DNA of 64,000 bases from Stegostoma tigrinum (taxonomy: Eukaryota). Below, piece after piece: positions 1 through 64,000 of the stretch. Numbering within the stretch: the first letter of the stretch is position 1; each line of letters opens with the position of its first letter. Position numbers and translations under genes: made by a program. The stretch covers positions 111,299,558 through 111,363,557 of the forward strand of contig NC_081357.1 in NCBI RefSeq assembly GCF_030684315.1, written 5' to 3'. The notes under the pieces are model-generated. The model saw only the letters and a program-made list of their open reading frames with translations, made no database searches and had not been told where the DNA came from.

Positions 1-423
1 ATGATGGCACAGTCCCTTGATAACTAACAAATCAACACGCCCAGATCATAGCCTGGTCCTCTAATACAAACACACAGCAGTTTAACATGAGCTAATCACA
101 CTGCTTTCAGGCTTCGGTCCTTTAACTTCCCCAAACTTTCCTTCACCAAGAGTGTTGGGAGTATATTATTCTTACTGCTAAACAGAAAACTGATCAATTC
201 ATAGTACTTTTCTTGCTTCTCCTGGCATCAATCCTGTGCTCCAAACCCACATCAAATGCCAGAAAGCTGACACTACTGCAATTTAGCATTCACCTCAGTA
301 GCAAACTCAGTCAAAACCTAAGTTCTTTGGAATGATGTCATACCCGAGAAGTCCAATTAACCCTCCTTTCTAGAATTATCTTTGTTTCACTTTGCTCATA
401 AACTGAAATTCTCACAAAAAGAA

Positions 424-616
424 CGGTCAGAAGCCACATGACCTTATAGTCCAACAGGTTTATTTGAAATCACAAGCCTTTAGTGTGCTGCTCCTTCACA
501 ATGTGAAGTCAGCACAGAAAGCCTTCTGAAAGCTTGCAATTTCAAATGAACCTGTTGGGACTGTAACCTGGTGTCGTGTGACTTCTGAGTTCATCCACCC
601 CAATGCCTCCACATCA
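424..616. mobile_element. Fold-back terminal-repeat remnant of a second PLE family
   Basis: Inverted arms (tatagtccaacaggtttatttgaaatcacaagc / gcttgcaatttcaaatgaacctgttgggactgta) flanked by the 12-bp direct repeat TCACAAAAAGAA (412-423, 617-628). Family assignment is inference. Confidence 0.6.
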
Positions 617-722
617 TCACAAAAAGAAAATACAGGCTTTTTTCCAAAAGGCAGGGGTCATTGCATTAATAATCCAGTACTTGTCTGTTATCATTTTTCA
701 GACATTGTATTCAGTCGTTGCA

Positions 723-2575
723 AAACATAGAACATAGAACATAGAACAGTACAGCACAGAACAGGCCCTTCAGCCCACAATGTTGTGCCGACCATTGATC
801 CTCATGTATGCACCCTCAAATTTCTGTGACCATATACATGTCCAGCAGTCTCTTAAATGACCCCAATGACCTTGCTTCCACAACTGCTGCTGGCAACGCA
901 TTCCATGCTCTCACAACTCTCTGCGTAAAGAACCTGCCTCTGACATCCCCTCTATACTTTCCACCAACCAGCTTAAAACTATGACCCCCTCGTGCTAGCC
1001 ATTTCTGCCCTGGGAAATAGTCTCTGGCTATCAACTCTATCTATGCCTCTCATTATCTTGTATACCTCAATTAGGTCCCCTCTCCTCCTCCTTTTCTCCA
1101 ATGAAAAGAGACCGAGCTCAGTCAACCTCTCTTCATAAGATAAGCCCTCCAGTCCAGGCAGCATCCTGGTAAACCTCCTCTGAACCCTCTCCAAAGCATC
1201 CACATCTTTCCTATAATAGGACGCCCAGAACTGGACGCAGTATTCCAAGTGCGGTCTAACCAAAGTTTTATAGAGCTGCAACAAGATCTCACGACTCTTA
1301 AACTCAATCCCCCTGTTAATGAAAGCCAAAACACCATATGCTTTCTTAACAACCCTGTCCACTTGGGTGGCCATTTTAAGGGATCTATGTATCTGCACAC
1401 CAAGATCCCTCTGTTCCTCCACGCTGCCAAGAATCCTATCCTTAATCCTGTACTCAGCTTTCAAATTCGACCTTCCAAAATGCATCACCTCGCATTTATC
1501 CAGGTTGAACTCCATCTGCCACCTCTCAGCCCATCTCTGCATCCTGTCAATGTCCCGCTGCAGCCTACAACAGCCCTCTACACTGTCAACGACACCTCCT
1601 ACCTTGGTGTCGTCTGCAAACTTGCTGACCCATCCTTCAATCCCCTCGTCCAAGTCATTAATAAAAATTACAAACAGTAGAGGCCCAAGGACAGAGCCCT
1701 GTGGAACTCCACTCACCACTGAGTTCCAGGCAGAATATTTTCCTTCTACTACCACTCGCTGTCTTCTGTTGGCCAGCCAATTCTGTATCCAAGCAGCTAA
1801 GTTCCCCTGTATCCCATTCCTCCTGACCTTCTGAATGAGCCTACCATGGGGAACCTTATCAAATGCCTTACTGAAGTCCATATACACCACATCCACAGCT
1901 CGACCCTCATCAACTTTTCTAGTCACATCCTCAAAAAACTCGATAAGGTTTGTAAGGCATGACCTACCCCTCACAAAGCCGTGTTGACTGTATTTGATCA
2001 AGCCATGCTCTTCCAGATGGTCATAAATCTTATCCCTCAGAATCCTTTCTAACACCTTGCAGACGACAGACGTGAGACTTACCGGTCTATAATTGCCGGG
2101 GATTTCCCTATTTCCTTTCTTGAAGAGAGGAATTACATTTGCCTCTCTCCAGTCCTCAGGTACGACTCCAGTGGAGAGCGAGGATGCAAAGATCTTCGCA
2201 AGTGGCGAAGCAATTGCATTTCTCGCTTCCCAAAGCAGCCGAGGACAAATCTGATCCGGGCCTGGCGACTTGTCAATCTTAATGTTTGACAAAATTTTCA
2301 GCACGTCAGCTTCGTCTATCTCTATCCATTCCAGCATGTATACCTGCTCTTCAAAGGTTTCATTCACTACAAAGTTCGTTTCTTTCGTAAAGACAGAAGC
2401 AAAAAACTCATTTAGGGCTTCCCCTACCTCATCAGGCTCCACACACAAGTTCCCTATGCTATCCCTGATCGGCCCTACTCTTTCTTTGACCATTCTCTTA
2501 TTCCTCACGTAAGTGTAAAATGCCTTTGTGTTTTCCCGGATTCCTTCTGCCAAGCCTTTCTCGTGCCCCCTCCTG
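723..2575 (-). mobile_element. Young 5'-truncated CR1-clade LINE with open RT domain
   Basis: ORF has KSPGPD, NYRPVSLTS, QHGF, DFSKAFD, GVPQGSVLGP and FADD motifs. The C-terminus continues in a second frame (816-1034). 3' tail is (CTATGTT)n at 723-746. Confidence 0.95.
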
Positions 2576-2689
2576 AAAGTTTTCAAATGCCTCGTCTCTC
2601 TTCTACTTCTCTCGTCTACTTCTTTTGCCAATTAATTTAAATCTGATGATGATCCTCCTGTCAGTGTAAACCAGGAAACGTAACAATCA

Positions 2690-5600
2690 TCTCTACTGAC
2701 ACTGTCACAGGGAAATCAGAACTAGGAATTTGACATTCTGGGATATTTGAACTTTAGGAAACACAGGAGGAAAGGAAAAGGTGGAGGGTAGAACTGTTAA
2801 TGAGAAAATGAAATGAAGACAGTTATGAGAGATGACCAAGGCTTGGATGAGTCCATTTGAGGCAGTAAATAACATCAGAAGGAAGAAGACGCTTGAAGGA
2901 GTAATGTATAAATTGCCAAGCTGTAGCTACACTATAGAAAAGGGTATAAATCAGTAACCATGTAAAAATAGAGGAATAATTATGGGTGACTTTAATCTTC
3001 GTGTTGATTGGGCCAATCAAGTTGGAAAGGGTAGCCACGGCAACAGATTCAGAGACAGTGCATTAGGAACAGTTTCCCAGAGCAATATGTCATGGAGACA
3101 ACTAGGGAACAGGCTATCTTAGATCTGGCCATGGGTAATGAGGCAGATTTAATAAATGACCTCAGTAAAAGATCTCCAAGGAAGTAGTCCTCATAACATG
3201 ACAGGATTTAATATTTAGTTTGAGAGTGGATGATCTAGGGTCGAAAACAATTGAGTTTAACTTAAATAAAGGGAATTGCAATGAAATAAGTTTAGAGTAA
3301 GCTAAAGTGGACTGGGCAGACATATTAGTGGGAAAGACAACAACCAAACAGTAGCAAACACTTAAGGAAGTAATTCATGACTCTCAGCACCAATACACCC
3401 CCATAAGAAGGAAAGATTCTGAGAGGATAAACCAATCATGGCTAACCAGGGAATTTAAGGAGAGTATAAAGTTGAAAGAAAAAGTAGTTAAAGGAGACAA
3501 AAGTCAGTGATAGCCTTGAAACTGGGATAAATTCAAAACCCAAAGGAGAAGTAAAAAGATAATAAAGAGAGAGAAAATAAACTATGAGGCCAAATTAGGC
3601 CATTAACTGGCAAAAAGAGCATCTTTAAATAGATAAAAAGGAAGAGAGAAGTCAAAGTGAACATGAATGAATCTGGAGAGGAAGGAAATGGTGGAGTTGA
3701 ATATTTTGCATCAGTCTTTACAGTAGAAGATACTTCAAACATCCCAATAATACTATTGAATGTGGGGGAAAAAAGCTAAGTATCATCACTTTCACGAAAT
3801 TGGTGCCTCTTTATTCCAAGACTGCCTACTGGTCCTAGACTCTTCCCACAAGGGGAAGCATTTACCATGTCAAGGCCTCTAAGAATCATTTATGTTTCAA
3901 TGAGATCACCTCATTCTTCTAAACTTCAGTGAGCAGAGTCCCAACCTGTTTAGCCTTTCCTCATAAGACAATCCCTACTACTAGTGAAGTAGTATTAAAT
4001 TAACAGGGCTAAAAGCAGGTAAGTCCCCTATCCTTGATAGCTTGCATCCTAGCTACAGAGATAGTAATGTACTGGTTGTGATTTTCCAAAAATCCTGGAA
4101 TTCTGGTCAAGTGCTGGAGGACTGGAAAACTGCCAATGTGACAGCCCTGTTCAAAAAAATGAGAGAGGCAAAAAGCAGGCAACTATAGGCTGATTAACCT
4201 AACGTCTATTGTTGAAAATATGTTAGAATCAATCATTCAGGAAGTAATAACTGCACATTTATAGAATCATGATCCAATCAAGCAGAGCCAACGTGGCTTC
4301 ATGAAAAGGTAGTGTCTGCCTAATTAGAGTTTTGAGAGGATATCTCAACCAGAATGAGAGAGAGGAGCCAGTAGATGTATTTTATTTGGATTTGCAGAAT
4401 GCATTGACAAGGTACGTCACAAAAGTTTGAGTCATAAGAGGTGTTGGAAGTAATACACTGGTGTGCATAGAGAATTTGCTAATGAGCAAGAAACAGAGTA
4501 GGGATAAAGGGTTTCGGCGATAGTAGGAACTGCAGATGCTGGAGAATCTGAGATAACAAGGTGTACAGCTGGATGAACACGGCAGGCCAAGCAGCATCAG
4601 AGGAGCAGGAAAGCTGACTTTTCGGTCCTAGACCTGAAGCATCAGCTTTCCTGCTCCTCTGATGCTGCTTGGCCTGTCATGTTCATCCAACTCTACACCC
4701 TGTTAACTCAGTAGGGATAAAGGCTTCTTTTTTTCAGCTTGGCAACCTGTAACCAGTGGGCTTTCACAGGAATCAGTGCTGGGACCACAACTGTTTACAA
4801 TAACTATTTATGACTTGGGGAAAGAAAGTAAATGTACTATAACTAAATTTGCAGAAGACACTAAAGTAGATAGGAAAAAAAAGTGAGACAAGGGATACAA
4901 ACAGTTTAGAGACATTATTGTGATAGCAACTGAGCAAAAAAACGTTGGAAAATGGAGGATAATATGGAAAAAAATGTGAAGTTGTTCATTTAAGAGAGCA
5001 AAAGAAACCTATTATTTAAATGGAGAAAAAGTGCAACAAAAGAGGCTTTGAGGATACTTGTGCATGAAACACATGAAACCAACAGACAGGTAATCAGGAA
5101 GGCTAATAGAGTATTGGCCCTTGATTCAAGGGGGTTGCAGTGTGAGGGTAGGGAAGTCTTATTACAATTATACAAGGTGTTGGTGAGACCACATCTGGAG
5201 TACTGTGAACAGTGGCCTTATTTAGACATCTTTTCATTGGCATTAGTTCAGCAAAGGCTTACTAGGAACAATCCCTGGTATGGAGGGATTGTCTTATGAG
5301 GAAAGGCTGAACAGTTTGGGACTCTGCTCACTGAAGTTTAGAAGAATGAGGTGATCTTATTGAAACATAAATGATTCTTAAGGGCCTTGACATGGTAAAT
5401 GCTAAAAGGATTCTACCCCTCATGGGAAGAGTCTTAGACCAGAGGGCAGTCTTAGAATAAAGAGGCACCAATTTAAAACCAAGATTTGGAGGGATTTCTT
5501 TTCTCAGAATTGTCTTTGGAATTCTTTGTCACAGAGTCCTGTGTGTATTTAAGGCTGAAATAAATAGATTCCTGAACAGTTGGGGAAATCAAGGGTTACA

Positions 5601-5690
5601 GGGAAAACACAGGAATATGAACTTGAAGAATGTCTGATCAGCCATGATCCTATCGAATGGCAAAGCAGGCTCAAAATGAACAGGAGTAGG
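2690..5690 (+). mobile_element. Old, decayed CR1 LINE with nested insertions
   Basis: Fragments of ORF2 motifs (LDLQNALTR, LLQLYKVLVRPHLEYC) broken by stops and frameshifts. Nested inverted CR1 tail (~3790-3985) and PLE palindrome (~4517-4709). Confidence 0.8.
4517..4709. mobile_element. Palindromic PLE pLTR element nested in CR1
   Basis: Inverted arms homologous to the PLE end at 27933-28020. TSD AGTAGGGATAAAGG at 4497-4510 and 4710-4723. Confidence 0.85.
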
Positions 5691-7279
5691 CTGCTCCACC
5701 TATTTCTCAATCTCAAAGTTTGCAAGTTTTTTTTGTTATTTTATTTGGTTGAAAGGTTAATTAATAGAACTCCATTCACTTTCTTATGTTGAAACTTTTA
5801 CTATTTTTGGACACACTAATGTGATTTTCATTTTCCTGCCTTTTAATAGCACTGCTTTTTTAAAAAAAATTCTCATTCTGGTTCACATTTTTGCTCTTTT
5901 GCAGTCTCCTGTTTAAGGACTTTAGCTAACATGAATCAGTGTTATTCAATTTTTCCTCCTCCCACTAATCCTGATCTTGTTTTGGTTTTCAGTTTCAGAA
6001 GCAATATATCTGAACTTGTGCCCAAAGTAGTTGTTGTTTGCTTCAGCTAACTTAAGAGCAAACAGCACCAGTCTAAAGAACTGCCAGGGGAAATTCAATG
6101 ATAGACAATGGAAATATTTCTCTTTAAACTTTCAGAAGATACAAGGATCCTAAATGACAATCTGTTCCTCTACATCACTAGATGCCTTTTTTGTCAGTTT
6201 CTATTGGTAAGCATGTCATCAGTGATGATCTTGCTGCAAAGAAGATTGGATGGAGGTGCTTAAAAAAAAACACAAGTCTCTAGACAGAATAGTTAGGAAT
6301 GATTCCCTTTGTTGGAAGAGTCAAGATCCAGGAGAGGCAAATCTAAGGTAAATGACAAAAGAATCAAATACTTTTAAGTAAAACATTTTCCTTAAACACA
6401 CTAAATGGTTGATATCCAAACTGCATTGCCCAAAGAGTCAAATTCAAATCATGAACCTGAAAAGGGTATTGGAGAAGCACCTAAAAGAAATGTTTGCAGT
6501 GACAGGGAAAGGGCAGGAACATTGGACTAGGTAAACTGCCCTGCCATCTGAGAAGTCACAAATGGGATTGAACCTTTGTGCAGTCATTAGCAAACATCAG
6601 CAAACATCCCACTTTTACCTTATAATGGAAGGTTATTGACTGAACATTTGGAGATGTTGGGCTTGGACACTGCCTCAAGAAGCTGGTGCAGCAATATCTT
6701 AGGAAGGAGTGGATTGGTCTCAGCAACCACAACCATTTTCCTCCATTCTATGTGTTACTCCAACCAGCGGGGACTCTCCCACTCCATTGGTTCAAGTTTT
6801 GCTGGGGTCTCTAATGCCAAAGTGAACCGAAAATTGCCTTGATTTCAAGTTACCCAAAGTATGCATCAGTGAGGTTATTTCTGTGACAATGCTATCAAGT
6901 AATACTTGATAGTAATACTCACTTGATAGTAATACTCACCTTCAAATCACTTTGCTGATGATGATGATCAAAAGCCTGAAGGGACAGTAATTGGCCACAG
7001 TGGTTATGTACAGCTCTTTGTGAACATTACATGCCTGATTATTTTTCCACACTGTTGCATAGATGCCAGTGTTGTAGATGCCCAAAGTATTCTGATATAT
7101 TCATTATAGTTTTATAAAAGTTAGGCTTGGATTATAGATGCTCAGGAAGATAAGCAATTTCAGAGTACTTTCCTAAGTATTCTTGGATGGCAAATGATTA
7201 GAATGAGAATTATATAAATCATTTCATTGCAATTCTGTTTTTGAACAAAATGCAAAAGCAGGATCTACAAAACAGAACA

Positions 7280-7285
7280 TTTATT
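7280..7285 (-). terminator. Candidate RNASEH1 polyadenylation signal (AATAAA)
   Basis: Minus strand reads aAATAAAtgttctgttttgtag...ttttgcattttgtt: the hexamer followed by a U/GU-rich tract about 770 nt after the stop codon. Confidence 0.55.
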
Positions 7286-8054
7286 TCATATGATTTTAGC
7301 TTTACAATCCGAAAACCAGCCTATGTACATTATTATATTGTAAAAATCAAAAGTCAAATCAATCCTATTTGTGAATGGACTCATGCACAATAACATTCAT
7401 GCTTACCAATAGAATATAAATTAAATGATTAGGCAAAAGAAACAAAAACTCAAACCAGGGATCAAAAATTGTGTATTTGAACATTTCAGAAAAAAAGTTA
7501 GATCAGAACCTCTTACACACCAAGCCAAATGAGGTAAGTTCTTAGATCAACACTGTACAAACACTTGTTTAACAAAATGCAAGTGACTCTCACGCTCTTG
7601 GTTGAAAACCCACAAATTTAACGTACTTAAAAAGGACTGTAACAATGAGCTGCACATACCAATATACTGCATTGTGTTATTGAGGAAACAGCTATAATCC
7701 CTCAAAATTTTCCAGGCTGCAAAGTTGGGAAACTTAGCCAATTCCATTCAGCCACAGAACCTTTCCGAAAGGGACAAGCAAACAACAGTATTTTGGAAAC
7801 TCAAGTATTTGCTAGCTACAATTTTAAATTAAAAAGGGCTAGGAAACCAGCCCATTATTTGCAATATATTATGATTTTTCAGTTATATTATTGACAGTGG
7901 AACAAGCTATGCCTGCAGTTGGGAATAAACAGTATTGTTGGAGCCACTGAAAAGGAGGCTTTACAAACAAAAATATGAAGTTTGCTTTGCATCACAGTGT
8001 GTACTAATCTCAGATTTGCATCCATGACCTACAAAATGTGTTTGACAATGTTTG

Positions 8055-8141
8055 TCAGCATGGCGGCTTGGAAGCTCCATCTTTAGCTAGACTGTCTGCT
8101 GCTTCATTTCCTGGGAAACCAGCGTGACCAGGGACATGCAT
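8055..8141 (-). CDS. RNASEH1: RNase H1 terminal coding exon 8
   Basis: ttttgcag|ATG CAT GTC... gives MHVPGHAGFPGNEAADSLAKDGASKPPC*, the HV.GH...GNE.AD motif. The eight exons total 828 nt = 275 aa + stop. Confidence 0.97.
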   Translation of the reverse strand: MHVPGHAGFPGNEAADSLAKDGASKPPC

Positions 8142-9811
8142 CTGCAAAACAAAAGGAAAACATATTACATTTAGACATTCACTGCTATTAGCGTAGAGTT
8201 TCATAATATACATGCTTTGTAAAATCAGTTTGGGAATTGGATTTAAATAAATGATTAAAGGATAAATTATACATAATTACAAACAACTGACTGAAAACTA
8301 GTAACAATCTTAATATTTAAAATCAAAAAGCCTAGGTTATAGTTAAATGGTAACCTGTGTTTATCTTACAAGGTCAGAGTTAAAAGTGTGAAAACACTAA
8401 ATGATGGACGACCCATCTGTAGGCCACAAGATCAACACTTCTCTTAGTAACAGATTTGTGATATTTAAATGAAATAAACAGAGAATAGATGATAAATATG
8501 AGAGCTTCTTGATAGATCCACCAACTCTGGAGAGAGGACATCCATATCCATTATAGATATATAAATTATTCATTAGGGTCACAGAATCAAAGATAGTCAT
8601 GTTGAGGGTAAAATTAAATAGGTTCCATTTCTTTTTGAGGACATCCAATAGCCAGGAAAATGGGTTCTGGAAATTAATTCAGTTCCTTAGTTTTCATTTA
8701 GCTGCATGTTTCTCCCTGAATTTGATAGTTTGCTGTTAGCTTAGAGCAGGCATACAGGAGCTGTGAAATCAACTCTGGGACCTGGTAGCCATACAGAAGC
8801 TACTGGAGTGGACTGGAGAAAACAGTGAGAGTCTGTACAAAGCAGTGAGTCGAAGGCCTTCAGTAACCAGGGATATTCTGAATTTTTAAAATTTTTCAGC
8901 AAGAACTTGAGTGAAGACCAAGCTTGAACTGAGAAGCTCATATTTGTTAGCAAAGTTGGAGGGTCACTCAGTGAAAGTTAATGAAAAGATTGGCATAAAA
9001 TCTTGAATCTAAAGTGAATTTGTGGATTTTTGTGTGCTTATGTAAGTGAAAGTGAGAAAGTACAAAACAAAGTGTTATTTATTTATTTACCAATGTTGGA
9101 ATTCAGCTAATTCAAAGTCCAGGTGGTATGATATTTCAACTTAGAAGTATAAATACTTCAATTTTTTTTCTGCCATAACAGGCCTTACAGAACTTTATTC
9201 TAGGTTTAACATCGTTCCCTGTACGAATCAGAGCCTCACTTAAAGTCTTTGTACATAAAATCTCAATTTTCAGAATGCAATCTGGGCTTGTAGTGAGGAC
9301 ACTTGTACAATACAACTTCCTTTTGTTTAAAAACCATCGAGTCTTGAGTTGTAGTTTTCAGTTGATCACTGGGTATTCAAAATTGCTCCTGAAATGTTGG
9401 CTGTCTCGGACAATATTGATGCACAATTTTTAAAATCGAACAGTTGTCTACCTAGTCTGATATTTTGTTTAATACAGGGCAATATATTACTGATGCTGAG
9501 TTTGGGGTTCATTTCTAAGGAGGAGTCATACCACATTTGCAATGTTGACTATTTCTTTCTCCACAGATGCTGCTCAGCCTGTTGAGCTTTTCCAGCAATT
9601 TACGGTTTTGGTTCTGATTTCCAGCATCTGCAGTTCTTTCGGTTTTCATTCTTTTCAACAATAACATACGTAACTAACTAGCAGCCATGTGAAAGCATTT
9701 TGATAAGCCTTGCACAAAATTCATAACTGCAATTTCTATTAGTGGCTTATTGGCTGATTTCCAAGAGATTTTTGGACATTCCCAAACAGACACACTTTTA
9801 AGGTAGTACCA

Positions 9812-9971
9812 GAAATAATGGGAACTGCAGACATTAGAGAATCCACGTAACAAAGTGTGGAGCTCGATGAACACAGCAGGCCAAGCAGCATCTTAGAAGC
9901 ACAAAATAGCTTTTGTGCTTCTAAGATGCTGCTTAGCCTGCTGTGTTCATCCAGCTCCACACTTCACTATC
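9812..9971. mobile_element. Palindromic PLE pLTR element lacking the hammerhead core
   Basis: Arms 9853-9906 and 9911-9964 around a tagc centre. Confidence 0.85.
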
Positions 9972-9988
9972 ACACAATTAATCACACA

Positions 9989-10290
9989 TGGGCGGCACAG
10001 TGGCTAGCACTGCAGCCACACAGCGCCAGGGACCCGGGTTCGATTCCAGCCTCAGGCAAGCGTCTGTGTGGCGTTTGCACATTCTCCCCGTGTCTGCATA
10101 GGTTTCTTCCAAGTGCTCCGGTTTCCTCCCACAGTCCAAAGATGTGCAGGTTAGGTGGATTGGCCATGCTAAGTTGCCTGTAGTGTTCAGGGGTGTGTGT
10201 GTTATAGAGGGGATGGGTCTTGGTGGGATGCTTCAAGGGGCGGTGTAGACTTATTGGGCTGAAGGGCCTGTTTCCACTGTAGAGAATCCA
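9989..10290 (+). mobile_element. HE1-type V-SINE
   Basis: tRNA-like head (B box gggttcgattcc), V-domain-like core (tgtgtggcgtttgcacattctccccgtgtctgc...ggtttcctcccacagtccaaag) and CR1-like 3' tail (gaagggcctgtttccac). Confidence 0.88.
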
Positions 10291-10499
10291 AATTAATCTG
10301 ATTTAGGTAGTTAATCTTGGTACTTTCCCCTTGTAAGTTAATACAATCAAAAATTGTCGACAATCTGACAACTATTTACTGTTTGCCAGGTTGTGGCCAG
10401 GGTATTTTTTGTTCCATCCCCAACCTCCAGAAGAGGAGACAGTAAGAACAGTACCAATTTTGTCACAGAGTTTGTCCATGAAATAAAAAGGTTGCATAC

Positions 10500-10624
10500 C
10501 CATTCAATATTTATATCAGAGGTCAATTTGTCAAGTCTTTCAAAGTCTTCTTTGTGGATTACTGATTCGCCAGTACTAAGCCTCCAGCCATTACACTTCC
10601 AAGATTTGATCCACTTGGTGATAC
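10500..10624 (-). CDS. RNASEH1: RNase H1 coding exon 7 (basic protrusion)
   Basis: gcatag|GT ATC... gives GITKWIKSWKCNGWRLSTGESVIHKEDFERLDKLTSDINIEW. Donor GTATGC. 125 nt. Confidence 0.96.
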
Positions 10625-10914
10625 CTATGCAAAAAAAAACAAAACGTGCATTTCGTTCACAAGCACAAGACATTAAAAAGTTCACTTAAAAGCTAATGAA
10701 GTGCTTTTATTGTGGTTACAGCTGCAATTTCAATGTAAAGAACGCAGTGGACAGAGTTTGGAAACTGGTTTGAAATTATGCTAAGGAATAAAGTTAAAAT
10801 CATTAGATCCATTTATAACATTGATTACCTGGAAGAGAGCGCTCATCACGGTCAAAGAGGAAATGAAAAGAATTTAAGCAGTAAGTGGAGTACTTTTCAC
10901 TTTTAAGTTTAGCT

Positions 10915-11210
10915 GGAGGTGATAGCTGAATGGTAATGTCATTGGACTACTATCAATCCAACAGACCTAGGTACTGTACTGGGCACCTGCAATAAATCCC
11001 ACCACGGCTGATAGCAGAATTTGAATTCAATTTTAAAAGAATCTTGGATTAAGAGTTTAATGATGACCATGACACCATCCTGGTGGTTGGGAAAACCCAG
11101 CTATTTCATGGATCCATCATCCCTCCCCAGTGTGGCCTACATGTGACTCCATATCCACAGCAATGTGTTTGACTCAACTGCATCTGGGCAATAAACACAC
11201 CTACATCCAT
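10915..11210 (+). mobile_element. tRNA-headed SINE, second family
   Basis: Homologous to copies at 46614-46965 (+), 56985-57575 (-) and 53370-53590 (-); shared gaatttgaattcaat...gatgaccatga...catgtgactcca...ggcaataaa. Confidence 0.7.
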
Positions 11211-11928
11211 GAGAAGGAAAATGTTAACAGAATGAAAAATTGTAGACAACATTTGTGAATCAAGTTATGGCCAGTGGACTTTTTATATCTCTAACCCCAG
11301 AAGAACAGAGAATTTGGCCCTGCATTATTCCTTACAAATGTTTCTAATTTGTTTAAAAAAAAAGACATATAGTGAGCCAAAGGGCACAAAATAAGCCTGG
11401 TCTACAAAGGGTACATTTGGCAGAAATCACCAGATAGTAATCGGACATAGAAACTAACTTTGTCTCCCTGCCCCCTCCTCCTCCATCCCTGAAGAAGAAT
11501 TGGATACTATTTGGAGATGGATGATGCTATTTCCATGCATTTAGTGTCCTTATTCATTAAGATGGAGGTTGCTGGTTGGAGAGGTCAGTGGAAGAGTCTA
11601 TACAAATATGGCTGGCCATGTTTGCCTCATGATAGCCAGTGTAATGCAAAATGTTGTGTCATGGCTGCCTTTCCGGTAACCAATGATACAAAGTTAGGCT
11701 GCATATTTACTTTAGCTCTCAGTCAATATACCAGTACACAAAGATCTTGGCACAGGAGTGCGTGTTCAATTCAGGTCAGAGCCAACCTTCCTAACTAGCA
11801 GACAGGATAATATGACTCTTCTACTGGACTCACAACAGTAACTGTTTGTCTCACCACAGATACTGTCAAAACTGTTGATTATTTCAGCATTTTCGGTGCC
11901 TATCATTCCACAGATTAGAGCCACTTAC

Positions 11929-12013
11929 CATTAATGGTGAACATGCTGTCTGTAAAAATAACCAGCTTTTCAATGTTGTATTCTTTGGCTTGCTCAATTG
12001 CTCGACAAGCTGC
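11929..12013 (-). CDS. RNASEH1: RNase H1 coding exon 6 (TDS catalytic Asp)
   Basis: ttattag|GCA... gives [28 protein letters not shown](G). Donor G|GTAAGT. 85 nt. Confidence 0.97.
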
Positions 12014-12253
12014 CTAATAAGAAATAATAATTTTAGAAACTTTGTTCCACAACTGTTAGTAAAGTAAGTAACGCTTGAGTAAGTGGAGCTTTCACAAATC
12101 CAGTTGGCATGTCACAGTTGTGATAGTAATGTAATGCCATCAACATAATTTCTTATTAAATTATCAGAATCGATGCAATCACTTGTGCACTGCTTTTCAC
12201 ATGAACAGGATTTGAGAATAGCTTGGCTACATTTCCCCATTCAGAATACTTAC

Positions 12254-12308
12254 AACTATTTCTGCCCTTTGGTTGGTCTGTCTTCCTGGAAGTCTTTCAC
12301 TAAGGTTT
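12254..12308 (-). CDS. RNASEH1: RNase H1 coding exon 5 (catalytic Glu)
   Basis: ttttctcag|A AAC... gives NLSERLPGRQTNQRAEIV. Donor GTAAGT. 55 nt. Confidence 0.97.
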
Positions 12309-14099
12309 CTGAGAAAAGAAATCAATATTCACAATTGAAAAGAGCAACATAAAGATCATAAATCCACACAATACCAAATTCCTGACCTCTGTTAGATTCA
12401 TTGGAATGGGTTTGGGGGTTACAGAAAAACAGTGGTCACTGGTCACCAGATCTTGGAAAGTGAAATGGGTGACATGAGTCATGACAGATCATTATTTAGT
12501 TTTGCATTCAGAAGAGACGACAAATACTGAATTCTGAGCTTGGTAACCTGGAATTTGAATCAAGGAGGATGATGCTCAAGTTATTTTGTTCTGCCTCCTT
12601 CAGTTTCCCTACAATTTCAAGCCATCAGCCACAAAGCTCGCAAAAGCCGCCCACCAAGTGCGGCAAAAGAACAAAAAATCCTTCGGTGTTCCCTGGGAGC
12701 GAACGGGGTTAAACATTAACTTAGTGTGGTTCAGGAAGTCCACTCTAGAGTGAAGATAGTAAGCTGACAAGTTGCCCGATGTACTGGCCTATTATAAGTG
12801 CGTCATAAACTGAACCATCCAAGCAGAAACCTTTTCCTTGCCTCTGCCAATGTCCTTCAGTACAGTGTACTTATGTGAGGTGACCACCATCAAATATGGA
12901 AAACTAGAATACAAAGTGCACCGTCTTCATATCTCACTTGCTGGCAATCTTGCAAAGATATGAACATTCAACAGGTTATAAGCCCATAGCCAGTTCACTA
13001 TATAGGTCTTTGAGAACATGGCCATTATCCACTTATTAAAAGTGGTCAACAATGATGCTTCAGAACAACCGAGCTGATGACAAGGAGACATGTGAGCTAC
13101 CAAATGTGTAAAGCGTTCAGCATTTCTTCCCTGCATGTTTTGTAAATGTCTCACTACTGAATAGGTATGTGCAGAGGACTCAGATTTGGTCACCTTAGGT
13201 TGTCATACTTACCTTGCTGTCACTCCATGCTGTAAAAATGATTATCACCAAGGTGAGTCAGACCATGTTGATTTTCACCATCAAGTAATAGACTGCTATG
13301 GTTCTAAGTTAAGAAATGTGAAGTTAACAACTCCAGAGTCACATTTCAGATAGATGGCAATATGGCAATGTCCTGAACCATGGCATGTTTACTCCTGGTT
13401 TTGATTGACAAACCAAGCTTTTTACCGACTTGGGAGTCTGTCCATGTGCAAGTCTTGTGAACTGGCTCAGTAGTCCCTTCAGCATAAACTTCAATCTCAG
13501 TCACAAAGTTCCTCAAAACTATGGTCTTTCTCACAAGAAATTTCAGCTTGTTTTCTTTAAGGTTTTAGTTCATACTCCAACAGACAGTATTCCACGACCA
13601 CAGTCTTCAACAAAAAAAAAGGAAAGTCTGTAGAACTTCCTTAATTCTGCTTACAGAGGTCTATATTACATAGATCCAGAAATGAAACAACTTCAACAAC
13701 TGTGTATTTGCCTAGTCTTAACTTCTGGATCTAGCCTCAATCTTTTTCAGCCTGCCGCACTGCATCACCAAGATAAATTATAACCATCAGCTGAGCTAGA
13801 TGGGTCTGTTTTTTTAAACATGGTTTTGACCAGCTCCAGATTACCAAGTAGTTTTGGTTGTCAAACTCTACTTCAGTCTTAGTTTCTTCATGAACTGGAA
13901 GTAGGGGCCATGCCAAAAACATACAAGCTTTCAAACCAAAGATTCCATTACACACAGTTAGTGTCTTACAATGACTCAGATAAATTGTTTTTGTTGCAGA
14001 GCACTTTGTTTTTAAAAAACACAAGCTTTTAGAACTGAATTTCATGATTTGACTGCTTTCATTGAAAAAACCTTACATCAGTGATTATTTTAATAACGT

Positions 14100-14190
14100 A
14101 GACAACAAAGTGCGGAGCTGGATGAATGCAGCAGGCCAAGCAGCAACTCAGGAGCACAAAAGCTGATGTTTCAGGCCTTGACCCTTCATT
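14100..14190 (-). mobile_element. Solo PLE pLTR fragment
   Basis: acaaagtgcggagctggatgaa...gtttcaggccttgacccttcat; the hammerhead core lacks its CUG. Confidence 0.8.
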
Positions 14191-14880
14191 TTATTAACAT
14201 ATATTCCTTTACTTTTTTTGGTTAAGTTAGTAGATTTCATTACTAAATTACAGGAGGTGAATACCAGTGAGAAGTGTGGGATAGCGGCATTTAACAGCAG
14301 TTCTGGAGGTTGCCTTGGTAACAGAGGGACGGCACTTCTGGAGTACAAGATTATATTTGGAGTAAATTCTACTTCTGATATCACTAGGAACGGAATATGG
14401 AACTTACTTTATTTAGTAATTCCTGGAATGTGGCTGCTAAAGTGGAAAAAGGGACTATAGTCTGAAGGCAGCATTCTTGTTTTGGAGCATTGCAGGCGGA
14501 AGAGAATGAAAATAATCACTGGGAAAAAAATTTATATTGAATTTCTATCATTGTCGTTACAGATATCACAATAACGCATCAGCACTGGTAGAATCTAACA
14601 ATTAAAGTGATCCATAACAGATAAACCAAAATTACTATAACTATAATCCCAGGAGATCTAAAATTCAATTAAAACTAACAAAAATACTGGGGATGGTGGA
14701 AATATGTAACATTCATTTAAAACTGATTTGAAGAGTGGAGAGTCTATAGAATGCTCAAATAAGCTCAACAGCAAAACAATAAGAATAGCTTTAAAAAAAT
14801 CACTTAAAAATCATTATGATTGCAAATGTTGTTAGTTTTTCAAGTGAGTTTTCAAATGTAAAATAAATTCCTTTACTTAC

Positions 14881-14980
14881 AGGGAATGACCTGGTCCCCA
14901 GTACACACCAATTCCTGCCCGAGCTCTATTCCTCCCATTACCCGAACAGCAGCCATCCGTATATACTGCAACAGCATCTC
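14881..14980 (-). CDS. RNASEH1: RNase H1 coding exon 4 (catalytic domain, first Asp)
   Basis: ttgctcag|GA GAT... gives [32 protein letters not shown](L). Donor GTAAGT. 100 nt. Confidence 0.97.
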
Positions 14981-15231
14981 CTGAGCAAAAAAAAAACTTT
15001 GATTTTGTTTACAATAAAGTGACGTTTGGGAAAAGTAGTAGCTCCTGAAACAAATTCTTACAGCTAAAACATAGCTGAACAAAGAAAAGTTCATATATTC
15101 AACCGAGGAATTTATATTGCGCAAATGCACTCCATTATTACTTCGCTGCTTTAAACTGATGAAAGACTTCGAGACAGTTATATTTCACCCATCTCTATTA
15201 ATCATGGCAAACTGGAGTAATTTGAAGAGGA

Positions 15232-16030
15232 AACGAAAGCAGAAATTGCTGAGAGAAACTCAGCAGGTCTGACAGCATTTATGGGAAGAGGGCAGGGTTA
15301 ATGTTGTGTCTGGTGGCTCTTCATCTAGCAGTGGGAAGGGGAAGATGTAAGCAGATAGGCGGAGATGGACCCCAGAGAGATACGAAAGGGGTAGTAAACG
15401 AGGAGATTATGGAAAGCATGCCAGGTCAGAAGAAAGACTGAAGAAGGGATAAGAGGAGCTAAGAGTAACAGTGAATGGGTGAGCTGTACTGAATGCAACC
15501 CATATAATGTGCAGAGCTAGGGGTACGTAAGGATGGGTGTCTGAACAGGATTGGGAGTAAGGTGGATTTAAAAAAACTTGGAAAGATGGAATCAGGCTCT
15601 GAAGTTATTGAACTACCGGCTGTAGGGTCCCAAAATGGAAAGTGAGATGTTGTTCTTCAACCTGACGCTGAGGCTCACTGGAACACTGCAGGCCTGTTAC
15701 TGAAATGTTGGCCGGGGAACATGGCGATGTGTTGAAGTGGCAAGCAACTGGAAACTTGGGGTCATTTTTAGGGACAGAATGTAGGTGCTCTGAAAAGTGG
15801 TTACCCAGTTTGCATTTTGTTTCCCCAATGTATAGGAGACCGGCCCCTCCCCAACTTCAGTTTCAGCATAAATACCACTTTTGCCTAGCTACTAACAATT
15901 AGGATGAAAAATCACTAGACTTGAAGTATTAACTTTGCTTTCTTCCCACAGATGCTGCCAGACCTGCAGAGTTTCTCCAGCAATTTCTGTTCTTGTTTCA
16001 AATCTCCAGCATCTGCAGTTCTTTGTTTTT
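15232..16030 (-). mobile_element. Older PLE remnant with GIY-YIG fragment and inverted ends
   Basis: Minus strand ~15775-15840 reads LLYIGETKCKLGNHFSEHLHSV. Inverted pLTRs (agaaattgctg...cagcaggtctg / cagacctgc...cagcaatttct). Confidence 0.75.
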
Positions 16031-17238
16031 TTTTAATTTAGAGAGGGGATGTGACCACATAGTAAGTCTTCTAGCGGCAATCCACATGACTGTCATGATA
16101 GAGACAATTTTCAACAGGTTTCAAATTAAGTTTTAAAAAAGGTGCAAGTTTCAACACCTGGGCACAAAGGAAACAACAGCTGTTCCTGCTTAATCCAGAC
16201 CAAGTTGCTCAGATAAAAATGTGGGAAGACGACAAACAAAAAAGGTGCTGCAACACCAAGCGTGGAAGAGGACTTTGGTTGTCTTAACCACCAAACAGAA
16301 TGCAGGTGACAGCAGATTTCTCCTTTGGAGGCTTGTGGAGATTTAAAGACCAGGGTTGCGCTAAAACTGGAAGTGAATTTGATCATGCCCAGAAGATTCA
16401 ATGAAGGGACATTTTTTTCCCCCCCCAAAAGCCTCCTGGAAAATTCACAGGGGGAGTTTTGGATTTTGTATTAAAACTACACACAATCTCACTAAAAATT
16501 CTGACCACATTTGTGTTAAGTAGTTAACAAGGAAAATACCTTTTCTGTACCTTAGTGATTACTTAACTATGAAGTGATATTCGTCAAGGCTGATTTGAGT
16601 CTGATAATGTACAGTAAAAAGTTTTAAAATGTGAAAGCTTATCGGATAATCCTTTGAATCTCTCACTGGGAAAATCTGTATTCCTTGAAATAAGTTACTG
16701 TATGGAAATCATTAACAACTTGGTCTTGAAAGAAACATTAACATAGAACTAATCCACACAACAACTTGAAATTGGGCTGTTGACAAAATATTTCCAAGCA
16801 TATTTAAAGAATGAAAATTAAAGGTATGCCCAAAAGTTTTATTGAAATGACAGATCATTAGAACTGGCGTAAGTGAAGTGAAAACATTTTGGGTAGGAAT
16901 TCCACATCATGAGGCTCAGGTGATTGCAAGCAGTCGACAGTGGGAGGGCAAAGATATGGAATTGAGTTAATTAGAGAGAAAAGGGGCACCTAAGGGCACA
17001 GTAACTCGGTAGCATTAGCAAATTAGAAATTAAATATAGGTGAACAAAAGACAAAGTTGATGGGCAAGTAAGTTTACACTGAACAGAATGATTAACGCAG
17101 CCACTCCTCTTCATAATTTGACCTCCCACACCAAATACTTGATGTTTTAGAGGTGAATTAACCAAAGAAATAAAGAGCAGTTGAAGGGGTGGGGGTGGGT
17201 GGCAGGCTCTATGGCAGTGGCAACAGGGTAGGAATTGC

Positions 17239-17436
17239 TCAAGTTCTGTCTGTGTCTCCTGGCTGGGCATACTCTTGGTAGCAGAACAGTTGACATTTTG
17301 GGTCGGGACCGTTCATCCGATGAAGGGTCCTGACCCAAAACGTCGACTCTCCCGCTCCTCTGATGCTGCCTGATCTGTGTTGCTCCAGCTCCACACTGTA
17401 TTGACTGACTCCAGCATCGGCAGTTCTTGCTATCTC
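17239..17436. mobile_element. Decayed palindromic PLE pLTR element
   Basis: gttgacattttgggtcgggaccgttcatc / gatgaagggtcctgacccaaaacgtcgac, plus pLTR tail. Confidence 0.75.
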
Positions 17437-20171
17437 CTTGGGCACATTCTTCATGTTTTTCTTTGGAACTGTTGTTTCTTTATTTCTCTTTTGTATCCAA
17501 AGTTCACCTTTTCTTCTTTTCTGCAGCTGTGGTGGAGGAAGGCGATCGTGAGGGCCTGCTGTGGCAGCAGCTTAGTGGAACCAAAGTCCATTACTCACGA
17601 CTATGGCTTTGTCATCAGTAGGTCTGGTCCATTCCTCCTAATAAATAGCGGGGCAGTTTCATGATGGTGGCATGGCGGTTCCAGTTCATTCATCATGGGT
17701 ATATCAGCAATGCAGTGGCTTTGGGTGGCAAGTGAAGTGACAACAGCTTAAATGTCAGTGACTCGATGGGTCTGGTCTGTCCCTCCTTGCTATGGCAGCA
17801 ACACAGTAACTTCAGCAGTGGTAACATAATGGGTCCACACTGGGAATCCTTGCTTTGGCAACCTCAGGGACAGCTTTGGCAGCAGCACTCCATAGACATT
17901 TTAGAAAAATGGAAGCCATGGAGGGAACAACAGATGAACTTTGTCTTAACTTTGTTTCAATTATTTTTTCTTGTAATTTCTGTAAATAAAATGGCACCAA
18001 ATGGTACAGAATTATACACACCTCACTGTATTTTCATAAATAAAAGTGACAAGTTGTTATTCTAGTTTATTCTATTTTTGTGGCACACTGGGAGTGTCCC
18101 TTTTTTCTGAGTTAGGAGACTGGAGTTCAAGTCTCATTTGCTTCAGGGGCGTGTAATGACATCTCTGAACAATTTGATGAGAAAATATTTCCATGCAGTT
18201 GAAAATAATGATGACAGAAGTTGTCTCAATGGACATGCTTGTTCAGCTAGTGCAAATAAATTGAAATGTTGGCATTGTGATACAATTTAACTACGCACCA
18301 ATGCAAAATGCAAATGAAAGAAAACAAAACACAATTCTGAGCAACAAGTAAAATGCACTAAGCTCAAAATACACTCAAGATGATGGCAAAGATAGTTACA
18401 TTAGAGACCATTAACATTTAAAAAAGGTAGAAATTCCAAACACCTAGTAATTAACTGACAAACCGAAACCAACACTATTTCGTGTCTTGAGAAAAAGACA
18501 ACAAAAAATTAAACACAGGTTATTCTATTAGCACCATAATGGCATCCTATGAACTCAGTTCTACTTACTTTTATCACTGCACCCCTCTCTTCCAAGGATT
18601 CTCTTATCATATGAAACTTTGAAATGCCATTGGTTTTCTCAGAGACCAACTTGTAAAAAATGTACGTTGCAGTTTATTTTGATTTCCCTTCAGTGTTCCA
18701 AACAATTCATCCAGGTACAAGATTCAATAGGGGCCTTCCCATTGGCTTCTCGAAGGAATGCTGCAATTTATTTACCAGCATTGACTCAATCTCTCAGCTC
18801 AAACTTCAGCTGTCATGTGACTCCTGCACTGTGTGTAAAACATTAGAAAACTCACTTCCAGCTAAACAAATCTTCCAGTCATTTTCCCTCTTGCCACCTT
18901 GTATTGAAGACCTGCTCCTACTCCCAGGTTGCATTTTGAAGAATATCTAGTAATTACACAACTCCACTTTCATGGAGCTACTTGCTAGACAGCAGCCTTT
19001 CCAAACATTAGTCTTGTCAGCTGGCTACGCCCCAACTGAATTCACAAAGATCATCTCAAAACAAAGGAGCTCACTAAGTTCCATTCATCTCCATCCCAAA
19101 GTGATGCAGTCTATTCAGAGGTTGAAATGCCAATTAATTACACTTCAATTCCAAAGCTTTCCTGAATACTGAGGGGCCATGTAAATAAATATTTTACTAG
19201 AATAACTGCGCACATCATGTGTCCATATCTTTTGCGACAACTACCTGCAATGTTATGATTGCCGGCTTAAGACAAAAAAAAGTATGTTATTTTTAAATTG
19301 CAGTTATCATAACAGTGTTAGCTGACCTCCAGATGATCAAAGGGAATTTTAGTACAATAAAAGAAAAACTACATATCTTTAAAATTTAAGAACTACAGTA
19401 TTAGATATAACATTGGGTTTTGCCTTCATCCTTGTGAGGAAGCATCTAACTCGTTCTACGTCTTCACCAGACTAAGATAAGGAACAGAAGCTCTGGATGG
19501 CATTGCATTGCTTCCTCTTCCTGTGATGTTACTCACAAAAAAAGGAAGGATGCAGAATTTTACAAAACTATTTCTACCATTTTCCTTTCTTCTTTTAATG
19601 TATTATTATCCTTCACTGGATCCTAATTATCAGCTTTGCTGCATTGGCTCACAATTCACCAATTTTATTTTTGGTGCTGACTTACTTGCGTTCCATGGGA
19701 AAATTCATAAAATTAGATTTTTTTCAGGCAATAAGGAGCAAAATTATGACGGTAGAACAAACTTAGGTAGTAAAGTCAGAGTCAGCGTCTTTCACAGTTG
19801 TCAGATACATTGGAAAGCAATGGATAAAGTAATACACAGGCAACCCGAGCAGGGAATATTGTAATGAAGTAATAACTAGTAGAACCCTGCTGGGAGTTGG
19901 GAGGCAGAAGATGAAGAGGAGAAATCTCTGCATTAACAAATCAGTGTGCAGTTTTTATGTCCAAAGGGTTACATAAAAATTGAAAATGCATTTGTGTCAT
20001 TCGGTTATTTTGGCATATTTGGATAGCCAAATTCAATAAAACTACTGCTCTTATGAGATCTTGTGTGCAATAAATCATTCCATGGATTCATCTGTACTTT
20101 TTTTTAAACCTGCAAGACTGCTTCTTTGTTCCTAACATCCATTCTAAACTATGAAGTAACACTTCACCTAC

Positions 20172-20321
20172 CCATGTAAGTAAACTTCTGTTCCAAGTCA
20201 ATGAATGATTGCGCACTTTTAAAACGCTTTGGGCATGTCTCATCATCAGATGACAGAGAACGCTTTCCCCCATTACAGTCCTCTAGGTTCTTAATTGTAG
20301 ACTTGATTTGATCACTACATT
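20172..20321 (-). CDS. RNASEH1: RNase H1 coding exon 3 (connection domain)
   Basis: tcttctttacctttag|AA TGT... gives ECSDQIKSTIKNLEDCNGGKRSLSSDDETCPKRFKSAQSFIDLEQKFTYMG, ending in the conserved F-x-Y-M-G. Donor G|GTAGGT. 150 nt, phase 1-1. Contains a basic NLS-like KR...PKRFK. Confidence 0.85.
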
Positions 20322-21906
20322 CTAAAGGTAAAGAAGATTTAAACAGTTAGATCTATTGCAATTTAATTAAAATATCCAGCTTTAAAGTAATTCAACTGCA
20401 ATATGATTTGTTTGCAAAATAGGGATAAGTTCTAAGAAAGTAACAAAAAAAAATAAAGTACTATTTGAGATCATGCAAGTTTCAGGAAATCAATCACATC
20501 TGATGAAAGCACATAAATATTTAGTAATTTCAGAGAAGAGCAAGCAGGTTCCAGCACAGTTGTCCATGTCCTCTACTCTATTATCTTCAATTAATGAAGT
20601 GAATCAAACTGAACTGCCAAATCATGTGGACCAAATCCAGAGACACCCCCCACCCCCCGCCAAGGTCAAGTTAGTAGAACTCACCCATTTCATATAGGCA
20701 TGGCACCTGACCTTCAGAGATAGGAGATCAAAGGGGAAAAATAAATAAATTCAATAAAGTTTGCACTTCTGGTTGCTATTCACTGCTATCCTCCTTGTTT
20801 TCAGAGACATTAAAACGTGGCTATGATGTCTCCATAACTAATCGTTCACTGCCAAAAGCTGTTTAATTACTTCATGAGACATGGGCATCACTAGCAAGGC
20901 TGGAATTTATTGTCCATTCTTAATTACGTTAAAGAGGATGGTGGTGAGTCAACTTTTGGGACCACTGCAGTTTTTAAGAACAATGGTCACTTTTGTGAAG
21001 TACTGGTGAATGCTGATAGAAATGTATCTCAAAAGGAGTCAATAACATCAAAAAGCAAAAGTAGAATGAGAATATTGTTTTTTCAAAATTTAGTTTTAAT
21101 GCAAAGAGAATTGTTTCATAAATCTTAATTTGTTTCAATCCAGGTTAATTTGGTGTCCATAAGAATCATTGTATAATTTTTTTGCAATTCATAAATTTGT
21201 AATGAAAATAGTCAAATTACCTAGACTAGAGTCGGCAAAGGTAGTTAAGGGCAGGCACTTACATCATGTCTGTTGTTTCTTCCCCTGCCTTTCTCTATGC
21301 TTATGAAAAAGATTGCCCCAAGTTGTCTGTCGCTTCAAGTACTGAAACTGTTGAACAATGATCCCCACATTGTCTAAGCTATTTATACTGATCCATTAAT
21401 TTTAGTCAGTTGTGATTTGTAATAAGCACCTCTGAAAACAAAATAAAAAAGTAATGTTTCGGATATTCTATGCAACAGATAACATTTAACCACCTTTCCA
21501 AAATTTTCCAAATCACTGATTCCTATATTTCAAAAATTGTTGAGCTAGGAAAAATTCAGTAAGTATCAAAATATTCACTTAATCATAAATATCTCAGCAG
21601 AATGTGTATCCTAGACATGTGCAATAGTCTTGAATTTCTTTTCTGATTTGTCTTCCTACAATTTTCCAAAGCTCCCTCTGTTCAGAAAGTGTTTTTTGCC
21701 ATGGGAAATTATTTAATGGCAGGACAGAGTGTCAGATGTAAAAAAAAGTTTACAATGCCTTTTATGTCATCAGCAAAGAGTACAGGTGAAAGCATAAAAT
21801 TGCAATGATAGCTTGATTAAGTGACTGGGCAGACATTGTGGCAGATGGGTTTTAATGTAAGGTCACGATAGCCTCTAAAGCGTTCAGAAAACTGAAAAAC
21901 AAAAGT

Positions 21907-22162
21907 AAAATCCAAAAGAACTGCAGATGCTGTAAATCAAAAACAAAAGCAAAGCTGGTGGAAAAGTTCAGCAGTTCTGGCAGCATCTGTGAAATAAAAA
22001 AAAAATCAGAGTTAACGTTTCAGGTCCGGTGAACCGAACAACAGACATAATTCAAGTTCTGAGAAAGGGTCATCGGACCTGAAACGGTAACTCTGATTTT
22101 TTTTTCTCCTTCACAAATGCTGCCAGACCTGCTGAACTTTTCCAGCGACTTTGTTTTAGTTC
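21907..22162. mobile_element. Palindromic PLE pLTR element (older subfamily) nested in decayed CR1
   Basis: Inverted arms; 15-bp TSD CTGAAAAACAAAAGT at 21892-21906 and 22163-22177. Confidence 0.8.
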
Positions 22163-23397
22163 CTGAAAAACAAAAGTGGTTATAGGAACCGTGTATCTAC
22201 GTATATATTTAAAATCATGGACATGTATAGAAACTAATTAAGACTGCAAGGTTGAGTTTCCAAAATATCTGTGGTTTAAAAGGTTAATTTACAAAAGGAA
22301 AAAAAAAATTACAAATTAAGTTAGCACACTCTAGAATTTAGACAGTTATGGGCTTTTCTTTTAAAAAGGTTTAAGATATTAAAAATGAACAGATGGAACT
22401 ATTCGTGCAGATTGGGAGTCAAGGACTGAAGGGATCTAACCTCAAAATTAGAACTAGAACTCTCTAAAAATGAAGCCTAGAGACACATCTTTACACAATT
22501 AGGAAGTAAAAAGTATTAAATGCTGTTTGCAGAATTTAAACTGTGTCAATCGTAAATCTGATATTAATAAATTTTTGAAAACGCTTTAAGGGATTTTGGG
22601 CAAAGGAATGTATATGGAGTTATATTCCAGATTGGTTCCAATATAATTGAATGTCAGAACAAACCTGAGTGGCTACGTGGCCTATTTTCTTCCCACTGTA
22701 CATTTTATTGTTTCCCCAACAAGGAAATACCCAAATTACTTATTTTGGTGACACAAGATTATTTACACATTTGTAGCGATTTGTTGAAAGGATTGGAGAC
22801 TATGTGGATGTTGTCCACGGGACTGAATTGTTTTCTGTTCTCTACCCCAGCTAAAATTGTGACTTTGGGACAGTTCCATGGATACTAGACACCAGATAAA
22901 GGTGGAATTGAGGAAATTTTCTTGCCAATGAATAATTTGTGGATATAAATGACCCTCTAATTATTGAACTTTAGCAATTAGGCTAACTTCTCTCACTCTA
23001 CTGTAAATAAAGGCAGCTAAAGGAAGTTTAGTAAGTTTTGAATTAGTCTACACAACTTTCAAAATGTATCCATTGTCATGAATTCTAAATTTTGTAGCTA
23101 AAAGGAGCATTTCAAAACATAAGCATCTTACAAAGTGAGTGTGTTCTGGAAAAGTGTGTAATTGAAATTCATAGAAAACATTTTGGCTCTGAAAGAAGGT
23201 ATATAATCTCTGACTGCCATGGGAATAAGGATGAAGGAAAGGTAAAAGCAAACTGGTAAGTATTTGAGTGTTGCATTATAGCCCATCTGTACAGTAAAGA
23301 ATAAAAACCAGCTACTGTGATGTAACAATAAAAAAACCTGGGGGATACTGAAGACTTAGGCTCTATTAAAAAAGGAAAAAAAAACTCATTTCTTTAA

Positions 23398-23605
23398 GAA
23401 ACAGAATGGAAATTGGAGAAATTCAGCAGGTCTGGCAGCATTTGCGACAAGTAAAGAGTTAACATCTGAAATCCACTGATTCTTCTTCAGTGCTGGACTT
23501 GAAACGCCAACTGATTACTCTCCACAGATGCTGCCATACTTGCTGAGTTGCTCCAGCAATTTCTGTTTTTGTTTCAAATTTCCAGCAGCCACATTTCATT
23601 TTTTA
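23398..23605. mobile_element. Decayed palindromic PLE pLTR element (older subfamily)
   Basis: aaacagaa...cagcaggtctggcagcat / gatgctgccatacttgctg...ttctgttt inverted arms. Confidence 0.7.
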
Positions 23606-23738
23606 TTGTTAGAGTTCTTGAGGATACAAGGAAAGGAGGACAGGTGAGTTGGAGACGAGATTAGAGCAGAGTTTGGAAGGAAAATGTTCATTGCTCCTGC
23701 CTAGGCTGTAATAGAGTAGACTATTCATGGTTTGACTA

Positions 23739-23830
23739 CTGATGAAGGGTCTAGGCCCGAAACGTCAGCTTTTGTGCTCCTGAGATGCTGCTTGGCCTGC
23801 TGTGTTCATCCAGCCTCACATTTTATTATC
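23739..23830 (+). mobile_element. Solo ~90-nt PLE unit starting at a hammerhead core
   Basis: CTGATGAagggtctaggcccGAAACGTCagc..., flanked by the direct repeat TCATGGTTTGACTACT (23725-23740, 23829-23844). Confidence 0.88.
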
Positions 23831-24523
23831 ATGGTTTGACTACTCATGGTTTATCAAGAAAAGGAATGGGAATCCGTGGGTACCTGTTACTGAAAATGTT
23901 TCAGGAAATAAATCTAGCTGTCCAATTTCTTCCATAGGATCATTTGGAAATTTCTAAAAATGGGGTGAATTTCAAAGCTTCAACTGGATTGTTACAATTT
24001 TGTCATGAATGTGACACTAATCAGCTTTGAAAAATTTAAAGCACTTGTTAGTCGTGTGTATTTACAAAAAAAGAGACAGAATTCTAACTTACACCTGCAT
24101 TCAAAAATGTTCATGCCAAAAATTTTACTTAGCATGCTCAATGCAGAATGTATTCTTTTGAAAATTTACAATTGTTAATTTGTGTGCCACGTCACTTGTT
24201 TCAACTGTCACTGTGAAGTAGAATCATGTCCAAGACATTCAGCAGAGTTTCGAAAACATCCTTTACAAAGTCAAAACACATTAATCCGCTAGGCAACTGT
24301 CCCTGAATCGAAAACAATGTTGAAAACGTGTTAAACTTCAACTTTGCTAGATATGTTTTACTGGTCTGCAGTTTACATTTAAGTATTTCATTTACTCATT
24401 CCATCTCTTGATAAGATACATACACAGCTAAATGGTAAATTATCCTTCTCTTACATACTCAATTACACAATTAATTACTTGTAATTATTCAATAACTTAC
24501 ACATTTAAAAGTACAGACTTTAC

Positions 24524-24645
24524 CTGTCGAGGTAGCTTGTGAACTTGATTCCACATTTCTTACAAAAGACCATGCATCATCTTCAGTACCAAACTTCTTG
24601 AAACTGGCATTGGGAAACTTGTCTACTTGCTCTTTACATTCATCC
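24524..24645 (-). CDS. RNASEH1: RNase H1 coding exon 2 (hybrid-binding domain)
   Basis: cttag|G GAT GAA TGT... gives [40 protein letters not shown]. Donor G|GTAAAG. 122 nt; phase joins exons 1 and 3. Confidence 0.93.
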
Positions 24646-26300
24646 CTAAGAGGAAATGTGCATAATTTGAGGGGAACATAATGTTCCAATTATTTATATA
24701 TGTTTTCATGAAATTAATTGATTTTTAATTGCAAGAAAAATACACTAGGCTGGTTAATGAAGTGGATTAGAAAGCAATCCGCACACCACTGGGATTTTGA
24801 TTAATATTAATCTGATAATTGATGTTATGATGCCCTTTTTGGTGAAAGTGACTGCAAAAATTACAATCTACAAATTATTAATCTCACTTAAATCTACAAT
24901 GCCCTGAAAGAAGTTACTTCTGCACATCCTACCTGTCAACTTTATAGTCTGTAATTACACATTTTGCCTGGGTAGCTGCTGCACCATAACCATTTGCATG
25001 ACGATGTAATTGTCTCAGCAAGTTGAAATTGTTACAAACAGGAAGTTTAAAAGATCATTGTGTTTTTGGACCAACTTTATGGTTAAATGAAGTGAGCAAG
25101 TGACTTGTTTTGAAGCTTGCCAGACAAACGTACTGAGTGACAATTGTCAAAAGGTTAAAAGCAGGCCTGCAGAGGTGTGATGGAAAGAGACATGGTTTTC
25201 AAACTTGGAGACAACGGTAGCAATATTTGCATTTATTAAAGTCGTTAAACTGCTAGCATCAAATGTCCGGGTCAGTGTTGAGATGGTTGGATTGTAAGTG
25301 GTTAGATTTTAAACTGTCCATTTACCTCTTGAGGTCTAATGAACAGTTCATCAGCATGCTACCTGGACACTAGGCTGATGTGATTCATGTGATTATGAAG
25401 ACCAAAGCTGGGAGGAAGGAACATCTTTTGGAAACCAGTGACGGATTGGTTCATCGACTTCCCAAACTACTGCATTTCCCAGCTAAGCCTGCCAAGATCC
25501 AGGGGAGAAAGAGAGCAGCTGGACATAAAATACCTCTATGGTTCGCTGCACAGCAATGCACGGACCAAATGCACTCCACTACTTCAAGGAGGCAGTTACC
25601 ACTTCACCGGTATCTGGCAGCCACTCAAGTACATAAGTGTCATACTGAGCCTAATGATTTTTTGCACGTGATGTCTATAAGCAAGCAAGTAGCTTGTGAC
25701 TTTGGCAGGATACAATGAGTTATTCATCCAAACTAGTGCAGAGAATTCAAGTTCAAATCCCACTATCACAACAGTATCCACTAAATTGCCAGAGTTTTGT
25801 GAACAATCCAGGCGATTCACCAATTTCTTAGTATTCAAGCTGCCACTATTTTCTGATTTCTTACCTACCTAGTGTTGTGGCCATACAATTTACTCACTTA
25901 TATTCAGGGCAACTAGGAGTGAGTAGACTTCTAACCCAGGAACATTGAGTGGAGAATCACAAAAGACTACAGAGTCTTTTGAATGGACAAAAAATATTGG
26001 CAGGATTGGGGAATTTTGGGTACAAGGATTTAGGTATAGACTAGAATTTTTCTTGGTTGATCAATAGGATTTATATTAAACACAAACTTCAGAGGCATAC
26101 AGATACTCGATAGGAAATATCCACTTTCCTTAGGGGAGAGATGACAGCCACAGGGCATGGGTTTAAAAGAATTAGAAGGATCAACAGACAGGAGTTAAAT
26201 CACTTTGGAAATATTGAGGTTGATAGTCTGAAGCTAACATCGTATTGAGAGAAACTGGGATACACTCAAAGATAAAAAAGTGTAATGAAGTCTGAGATCA

Positions 26301-26427
26301 TCTGAAGAAGGGTCTAGGACCGAAACGTCAGCTTTTGGGCTCCTGAGATGCTGCTTGGCCTGCTGTGTTCATCCAGCTCCACACTTTGCTATCTTGGATT
26401 CTCCAGCATCTGCAGTTCCCATTATCG
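26301..26427 (+). mobile_element. Solo PLE pLTR with hammerhead core
   Basis: tCTGAAGAagggtctaggaccGAAACGTCagc...catctgcagttcccattatc. Confidence 0.85.
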
Positions 26428-27142
26428 TGGATGCACTCAAAAACTGTCATGTCCCATTGGTTTGCAGAAGTGAAGTCCACTGGTGGCCCTCTAATTAGTA
26501 AATAGGCAGGACCAAAATGAATGCCAACTTTTTTCACTTTCAGCAAGAAAAGGTTGAGAATTTGCACAGACCAAATATCATGAATAACAAAACACAAAGA
26601 AACAGAATGACCACAGGGCCAGACAGGAGGCTGCAGCTCATAACTATACATCACATTAGTCACAACTCAGTAAGGAGTGCCATTCTTCCACAGAATCACT
26701 GGAACACAAAGTAGCCAATTCACCCATCATATCTGCACTGGTCAGTTCCCTAGTCCCTATCTCCTGCCTTTCCCATATAGCCCTGCACACCACTTCTAGT
26801 CAAATTAGTTATCCAATGCCCTCTTGAATGCCTCAATTCAATTTGCCTCCTCCACATTTCCATACACTAACCACCCGCGGCGTGAAAAGGTTTATTTTTG
26901 CCCTCACAACTTGCAGTGGTTCCCATTCGTTCTGAGAAGTAGGTGGAACAGTGGGATCTTGCCCCAATCCAAGTGTTCTGCAACCCACAGGACCACCAAC
27001 CACGAGGTAGAAAGTGGGTTAGAGCGAGGCCGAACGGTATCCTTCCGAGCCCTGTATCACAGAATTGTTATAATGCATAAAGAGACCATTAAGCCCATTC
27101 TATCTCTACTAGCTCTCTGGTGCAGTCAATGCACAATCTCCC

Positions 27143-27233
27143 GGATAACAAAGTGTGAGGCTGGATGAACACAGCAGGCCAAGCAGCATCTCAGGAGCAC
27201 AAAAGCCGACGGTTCGGGCCTAGACCCTTCACC
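27143..27233 (-). mobile_element. Solo PLE pLTR with mutated hammerhead core
   Basis: Minus strand ttggtgaagggtctaggcccgaaccgtcggc: core changed to UUGGUGA and GAAC. Confidence 0.82.
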
Positions 27234-27353
27234 AACACACCTCACCCCGCTAATTTCCTTGCATATCGTTTATAAGTAAATAAATCAACCAGTTGCCCTC
27301 CAGTGCCTCCACCACACTTGCAGGCTGTGCACGCCCAACTGTAATCCCCAACA

Positions 27354-27573
27354 GAGATAATGGGAACTGCAGATGCTGGAGATTCCAAGATAATAAAATG
27401 TGAGGCTGGATGAACACAGCAGGCCAAGCAGCATCACAGGAGCACAAAAGCTGACGTTTCGGGCCTAGACCCTTCATCAGAGACCTCTCTGATGAAGGGT
27501 CTAGGCCCGAAAGGTCAGCTTTTGTGCTCCTGTGATGCTGCTTGGCCTGCTGTGTTCATCCAGCCTCACATTT
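27354..27573. mobile_element. Young palindromic PLE pLTR element with two opposed hammerhead cores
   Basis: Arms 27395-27483 and 27486-27574 pair at 88/89 positions. 14-bp TSD TGTAATCCCCAACA at 27340-27353 and 27574-27587. Confidence 0.92.
27450..27482 (-). ncRNA. Putative minimal hammerhead ribozyme in RNASEH1 intron 1 (sense strand)
   Basis: ct-CUGAUGA-a-GGGU(cuag)GCCC-GAAA-C-GUC^agc; predicted cut between 27453 and 27452. Confidence 0.65.
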
Positions 27574-27624
27574 TGTAATCCCCAACAACCGACCATGCTG
27601 GACTAAGACACCTCTTTCACCCAC

Positions 27625-27728
27625 CAGGTTGCGTACACCCCAGGCTTCCGTCCGGCCTTCACCGCATAATAAAACCTTTTCTTCATGCCCATCGAAAGTG
27701 CCGTTAACAACCCACCAAAGCGCCACAT
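27625..27728 (-). CDS. RNASEH1: Ribonuclease H1, coding exon 1 (N-terminal leader and start of hybrid-binding domain)
   Basis: MWRFGGLLTALSMGMKKRFYYAVKAGRKPGVYATW matches the FYAV.GR..GV..TW motif of the RNase H1 hybrid-binding domain. Donor TG|GTGGGT at 27624, phase 2. Lies in a CpG-rich patch. Which ATG is used is inferred. Confidence 0.9.
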
Positions 27729-27917
27729 CCAGCCGCTTTGGGAAAAACAGTAACTCGCCCTTTGTGAAGGCTTCGCCTCCTGATTGGCCGCGGGTCCGCC
27801 CGCCCCGCCCCGTCCCACAGCGGCAACCAGAGGCTGGGAGGAGGGATTGCAGCGCTGAGCGTTTCCTCGCTTTTCCCCTCATCGCCCCCGCGCAAACCGC
27901 TCGCGCGTGCGTGAACA
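27729..27917 (-). promoter_or_regulatory. RNASEH1 CpG-rich proximal promoter / 5'UTR
   Basis: CCAAT box (plus gattgg, 27782-27787), tandem GC boxes (27796-27811) and an NRF1-like GCGCGTGCG (~27903-27911). CpG-rich in an AT-rich background; bounded upstream by the PLE TSD. Confidence 0.7.
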
Positions 27918-27932
27918 CGCATTGAGATCTGG

Positions 27933-29588
27933 AGATAACGCAGTGTGGAGCTGGATGAATACAGCAGCATCTTAGGAGCATAAAAGCTGACGTTTCGGGT
28001 CTGGACCCTTCATCAGAGATGGGGGAGGGTTCTGAAGTAAATAGGGAGAGAGGGGGAGCCGGGTGGAAGATGGATAGAGGGGAAGATAGGTGGAGAGGAG
28101 GCAGACAGGGCAAAGAGGCGGGAATGGAACCAGTAAAGGTGAGTGTAGGTGGGGAGGTAGGGAGGAGTTAGGTCAGTCCAGGGAGGACAGACAGGTCAAG
28201 GGGGCAGGATGTGGTTAGTAGGTAGGAAATGGAGGTGGGGCTTGAGGTGGGAGAAAGGGATGGGTGAGAGGAAGAACAGGTTAGGGAGACGGGGACGGGC
28301 TGGGCTGGTTTTGGGATGCAGTGAGGGGAGGGGAGATTTTGAAGTTTGTGAAATCCATATTAGTACCATGGGGCTGCAGGGTTCCCAAGCGGAATATGAG
28401 TTGCTGTTCCTGCAACCTTTGGGTGGCATCATTGTGGCACTGCAGGAGGCCCAGGATGGACATGTCATCCCTGGAATGGGAGGGGGAGTTGAAATGGTTT
28501 GCGACTGGGAGGTGCAGTTGTTTGTTGTGAACCGAGCGTAGGTGTTCCACAAAGTGGTGCCCAAGCCTCCGCTCGGTTTCCCCAATGTAGAGGAGACCAC
28601 AACGGGAACAGCAGATACAGTATACAACATTAGCAGATGTGCGGGTGAACATCTGCTGGATGTGGAAAATCTTCTTGGGGCCTGGGATGGGGCTGAGAGG
28701 GGGTCATGTAGGGGCAGGTGTAGCACTTCCTGTGGTTGCAGGGTAAAGTGGTTGGGCTAGAGGGGAGTGTGGAGCGGACAAGGGAGTCACGGATAGAGTG
28801 ATCCCTCCGGAAAGCAGGTAAGGGTGGGGAGGGAAAAAGGTGGGGTTGGATTGCAGATGATGGAAGTGTCGGAGGATGGTGGGGTGGTACGTGAGGACAA
28901 GGGGGATTCTGTTTTGGTTATTATTGCGGGGAGGGGTGTGAGGAATGAGTTGTGGGAAATGTGAGAGACATGTTCGAGGACGTTTTTGACCACTGTGGAG
29001 GGGAAGTTGTGGTCCTTGAAAAACATGGACATCTGGGATTTCCAGGAGTGTATTGTCTCATCTCAGGACCAAATGCGGCAGAGATGAAGGAATTGGGAAT
29101 AGGGGATGGCCTTTTTGCAGGAAATTGGGTGAGAGGAGGTGTACTCTAGGTAGCTGTGCGAGTCTGTAGGCTTGAAATGGATACCGATTTCCAGGTGGTT
29201 GCCAGAGATGGAAATAGAGAGGTCCAGGAAGGAGAGAGAGGTATCGGAGATGGTCCAGTTGAACTTAAGGTTCGGGTGGAAGGTGTTAGTGGAGTGGATG
29301 AACTCTTTGAGCTCCTCGTGGGAGTACGAGGCAGCGCCGATACAATCATTGATGCAGCGGAGGAAGAGGTGGGGGATAGGGCCACTGTAGCTTTGGAAGA
29401 AGGATTGTTTGAGGAAGGACAGGTTAGGGAGGCGGGGACAGGGAGGTGCAGTCATTTATCATGAACCGAGTGTAGGTGTTCAACAAAGCGGTCTTCTGAA
29501 GAGGGGTCCAGATCCGAAATGTCAGCTTTCCTGCTCCTCTGATGCCGCTTGGCCTGTTGTGTTCATCCAGCTCTACACCTTGTTATCT
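27933..29588 (-). mobile_element. 5'-truncated Penelope-like element (RT C-terminus + GIY-YIG endonuclease), non-functional, with inverted 5' pLTR
   Basis: GIY-YIG motif NVVYCICCSRCGLLYIGETERRLGHHFVEH (28281-28652). RT fragment LFLRCINDCIG...SLSFLDL...KPTDSHSYLEYTSSHP (29063-29400; YIDD decayed to CIND). Termini AGATAAC...GTTATCT. 15-bp TSD CGCATTGAGATCTGG at 27918-27932 and 29589-29603. Confidence 0.93.
27986..28018 (-). ncRNA. Putative minimal type I hammerhead ribozyme in the PLE pLTR
   Basis: Minus strand ct-CUGAUGA-a-GGGU(ccag)ACCC-GAAA-C-GUC-ag: conserved core, 4-5 bp stem II, palindromic ACGU stem III, 2-bp stem I. Activity not shown. Confidence 0.7.
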
Positions 29589-29879
29589 CGCATTGAGATC
29601 TGGCTTTGGTCACACTTTTTACTGCCCCTCGTAACCATTGGTTGCCTGGATTATTGGCATAACATCAGCACAACCTGACTGGAATTGAATCAAATAATAC
29701 TAAACATTGTGAAATTGCTAATTTAAATGAGTTGCCTTTGTGGCCAGTGTCCTGTTGAGTGATTTTATTTCAGTTTTCCAGCATCCATAGTATTTTCCAA
29801 TATGCAGCTTGCTTGATATTATGCTGACTCAAGGTCTATTCATACACCTACACAATTGACTACACGCCTTCTCAGGATT

Positions 29880-30150
29880 GAGTCATAGAGATGTACGCCA
29901 TGGAAACTGACCCTTTGGTCCAACTTGTCCTTGCCAACCAGATGTCCTAAGTAAATCTAGTCGCATTTGCCAACTTTTGGCCCACATCTGTCTGAACCCT
30001 TCCTATTCGTATACCCATCCAGGTGCCTTTTAATTGTTGTAATTGTACCAACCTCCACCACTTTCTCTGGGAGCTTATTCCTTATTTGTACCACCCTCTG
30101 CATGAAAAAGTTGCCCCTTAGGTCCCTTTTATAACTTTCCCCTCTGACCT
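29880..30150 (-). mobile_element. CR1 3'-end fragment
   Basis: gagtcatagagatgtac...aaaaagttgccccttaggtccctttt is the reverse complement of the CR1 tail seen at 34860-35050 and 61600-61870. Confidence 0.8.
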
Positions 30151-32452
30151 TTATGGTGACTTTCCACTGATTACACCTGTAGTATTACCCTGATTGCCAC
30201 TTTTGACACCTCATGGTATCTACCATACATGACACAGGGTAAAGGTTGTTTATCATAGTTCATTGCCACCAGTCACCTGTGTTCTGTACTCTGTTCAGAG
30301 CCTATCTAATTATCAGTGACAGACCATTGGTGACTCTAAAGAGTACTTGTCTTAGTTAACAAGTGTTGAGTACAGTTAACATTACTGGTCAGGCATAATT
30401 ATTAAGGTCTCTTGGGAGCTGCACAGCATACATCTCATTCCAGAAAACACTCATGTATAATTCCTTTTTTCCTCCCAAAGACTGTATTTGACATCATCAT
30501 ATTGAATGGACCTAATACAACTTCACCATTAATTCTTTTGTAACCATTGTCTTATTAAATTACACCCATTTGTCGGTTTTCATGACCCACTTGGGCCCAG
30601 ATATAATCTCTTAAGTCATATCATCCAGTAATCACCTCTACTTGCACTCAATTAAAGTTCTACCTGTTGTTTTTCTCCTGCTGCCGTTGTATTTATTTAA
30701 ACTGGGCTAAATGTAAACAACTGTGGCTGAACGAGACATCAATGTGACACTGTATGAATCGCCAGTTGGCAACTGATTGTACTAAGAGCAGATCAAATCA
30801 AATCAATGCAAGCTAATTGAAAATTAAAACATGGACATTAAATTTATTTGTTGAAGGTCGACTTACTTCCTGGCAACCCCACCCAGCTTTGTAACAACTG
30901 ATGATTATGGTCCTAGTAAAAATTGTAATCAGTAACCATAAAGGCTTATTGATAATCTTTTTATATGTAGCACGCAGAAAACACAAAACATTCTCAAGCT
31001 TAAACTCAATATGTCTGGGCATTGCAAATATTTATGCATCACCACGTGTTAACTATGAAACTTGAAAAGTACGCAAGGAATAACTTGTTCCATACGACAT
31101 CTGAATCAGCAAAAAAATTCTATACTACTACCCTAAAGCCTACTCAAAAATATGATGCCAAGCTAAAAAGAAGCAATTACAAAGGAAACACCAGCTTGTT
31201 CAGAGTTGGGATTTAAATTCAATCTTAGAGGATGAGATGGAAGTGCTGAATTTAATGGAGAAATTTACAGTAGGCTGGGTAGGCAGTGCATGACAGGACT
31301 GCCAAATAAAAGGTGAAAGGAAGGAATGATGCACAAGAGACTGGAATTAGAGTTGCACATGGCATTTGTAATCTGGAGAATGTCGCAGAGATAAGGAGGG
31401 ACAATCAGTTCAGAGGATAGATCAAGCATGAAAACAATAACTTTAAACATTAAGTGTCGAGAAAGGCCAATGGGATGTTATAAAAGAAGCTTATGGAATT
31501 CAGTGCTGGATTGGATACGGATACATAAAAACTGAAATTTATGGACAATGGAAGACTGACTATAAAAACAATGAAACTCTCAGGAACTCAAAACATCATA
31601 ATCTCCATTGGCTTCTGCAAAATTCTTCAGATTGTGAACCCAAAGCATAATCAGGAATGCATTCCCACTGAGATGGCTGACTGTTCTGGCAGAGGGTGCG
31701 GTGGAATGACATGACAATGAATTACCTGACTGTTTTGTGTCATCATCTTCAGAGAAGGAGCACTGGTTTTCAGTAGACTATAGACAACATACCTCCTGAT
31801 TGCAAAGATAGTAATGTAAAATGCAAAGAATTAGCTATGGGTAACGTGCACCCTATTTCCCAGTGGAGTTTAATGCATGTCCAGTTCTTGAAACCAGGTT
31901 GATGACATTCTCAATCTGTAGTCTTGAAATTATGGCCTCATTGTCCACAACTAAGCATTTGCCCTGCTCTTTGACCAGTTTGACAGCGAGTTGTTCAGTA
32001 TGAGTCCATGTGCAAATGCAAGAGAAGGTAACACCATTGTTTGTGCAGCCTGAGGTTACACACTCTTTTGTCCTACAGGTTGATAGAAGGTCTAGATATC
32101 ATTCTCAATAAACAGCAAACCTCTTTTCAAGTATAGAAGTTTGACAGCTAATGTCATTGCTCTAGTAAATGTCACCCACAAGCACTTATTTGAAACTTTA
32201 ATCATGGGAATTGGGCATCGCAGACTGGCCAGCATTTATTGCCTCTCTGAGGTTGCACTTGGTGGTGCTGAGTTGCCTCCTTGAATAGTTCACAGTCCAC
32301 ATTCTGTAGTTTGAACCTCAATGCCCTTAGGGATGAAATTTTGACAACTTTCACTGCATAAACAGGCACACAAATATGAAGACCACATATTCAATCTGAC
32401 GCTGAAGCCTAGAACCCAGTGCCTGCCTGGCTATCACCCTGTTTAGCCTTTT

Positions 32453-32546
32453 TCTGAAGAAGGGTCCAGATCTGAAACGTTAACTTTCCTGCTCCTCTGA
32501 TGCTGCCTGGCCTGCTGTGTTCATCCAGCTCTACACTTTGTTATCT
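32453..32546 (+). mobile_element. Solo PLE pLTR
   Basis: ctgaagaagggtccagatctgaaacgttaactttcctgctcctctgatgctgc...gttatct. Confidence 0.8.
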
Positions 32547-34462
32547 ATATTTTACATAAATATATTGTTGATGCCACCATGAATGCCAGTGACTACACAA
32601 TACCACTTACTTTGCGGAGTGTAAAAGTTTATTGATCACCACTTGTAAGTTTACCTCCAAGACAGTCACCATCCCAAATTGGTAATATATCACTGTTCAT
32701 TCAGTGTCACTGGGTCAAAATCCTGGGACTCACTTCCTAACAGTATTGTAGGTGTATTGACACCAAGTGGACTGCAGCAGTTCAACGAGATGACTCAGGA
32801 CAAACTTCTGAATGGAATAGAAACAGCCAACTATTACTGACATGCATGAGCCCGAACTCTGTACGTAAGATCATAGAATATGTTGAACACTCCCTGTTCC
32901 ATGTCTATTAGGTCCCCCATTTTTCCATTACACTGCTACCAGTACTGGATCTGGTTCAAGCTCTAATCTAGAGAACTTTCTCCCAGTTTCTCTCCCTGTA
33001 CATTTGCTGATAATACTACAGCCCAAGCGAGATCTTCCAAAACTGATTCTTTTTATCTGCTGTGCAGATATTCCTACACCATGCCATGTCTGACAAGATT
33101 TTCCATCAAATTCATACCATTTCTGATTTGTCTGACCTCATGCTTTGTTCCTCTCAGAACTGTAAATGAGTCATAGATGTCATCACTACAGAAAAAGGCC
33201 CTCCAGTCCTTCAAGTCTACAACAGTCAAAACAGCACCAAACTATTCTAATCCCATTTTCCAGGACTTGGCCCATAGCCTTGTCAAAGGTGATAATTGGC
33301 ATTATCTTTCACTCATTAGCTTTTGGATTTGACAAATCACCTTCTGCCACTTAGAACATGTGCACACTGTTTAACCATTTCTGCTCTCATAATTCCTCTT
33401 CTAGAAACCCCCAAATCTGTTGTTCTTCCCCTGACAATTTCATATAAAAGGGAGAAATGCAGCACTTGCCCATTCACCAGATACCTTATGAATGTGCAAC
33501 ACCTCAAATACTCCTTTCATATGAAGCTATAATTTTTTATTTTTTTAACCCAGTATGCTTCGATCCAGTTTTCATAATGTGCTCACAACACTAAGGAGAA
33601 CATCTGCAAACTCAACCTGAAAATCTCTATCGCTGGATTACCTCAATTTGTTATCCAATTTCAAATTCATCCTCCTCTTGGTCAGTTTCCACCATGGCTC
33701 TTGTAACTGCAAACATAGGTTTTGCATCACTGCACAAGAGTGGCAGAGTGCAAAGATCTTGTTTCTCTGGCTTGTATTCCTTTGGGGAGACAATGCTTTT
33801 TTTGTCAAAATTATTCTCTCACATCATCCCTTGCATCGTATATTTCCTCTTTCAATCTCAAATTCTCTGCTTGTAATTCATTGTCTTGTTCTAATATTTT
33901 CTCTGTCTGTTTTAATTCTGTAGCATGTAGCAGTACACTCTGCTATTTCCTTAATTTAATGTATAAATTGTCAGTTTCCTTTTATAAATTTGTAATTTGT
34001 TCCCCAAACTCCATATATTTTCTATTTATTTGCAAGGTGCATACATGGAAACTGTATGCCAGTTTATTCCCTTTTTTTATTTTAGTGTTGCCCTTCTGAA
34101 CCTCCTTTGATAGACTAGAAAGTCTGTCAAAAATAGAATCCTAATCTCCATTGCAATCTTCCAAAATTCCTAATACATCATTTGCTCCAAATGCCAGTTT
34201 TCACAATCAAACATCCTAGCAACTGTTGCTTAGCAAATGCAAAAGCTATTGGGTTACTTAAGAATTACTCAACACGCATTCAACTACAATCCAAACTGCG
34301 ACTTTGATGCTTCCCAAACTTAAAGCCAACTAAACCATGAATTCTGAGAACTACCTTGGCCATGACAACAATTTTTGATTTTAGAGGGTGCGTGATCAGT
34401 TACTTAATATAGGCAATCGATAATTTCTAGCAATTTTCTGATAATTTATTGAGAAACAGCAT

Positions 34463-34501
34463 AGAGAGAGAGAGAGAGAGAGAGACCAAAATCTGTATTC
34501 C

Positions 34502-34533
<32 letters not shown>
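34463..34533. repeat. Compound microsatellite (AG)11 and (GT)15
   Basis: 34463-34484 and 34504-34533. Confidence 0.95.
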
Positions 34534-34536
<3 letters not shown>

Positions 34537-34539
34537 ATA

Positions 34540-35262
34540 GGAGTTGAGAATGTCATGTTGTGGTTGTACAGGTCATTGGTTAGGCCACTTTTGGGATACT
34601 GTGTGCAATTCTAGTCTCCTTACTATTGGAAACATGTTGGTAAATTTGAAAGAATTCCGGAAAAGTTTACAAAGATGTTGCCAGGGTTGGACCTTCTGAG
34701 TGACAGGGAGAGGCTGAATAGGATGAGGCTGTTCTCCCTGGAGCATTGGAGGTTGAGAGGTGACTTTACAAAGCTTTATTAAATCATGAGCGGCATGGAT
34801 AGAGTGAATAGACAAGTTCTTTTTCCCAGGGTAGGGGAGTCCAAAATTAGAAGGCATTGGTTTAAGGTGAGGGGGAAAGATTTACAAGGGACCTAAGGGG
34901 CAATTTTTTTACACAGAGTGTAGTGCGTTAATGTAATAAGCTGCTAGAGGAAGTGGTGGAGCCTGGTACAGTCACAGTATTTAAAAGATATGTGGATGGG
35001 TACTTGAATAGGAAGGGTTTAGAGGGATATGGGCCGAATGCTACCAAATGGAACTAGATCAAAAACCAAAAGAGTGGGTGGACGCTGTAAATCAGGAACA
35101 AAAACAGAAGTTGCTGAAAAGGTTCAATAGGTCTGGCAGCAGCGTGAAGGAAAAAAATCAGAGTTTACGTTTCGGGTCCAGTGACCCTTCCTCGGGGACT
35201 TATACCAGGTTGGCATGGACAAGTTGGACAGAAGGGTCTGTTTTGATGCTGTACAACTCTAT
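34540..35262 (+). mobile_element. CR1 3' fragment interrupted by a PLE pLTR (~35061-35195)
   Basis: ttggttaggccacttttgg...aaggggcaattttttacacagag CR1 ORF2 C-terminus; the tail resumes after the pLTR. Confidence 0.8.
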
Positions 35263-35369
35263 AATTCACTGTGTGCGAGTTGGTGTGGTGTCAGTGTGAC
35301 TTGTTTAGTGGTAGAAGAAGACAGAATCAGCCTGGACCCTGGACAGTAAGTGAATAACATTGTATTTCT

Positions 35370-35540
35370 TCTCCTGCGCACTCCGGATGAAGTGATGCAA
35401 AAGGTCAGCAGTGGGTACCCGGTTACCATGGTAACAGTGCAAAAACAGGCATTGAGTCCCAAACATCTTCCCTCACTCGACGGAAGGGGCGGGGCGTCCG
35501 GCTGCAGACAAAGTCTCGCGAGGCTTCATGCCCCCTCCCT
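35370..35540 (+). promoter_or_regulatory. RPS7 promoter
   Basis: X-box palindrome GTTACCATGGTAAC (35422-35435), ETS-like CGGAAG (35481), GC box GGGGCGGGG (35486-35494), TCTCGCGAG BANP/ZBTB33-type motif (35514-35522), then a polypyrimidine TCT initiator. YY1-like AAGATGGAGGC in intron 1 (~35764). Confidence 0.75.
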
Positions 35541-35565
35541 CTCTCTTTCTCGGCCGCTCTCTCAG
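35541..35565 (+). other. RPS7: RPS7 non-coding exon 1 with 5'TOP tract (exact TSS uncertain)
   Basis: ctctctttctcggccgctctctcag|GTCAGT: a pyrimidine-tract start and a donor site, as is typical of vertebrate ribosomal protein genes. Confidence 0.75.
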
Positions 35566-35669
35566 GTCAGTAATGGGCGCGTTCGTGCTCCCCGTTCCTC
35601 GTCTCGAATAACGCTGCCGATCCGCTCGATATGGGCGGGCGAGACGTGGCGAGCGGCTGGTGGCCGTGA

Positions 35670-36350
<681 letters not shown>

Positions 36351-36886
36351 TGAACGCCTTTGCTAGATGTTAAACCAAAATTAACATTTGAATTACTTAA
36401 CTCAGACAAGCACTGAATCATTTGCAGTACAAATGAGAGTTCATAGTTTAAACTGTGCAATAGTCATTCAGCCCATAGCCGTGGATAGAGTTTGTGCCCT
36501 TTATCCAAGTTACCCTTCAAGTGTATCTCTGATCTTCTGTTGAAATGATTATTTTTGTGTTCCCACTTCCAAGACATTATGACTCCTGTAAGAATTTTCT
36601 CGAATCCTCCCTGTGTTTGGTGCTCAAAATGTTAAATGTGTGTCTCCTAAGATCTTGTGGCATCAGCTGATGGAAATAGATTTTTCTTGACATTACATAA
36701 GCCTGTTAATGTTGCACACTTCCTATTAAATCTCTTCTCTGCCATCTTTGCTCCAAATCAGCTGATAGTTGGCAGCCTTTTGGTCTGCATGGCTGTACAG
36801 TTGTAAGTTTCTTTTAGACTTTACAGTCAAGACTGTGTTTTGCTAACTGCAAATGTCTTTAATAGTATTTCACTTTTTTATTTTAG

Positions 36887-36958
36887 GCTCTTCTGGAGTT
36901 AGAAATGAATTCTGACCTGAAGGCTCAGTTACGAGAGCTGCACATTACAGCTGCTAAA
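36887..36958 (+). CDS. RPS7: RPS7 coding exon 2
   Basis: ttttag|ALLELEMNSDLKAQLRELHITAAK|gtgagt, 72 nt. Confidence 0.98.
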
Positions 36959-38086
36959 GTGAGTTTTTTCTTCTAAAACAAAGTCATAGTCATATAAGTG
37001 TGGAAACAGACCCTTCAATCCAACATGTCTGTGCTGAACATGTTTCCTAAACTAAAGTCCCGTTTACTTGCTTTTGGCCTATATCCCTCAAAACCTTACC
37101 TATTCATATACTTGCCCAAATATATATTGTACTTACCTCATCACTTCCTCTGGCAATTTGTTTAATATACATGGCACCTGTCTTTTTTATGTAAAAGGGG
37201 AAAGGAGAATATAATATTCATATACAGTTATTTCAAGACTTCAAAATCCAGATGTGGAAACCTAATCAGTGAATTACATCTTTGCTATCCCTCTCCTTTA
37301 TTACTTTTTATATGGGATTGGTAACTGATTATAATTGTACTAAAACTGCAAAAGGTGAATTAAATTTATTGGTAATGATTCACATCTTTTCCCCTTGCTT
37401 TTGTTCATCTTCCTGGACATGACTGTTCCTTATGGGTTTGTGGTTCTCCAGTTGTTTGCCCTCTAATAGCCAAATGAGGTTGGAAAGTTTAATGCTGACT
37501 GATTAAATGAACACTTGGGTACAGGATTTTGTTGGGGTTGAGGTTTAGACCACTGAGATGCCTGTAAATAAGAGTTAATAGTGCTGCTATTGTAAGTTAC
37601 AGATTGTCGTAGAGGTACTCGTAAGACTGGGTGGATGTTAAAATTGTTATACATTTCAACTACTTTATCATCAATACGTTTTAAGGGGATGCTAAACAAA
37701 ATTCAAGAGAAATGAGCCAGGTCATTAAAATGATGTTAAAAATCAAATTAGAAATAATGCCACATTTGTCCAAGTCAGCAAAATTGGTCTGTATGAAACA
37801 TGCAGTACGATTGAGAGAATTTTTTTTAAGCCAGCAACGATCTTGGATGACTATCTCGAAATAAACAAATATTCTCACATTCTTTGTGGATTTGGTGTTT
37901 GTGTTTAGTACCAACGGTTAAGTTAGTGACTTTGGCGATAGATTTGTCCTGGGATCCAATTTGATTCATTACAATCTTATGTACCCAAGTCCAGTGAAAA
38001 GGTTTGTTTTGCATGCAGTACAAACAGATCAGACCATACAAATGGCATTCAGATAATAGGACCAGAGCAAAGAATACAGTGTGATC

Positions 38087-38216
38087 AGAGATAGTGGGAA
38101 CTGCAGATGCTGGAGAATCCAAGATAATAAAATGTGAAGCTGGATGAACACAGCAGGCCAAGCAGCATCTCGGGAGCACAAAAAGTGACGTTTCGGGCCT
38201 CGACCCTTCTTCAGAG
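38087..38216 (-). mobile_element. Solo PLE pLTR with hammerhead core, antisense to RPS7
   Basis: Minus strand CTGAAGAagggtcgaggcccGAAACGTC. Confidence 0.85.
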
Positions 38217-38362
38217 GCTCTAAATAGAAAACTGAAGCTTGAACATTAAGAAAATCTCTTGATGCTATGTTTTGTCCACCTGTCAGTGTGCCTGCTGGAT
38301 AAGGCACTGGCCTCCAAAGTCAGGGATTGTGGGTTCAAATCCCATCTAGGGTGTCTGATTTT

Positions 38363-38670
38363 GGGCAGCACAGTGGCTCAGTGGATAGCACTGCTGCCTT
38401 GTGGCAGCAGAGACCTGGGTTCGAATCCACTGTCTGACATCTGTCTGTGTGGAGTTTGCACATTCTTCCCATGTCTGTGTGGGTTTCCTCCGGGTGCTCC
38501 AGTTTCCTCCTGCTGTCCAAAGATGTGCAGGCTAGGTGGATTGGCCATGCTAAATTGCCCCAAGTGTTTAGGAATGTGTAGATTATGGCAGTGGGTCTGG
38601 GTGGGATGCTGTGAGAGTTGGTGTGGACTTGTTGGGTCAAAGGGCCTGTTTGCACACTGTAGGGAATCTG
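38363..38670 (+). mobile_element. HE1-type V-SINE
   Basis: A box tggctcagtgg, B box gggttcgaatcc, V-domain-like core and CR1-like tail. Confidence 0.88.
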
Positions 38671-38687
38671 AGCTCCAGAACCATAAA

Positions 38688-39007
38688 ACAAACATAGGAG
38701 TGGAAGTAAGGCCATTCAGCCCATCGAGTCCACTACACCATTTAATCATGGCTGATGGGCATTTCAACTCCATTTACCTGCATTCTCTCCGTAGCCCTTA
38801 ATTCCTTGCGAGATCAAGAATTTATCAATCTTTGCCTTGAAGACATTTAATGTTCCGGCCTCCACTGTGCTCCATGGCAGTGAATTCCACAGGTCGACCA
38901 CAGAAATGTCTCGTTTTCCATTCTAAATTGACCCCCTATAATTCTAAGGCTGTGCCCACGGGTCCTTGTCTCCTTGTCTAATGAAAACACCTTCCCAGCA
39001 TCCACCC
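38688..39007 (-). mobile_element. CR1 3'-end fragment (similar copy at ~49905-50165)
   Basis: ataggagtggaagtaaggccatt...ccttgcgagatcaagaatttatc shared by both copies; minus frame reads VFSLDKETRTRGHSLRI. Confidence 0.8.
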
Positions 39008-39369
39008 TTTTTTTTAAAAAAAAGGACCGTGAGTGATAGAAAATAAAGGCCTTCGAAATATAGTTGCTAAAATGTAATTTTACTCTGATCAATGAAGAGG
39101 AGCTTGAATCTACAAGAAGTTATATCCAGAAAAGATAATGTCAATGTTTCAGCCACCTGATCCAAACTCAAAAAATGAAATTGTGCATTGCTTTTTTTAA
39201 TGTAAACTTGGTTGTATTAGTTTTTTCTTTAGAAAGAGTTCCATTTAGCGTATTTTTTAAAACAGACTATGCACTTCTAGGAAAATATTTTGATCGTGAA
39301 TGATTTGCTTAAAAGGGGTTGGTACCTTTGTTTTTACCGCTTTGCTTTTTAATGTTTCTTTTTAACTAG

Positions 39370-39552
<183 letters not shown>

Positions 39553-39606
39553 TAGTACCGTTCTAACTTTTCCTGTGTGAACTTATTAAAATATTTTTCT
39601 TTACAG

Positions 39607-39671
39607 AGGAGAATTTTGCCAAAGCCAACTAGGAAAAGTAGAAACAAGAACAAACAGAAGCGTCCCAGAAG
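39607..39671 (+). CDS. RPS7: RPS7 coding exon 4
   Basis: ttacag|RRILPKPTRKSRNKNKQKRPR(S)|gtaaat, 65 nt. Confidence 0.98.
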
Positions 39672-40439
39672 GTAAATATCTTTTTTTTTAATAAAACACT
39701 GAGCAGTTCAGCAGAAATGATGTTTGGTACATCACTTGTTATAACATGATAGATGGTGGGGAAATCTGATTTGGAAAGCTGGGTAAAACACAAGTGCAGT
39801 TTGTTTTCCTGAGAAGCATGTCCGGGTGGATGTAATCAAATGGGTTGAATTTGGGCACTGACTTCCTAAGGAGTTGTAAAATTGGTATTGTGGAACATGT
39901 GGCTATGGTTTTGCGTTTTAGATCTAACACTTCACTTTTTTTGTCTAAATGTAGAAGTTTAGTTTGAAGCAATGATTTGGCTTGTGAAAGTGGGACTAGT
40001 TAAAGACTTGTTTGAAAGACAAAACAAACAATGGGCAGAACACAAAGTTATAGTCAAGTTGTGTAGTGAATTTTTAAAGTTAAAATATAAAGATTATTAG
40101 CGGGTTGACATTAGGGAGTGTTTTGGAAAACAGCGAAGGGACACCAAAAACTAAATATGGATCAAAAAATGTGGGACATTAAAGCAATTAGCTGGAATGT
40201 AATTGTAGACTGAGAGCTTTCCCAAATATGAAAGGAAGGGTAGCTAAAATAAACATTGATTCCTTGGAAGTAGAGGCAAAAGTAGCAGTTATTATGGGCA
40301 TAAGGAAATGGCTGACCTTAAGCAAATGTTTTGTACCTGTTGTCAGAGAAGGCACAAGTTGCATCCAGCAAGAGGTTAACCTGATATTTTAAAATGTTAA
40401 TTAAAAATTTTGCAAGAAATCATTCCAGAATCTAAATTT

Positions 40440-42410
40440 TGGAAGAAGAACACCAATTGTTGACCATGTCTGTAGTCACCTTCAACACTGTAAGGTAGAT
40501 CATCAGGTCTTAGGAGCTTATCAACTTGACTCCCATTAATTTCTCCAGAACAACCTTTGTACTAATACGGACTTCTTTGAAGTCCTCATTCTACTTGGTG
40601 AGTTAATCTTATTTTTCAGATTTTTTTTTTTGTATCTTCCTCAGTCATCTTCCTAATCATCTAGCTCTTGTTTCTCTGTTCCCTATTTTAATTTCTCTTA
40701 ATTCTCCTTCCAATTAGCCCACATTTGTCTTAGCTAAGCATTCTCTTTATACATACCCCTTTTATAGTCCATTTTGTTTTGTTGCTAGATTGAACTTGTA
40801 TTCTATGCATCCTTTCCTTTTCCGTTTCTTGGTTCCCTTAGCTGTTATCTGTTAACTTTGCAATCATCAGATTTATTGCTGTTTCCTGCCATTTTAAAGT
40901 TTGCCCATTTCCTATGTACAGTCAATCTTTCTAATGTACTTTCCTGATCTAGTTTAGCGAAGTTGTGCCTCATTCTTTAATCATTTCCCTTGGTCAGACT
41001 TAACACCCTTGCTGCAGAATAAACTAACTCCCTTTCAAATGTAATGTAATGTAAAATTTTATCACATTGTGGTCATTCATCCCTAAAGGTTATTTTAGAA
41101 CAAATTATTAATTTGCAGTTTTCATTACATAATACTAGATCTAAAATAGCCTGACCCCTAGCTTTTGAAGTTGCTGCTCTGGAAAACCATTCCTAAGGTA
41201 CTCCAGAATCTTGTTGTCACAAGTCTAGTGCACTTCTGTATCCAGTCAATATACAGATTAAAGTCACCCATGATAACTGGAATAAGTGCTTCATGCTTTG
41301 CTCCTCCTAATTTTGTTTCACTGCTCATATTACCACTACAGTGTGGCTGTTAATTAACAATTTATGCTGCCTCTTAGTGTTTTAATTCCATCTGAACAGA
41401 TTCTGCAAGTTCTTCTTTCTGATCTGAGGTCCTTCCTTATGAATATACTGATCCCATGTAGTACTATCAGTACAATTCCTTTTCCTTTCTTCAAAGGGTC
41501 ATACTGCACTCGGTGTTGCCTGCTTCTCTTTCCACAAATGCTACTGAATTTTTCCAATACTTTCTATTGTTTGTTCAGCTTTCCAGCCTCAAGTATTTTG
41601 CTTGTCGTTTTCTTCCCCACTTGTTCTCTTCTAAATGCAGAATATTAATGAATATTCTGTTCCCATTTGTGGTGAACATGTAGCCATGTTTCTATAAAGG
41701 TAACTGTATTGTAACCATCTACCTGTACTTATACCGTTACACCATCTTCCTTGTTGCAAATGTTGCGTGCGTTCAGGTGGAGTGCTGTTATTTTTATCTT
41801 GTTGCTAGCATTTGGCTTTCGTAGCATACTTGAAACTTGCTTTGACTCCCTTACAGCTTTTCTTCAACTTTACTCCCTTCCAATTTGGGTTACCCCTCCG
41901 GTTCCTGGCCCTTGACAAGCTAATTTAAACCAACCCTAGTAGTAAATCTCCCTGCAAAAATATCAGTCCCAGTCCTCTTAAAATGTAACTCGCCCAGTTT
42001 GTCCATGTCCCTATGTCTTAAATGTGGTGCTTGCCCTCCCTTCTACACCAATTCTCCAGTCCCAGTCAGTTCTCCACTGTTGTACTAACTAGCGTGTGAC
42101 ATTGGGAATAATCCTGCATTTACTGCTCCTTAAGTTGTGCTTTGTAATTTCCTCCCTAACTGCCTGAACTCTGCTGTCATAACTCGTTCCTGATCCTAAC
42201 TATGCCCTTGTCAATCTGGGCCATGACTTCTGGGATTTCCTACTCCCTGAGAAGGACATTCTACTGCCACTCAACATCATCCATGACCTTTGAACCTAGA
42301 GTCGGATTTTTATACTGTAGAAGTGTGTGTTTGAGCCCTGACTACAAAACACCCTTCTATCCAATCCTTTACTCCCATATGCTGAAACAGCTTAGACAGC
42401 CCTGACACTG
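40440..42410 (-). mobile_element. Old decayed CR1-like LINE (5' part / endonuclease region)
   Basis: Minus-strand remnants such as a DK..xPD-like motif at ~40500-40525 and IMGDFNL at 41255-41275; many stops. Confidence 0.6.
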
Positions 42411-42489
42411 TGGACAGGTTAGTGGCTGCACTCTACTGAGGAACTGTTATCATCACTAGTTTCCAGAATGACATACTGCTTGGCAAGTT

Positions 42490-44570
42490 ACAGGGAAAAA
42501 AAGGACAGGTCCACAGGATAAGATGCTGAACTGGTCCGCGGCCAATTTTGGGGCCATTAGGCAGGCTGTAGCAGAGGTAGCTTGAGTGAGTCTGTTTGAA
42601 GGAAAACAAACGACTGGCAAATGGGGGTACTTTTAAAAGTATGATATCAAGAGTACAGGAACAGTATTCCTCTATTAGGGTCAAAGAAAAAGCCTGTAGG
42701 TTTAGGGATCCATGGCTGACAAGGGTTGTTGAAGCTCTCTTCTGGAAGAAAGAAGACATACGTTGGGTTTAAGCTGTCAGGCTCAAGTGAATCCCTAGAT
42801 GACTAAAAAGTGTAGGAGCATACTTAGGGAATGAGAAGAGCAAAAAAGAGGGTAAGAGATGGATCTAGCAGAGAAGGTTAAAGATAACCCCAAGAGGTTC
42901 TGTTGCTATATGAAGAGTAAAAGGGTCTCGGGAGAGAATAGGTCCCCTTTAAAGACCAGCAAGGCCGTCTTTGTGGAGCCACATGAGGTGGAGAATTTTA
43001 ATGAACATTTCTCCTCAGAATTCATAATTCTCACCTCAGCAAATAATGAGGGAATAAGGGAAACAAGTGGGGATGTTTTGGACCACGTGCATATTACCAG
43101 ACAAGAGGCGTTTGCAGCCTTAAAGTGCATTAAGGTGGATGAATCCCCCTGAGCCTGATCAAGTTCATCCTTGGATGATATGGGAGGCTAGGGAAGAAAT
43201 TTCAGAGGACCTTGCAAAGATTTTTGCTTCATCTTTAGCCTCTAGTGAAGTTCAAGAGACTAGAGGGTGGCAAATGTTTTTCTATTGTTTAAAAAAGGTA
43301 GCTAAGCCAAGCCAGGAAACGACAGACCAGTGAGCCTGACGTCAGTGGTAAACTAGTTATTGGAGAGGATTCTGAGGGACAGGATCAACCAGCATTTGGA
43401 CAGTCAAGATCTGATTAGGGATAGTCAACATGGGTTTGTGCATGGGAGGCCACATCTGACAAATCTTTTGAGTTTGTTGAAGAGGTAACCAAGAAGTTAG
43501 ATGAGCGTAGGGCAGTGGATGTTGTCTGTATGGACCTGAATAGCAGACTAGTCACAAGTTATGAGAGTTCCAGGGAGAGCAAGCTGATTGGATTCAAAAT
43601 TAGCTTGATGGTTGAAGGTTGTTCTTGGACTGGAGGCTTGTGATAGTGGTGTGCCACACGGGTTGGTGCCTACGACCTTTGGTATTTGTTATTTACATAA
43701 ATGACTGGATGTGGATTTACGAGGCATGATTCGTAAAGTTTGCTGATACACAGTTAGGAAGTATAGTTGATAGTGAAGGTTATCAAAAATTTGAGGGATC
43801 TTGTTCAGATGGGGAAGTGGTCTGAGGATTGGCAAATGCAGTTCAGTGTGACGTGTTGCACTTTGGAAAGTCAAACTAAGGTAGGACTTCTGCAGTGAAT
43901 GGTAAGGTCATGAATGTTGTGGAACAGAACATAGTTTTTTTGAAAGTGATGTCATAGGTAGGCAGGGTGGTGAAGAAGAATTTTAACATGATGGACTTCA
44001 TGGGTTGAGGCATTGAGTGTAGGAGTTGGGATGTTATGTTACAGTTGTATAAGTTGTTGGTGAGGCTGCACATGTGTATAGTTTTGGTCGTCCTGTTACA
44101 AGAAAGGCATAGTTAAACTGGAAAATGTGCAAAGAAGACTTAGAACAATGTTGCCAGCACTAGTAGGCTTGAGTTATAGGGAGAGGTTGCCAGGATAAAC
44201 CTTTATTCCTTGGAATGTAGTTGAATGAGGGGTGACCTTATTGAGGTATATAAAATCATGAGGGGCATAGATAGGATGAATGCACATAATCTTTTTCCTT
44301 GGCATGGGGAATTGAAGACTGGAAGGGTAGGTTTAAAGGGAGAGAGGACAGAGTTAAGAATGAGCTGAGAGGCAACTTCTTCATACAGTGGTGCATATAT
44401 GTAATGAGCTGCCAGAGAAACTGGTTGAGGCAAGTACAGTAGCAACATCTTTAAAAAAAAAAGGGAGGTGTTTAGAGGGATATGGACCGAATACGGGCAG
44501 TTGCAACTAGCTGAGAGGGCACCATGGTCAGCTTGGACCTGCTTCTGTGTTGTATTCCTATATGACCCTA
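42490..44570 (+). mobile_element. Decayed CR1 LINE (ORF2 RT to 3' tail)
   Basis: KVKDNPKRF, IKVDESP.EPD, YRPVSLT-like and SQHGFV remnants, with a CR1 tail ending ~44570. Confidence 0.85.
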
Positions 44571-45181
44571 TGTGTGTTTTGCCCCCACCCCACTCTATGT
44601 TCCTATGTCTTCTATCTACATAAAACAGTAACTACAGCCATTGCTCAAGTTTTGAAACCCAAAGCTTAAGCTGTGTAACCCTTGACACTTACCACAGATG
44701 TTTGTCTGGCACAAGTGGTACAACCATGATTTCACACACCCCAGGATGCACACTCCAGTTGTCCTTGCTGGCTTGCCATTCTGTAGCTGTGCAAATTATT
44801 TGTCACTCTTGTAATAAACTTGTTATGAAAGCTTATTTTTAAACTTCATTTTACCTGACTTATTCCTTCATCTTTTGATTGGGGATAGTCAGCTGTTGGC
44901 TTTCCACAATGCACAGTCTCCAGAAAAGTGTTCATACATTTAATTTCATTACTATGATGCAAGGTTTGTGATTTGTAAATATTGTAATATTATTTGTTTG
45001 TCTTTGAATTCTCAAACTTTGATCTAGTGGTATAAATTTTCTGTATCTGAATGTGTTTAATTGTAAACTTGTACATGTTTCTTTTGCTTTGTTGACTTCT
45101 ATCAAGACTGTTTGTTTGGAAATTTCCTGGTTTTTCTTTAGATTGAGAGAGTTTATAAGCAACTAGTGTAAAGAGTGTCTC

Positions 45182-45405
45182 CGAGATGATAGGAACCTGA
45201 GAATCTGAGATAACAGGGTGTAGAGCTGGATGAACACAGCAGGCCAAGCAGCATCGGAGGAGCAGGAAAGCTGACGTTTTGGGCCTAGCCCCTCCTTCAG
45301 AAATGAAGAAGATCTTTCTGAAGGGTCTAGGCCCAAAAAGTCAGCTTTCCTGCTCCTCTGCTGCTTGGCCTGCTGTGTTCATCCAGCTCTACACCTTGTT
45401 ATCTC
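45182..45405. mobile_element. Palindromic PLE pLTR element
   Basis: Inverted arms; TSD CTA(G/A)TGTAAAGAGT at 45163-45176 and 45405-45418. Both hammerhead cores mutated. Confidence 0.85.
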
Positions 45406-45806
45406 TAATGTAAAGAGTAGTGTTTTGAGTTTTTTTTCATACTGTAGATTTTGGATTTTTTTTGGTTGGAGGTGGAGGAATGTTCAGGGATGTTTACAAT
45501 AACTACCTCTTTTTATTTTAAAAATGTTATCTTGGTGAGAGAAGTTTAGAAGTTGCAGACCAGAAACATTTGGCGAAAACTTGGAGTTATTTGAAGCAGA
45601 ATAAGTCTAAGCTTAATGAACCTCATAGCAATTTATCTGAAATTTAAGATACATGATGATGGTTTTAGCATTTATTGGTATAGAACTGTCAAAATTAACG
45701 TAATATTAAACTTTAATGTTTTAGTTTTTTCCTTGTCAAATTTTTCGTATGCGTGTTAGTTTAAATTGAAGTCTTCAGTCCTCAAATTGACTGACTGTTT
45801 GTTTAA

Positions 45807-45998
<192 letters not shown>

Positions 45999-46613
45999 TA
46001 ATGCAGATACACCATCTTAAGGTGCATTTGTATAATTCCTTATTTCCATTATTTATTAGGAATATTCTCAAGTTTTGACTTAATTTCCGGTGATCCCCTA
46101 ATTAATATTTAGTGCATGCAATTCTGCTTTTATTACTGTTGAACCTATGCTTATTGAAACTTAATGTTTAATTTGCAAATTTTAAATATAGATAAGCAAG
46201 GGTTGGATTCTCTGAACAGTTGTGTGCTATGTGTTTTCTGGAGTGTTGAGTACAATGATGGAATGGCCTTTTCCCACTATTGGGTATTTTGTGCCAGCTG
46301 TTGGATGCAATCCTGAATGCCCCTGAAACTAATCCTCTAAAAAGGAGGTGAATGATGTAAACTCCTCAGGTTTTTATAGTTAGTATGTACTGTACAATTT
46401 GAGAGATACCTGTTGCATGTCATTGAATGGTAAATGGTTCATAAATTTTAATAAATAAAACAAAGAGGATGTTGGAAATCTGAAAAGAAAACAAATAGCT
46501 GGAGAAACTCGAGATCTGGCAGCATCTGTGGACAGCAAGCTGTCGATGTTTTGAGTTGACTGATTCTTTAGAACTTCTGAAGAAGCATCACGAGTTGAAA
46601 TGTTAACTTTTTA

Positions 46614-46965
46614 GGGGAGGTGTGGCCTAGTGGTGTTGTCACTAGACTGTAATTCAGAGTTCCGGGTAATGTTCTTGGGACCTGAGTTTGAATCTGTCAT
46701 GACAGCTGTTGGAATTTGAATCCATTAGACTCTTAATTCTAGATTTTTCTTTTCTTTTTAATGGTGACCATGAAACCATTGCTGAATGGTGCATTCCATA
46801 AACCACGTTTGTATCTGGTGCACTAATGCCCTTTTAAAGAGGGAAACTGTCATTCTTGCCTTGCGAAGCCTGCATGTGACTCCAGGTCCACAGTAATGTG
46901 GTTAAATCTTAAAATTAGTGATAGGCAATAAATGCTGTAACATCCGCATTCTGTGAATGAATGAA
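46614..46965 (+). mobile_element. tRNA-headed SINE, second family (preceded by an old pLTR remnant ~46460-46610)
   Basis: ggaggtgtggcctagtggtgttgtcactagactg...; homologous to 10915-11210. Confidence 0.72.
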
Positions 46966-47385
46966 TAAAACATTTTCTTCACTTGCATTTCAGAAGACCA
47001 AAGCCACAAACTTTGCCTAGCCTACTGACTTTGTATAGCTTCTTTTTGTTTGATTCAGACCTAACAATGTCACACTCCACCTCTGTGTATTATGTTTCAT
47101 ATTTGATCTTTGTGTTGGCTTCCAACCACGAGCCTGTGCTCCCATACTGCAGTCCCCTCCCAAAAAAAACCCATGCCATTGTCATTACTTGTATCAAGTC
47201 CTGCTCAGCAGCCAGTCCTATGCTTGTGATATACATTTGGCTGTTAATGAGACATCGTGGTGATTTCAGATTCCTCAATGGCTTCAGGCCCTCAACTTAT
47301 TTCTTCCAGCCTTAGTGTTTGGAATCCCTATCACCCTGGTATCCCTACCACTGCACCACAAGACCCCAGATGAAGTACCTTTAAA

Positions 47386-47694
47386 TTAGATTAGATTCCC
47401 TACAGTTGTGGAAACAGGCCCTTCGGCCCAACAAGCCCACATCGCCCATTGATGCATCCCACCCAGACCCATCTCCCTATAACCCACACACCCCTTGAAC
47501 ACTATGGGCAATTTAGCATGGCCAATCCACCTAGCCTGCACATCTTTGTACTGTGGGAGGAAACCGGAGCACCTGGAGGAAACCCACACAGACATGGAGA
47601 ATGTGCAAACTCCACAGTGACAGTCACCTCAGGCTGGAATCGAACCCAGGTCCCTGGTGCTGTTCGGGCTGCAGTGCTAACCACTGTGCCACCC
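47386..47694 (-). mobile_element. HE1-type V-SINE
   Basis: Reverse complement of the HE1-type sequence; tail (tctaa)n at 47386-47396. Confidence 0.88.
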
Positions 47695-48449
47695 TTCCTT
47701 TTGTGATGACACGGTTAGATATCATGGTGTTCCTGGTGGTTGAATCCAACTACTTGGGCCAAGTTAGGCAAATGTTTGGAAATGCTTAATTTGGCTGCAG
47801 AATCCTTAACAGCTGTTCTGTACACACAATAAGAAGTGTGTAATTCCTCATTTCTTGGGATGTGCTCTGCTGGATTTTTGAGCCAGTTTGCTAATGTATG
47901 CCCCATTTAACTAAGTTCAACCTGGCAAATTTGAGAGAAGAGCCTGGTTAGTATGTTGGTTGATCCATCATCTGTGAGTGCTATAATGTTAGGATGTGTC
48001 CAATCTCCGGCTGTTTGTAAGTTAAATTGGCTGATTTGTCAATGGCTAAAGTATTGTGGACTTGTCTTTCTCTAGTTTTATGAACAAGTATGCTTCAGTT
48101 GACTTGATCTGGAAGATGTTACTGCCTCCTTTTAAGTTACCTTGGCTGTGTCCTTGAACTACCACCCTCCGTTCCCAGACCAAGCTGGGGAACGACTAGC
48201 TGTAGTAAGCTAACCAACAACATGTAGCAAGTCCTCAAAGTGCCAACTAGAATTCTCTGGCTTTTCATTCCCTAAAGGGCATATCGCAATGTTACTGAGA
48301 GTATCTTTTTGTAAGTACTGCAGTTATTGTGTACTGGGACATGAGAAAAGGTTTCTGGAGGAAATTCATTCAGAACAATTCTTGTTATTATGTTTGTTTT
48401 TCACTAACTTGTTGGTTTGGAATCTGACATTCTGTTTTTCCCTCCCCAG

Positions 48450-48527
48450 GTGGATACATTTTCAGCTGTCTACAAGAAACTAACTGGCAAGGATGTTGTA
48501 TATGAATTCCCGGAGTTCCAACTGTAA
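48450..48527 (+). CDS. RPS7: RPS7 terminal coding exon
   Basis: ccccag|[25 protein letters not shown]. The six exons total 585 nt = 194 aa + stop. Confidence 0.98.
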
Positions 48528-48545
48528 ATTGTAAAGAATGGCCTG

Positions 48546-48551
48546 AATAAA
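48546..48551 (+). terminator. RPS7 polyadenylation signal
   Basis: AATAAA 18 nt after the stop, followed by a GU-rich tract (ttgtggttgtgcttgtgtg). Confidence 0.85.
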
Positions 48552-51393
48552 AAAAATCAATACTGCCTTTGTGGTTGTGCTTGTGTGCCTTAATATTGCA
48601 GAGGTGTTTGGTTTCTCTCCTTAATTGAATCAATTTCAGTTCATTGTTGCATCTGGCTTTACTTTAAATCGTAGGAACACTTCCATCTTCATGTAACTAA
48701 AGTGATTGTGCTGCTGCAGTTAAATATCCAATCAGTTTTGAACCCCAGATTATGTTAATGGCAGGACATTTAGTGGTCATAATACACTTGAATGTTGGGG
48801 AGGTTAGTTGGAGTTTGTTGTTTGTCTCACTGGCACTTTGCTGGTTTTTCTTACCATGTATGTTCCTGCAGCTGGATGTCAAAACCCCTCTGGTTATGGA
48901 GCTGGACCTAATTTCTGAATTTAACTACCTCACTACTTAAAAGTATATTTCAAAGTGAGCAAGTATGAAAACTTGTGTAACTCCATTGTCAGACCTCATG
49001 AACTTAGCTGCTTAGCTCACTGAACTTAGTGCTTTTAGTGATGTAATGTTTCTGCGTTGCTTTTTGCACTCCGTTCCTTGAATCCAGGAATCAAATGTTT
49101 TATCTTTTGGTAAGCTAAATTTTCCATAGTTCCAGAGGACCCTAAGGCTTCTCATTATGGAGGAAAAAAATTACTGGTGTTGGTTTATCCTGAAAATCAC
49201 CATTACCTTGGGTAAGTTTGAAAAGGCAGACCTTGGTGGAGATGTTTGCTGGTCAGCAACTGAACCATGTGTCTGTCACAAACGATCGGTGCAGCCAATT
49301 GAGCATTAGCTGTGTGGATAGTGCAAAGTTGCTGCAAGTGTAACGGGCACATTATAACAAGTTGAAACCCTATTTGGGTAAGTTAGGCAAGAATCTTCTT
49401 TCTCTTTTGCTTCCTTGCATGTGCTGTGTAAAAGATTGAGATGTTGATTAGAGTTGCCACTCTCCCATTTTAAGTTTAGCACATTGGTGGAGAGAGGATC
49501 TTGGATGCAATTAGATTATCTACCCACAGTAAATTTACCATGGAAAGCATGAGCTGAAAGGTCTCCAGGTTGATATGTGACCAGCAGACATTGTTTGTAT
49601 ATCATGGAATGTACTGTGACATAAATTATGCAAGGTGCATGACCCTGTAAAATCCGTTGCATTTTCAGTATCTTCTATTCTCAACTTCACCTTCCACACC
49701 AGCGCTTTATCCACTGGGGTTCTCAATCGTAACTGTTCCATTACCTGCACTTCTCCATTTGCTGTTAAAACTACATCTTAATAACCTAGAGATTTGACAG
49801 ATTGCCCTCTGCAGTTTTCACCTTGAACACTCCTATGTCCCATCCCTGTCAGTTGCAACATTCCATAATGGACATTAACTCTGACTTATGGTCTAAAATG
49901 GGTAGATCATAAGACATAGGAGTGGAAGTAAGGCCATTTGGCCCATCAAGTCGACTCTGCCATTTAAATCATGGCTGATGGGCTCCACTTCCCTGCACTC
50001 TCCCCGTAGCCCTTGATTCCTTGTGAGATCAAGAATTTATCGATCTCTGCCTTGAAGCCATTTAATGTCCCGGCCTCCACTGCACTCTGTAGCAATGAAT
50101 TCTACAGGCCCACCACTCTGGCTGAAGAAATTTCTGCTCATTTCCGTTTTAAATTTACCCCCTCTGCCCTTCCATTTTCATTGTTACTATTTAGAGCCTT
50201 GTTTCTAGGTGGAACAACGTTTCAGATGAGCATCAGTGAACTATACTCACAGCTTAATGTGGTCTTCCCTACAATGTGAAGCCCAAACTTTGTTATGCTG
50301 AACATGTCTGTTGTTCTGCAGATGGGAGCTTGAGCTTCCAGTCAGTTGCCATTTAAACTCCGCCTCCCATTTTGACCTCAATCCATTCTACTTGAAGTTG
50401 AGTGCACAGCATTTCAACTTGTAGACAATCTTGGGCAATTTCCACCCGTCTAGATTTACTGTTAAGATCAATCACCACCATTTTGTCAGCAGTTGCTGGT
50501 GGTAATTTTCAACATGTTCAGAGATGTGATTACACAGCTCTGGAGCAGGTGGTTCTTGAACCCCAGCCTCCTGGCTCGGAGGTAGCACCCTGCACTGTAA
50601 CAGAAGAATTCTAGTGGGAGCTGAGAAGTATTTCCAAGTTTGTGAGCAAGTGAATTGGAAATCGCCATAATCTGAGGAGTGTAGGCTGCTCTCTTATCCA
50701 AACAAGGCAGCTTGTGGTGAGTTTTCCCTGAGGGTCACCAAGCTCCTGTTTATACATGCAATCAATTTTCCTCCCCTGCTAAACAAATCTCTGGCTGGAT
50801 GTCAAAGTTTTCAGAGCACTACGTTACCTCCCTCTGTGTGTTCCCAATATGTCAAATCGTCATTTTGCTGTCACTGATCTTTGGCAATGTCCCTATTTCC
50901 CACCACCTCTTTGTTTCCAACTTCATTGTCCCAAACACTCAGCTCATTTCTGCTTGTTCTCTGCAATGCCAAATCTAACCCCCACCCAACACCACAGCTT
51001 ACCAAGACTCTACACTGCCTTGATACATCTGTTACTTTAGTCTGACCTTGTCTTCTCAGAACTTGATTTCTTTGCAACTTCCGGATGACAGCAGGGGTCT
51101 AGAATGGTGAGGAGGCTGTACAGATGTAACATAATTGAAGTGGCCAAATACATGGAGCAGTAATGTAGATCCAGAGTGCACAAAGCAGTATCGGAGAGAA
51201 ATCTGCAATACATTGACGGAGAGGATCAACTGAAATCCGATTGAGTTGATTTGAAGGATAGAACAATCTACTGGTCTTAGTTTCCATGTTTGAAGTCTTG
51301 TCTAATGTGTTCCTAATTACCACTGTGACTATTCTGTTGCTGCAGTATGAAAATTTGCCTTTCTCTAGCACAGCTTATGTATGGTTTCGAGCG

Positions 51394-54214
51394 GTATATT
51401 TGATCTGCCCCCTTACCACTTGATTTAGTATTGCATTTCATCTTCAAACAGTGCAGTGAAGCATTCAAAGGTGCACCATAGCAGCCAACTTTTTTAAAAA
51501 AAAAATTGATTATGAAAAGCAGTGTACAAATTCATATAATATGGCAGCCAATTTACACAAGGCAAACTTCCATAAATCAAGAATTGGTAACAATGAGGTG
51601 CTGTTTTTGAGATCGTGTTCTAACAATTACACAAATCCTACAATTACAATGGACGAACGTAGAACACTGAACAATACACCTGAGGAACAGGCCTTTTAGC
51701 CCACTATGTTCATGGTGCTCCTGATGCCATTCTAAGATAATCCCACCTGTCTGCTCATGGTCCATATCCCTCAAAACACCACCTTGTTATCATGTCTGCT
51801 TAAATGTTGCTATTGTCTCTGCTTTGCCACCTACCCTGGCTGCATGCTCCAGGCACCTACCACCTGTTTTTTAAAAAAATAACTTGCTTTCCATATCTCC
51901 TTTCCCTCCTTCACTTTGAGTTGCATGCCTCCGCTGTATTTGACGCTTACACCATAGGAAAAAGACCACAAATGTTGCCACGTAAAGGGACTGACAGTGA
52001 CTCAGCATCATGTCTCATCTAAAAGACCAAAAAGTGAAGATATTGCAGTACTTCAGTCCCACACTAGTGGGTGAACGTTTTCATGCACTAGCCCTAGACT
52101 GGAACATCAACTCTTAAATTTATGATGCAGAAACAAGAGTGGTACCAATTGAACCATGGCTGACACCAAGTCTGTCTGCTGTGATCCCACAACAAAAAGT
52201 ACAAGCACAGCAATGTCAAGAGAATGCTAACACCTTCAAACTTTCACCAAGTAACAAATAACACACCTAACACAGTTGTGCGAGATGAATCAAGGGCTGT
52301 AATAGCTCAAATCAAAGATCTACTGCTACCATCTCATTACTATTGAGAATAGCTACCAATTTAACTCACTTTACTGCTCTATACATCCAACAGAGCATTT
52401 AATGAATAATTCCTGAACATGGATTATTTTTAAAATGTGTTATTTGTTTTTCTCAGAACTGAGTTACCATAAAATCTTTTGGAGATCTATTTTCAACTAT
52501 TTAGCATTTTTAAAGTCAATTTTCCGATTGCTTTTGATTCATCTATTCAAACATATTATGACATGCCTCCTGGAAAGTGAGGATTGTATGTCTGCCCCAT
52601 GGCCCAGAGGTAGAGGAAAATATTTTAATCAGCATGTTCAGGCATGTTATGACACACCTTTGTGGCCAGTGGGATTTGAACAGGACTTTTGGTCCAAAGG
52701 TGGTAGGACAGTATCATTGTGCCACAAGACAGCAAAAGTCTCTTAACACTCTCAGTTTATGCTATATTAAGCCTTGATTTTATTGAGCATTTCAAGCAAT
52801 TTCATAGGTATATTTCCAATTGATTACTCCCGTAGATAGACATGGTATCCAGGGATACTAGAGGATATTGATGCAAGTGCATTCAAAATTGAAGTTTTGA
52901 AAGGCATATGTTTTTGCCTAGACAGACAAACCAGAGGCCAGAAGAGCACAGCAGGACAGGCAGCATCTGGAGGTAAGAAGCAGTCAACGTTTTGGGTTAC
53001 CAGTCCTGAAGAAGGGTAATACCAGAAACGTTGACTGTTCCTTTCCTCCAGTTGCTGCCTGGCCTGCTGTTTGTCTACCTTGCATCCAGCATCTGCAGTT
53101 TTATAAATCTATAAATATGTAATTGCTTGTTTAATTTTTCTTTTGCCTATTTGAGGGGATTACAAGTCCAATTTGCCAGTGGCTTTTATTCTGGCAATCC
53201 ACAACAGGAGGTCAACAACAAATTAATGTTTGCCATTTATTATAGGAGTGTGATGGAATATTCCCCAGTTGCCTGGATGAGTGTGAATCCCACAACACTC
53301 GAAGTTTGGCATGATCCAGGACATGGCAGACCACTTGACTTTTTAAGAAAGTTCATTCATGTGAGGCGAGCCTCTTTGGATGGCTCAACATTTGATGCCT
53401 ATCCCTAATTGCTCAGTGGGCTGTAAAGAGTCAACCACATTGTTGTTGGTCTGGAGTTCCAGTCCAGATGTGGATGGTAGATTTCCTTCCCTAGAGGACA
53501 TTAGTGAACTAAGTGGGCATGTTTGTTAAACAACAATTGACTGTGGTTAGATATTCACCACTGGGCTTTATTCCAGACGTTACTGACTCTTTTTACTGCA
53601 GTGTCTTAAGTTTTTTGGCCTTTTAGATGAAAACATGATGCTGAAACTGTCAGTCACAGGGTGGGAATATCAAATACTAGGGGGCATTGATTTAAGGTGA
53701 GGGGGGTGGAAAGAGATATGCAAGGCAAGTTTGTTTTGTACACAGATGGTGGTAGTTACCTGCCAGGGGAGGTGATAAATCTGAGACAATGGCCAAGTTA
53801 AAGAAGCATTTAGACAGATACATTAGCAGGCAGGGAATACAGGGATATGGATCATGTGCAGACAGATGGGACTAGTTTAGAGTGGTATCTTGAGCAGCAT
53901 GGATGTGGTGGGTTGAAGGGCCTGTTCCCGAGCTGTATTGTTCTGAGTTCTATGTTCATCCATTGTGTTCTAACCAATAGCTGTCCTTCAGTCAGTCTCA
54001 AAAACAGCTCATCTCAATACCAAATTTTGATTTATGGAAGATTGCTTTGTGTAAATTGGTTGCCATATTTTAGATGTTTTATGATTATGAAAGGCACTAT
54101 ACAAATTCAGTTTTTTAAAAAAAATGTTGGAAGACTGCTTTGAAAGCGTCACTGCACTGTTTGGAGAGGGAATGCAATGCTAAATCAAGTGGTAAGAGGT
54201 CAGATCAAATGTAC
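51394..54214. repeat. Diverged inverted duplication; arms ~51394-52049 and ~53594-54214
   Basis: For example 51395 gtatatttgatctgcccccttaccacttgatttag is the reverse complement of 54181-54213 taaatcaagtggtaagaggtcagatcaaatgta. Both arms contain the same nested CR1 tail and DeuSINE-like remnant. Confidence 0.8.
52921..53105. mobile_element. Decayed palindromic PLE pLTR element
   Basis: cagtcaacgttttgggttacc / ctgaagaagggtaataccagaaacgttgactg arms. Confidence 0.75.
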
Positions 54215-55867
54215 AGAGTGTTTTGCTGTTCAAACATCACCAGTATTGGGGTAATTTGTCCTATGCATTCATGTGAGTGAGATTATTCCATCAGGTTCCT
54301 GGCCTGAGGCCTCTGGGAGGTGCTGAATTTGTGGAATCAGGTGGTGAGCAATTCAAGGCAGAGTATCCAGCCTCTTCTTCTGTTCGGATAGCCATGGTGT
54401 TTAATTCTATCCAATCATACTGAAAGTGCCACTTAGAGTGGCACTGTGTTTCCCATTCCTGCAGTTGCTGCTTGTTTTCCCCAAGGATATCATTGGCCCC
54501 CTCCTGTTTCTTATTGACACACTGTCTATTTTTTTGCAAAAGTAATTTTGAAAGGAATGTGAAGATGAGATGCATGTCTGCAGGGCAAAAGTAGGGAAGG
54601 GGGAGCTTTAGCTGTCTAATTGTAATGGGAAAAAGATTTACTGAACAGAACGTTTCTTCCAGAAACCCAAACAACTCTTCCAGTGTGCAAGAGTGCCCTC
54701 AGGTGGCCATCCTCCATAATACATCCACTGCCCCTTACGTCATTACGGATTTTGAAAGTTTATTCTGTGTTTTTAGACACACCGTTACCTGACTCTTGGT
54801 GTAAAGCTGTTGCTTTTATTTTAAAATCAATATCTGACATAATTTTTAGGCCACTGAATCATTTCACTGCCTCGCGATCATTGTTTGTGGTTGTCACCAC
54901 ACATCAGTTTTTTTAAAAAAAATAAGCAAATGAAGCACTGTATTTAATCTCGTGAGATGGGTTGTGGCAGCTGAACCTCATGAGAATAAATCTGGAGTAG
55001 AGTGGCAAAGCTAGTGTTGTGATTGGCGGGAGATCAGTGAGCAGGCAGTTTTGGCAGACGTGCTTGAAGTTGAGGACAGGAATTAATGGCCTTGTGGGAA
55101 TGCTATAATTGAAAAACTCTCCTGTAAGCTTTAAATCCCTGTCTCAAAGTAAACCTACCTGCCTCACAGGTCTTCACTTCTAGTTTTAATCATGAATTAT
55201 TTGATTTTTACAATAATTCACAATCAATGATTCTTAATTCTCATTCAAGCTATTCAGTTGCACCCTTGATCTTCCTGAAGATCTTTTAAATATTTGCAAG
55301 ATTTGTATTTATATTTGAATTTTCAGTTCAGATGGAAATTATACCCGATACTGCAGCAGTTTGTTTTCTATTGATGTTCTTTACCGGTCGAAGTTCTCAC
55401 TTGTGACACTTTGGATGTGAACGAAAGTGAAGCTAAATTTTTAAAATTGGAATTTGTTTTCCACATTTCACTCACTAATAAGATAATGTTTTTGGACTAT
55501 TTTCCACAGTCATGGAATGCTGAAAGGACAGAAGGAAGACATTCAGATCCTTGTGTCTGCACAGGGTACTTGCCAGAACAACTCCCTTCCTCTTTCCCAA
55601 AGCCCTGCAAATACATCCTTTTCAGGTGCTTCCCTAATTTAGTTTTGCAAGCAACCATTGATTCTTCACCTGTCACACTCAATCAGTTCTCTTCCAACAA
55701 TAGGAACAGTTTTTACTTACTCTGCCTAGACCTAAACGCTGTAGTACTTTTAAATACTTCTTTCAAGTCTCCTTTCAACCATCTCATAAAGAGAACAGTC
55801 CCAACCATTCTAGTCTTTTCAGGTAACGGAAGTTTCTGATCTATGGACCATTCTCGTATACCATTTA

Positions 55868-56390
55868 TAGAGTCATAGAATTACACAGCATGTAAACAAA
55901 CCTGTCAGTCCAACCTGTCCATGCCCATCAGGTTCCCAATCTGCCCACCTGCCTGCACTTAGCCCACATCGCTACTATTCAGGAGCTTATCCAAATGTCT
56001 TTTAAAAGTTGTAACTGTATCTGGCTCCACTACTTTCACTCACAGTTCATTCCACACACGAATCGCTCTCTGTGTAAAAATGTTGCCTTTCATATCCTTT
56101 TTAAATCTTTCTCCTCTCACTTTAAAAATATGCCCCCTAGTTTTGAACTCCCCCACACTAGGAAAAAGACGTCTTATGTCTGATCCTCATGATTTTATAA
56201 AATTCTATAAGGCCGTATCTCAACCCCCTAAACTCCAGTGAAAAATGTCCCAGCCTTTCCCATCTATTTTTATATCTCAAACCCTCCATTCCTGGCTATA
56301 TCTTTTCTGACCCCTCTCCAGTTTGATAACGTCCTTCCTATAATAGGAAGACCAGACTGCAAATAATACTCCAGAAGAGGACTCATCCCA
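55868..56390 (-). mobile_element. CR1 3' fragment
   Basis: agagtcatagaattacacagc tail followed by the reverse complement of the ORF2 C-terminus. Confidence 0.75.
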
Positions 56391-56984
56391 GAAGACTTTG
56401 CATTGGTTGTAAAATGCACTGCTAGAATTGGATGCAATGATCCAGTTGAGGCAGGAACCGTATCTTATAAAGATTCATCATAATTGCATCTGTAATAAAA
56501 AGTTTAGGACAAATTTGCTTTTCAACCTGCTGCGTCATCCTCAAAGGTTATAAAAATATGCCCTCACTTCCTTTCTAACTGCTTTTTCTTTAAATTTTAC
56601 GCTGTCTCTCTTCATTCCTCCATCCAAATGTATAATATTACACTTTAATTTTCATTAACCCCCTACCCCGCAAACCACATCCTCCCATCTGTTCTCTTAA
56701 AATCTGTTATTCTGCTCCTCACATTTCACGGTATTTCCAAGGTCGCTATCATCTCTACCTTTTGAAATGATGCCCTGTAAAAGGTAAAATGTTACCAGAC
56801 CATATGGCTGCTCTCATTAATAAAAGATGGCTGGCGGTGGTTTAGCCTGAAGGTCACCATGCCTCAGGCAAGGGGAGAGGTTGAGGAGGAGAGTCCTTTA
56901 TGGTAAGCTCAGCTGGTTATACTGTGCACCCTAATCTAGGACATTAAGATCTAGAATTGCAATGGTCCCAGTTTTTCTAAAAAA

Positions 56985-57575
56985 ATATTCATGAGTGAGG
57001 GTGCCATTGGCTAGGCCAGCATTTATTACCAAATCCTAATTTCCCAAAGGGTAGTTAAGAATCAACTGCATTGCTGTGGGTCTGGAGTCACATGTAGGTC
57101 AGACCTAGTGAGGATGGCAGTTTCTTTTCCTAAAAGACGTTAGTGAACCAGATGAGCTTCTCTGACAATCAACAGTGGATTCATGGTCATCGTTAGACTC
57201 TTAATTGCAGATTTTTATTGAATTCAAATTCCACCATCTGCTGGTAGAGATAGTAAGAACTGTTGATGCTGGAGTCAGAGATAACACAGTGTGGAGCTGG
57301 AGGAGCACAGCAGGCCAGGCTGCAATAGAGGAGCAGAAAAGCTGACGTTTCGGGTTGCGACCCTTCTTCAGAAACGGCCATTTCTGAAGAACGGTCCCGA
57401 CCCGAAATGTCAGCTTTCCTGGTCCTCTAATGCTGCGTAGCCTGCTGTGTCCTCCAGCTCCACACTGTGTTTCCACCATCTGCTGTGGTGGGATTTGAAA
57501 ACCGGTTGCCAGAACATTACCTGGGTCTCTAGGTTAACAGTCCAGTGAAAATACCACTAAGCAATTGCCTGCCCT
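56985..57575 (-). mobile_element. tRNA-headed SINE (second family) split by a PLE palindrome
   Basis: SINE sequence is continuous across the insertion once the TSD is removed. Confidence 0.78.
57244..57470. mobile_element. Palindromic PLE pLTR element with opposed hammerhead cores
   Basis: 15-bp TSD TTCCACCATCTGCTG at 57229-57243 and 57471-57485. Minus core CTGAAGAagggtcgcaacccGAAACGTC; plus core CTGAAGAacggtcccgacccGAAATGTC. Confidence 0.88.
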
Positions 57576-58984
57576 CCTGGAGAAATATTGACTCCCAAGA
57601 GGATTTCACTGTACAGCTTTCACAGTCCTATTTACTAATTACATGCCTATGGAAGAATTTTGGATACTCTTTTGTCAGCGGCCAGCCTCTTCTCATATTT
57701 CTCTCCTTCCTCTGATTTCCTTTCTCATTTCCCCTCTGAATTTTCTCAATCTGGTTCTGACTTGTACTATCAAGCTTACATCTGCCATGTGCACTCTATT
57801 TACTGCTTCAACTCATTCACTTTTTCATTATCCAGCGAGCTCTGGTCCTCACTTTCCCCTTGTGAAAATGTAACTAGACTGCAACCAAATAATCTTCTTA
57901 AATGCAGCCCATTGTTGATTGTCATTTTTGCCTGCCATATTTTGATTACAATTTGACGGGATCGGAAATGTTCTCACTCCACTAAGATTGCTTGTCCTGC
58001 TAAATATTTTTACCCTTGTCATTTTTCATAGTTGATCTAAAACTTCTGAGTATTCATTGCTGCATCTGAAATATTCACCTATTAATATCTGACCCACTTG
58101 ACTCAACTCATTGGCCACGACCAGATCCAGACTTGCCTCCTTCCTTGTTGGGCCAGAAATTTGGTGATGAAGAAAATTCCCCTGAACACATTTTGCAGTA
58201 TGATACCTTTTTTCTGCCCTTACACAATTACATCTCAGATCACATAGGATGATAAAAATCTTCCATTATTACTGCTGCATCCTATGGTTTTCCTCTTTGT
58301 CTTTCCCATTAATTGCTACAGTAAGGATAATGTTACACCTATTGTTTCTTTAAATTTAAAACAAGCAGATTCTCTCTTTGACTACCAGCACTTGTTTCTC
58401 TAATTATGATAAACTTCAGGCCTCTCTGCCTTTCTAACCAACATCTCAACCCTTCCCTGTCTTCATCTGAGCTTATGCAAGTGTGCCTTCCCGACTTTCT
58501 GCTCCTGTTCTTTCTTTCAAATTTTACTCCTTATATTCCTCACTTCTCCAATTAAATGTTTCATTTCACACTTATTTGCTTTAAATTGCCTCGGCCATGT
58601 GTTCCCTCTCCATTCCACCAATCTTGTTCTCTTGAAGTCCATCGCTTTCCTCATAGTTCATAGTTCTTCCACTGTTCTTCTCAATCAGTGTTGTTGCTGC
58701 TCCTCCTTTCCTATTTTTTTCTGAATACCATTTATCCAGGAAGATTTAGCAATGTGTCTTATCCTTTTGTTTTTTAGATCCAGCATTCCATTATCTCAAC
58801 ACCATTATAGTTCCACATGGCTCTTTGCAAGTGCAGCACACCAACCCTGTTTACCATTCTTTGTATGTTCATGTACAAGAACTGCAAACATTCCCTCTTA
58901 CTTTGATACTATTGTCTGATTCTCCAAAATATTGGGGGCCTTGTTAATCCTTAATACCACATCTTAGTTTTGGTATAGGTAATC

Positions 58985-59302
58985 ATAGAATCTCCACAAT
59001 GTGGAAACAGGCCATTTGAGTTCACACCAACCCTCCAAAGAGCATTCCACCCAGACCTACCTCTTACCCCATCCCCCAAATTTCCCATAACTAATCCACT
59101 TACCCTACACACTATGGGCACTTCAGCATGGCCAATCCATCTAAACTGCACATCCTTGGACTGTGGGAGGATACCAGAGAAAACCCATGCAGACACAGGG
59201 AGAATGTGCAAACTCCACAGAGACAGCCATCTGAAGGTGGAATTGAACCTGGGTCCCTGGTGCTGTGAGGCAGCAGTCTTAGCCACTGAGCCTCCATGCC
59301 AC
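58985..59302 (-). mobile_element. HE1-type V-SINE
   Basis: Reverse complement of the same family as 9989 and 38363. Confidence 0.85.
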
Positions 59303-60094
59303 ACTTAATGAGGCTGCTGTCAATGAGGTTGAGTTATATTGCACAAACGATTGACACTGGACTACAATTTACTTTCCTCTTTTTCTTTGCGTTTATTTGT
59401 GAATGTCTTAAAATAAATTCACTTTTAAAATAAACTGCATTTTGTTTTTCAATTTCACTCTCTGCCCTTCCTACTGAATGACATTGACAGTCTTCCGAAA
59501 GGTCACAAATTGTGTTCCTTCACAAATGAGCTCAAAATGAGAACAGTGGCAGGCTATTCAATCATACAGACAACAGAAGCAAGTGTGGTCATGTCTCGGT
59601 GTCATTTTTCCTTTTGTTATAGCGGTGACTGTACAAGACTATTGGCTATGAAAGACCGTGGGAGATCCTGAAGCCATCATGCATGATATAAAAAATGCAT
59701 TGGTTCATGCCTCAAATCTACTTTGTATTATTTATGAGAACATGAACTGAAGCAGGGTTAGGCTTTCTGTGCGTTGTCCTCACTTTCCTGCTCTGTCATT
59801 TTATGCCTCTGATCCCTTATTGTGAAAAAAATCAAAATGATTTCAGACTTGAATACGCTCTGTGACTGAGAACTTTGAGGTCGAGATTTCCAAAGATTCA
59901 AAGCAATGGGATGGTGGCAGGACAGGACCAGTTCCCGATTTACTCAGTGCCTGCCTCAAGGTGCTGAAAGGTGTTGAGGAGTCAAGCTCTGTCGCAACCA
60001 ATAAACAGTATTGGAAAAATTGGGGAAATAAATAGTGACATCTTTAAAAATGTTCGTAATACGGACGAGGAGGTGTTGAATGACTGAAAACATA

Positions 60095-61877
60095 ATGTTG
60101 GATAAATCACCAGGACCTGATCAGGTGTACCCGAGAACTCTATGGGAAGCTAGGGAAGTGATGGTTGGGCCCCTTTCAATATTTGAATCTCAATATTTGT
60201 ATCATCGATAGCCGCAGGTGAGGCGCTGGAAGACTGGAGGTTGGCTCGTGTAGTGCTATTATATAAGAAATGTAGAACTATAGACCTGTCAGCCTGACAT
60301 TGGTGGTAGGCAAGTTGTTGGAGGGAATCCTGAGGGACAGGATTTACACATATTTGGAAAGGCAAGGACTGATTAGGGATAGTCAACATGGCTTTGTGTG
60401 TGCAAAATTGTGTCACACCAACTTAATTGAGCTTTTGAAGAAGTAGTGAAGTGGATTATGAGGATAGAGCGATGGTCATGATCTATATGCATATCTGTAA
60501 AATGCTAGACTGGTTAGTGAGGTTAGATCACATGGAATACAGGGAAAACTAGCCATCTGGATATAGAATTGGCCGGAAAGTAGAAGACAGAGCGTGATGG
60601 TGGAGAGTTGCTTTTCAGGCTTGAGGCCTGTGGCCAGCAGTGTGGTGTTGGATCCACTGCTTTTTGTCATTTATACAAATGATTTGGATGTGATCATTGG
60701 AAGTATGGTGATTAAGTTTGCACATGACCGCAAAATTGGAGGTGTAGTGGACTTCGAAGAAGGTTATGTCAGAGTACAATGGGATCTTGATCAGATGGGC
60801 CAATGGATTGAGTGGTGGCAGATGGAATTTAATTTAAATAAATGTGGGGTGCTGCATTTTGGGAAGGTGAATCAGCATAGGCTTATACACTTAATGGTAA
60901 GGTCCTGGGGAGTGTTGCTCAACAAAGAGAGCTTGGAGTGCATGTTCATTGTTCCTTGAAAGTGGAGTCACAGGTAGATAGGATAGTGAAGAAGGCGTTT
61001 GGTAGGCTAGCCCTTACTGGTCAATGCATTGAGTAACAAAGATAGGAGATCATGTTGTGGCTGTATAGGACATTGAGTAGAGAGAGTAGGAACTGCAGAT
61101 GCTGGAGAAACTGAGATAACAAGGTGTAGAGCTGGATGAACACAGCTGGCCAGGCAGCATCAGAGGAGCAGGAAGGCTGATGTTTCGGGCCTTGACCCTT
61201 CTTCTGGTATAATTACAATATTTAAAAGGCATCTGGATGGGTACATGAATTGGAAAGTTTTGGAGGGATCTGGGCCAAATACTGGCACATGGGAGTAGAT
61301 TGATTTTGGGCATTGTGTCAGCATTGGTTAGGCCACTTTTGGAATTCTGGTCACCGTGCTATAGGAAGATGTTGTGAAACTTGAAAGAGTTCAGAAAAGA
61401 TTTACAAGGATGTTGCCAGGGTTGGAGGATTTGAGCTATAGGGAGAGGCTGAATAGAATGGGGCTATTTTCCCTGGAGTGTCGGAGGCTGTGGAGTGAGC
61501 TTATTGAGGTTCATAAAATCATGAGGGGCATGGGTAGGGTGAATAGACAAAGTCTTTTCCCTGGGGTGGGGGAGTCCAAAACTAGAGGGCATGGGTTTAA
61601 TGTGAGACGGGAAAGATTTAAAAGGGACCTAAGGGGCAATGTTTTCAAGCAGAAGTTGGTGCATGTATGGAATGAGCTGCCAGTGGAAGTGGCGGCTGGT
61701 ACAATTACAACATTTAAAAGGCGTTTGGATGGGTACATGAATAGGAAAGTTTTGGAGGGCTATGGGCCAAATGCTGGCACATGGGATTAGGCTGATTTAG
61801 GGCATCTTGTCAGCATGGCCAAGTTGGACTGAAGGGTTTGTTTCTGTGCTGTACATTTCTATTGCTCTACGACTCTC
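60095..61877 (+). mobile_element. Decayed CR1 LINE (RT to tail) with nested PLE pLTR (61081-61205)
   Basis: DKSPGPDQVYPR, PLLFVIYTNDLD, KFAHDRKIGG and LERVQKRFTRMLPGLEDLSYRERL fragments. Confidence 0.88.
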
Positions 61878-64000
61878 AAAAGGAAATTACTCCCTCCACC
61901 TTTGGCCAGGCAGTTGTAAAGGTTAAATGGGCATTAATTCATTCTCAAATGATGACCTTAAGAACCGGCAGATAATGTGCCCAGTTTCAATATTTCCGTC
62001 TCTTTGCTTTATTGATCAATTTTGCTGTGCTTCTGACATGAGCAGTTGACCTTAAACTCTTAAAATATCTCTTGCTGCACACATAAAACTACAGAGTTCA
62101 GTGATATTATGAAATGAGTTATCATTACATTTGGAAATATTATACTGGATGAGGTCCAGCAACAACATGCATTTATAAGGGAATCTTAACATTCCAAGAC
62201 AATAAGCATAGAAAAGTGAAGTCTGAAAGGTTTGCCAGAAAATATCCTGAAATCTTCTCATGCCTGGTCACAGAGCCAATTAGTAGCGCTGCTTGCAGTG
62301 TCTGTCAACAAACCTTCATGCAGAGATGTGTGGAACATGTACTCAGGCATAGCAGGTTTCTGTTTCTATAGCAACTGTGCATTGATTACGAGGACAATTT
62401 GTAATGGCACTCAGTCACTTCTTCCATCTTAGAAAGTCATTCTTTGCTTTCGTCTGTGTCAGTGAATTATTTGGCTAATGACTTATAATCTCACATAAAG
62501 AAAAACCTACCTTTATTTTCATGTATCTTAATCAAGGCAAAACCGTGCTCTATAATGGAAGCAGCCATTTTAACCGTAATTTTCCTGCGATTTTACAAAA
62601 TTGTTCAGTTAGGTATTTGTCATGTTACTGAACTGGTCTCCCTACTAAATACTCTAATTTTTCACACGTATTCAAAAATAAAATGCAGAACAAGCAAGAT
62701 GATGCCAGGCATTCTGGGAAAGAAAGATGTCTGACTGCTTTCTTTAAAAGAAATCTTTCCATGGGTTTTTCTTAAAAAAAAATTCTTTTTCCACCTTCTC
62801 ATATCCTCTGCTAATGACTCCTGCTGGGTCATGTATCACAGATGTCTTTCCCTAGTCCTTATCCGTGGGTAGACTGCGTATCAGTAAAGGCCATAAGACT
62901 CTAAAGGACATCACAGCTTGATCAGCACATTAGTTTTCAGCAGATGATCTCTGGGTGGTGATCAGAAGCAGAAACAGCCAATTATTTTTCCTTACTGTAG
63001 ACAGGGCTGCCAAAATCAATTTTAGTGCTTCAGTTGTGAGAATTCAGCGCGGATTTGGAAACAAACTAAGAACCCTTTTGTCTCAATGGTGCAGTTTCAG
63101 AACTGAGTAATGATTTAAACTATCAGTCAAGCAGGAGGGTTAATTTTTTTTAAAAATCCTGGAATGTATTCTCTTAAATGTAGAAAATTGCAGTCATTTC
63201 TATAACATTAATTAGGCTCAGTTTTAAATTTATACCTTTTACCTTGATATCATCGAATTTTATGCCCCCTATTATCGAGCACCCTATGTTTTTTGTTTCC
63301 ACTGGGATATTGCATTAATTCTTAAATATCTCAAAAAAAAGAATGATTTAGGTGGTTCTGTTGGACTTGACAAGCTGAAAATAGTACACACCATTTCAAA
63401 ACATTCAAGCCCCCTTGTTGATCCTATAAGTTTTATATTCTGTGCATACGAGGATAAAAACAAGTTACCTTCAGGAACATCTTTGCAATAAATGAAACTT
63501 GACCAAGATGTGGCAGTACTGAAAATGTTACCATGGGAAAATAAAACATAAACATATGATGTTTAGGAAAATAGTGGTTCAATCCAGATAATGTAACTAT
63601 AACTTTGCACTGTGAAAAGCCAAGAAACTGTCAGTGAAATCTTTGGTAATTTGCCTGACAGAAAAGCAAATAAGTTTGAACATTCTGCCACAGGGAAAAT
63701 CACCAAGAGTTTCCTCCTATTCAGATTGCAAAAACATTTTCACGTGCTGTGGAAAGAGTTTGATATTGAAGCTGAAATGTGTCATTTTGCTGTTTTGCCC
63801 TATTTTTAAAAAAAAGCCAAAAAGGACGATTTTTTTTTCTTGGTGCTACCCAGTCTTGTATTTTCCCATAGACTCCTTTCACAGCTGCAAGCGTCCCAGC
63901 TGACATTTGTCAAACAGGATGTTTTTTTTATGGGTTATGCTTACAATTTTACTCTTTGATTTGCTGAGCTGGTTCCTTGGGCAGGCTATATTAACGAGTC

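Follow-up and report, generated by a model that had tools for sequence, protein, structure and literature searches.

Mostly dead terminal fragments of a Neptune-type Penelope-like element with hammerhead motifs in Stegostoma tigrinum

A 64-kb stretch of Stegostoma tigrinum DNA (the window) contains 35 pLTR arms at 24 loci, and these stubs are short terminal remnants, most of them dead, of a Neptune-type Penelope-like element (PLE). The preferred reading, to which we give a probability of roughly 0.6, is that they derive from short cDNAs primed from both target nicks and running off the end of uncut RNA, produced by several successive subfamilies of elasmobranch Neptune-type PLEs. Since hammerheads are already known in PLE ends, the ribozyme itself is no surprise, and the most interesting part of the stubs is the pattern of their ends, which hints at how the element copies itself.

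The arms were identified by an nhmmer profile search of the window (E<0.01) with a profile built from 13 arms, which therefore match by construction, and one arm (47014-47059) is doubtful; the reversed window gives no arms with the same profile and threshold. A single-copy nhmmer query finds 27 arms at E<0.01, the query counted in, and has no match at E<=10 in the reversed window. The high local density reported in a preliminary description of this DNA is thus borne out, and the count is higher than its "at least 15 copies". However, the arms represent at least four subfamilies differing in age, not the one family first proposed. Only two of the 35 arms carry ORF sequence. The sample is genomic sequence from this one window, which holds no full-length or tandem source element; head-to-tail arrays are absent, and the element occurs in none of the six tandem-repeat rows. 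The loci are listed in Table 1.

Table 1. PLE-derived features of the window, with strand (a point where no single strand is given) and, where present, target duplications (TD).
Feature	Coordinates	Strand	Details
Locus A, head-to-head pair	4511..4709	.	joined within stem II; left arm tailed; 14-bp TD 4497-4510 / 4710-4723
Locus B, old-subfamily solo arm	9519..9638	+	tail; decayed core
Locus C, head-to-head pair	9811..9971	.	junction at or near predicted cleavage site; without core
Decayed old arm	11823..11896	+	
Locus D, solo arm	14097..14189	-	core cut at +3
Locus E, old head-to-head insertion	15230..16023	.	right arm (+) 15903-16023
Locus E, left arm		-	endonuclease fragment 15617-15841, 3'UTR and decayed pLTR
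Locus F, head-to-head pair	17274..17436	.	internal deletion in left arm
Locus G, old-subfamily pair	21907..22162	.	right-arm stem I 4 bp; 15-bp TD 21892-21906 / 22163-22177
Locus H, old head-to-head pair	23401..23598	.	
Locus I, solo arm from exactly C3	23739..23828	+	intact core, without stem I; 16-bp TD 23725-23740 / 23829-23844
Locus J, tailed arm	26271..26428	+	intact core; ~14-nt inverted stub; 13-bp TD, 1 mismatch
Locus K, solo arm	27139..27233	-	broken core
Locus L, young head-to-head pair	27354..27573	.	left arm tailed; arms differ at 1/85 aligned bases; 14-bp TD 27340-27353 / 27574-27587
Locus M, 5'-truncated Neptune-type PLE	27933..29588	-	sense 3' pLTR and inverted pLTR; 15-bp TD 27918-27932 / 29589-29603
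M, minimal type I hammerhead in sense 3' pLTR	27985..28016	-	C3 at 28016; intact core; 2-bp stem I; predicted cut between 27989 and 27988
M, broken PLE ORF remnant	28305..29422	-	RT C-terminal part/thumb, CX4CX2C Zn-finger linker, GIY-YIG with CCHH; stops, frameshifts
M, junction mosaic	29411..29492	-	32-nt 3'UTR piece and 56-nt endonuclease piece, the latter 84% identical to M's own
M, inverted short pLTR arm	29494..29588	+	subfamily differs from M's sense arm
Locus N, solo arm	32451..32546	+	
Locus N2, old-subfamily solo arm	35080..35195	-	
Locus O, tailed solo arm	38086..38216	-	intact core
Locus U, decayed old arm	41494..41590	+	
Locus P, head-to-head pair	45177..45404	.	14-bp TD, 1 mismatch, 45163-45176 / 45405-45418
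Locus V, old pair	46467..46612	.	right arm E=0.026, outside the 35 arms and 11 pairs
Locus Q, old pair	52917..53101	.	right-arm stem I 5 bp
Locus R, head-to-head pair	57244..57470	.	both arms end at -6; left arm with intact core and tail; 15-bp TD 57229-57243 / 57471-57485
Locus S, tailed solo arm	61080..61205	-	core cut at +2

The PLE pLTR origin first proposed holds, with the sense pLTR motif lying downstream of the endonuclease in a PLE architecture, and the RT/GIY-YIG region is present in locus M. This ORF is 5'-truncated and interrupted by stops and frameshifts; copy M therefore cannot have mobilised anything, and the earlier suggestion that the ORF (then placed at 28281-29400) mobilised the family has to be dropped. 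The Pfam GIY-YIG match on the remnant (E=0.005) is below the curated cut-off, and its homolog P0001 (83% identity) has GIY-YIG above and RVT_1 below cut-off, with collinear tblastn matches. The GIY-YIG piece shares 83% identity with a protein from Rhincodon and 78% with one from Stegostoma, and the Stegostoma model extends across the same 3'UTR and on into the same hammerhead frame; the closest named proteins are from Rhincodon, Stegostoma, and Chiloscyllium, in accord with the shark host named earlier. An open frame begins downstream of the ribozyme in two of the three arms translated, and none of the 23 homologous proteins begins with it.

The linker, present in the window translation and in 11 of 22 named homologs, and the domain layout suggest that the element is Neptune-type. 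It shares with Neptune PLEs the C-terminal GIY-YIG with CCHH and the CX2-5CxxC linker between RT and endonuclease, as well as the inverted pLTR, one-end tail, and target duplication (Craig 2021, PMC8557442; Arkhipova 2013, PMC3846280). An inverted pLTR, an optional 30-40-bp tail, and a target duplication are also the PLE structure published in these sources. The linker is common to Neptune and Nematis (Craig 2021), and the widespread PLE groups listed by Li 2026 (10.64898/2026.07.22.740005) are Neptune and Poseidon, with Nematis not among them.

By its sequence, the pLTR motif appears to be, as first described, a true minimal hammerhead of type I, such as is known from metazoan PLE pLTRs (Cervera & de la Pena 2014, PMC4209133). 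It agrees with the consensus of those authors, having the conserved core, the G10.1-C11.1 pair, palindromic 15.2-16.2 (a stem III of palindromic ACGU), and the NUH triplet. Further likenesses to the published motifs are the CUGANGA-N-stem II-GAAA-palindrome-UH core without a stem III loop and its place in the pLTR, the many dispersed single motifs and opposite-strand pairs, and the occurrence of a second, inverted motif in a 5'-truncated element. The strict core pattern occurs six times, compared with 0.015 times per block shuffle (200 shuffles), and the five stems cited earlier are where they were placed, at 28008-27997 (-), 23747 (+), 27472-27461 (-), 38206-38195 (-), and 57363-57352 (-). 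That a chance hammerhead look-alike was amplified with the repeat is scarcely credible: the search with hammerhead models proposed earlier gives no hammerhead match in Rfam 15 (E<=10; whole window and 27900-28100), and there is almost no stem II covariation, yet the motif fits the published PLE consensus in sense orientation downstream of the endonuclease, and stem I covaries between subfamilies: its two core-proximal pairs persist, double-sided changes included, in 10 of 10 arms (7 of 500 shuffles). The element may be a further PLE of the known hammerhead-bearing kind that the Cervera 2014 supplement or the Li 2026 tables already list; no shark or ray was found in main-text passages and one supplement of Cervera & de la Pena 2014.

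The stems differ in detail from the published ones and from the initial account. Stem II is 4-5 bp, compared with 7-8 bp in Schistosoma minimal hammerheads (PMC4209133), and does stay paired as claimed, but mostly through invariance (GC) and U-A/U-G wobble, with double-sided changes in 2 of 80 cells, both within one decayed arm. Stem I, said to be 1-2 bp, is 2 bp plus a mismatch plus 1 bp in the young subfamilies, an interruption unlike the minimal hammerheads of PMC4209133, and reaches 4-5 bp in two older ones; published stems range from 2 to 6 bp. In folding predictions, for which nearest-neighbour energies ignore tertiary contacts and protein, stem I has a probability near 0 in 8 of 8 young monomers and of 0.6-0.99 in 2 of 2 old ones. 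The young arms adopt a competing fold in which the core pairs with the cleavage-site strand and the domain closes at C3, whereas in old arms it closes at stem I. Both pairs folded (L and R) bury the ribozyme, with P(stem II)=0 in transcripts through them.

Inserted copies decay neutrally. After three divergent arms (R_L, R_R, F_R) are dropped and the flank is trimmed to +32..+81, private changes number 3/123 in the core and 13/738 in the flank (2.8 expected, 3 seen; p=0.49), and p=0.61 for all changes. A cruder comparison (18 arms, flank to +91) had indicated the excess core conservation named beforehand (3/151 versus 79/1064, p=0.009), but it is rejected because it mixes in subfamily differences and non-homologous ends; the excess may reflect constraint on source elements. 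With intact cores in only 6 of 35 arms, weak stem I in young arms, neutral decay, and no head-to-tail arrays, the proposal of a ribozyme-active family is not sustained, nor is cleavage as dimers at these loci, where each of the 11 pairs has its arms head-to-head on opposite strands.

Target duplications of 13-16 bp (at most one mismatch) flank 8 of 20 loci tested, with 12 the best in 200 random 150-bp spans, and a clean duplication is absent at the other 12. The stubs thus look like single insertions. In Adineta Penelope the duplications are 8-10 bp (PMC8557442, PMC3846280). Targets are 41% GC, and no microsatellite targeting is seen at the eight targets read. The 3' ends lie at two fixed sites ~34 nt apart, ~95 and 130 nt downstream of the core, each ending in a TATCTC-like motif. 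The 5' ends were scored objectively in the young arms (21 of the 35, the other 14 being old) against one template, M's sense arm; 16 of 20 (template excluded) are within -6 to +4 nt of the first base of the core. With a single template, the five young solos that lack a target duplication could carry undetected upstream sequence specific to other subfamilies. The position of the 5' end is independent of the tail (p=0.65) and so is set by position and not by length. A tail is on exactly one arm in 9 of 11 pairs, as read by eye. As the ends are ragged and the junctions vary, the head-to-head units do not go back to a single master copy.

These ends bear on whether the copies are active and retrozyme-like, the unit being defined by self-cleavage and spread through circular RNA, or host pre-mRNA being cut. 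Non-LTR retrozymes are likewise short, non-coding, and PLE-pLTR-derived with a type I hammerhead (PMC7229834; Li 2026), and are reported from the one chondrichthyan genome of Li 2026; here six arms have intact cores, and the junction of pair C lies at the predicted cut site, its ends at +28 to +32 being compatible with either ribozyme cleavage or a stall. This is nevertheless very improbable, since non-LTR retrozymes are head-to-tail tandem repeats with a ribozyme per unit, whereas window copies occur singly or head-to-head, with ends that cleavage does not determine: 19 of 21 young arms continue beyond the cut site into the core and only 2 end at it. Stem I is absent in most, and 8 of 9 Xenopus dimers tested did not cleave (Li 2026).

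Insertion M is informative for the origin of pairs, although it is one insertion. Its two arms are from different subfamilies (the partner ranks 14 of 19, with 10/53 mismatches), whereas in each of the other five of six pairs tested at least one arm has its partner as closest relative; the junction mosaic of M is consistent with template jumps. The boundary could instead be a structural stop (the hammerhead hairpin, a bound protein, or cDNA snap-back), with pairs arising through fold-back self-priming or from longer palindromes that later lost their central part. The folded domain does close at C3 or stem I, where ends lie, and junctions of A, C, and R sit on short palindromes of a kind read as self-priming by Arkhipova 2013 (PMC3846280); either fold-back or gene conversion would also account for the near-identical arms of L and P. 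Fold-back, however, predicts identical arms and a second arm without a fixed end point, whereas M's arms belong to different subfamilies and second arms terminate at site 2. Poseidon RT passes its hammerhead to the template end in vitro (Frangieh 2024, PMC11167929), and cDNA snap-back was rejected, the hairpins being weak (-1.2 to -6.7 kcal/mol). A structural stop is accordingly judged quite unlikely.

The sharp 5' boundary, the excess of short over body-bearing arms, and the foreign subfamily of M's inverted arm also suit a separate, non-autonomous, SINE-like pLTR RNA of ~100-135 nt, starting just before the ribozyme, with masters of its own and PLE protein supplied in trans. Non-autonomous PLE derivatives are published (Craig 2021, PMC8557442; Li 2026), and M's arms imply that trans-templating happens. 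But several subfamilies have this boundary in common, and none is demonstrably short-only; the same short arm forms the inverted end of the body-bearing insertions M and E, and in their inverted pLTR, tail, and target duplication the stubs are built like any PLE. The separate non-autonomous family of the preliminary description is therefore unlikely, if still deserving of some weight.

In the preferred reading of twin-primed cDNAs, a PLE protein would nick both target strands ~14-16 nt apart, as the target duplications suggest, and reverse transcription would begin internally on the element RNA, at either of two sites ~34 nt apart, by analogy with Poseidon_Ac. Most cDNAs would copy the uncut ribozyme and then stop a few bases 5' of C3. 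The clustering of ends there is observed; that it marks the template RNA's own 5' end, at a start site internal to the pLTR, has slightly less than an even chance. Where both nicks are primed, the two short cDNAs would be linked through their 5' ends, frequently at a short palindrome, to yield a head-to-head pair with a tail on one arm. Inserted copies would be inert: most cores are truncated or mutated, stem I is weak where it exists at all, and paired arms fold together. Any ribozyme function would belong to tandem source elements elsewhere, acting as a dimer with the help of protein, and would probably be weaker in young subfamilies than in old.

The closest experimental parallel is Poseidon_Ac of Anolis, which in vitro initiates internally at two sites, cuts and extends both strands, and runs off at the template 5' end independently of ribozyme cleavage (Frangieh 2024, PMC11167929). 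It resembles the window element in its two tail-defining start sites downstream of the hammerhead and, as inferred for the window, in using uncut templates with both strands cut and extended. It belongs to a different clade without the Zn linker, however, and has a demonstrated AC-rich stem-loop at its start sites, compared with a TATCTC-like end here, and AT-rich targets.

PLE replication is poorly understood, with the origin of head-to-head inversions and the role of the ribozyme both open (Frangieh 2024; Craig 2021; Arkhipova 2013), and among titles and opening lines of abstracts that join twin priming and Penelope, none is on PLE mechanism. A more speculative and rather doubtful proposal is that the stubs record insertion itself, with staggered nicks priming separate cDNAs, sometimes on different RNAs, from two fixed internal sites and running off uncut RNA that begins immediately upstream of the ribozyme core, and that shark genomes hold ~10^5 intact hammerhead cores. 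If so, head-to-head PLE inversions would come from twin priming on sense RNA and not from self-priming on antisense RNA, and the ribozyme would have degenerated during the continuing spread of the element, its 4-5-bp stem I giving way to a self-inhibited fold. Shark genomes are multi-gigabase, and the ~10^5 is an extrapolation of six intact cores per 64 kb to a whole genome; that density, if typical, is far above the 4,000-9,000 per genome of PMC4209133. A dense family with clean target duplications, two fixed starts, one stop zone, and recognisable subfamilies makes such models testable genome-wide by counting.

The Rfam scan returned sub-threshold miRNA models on hairpin pairs, along with one tRNA-like SINE head. 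Head-to-head pairs form long hairpins in host introns, and with such microRNA precursor scores they are a trap for shark small-RNA annotation.

Searching the window for the pLTR of the Penelope-like element (PLE) with a single copy, or arm, as query finds 27 arms including the query (nhmmer, E<0.01), with zero matches in the reversed window at E<=10, and a profile built from 13 arms raises this to 35 arms at 24 loci (E<0.01; one arm doubtful), again with no arms in the reversed window. Twenty of the loci span 4,602 of the 64,000 bases. The strict hammerhead core occurs six times, versus 0.015 per shuffle, and the five stem II sequences cited in the preliminary description are all found where it had placed them; an Rfam search leaves the motif undetected.

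The arms are organized as PLE insertions. Target duplications of 13 to 16 bp with at most one mismatch flank 8 of the 20 loci tested (the best match in a random control of 200 spans is 12 bp), and two or three additional loci have weaker ones. Arm 3' ends fall at two sites ~34 nt apart, each finishing in a TATCTC-like motif, and the resulting tail is confined by eye to exactly one arm in 9 of the 11 two-arm loci (pairs), being lacking at M, a 5'-truncated insertion, and unclear at the pair F. All 11 pairs are head-to-head. Duplication, single-arm tail, and inverted arm together make up a known PLE layout (Arkhipova 2013, PMC3846280; Craig 2021, PMC8557442; Schostak 2008; Goubert 2022). Hammerheads in PLE pLTRs, dispersed single motifs, and opposite-strand pairs are also already published (Cervera & de la Pena 2014, PMC4209133), Penelope is among the listed whale-shark repeats and in every vertebrate surveyed (Chalopin 2015), and retrozymes are reported in one chondrichthyan (Li 2026, 10.64898/2026.07.22.740005). 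In a literature search with Dfam, Repbase, and some supplements outside its scope, we found no account of the hammerhead of this shark family or of the 5'-end clustering described below.

The minus strand of 28305-29422 codes for a C-terminal portion of the PLE protein, in a frame interrupted by stops and frameshifts, and ORF sequence is present only here, at M, and at E, an old locus. The endonuclease piece has 14 homologs among 244 candidates, the closest being gene models from Rhincodon, at 83%, and Stegostoma, at 78%; the Stegostoma model shares the 3'UTR and continues through it into the hammerhead seen here, so the element arrangement is common to that model and the window copy. A CX4CX2C linker lies N-terminal to the GIY-YIG domain in the window translation, and because this linker type is assigned to Neptune and Nematis (Craig 2021, PMC8557442), and Neptune but not Nematis appears in the sample list as given by Li 2026 (10.64898/2026.07.22.740005), Neptune is favored as the best-fitting clade for the parent. 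With the Rhincodon protein as query, the named relatives within the best 120 of 790 matches fall into two sets, carpet sharks and rays at 59-85% identity and, at about 50%, marine invertebrates (coral, snails, and sea urchins); bony fish and tetrapods are missing from these matches, a pattern that may come from old horizontal transfer or from database bias. The relatives point to an elasmobranch host, probably a carpet shark. A separate feature is an ATG ~18 nt past the cut site in young-subfamily arms (e.g., 38086-38170, minus strand), which starts a frame spanning the tail; in old arms (e.g., 15930-15955, plus strand) the same ATG is preceded by a splice-acceptor-like pyrimidine tract ending in CAG, and it may be either an ORF start or an intron end.

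The 5' ends of the arms are strongly clustered. Among 21 young arms scored against the sense arm of M, itself one of the 21, 16 begin at -6 to +4 from the first base of the hammerhead core (C3), two in stem II, and two at or just beyond the cut site, and the chance of this under uniform truncation is negligible, even across 150 nt. The 5' end is the same with or without the tail (p=0.65, with two of the tail labels and one of the end positions assigned by hand), and most of the 14 old arms, judged from the alignment, start near the core as well. Poseidon_Ac is reported to cut and extend both target strands, to use two internal initiation sites that set the tail, and to make products whose length is fixed by the template 5' end, with ribozyme cleavage not required and assisted by the protein (Frangieh 2024, PMC11167929). 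By analogy, the RNA template here would be uncut, with its 5' end just ahead of the core; initiation at one or other site would give stubs of 95 and 130 nt, priming from both nicks would give head-to-head pairs, and a start within a 3' pLTR would, less frequently, give long copies. The sequence itself shows what the arms are, where they end, their target duplications, their orientation, and their neutral decay; twin priming and the RNA start site are inferred. Self-priming on an antisense template is an alternative proposal for the inverted arms (Arkhipova 2013, PMC3846280). Among rivals to this mechanism, a genuine short non-autonomous RNA is unlikely, and a structural stop or fold-back is slightly less likely again.

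The motif fits the minimal type I hammerhead consensus (Cervera & de la Pena 2014, PMC4209133). Stem II is 92.5% paired across 20 arms owing to invariance and wobble, and the covariation anticipated for it amounts to two double-sided changes, both in one decayed arm. In 10 arms hand-picked for apparently retained upstream bases, the two core-proximal pairs of stem I form in all 10 (U-A/C-G; U-A/C-G/U-G), the third in 2, and the fourth in 8, a score reached in 7 of 500 shuffles and of a kind that arm relatedness inflates. Stem I folding probability is 0.6-0.99 in two old arms and about 0 in eight young arms, in several of which the core pairs with the cleavage-site strand in place of stem I; in the five arms tried, the best cofold is more stable than the active dimer fold by 14 to 35 kcal/mol, the gap being lowest in old arms and the energies ignoring tertiary contacts. 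The consensus match and conserved stem I pairs bear out the hammerhead identity proposed earlier: by descent this is a genuine hammerhead, apparently weaker in the young subfamilies.

Any cleavage by these copies is conjectural. The core is intact in 6 of 35 arms, just 2 of which have two Watson-Crick stem I pairs, and the inserted copies decay neutrally. The excess core conservation that the preliminary description had set as a test seemed present in a first test of 18 arms (3/151 core versus 79/1064 flank changes, p=0.009) and is gone once three divergent arms and non-homologous ends are left out (private changes 3/123 versus 13/738, p=0.49; 2.8 expected, 3 seen). Active, retrozyme-like copies are very improbable. 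Tandem repeats define non-LTR retrozymes (PMC7229834; Li 2026, 10.64898/2026.07.22.740005), whereas none of the six tandem-repeat rows in the window involves the element, which therefore lacks that defining feature. With the pairs head-to-head, both motifs lie on opposing strands; transcripts containing them would form long double-stranded RNA, and P(stem II)=0 in transcripts across L and R, the two pairs folded. The pairs at 4583-4676, 9845-9971, and 45238-45373 resemble microRNA precursors, below the Rfam threshold.

In five of six pairs compared, the partner arm is the nearest match when seen from one or both sides. At M it ranks 14th of 19, the two arms bear diagnostic bases of distinct subfamilies, and the junction holds two additional pieces, one just 84% identical to M's own endonuclease. 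Because a single 15-bp duplication flanks the entire unit, M looks like one insertion event drawing on more than one RNA.

Host genes and other repeats in the window
Feature	Position	Strand	Evidence or remark
RNASEH1-like gene	8111-27728	-	Exon 1, with an RNase H1 N-terminal domain (Pfam, E=5e-06); in-frame ATGs at 27728 and 27692
RNASEH1-like later exon	near 14966	-	Pfam RNase_H, E=0.003; presumed, placed by sequence motifs
RNASEH1-like later exons	near 12277, 10601, 8111		Presumed, placed by sequence motifs
RPS7-like gene	36246 onward; exons near 36246, 36888, 39457	+	Name presumed from its sequence
CpG island of RPS7-like gene	about 35400-36150		
57-bp x 3.4 tandem repeat in that island	35824-36019		Pyrimidine-rich starts
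LINE reverse transcriptase, 550-codon open frame	979-2631	-	Pfam RVT_1, E=1.4e-34; presumably CR1-like
More decayed LINE pieces	about 34600-35270, 60567-60959, 61205-61862		
tRNA-like stretch	38290-38345	+	Rfam 33 bits versus 29 gathering; probably a tRNA-derived SINE head

Introns of the RNASEH1-like gene hold at least 11 PLE loci. M (27933-29588), whose hammerhead core at 27985-28016 is intact, lies ~205 bp upstream of the start codon of this gene, at the CpG island edge and on the same strand, and could alter its promoter or 5'UTR.
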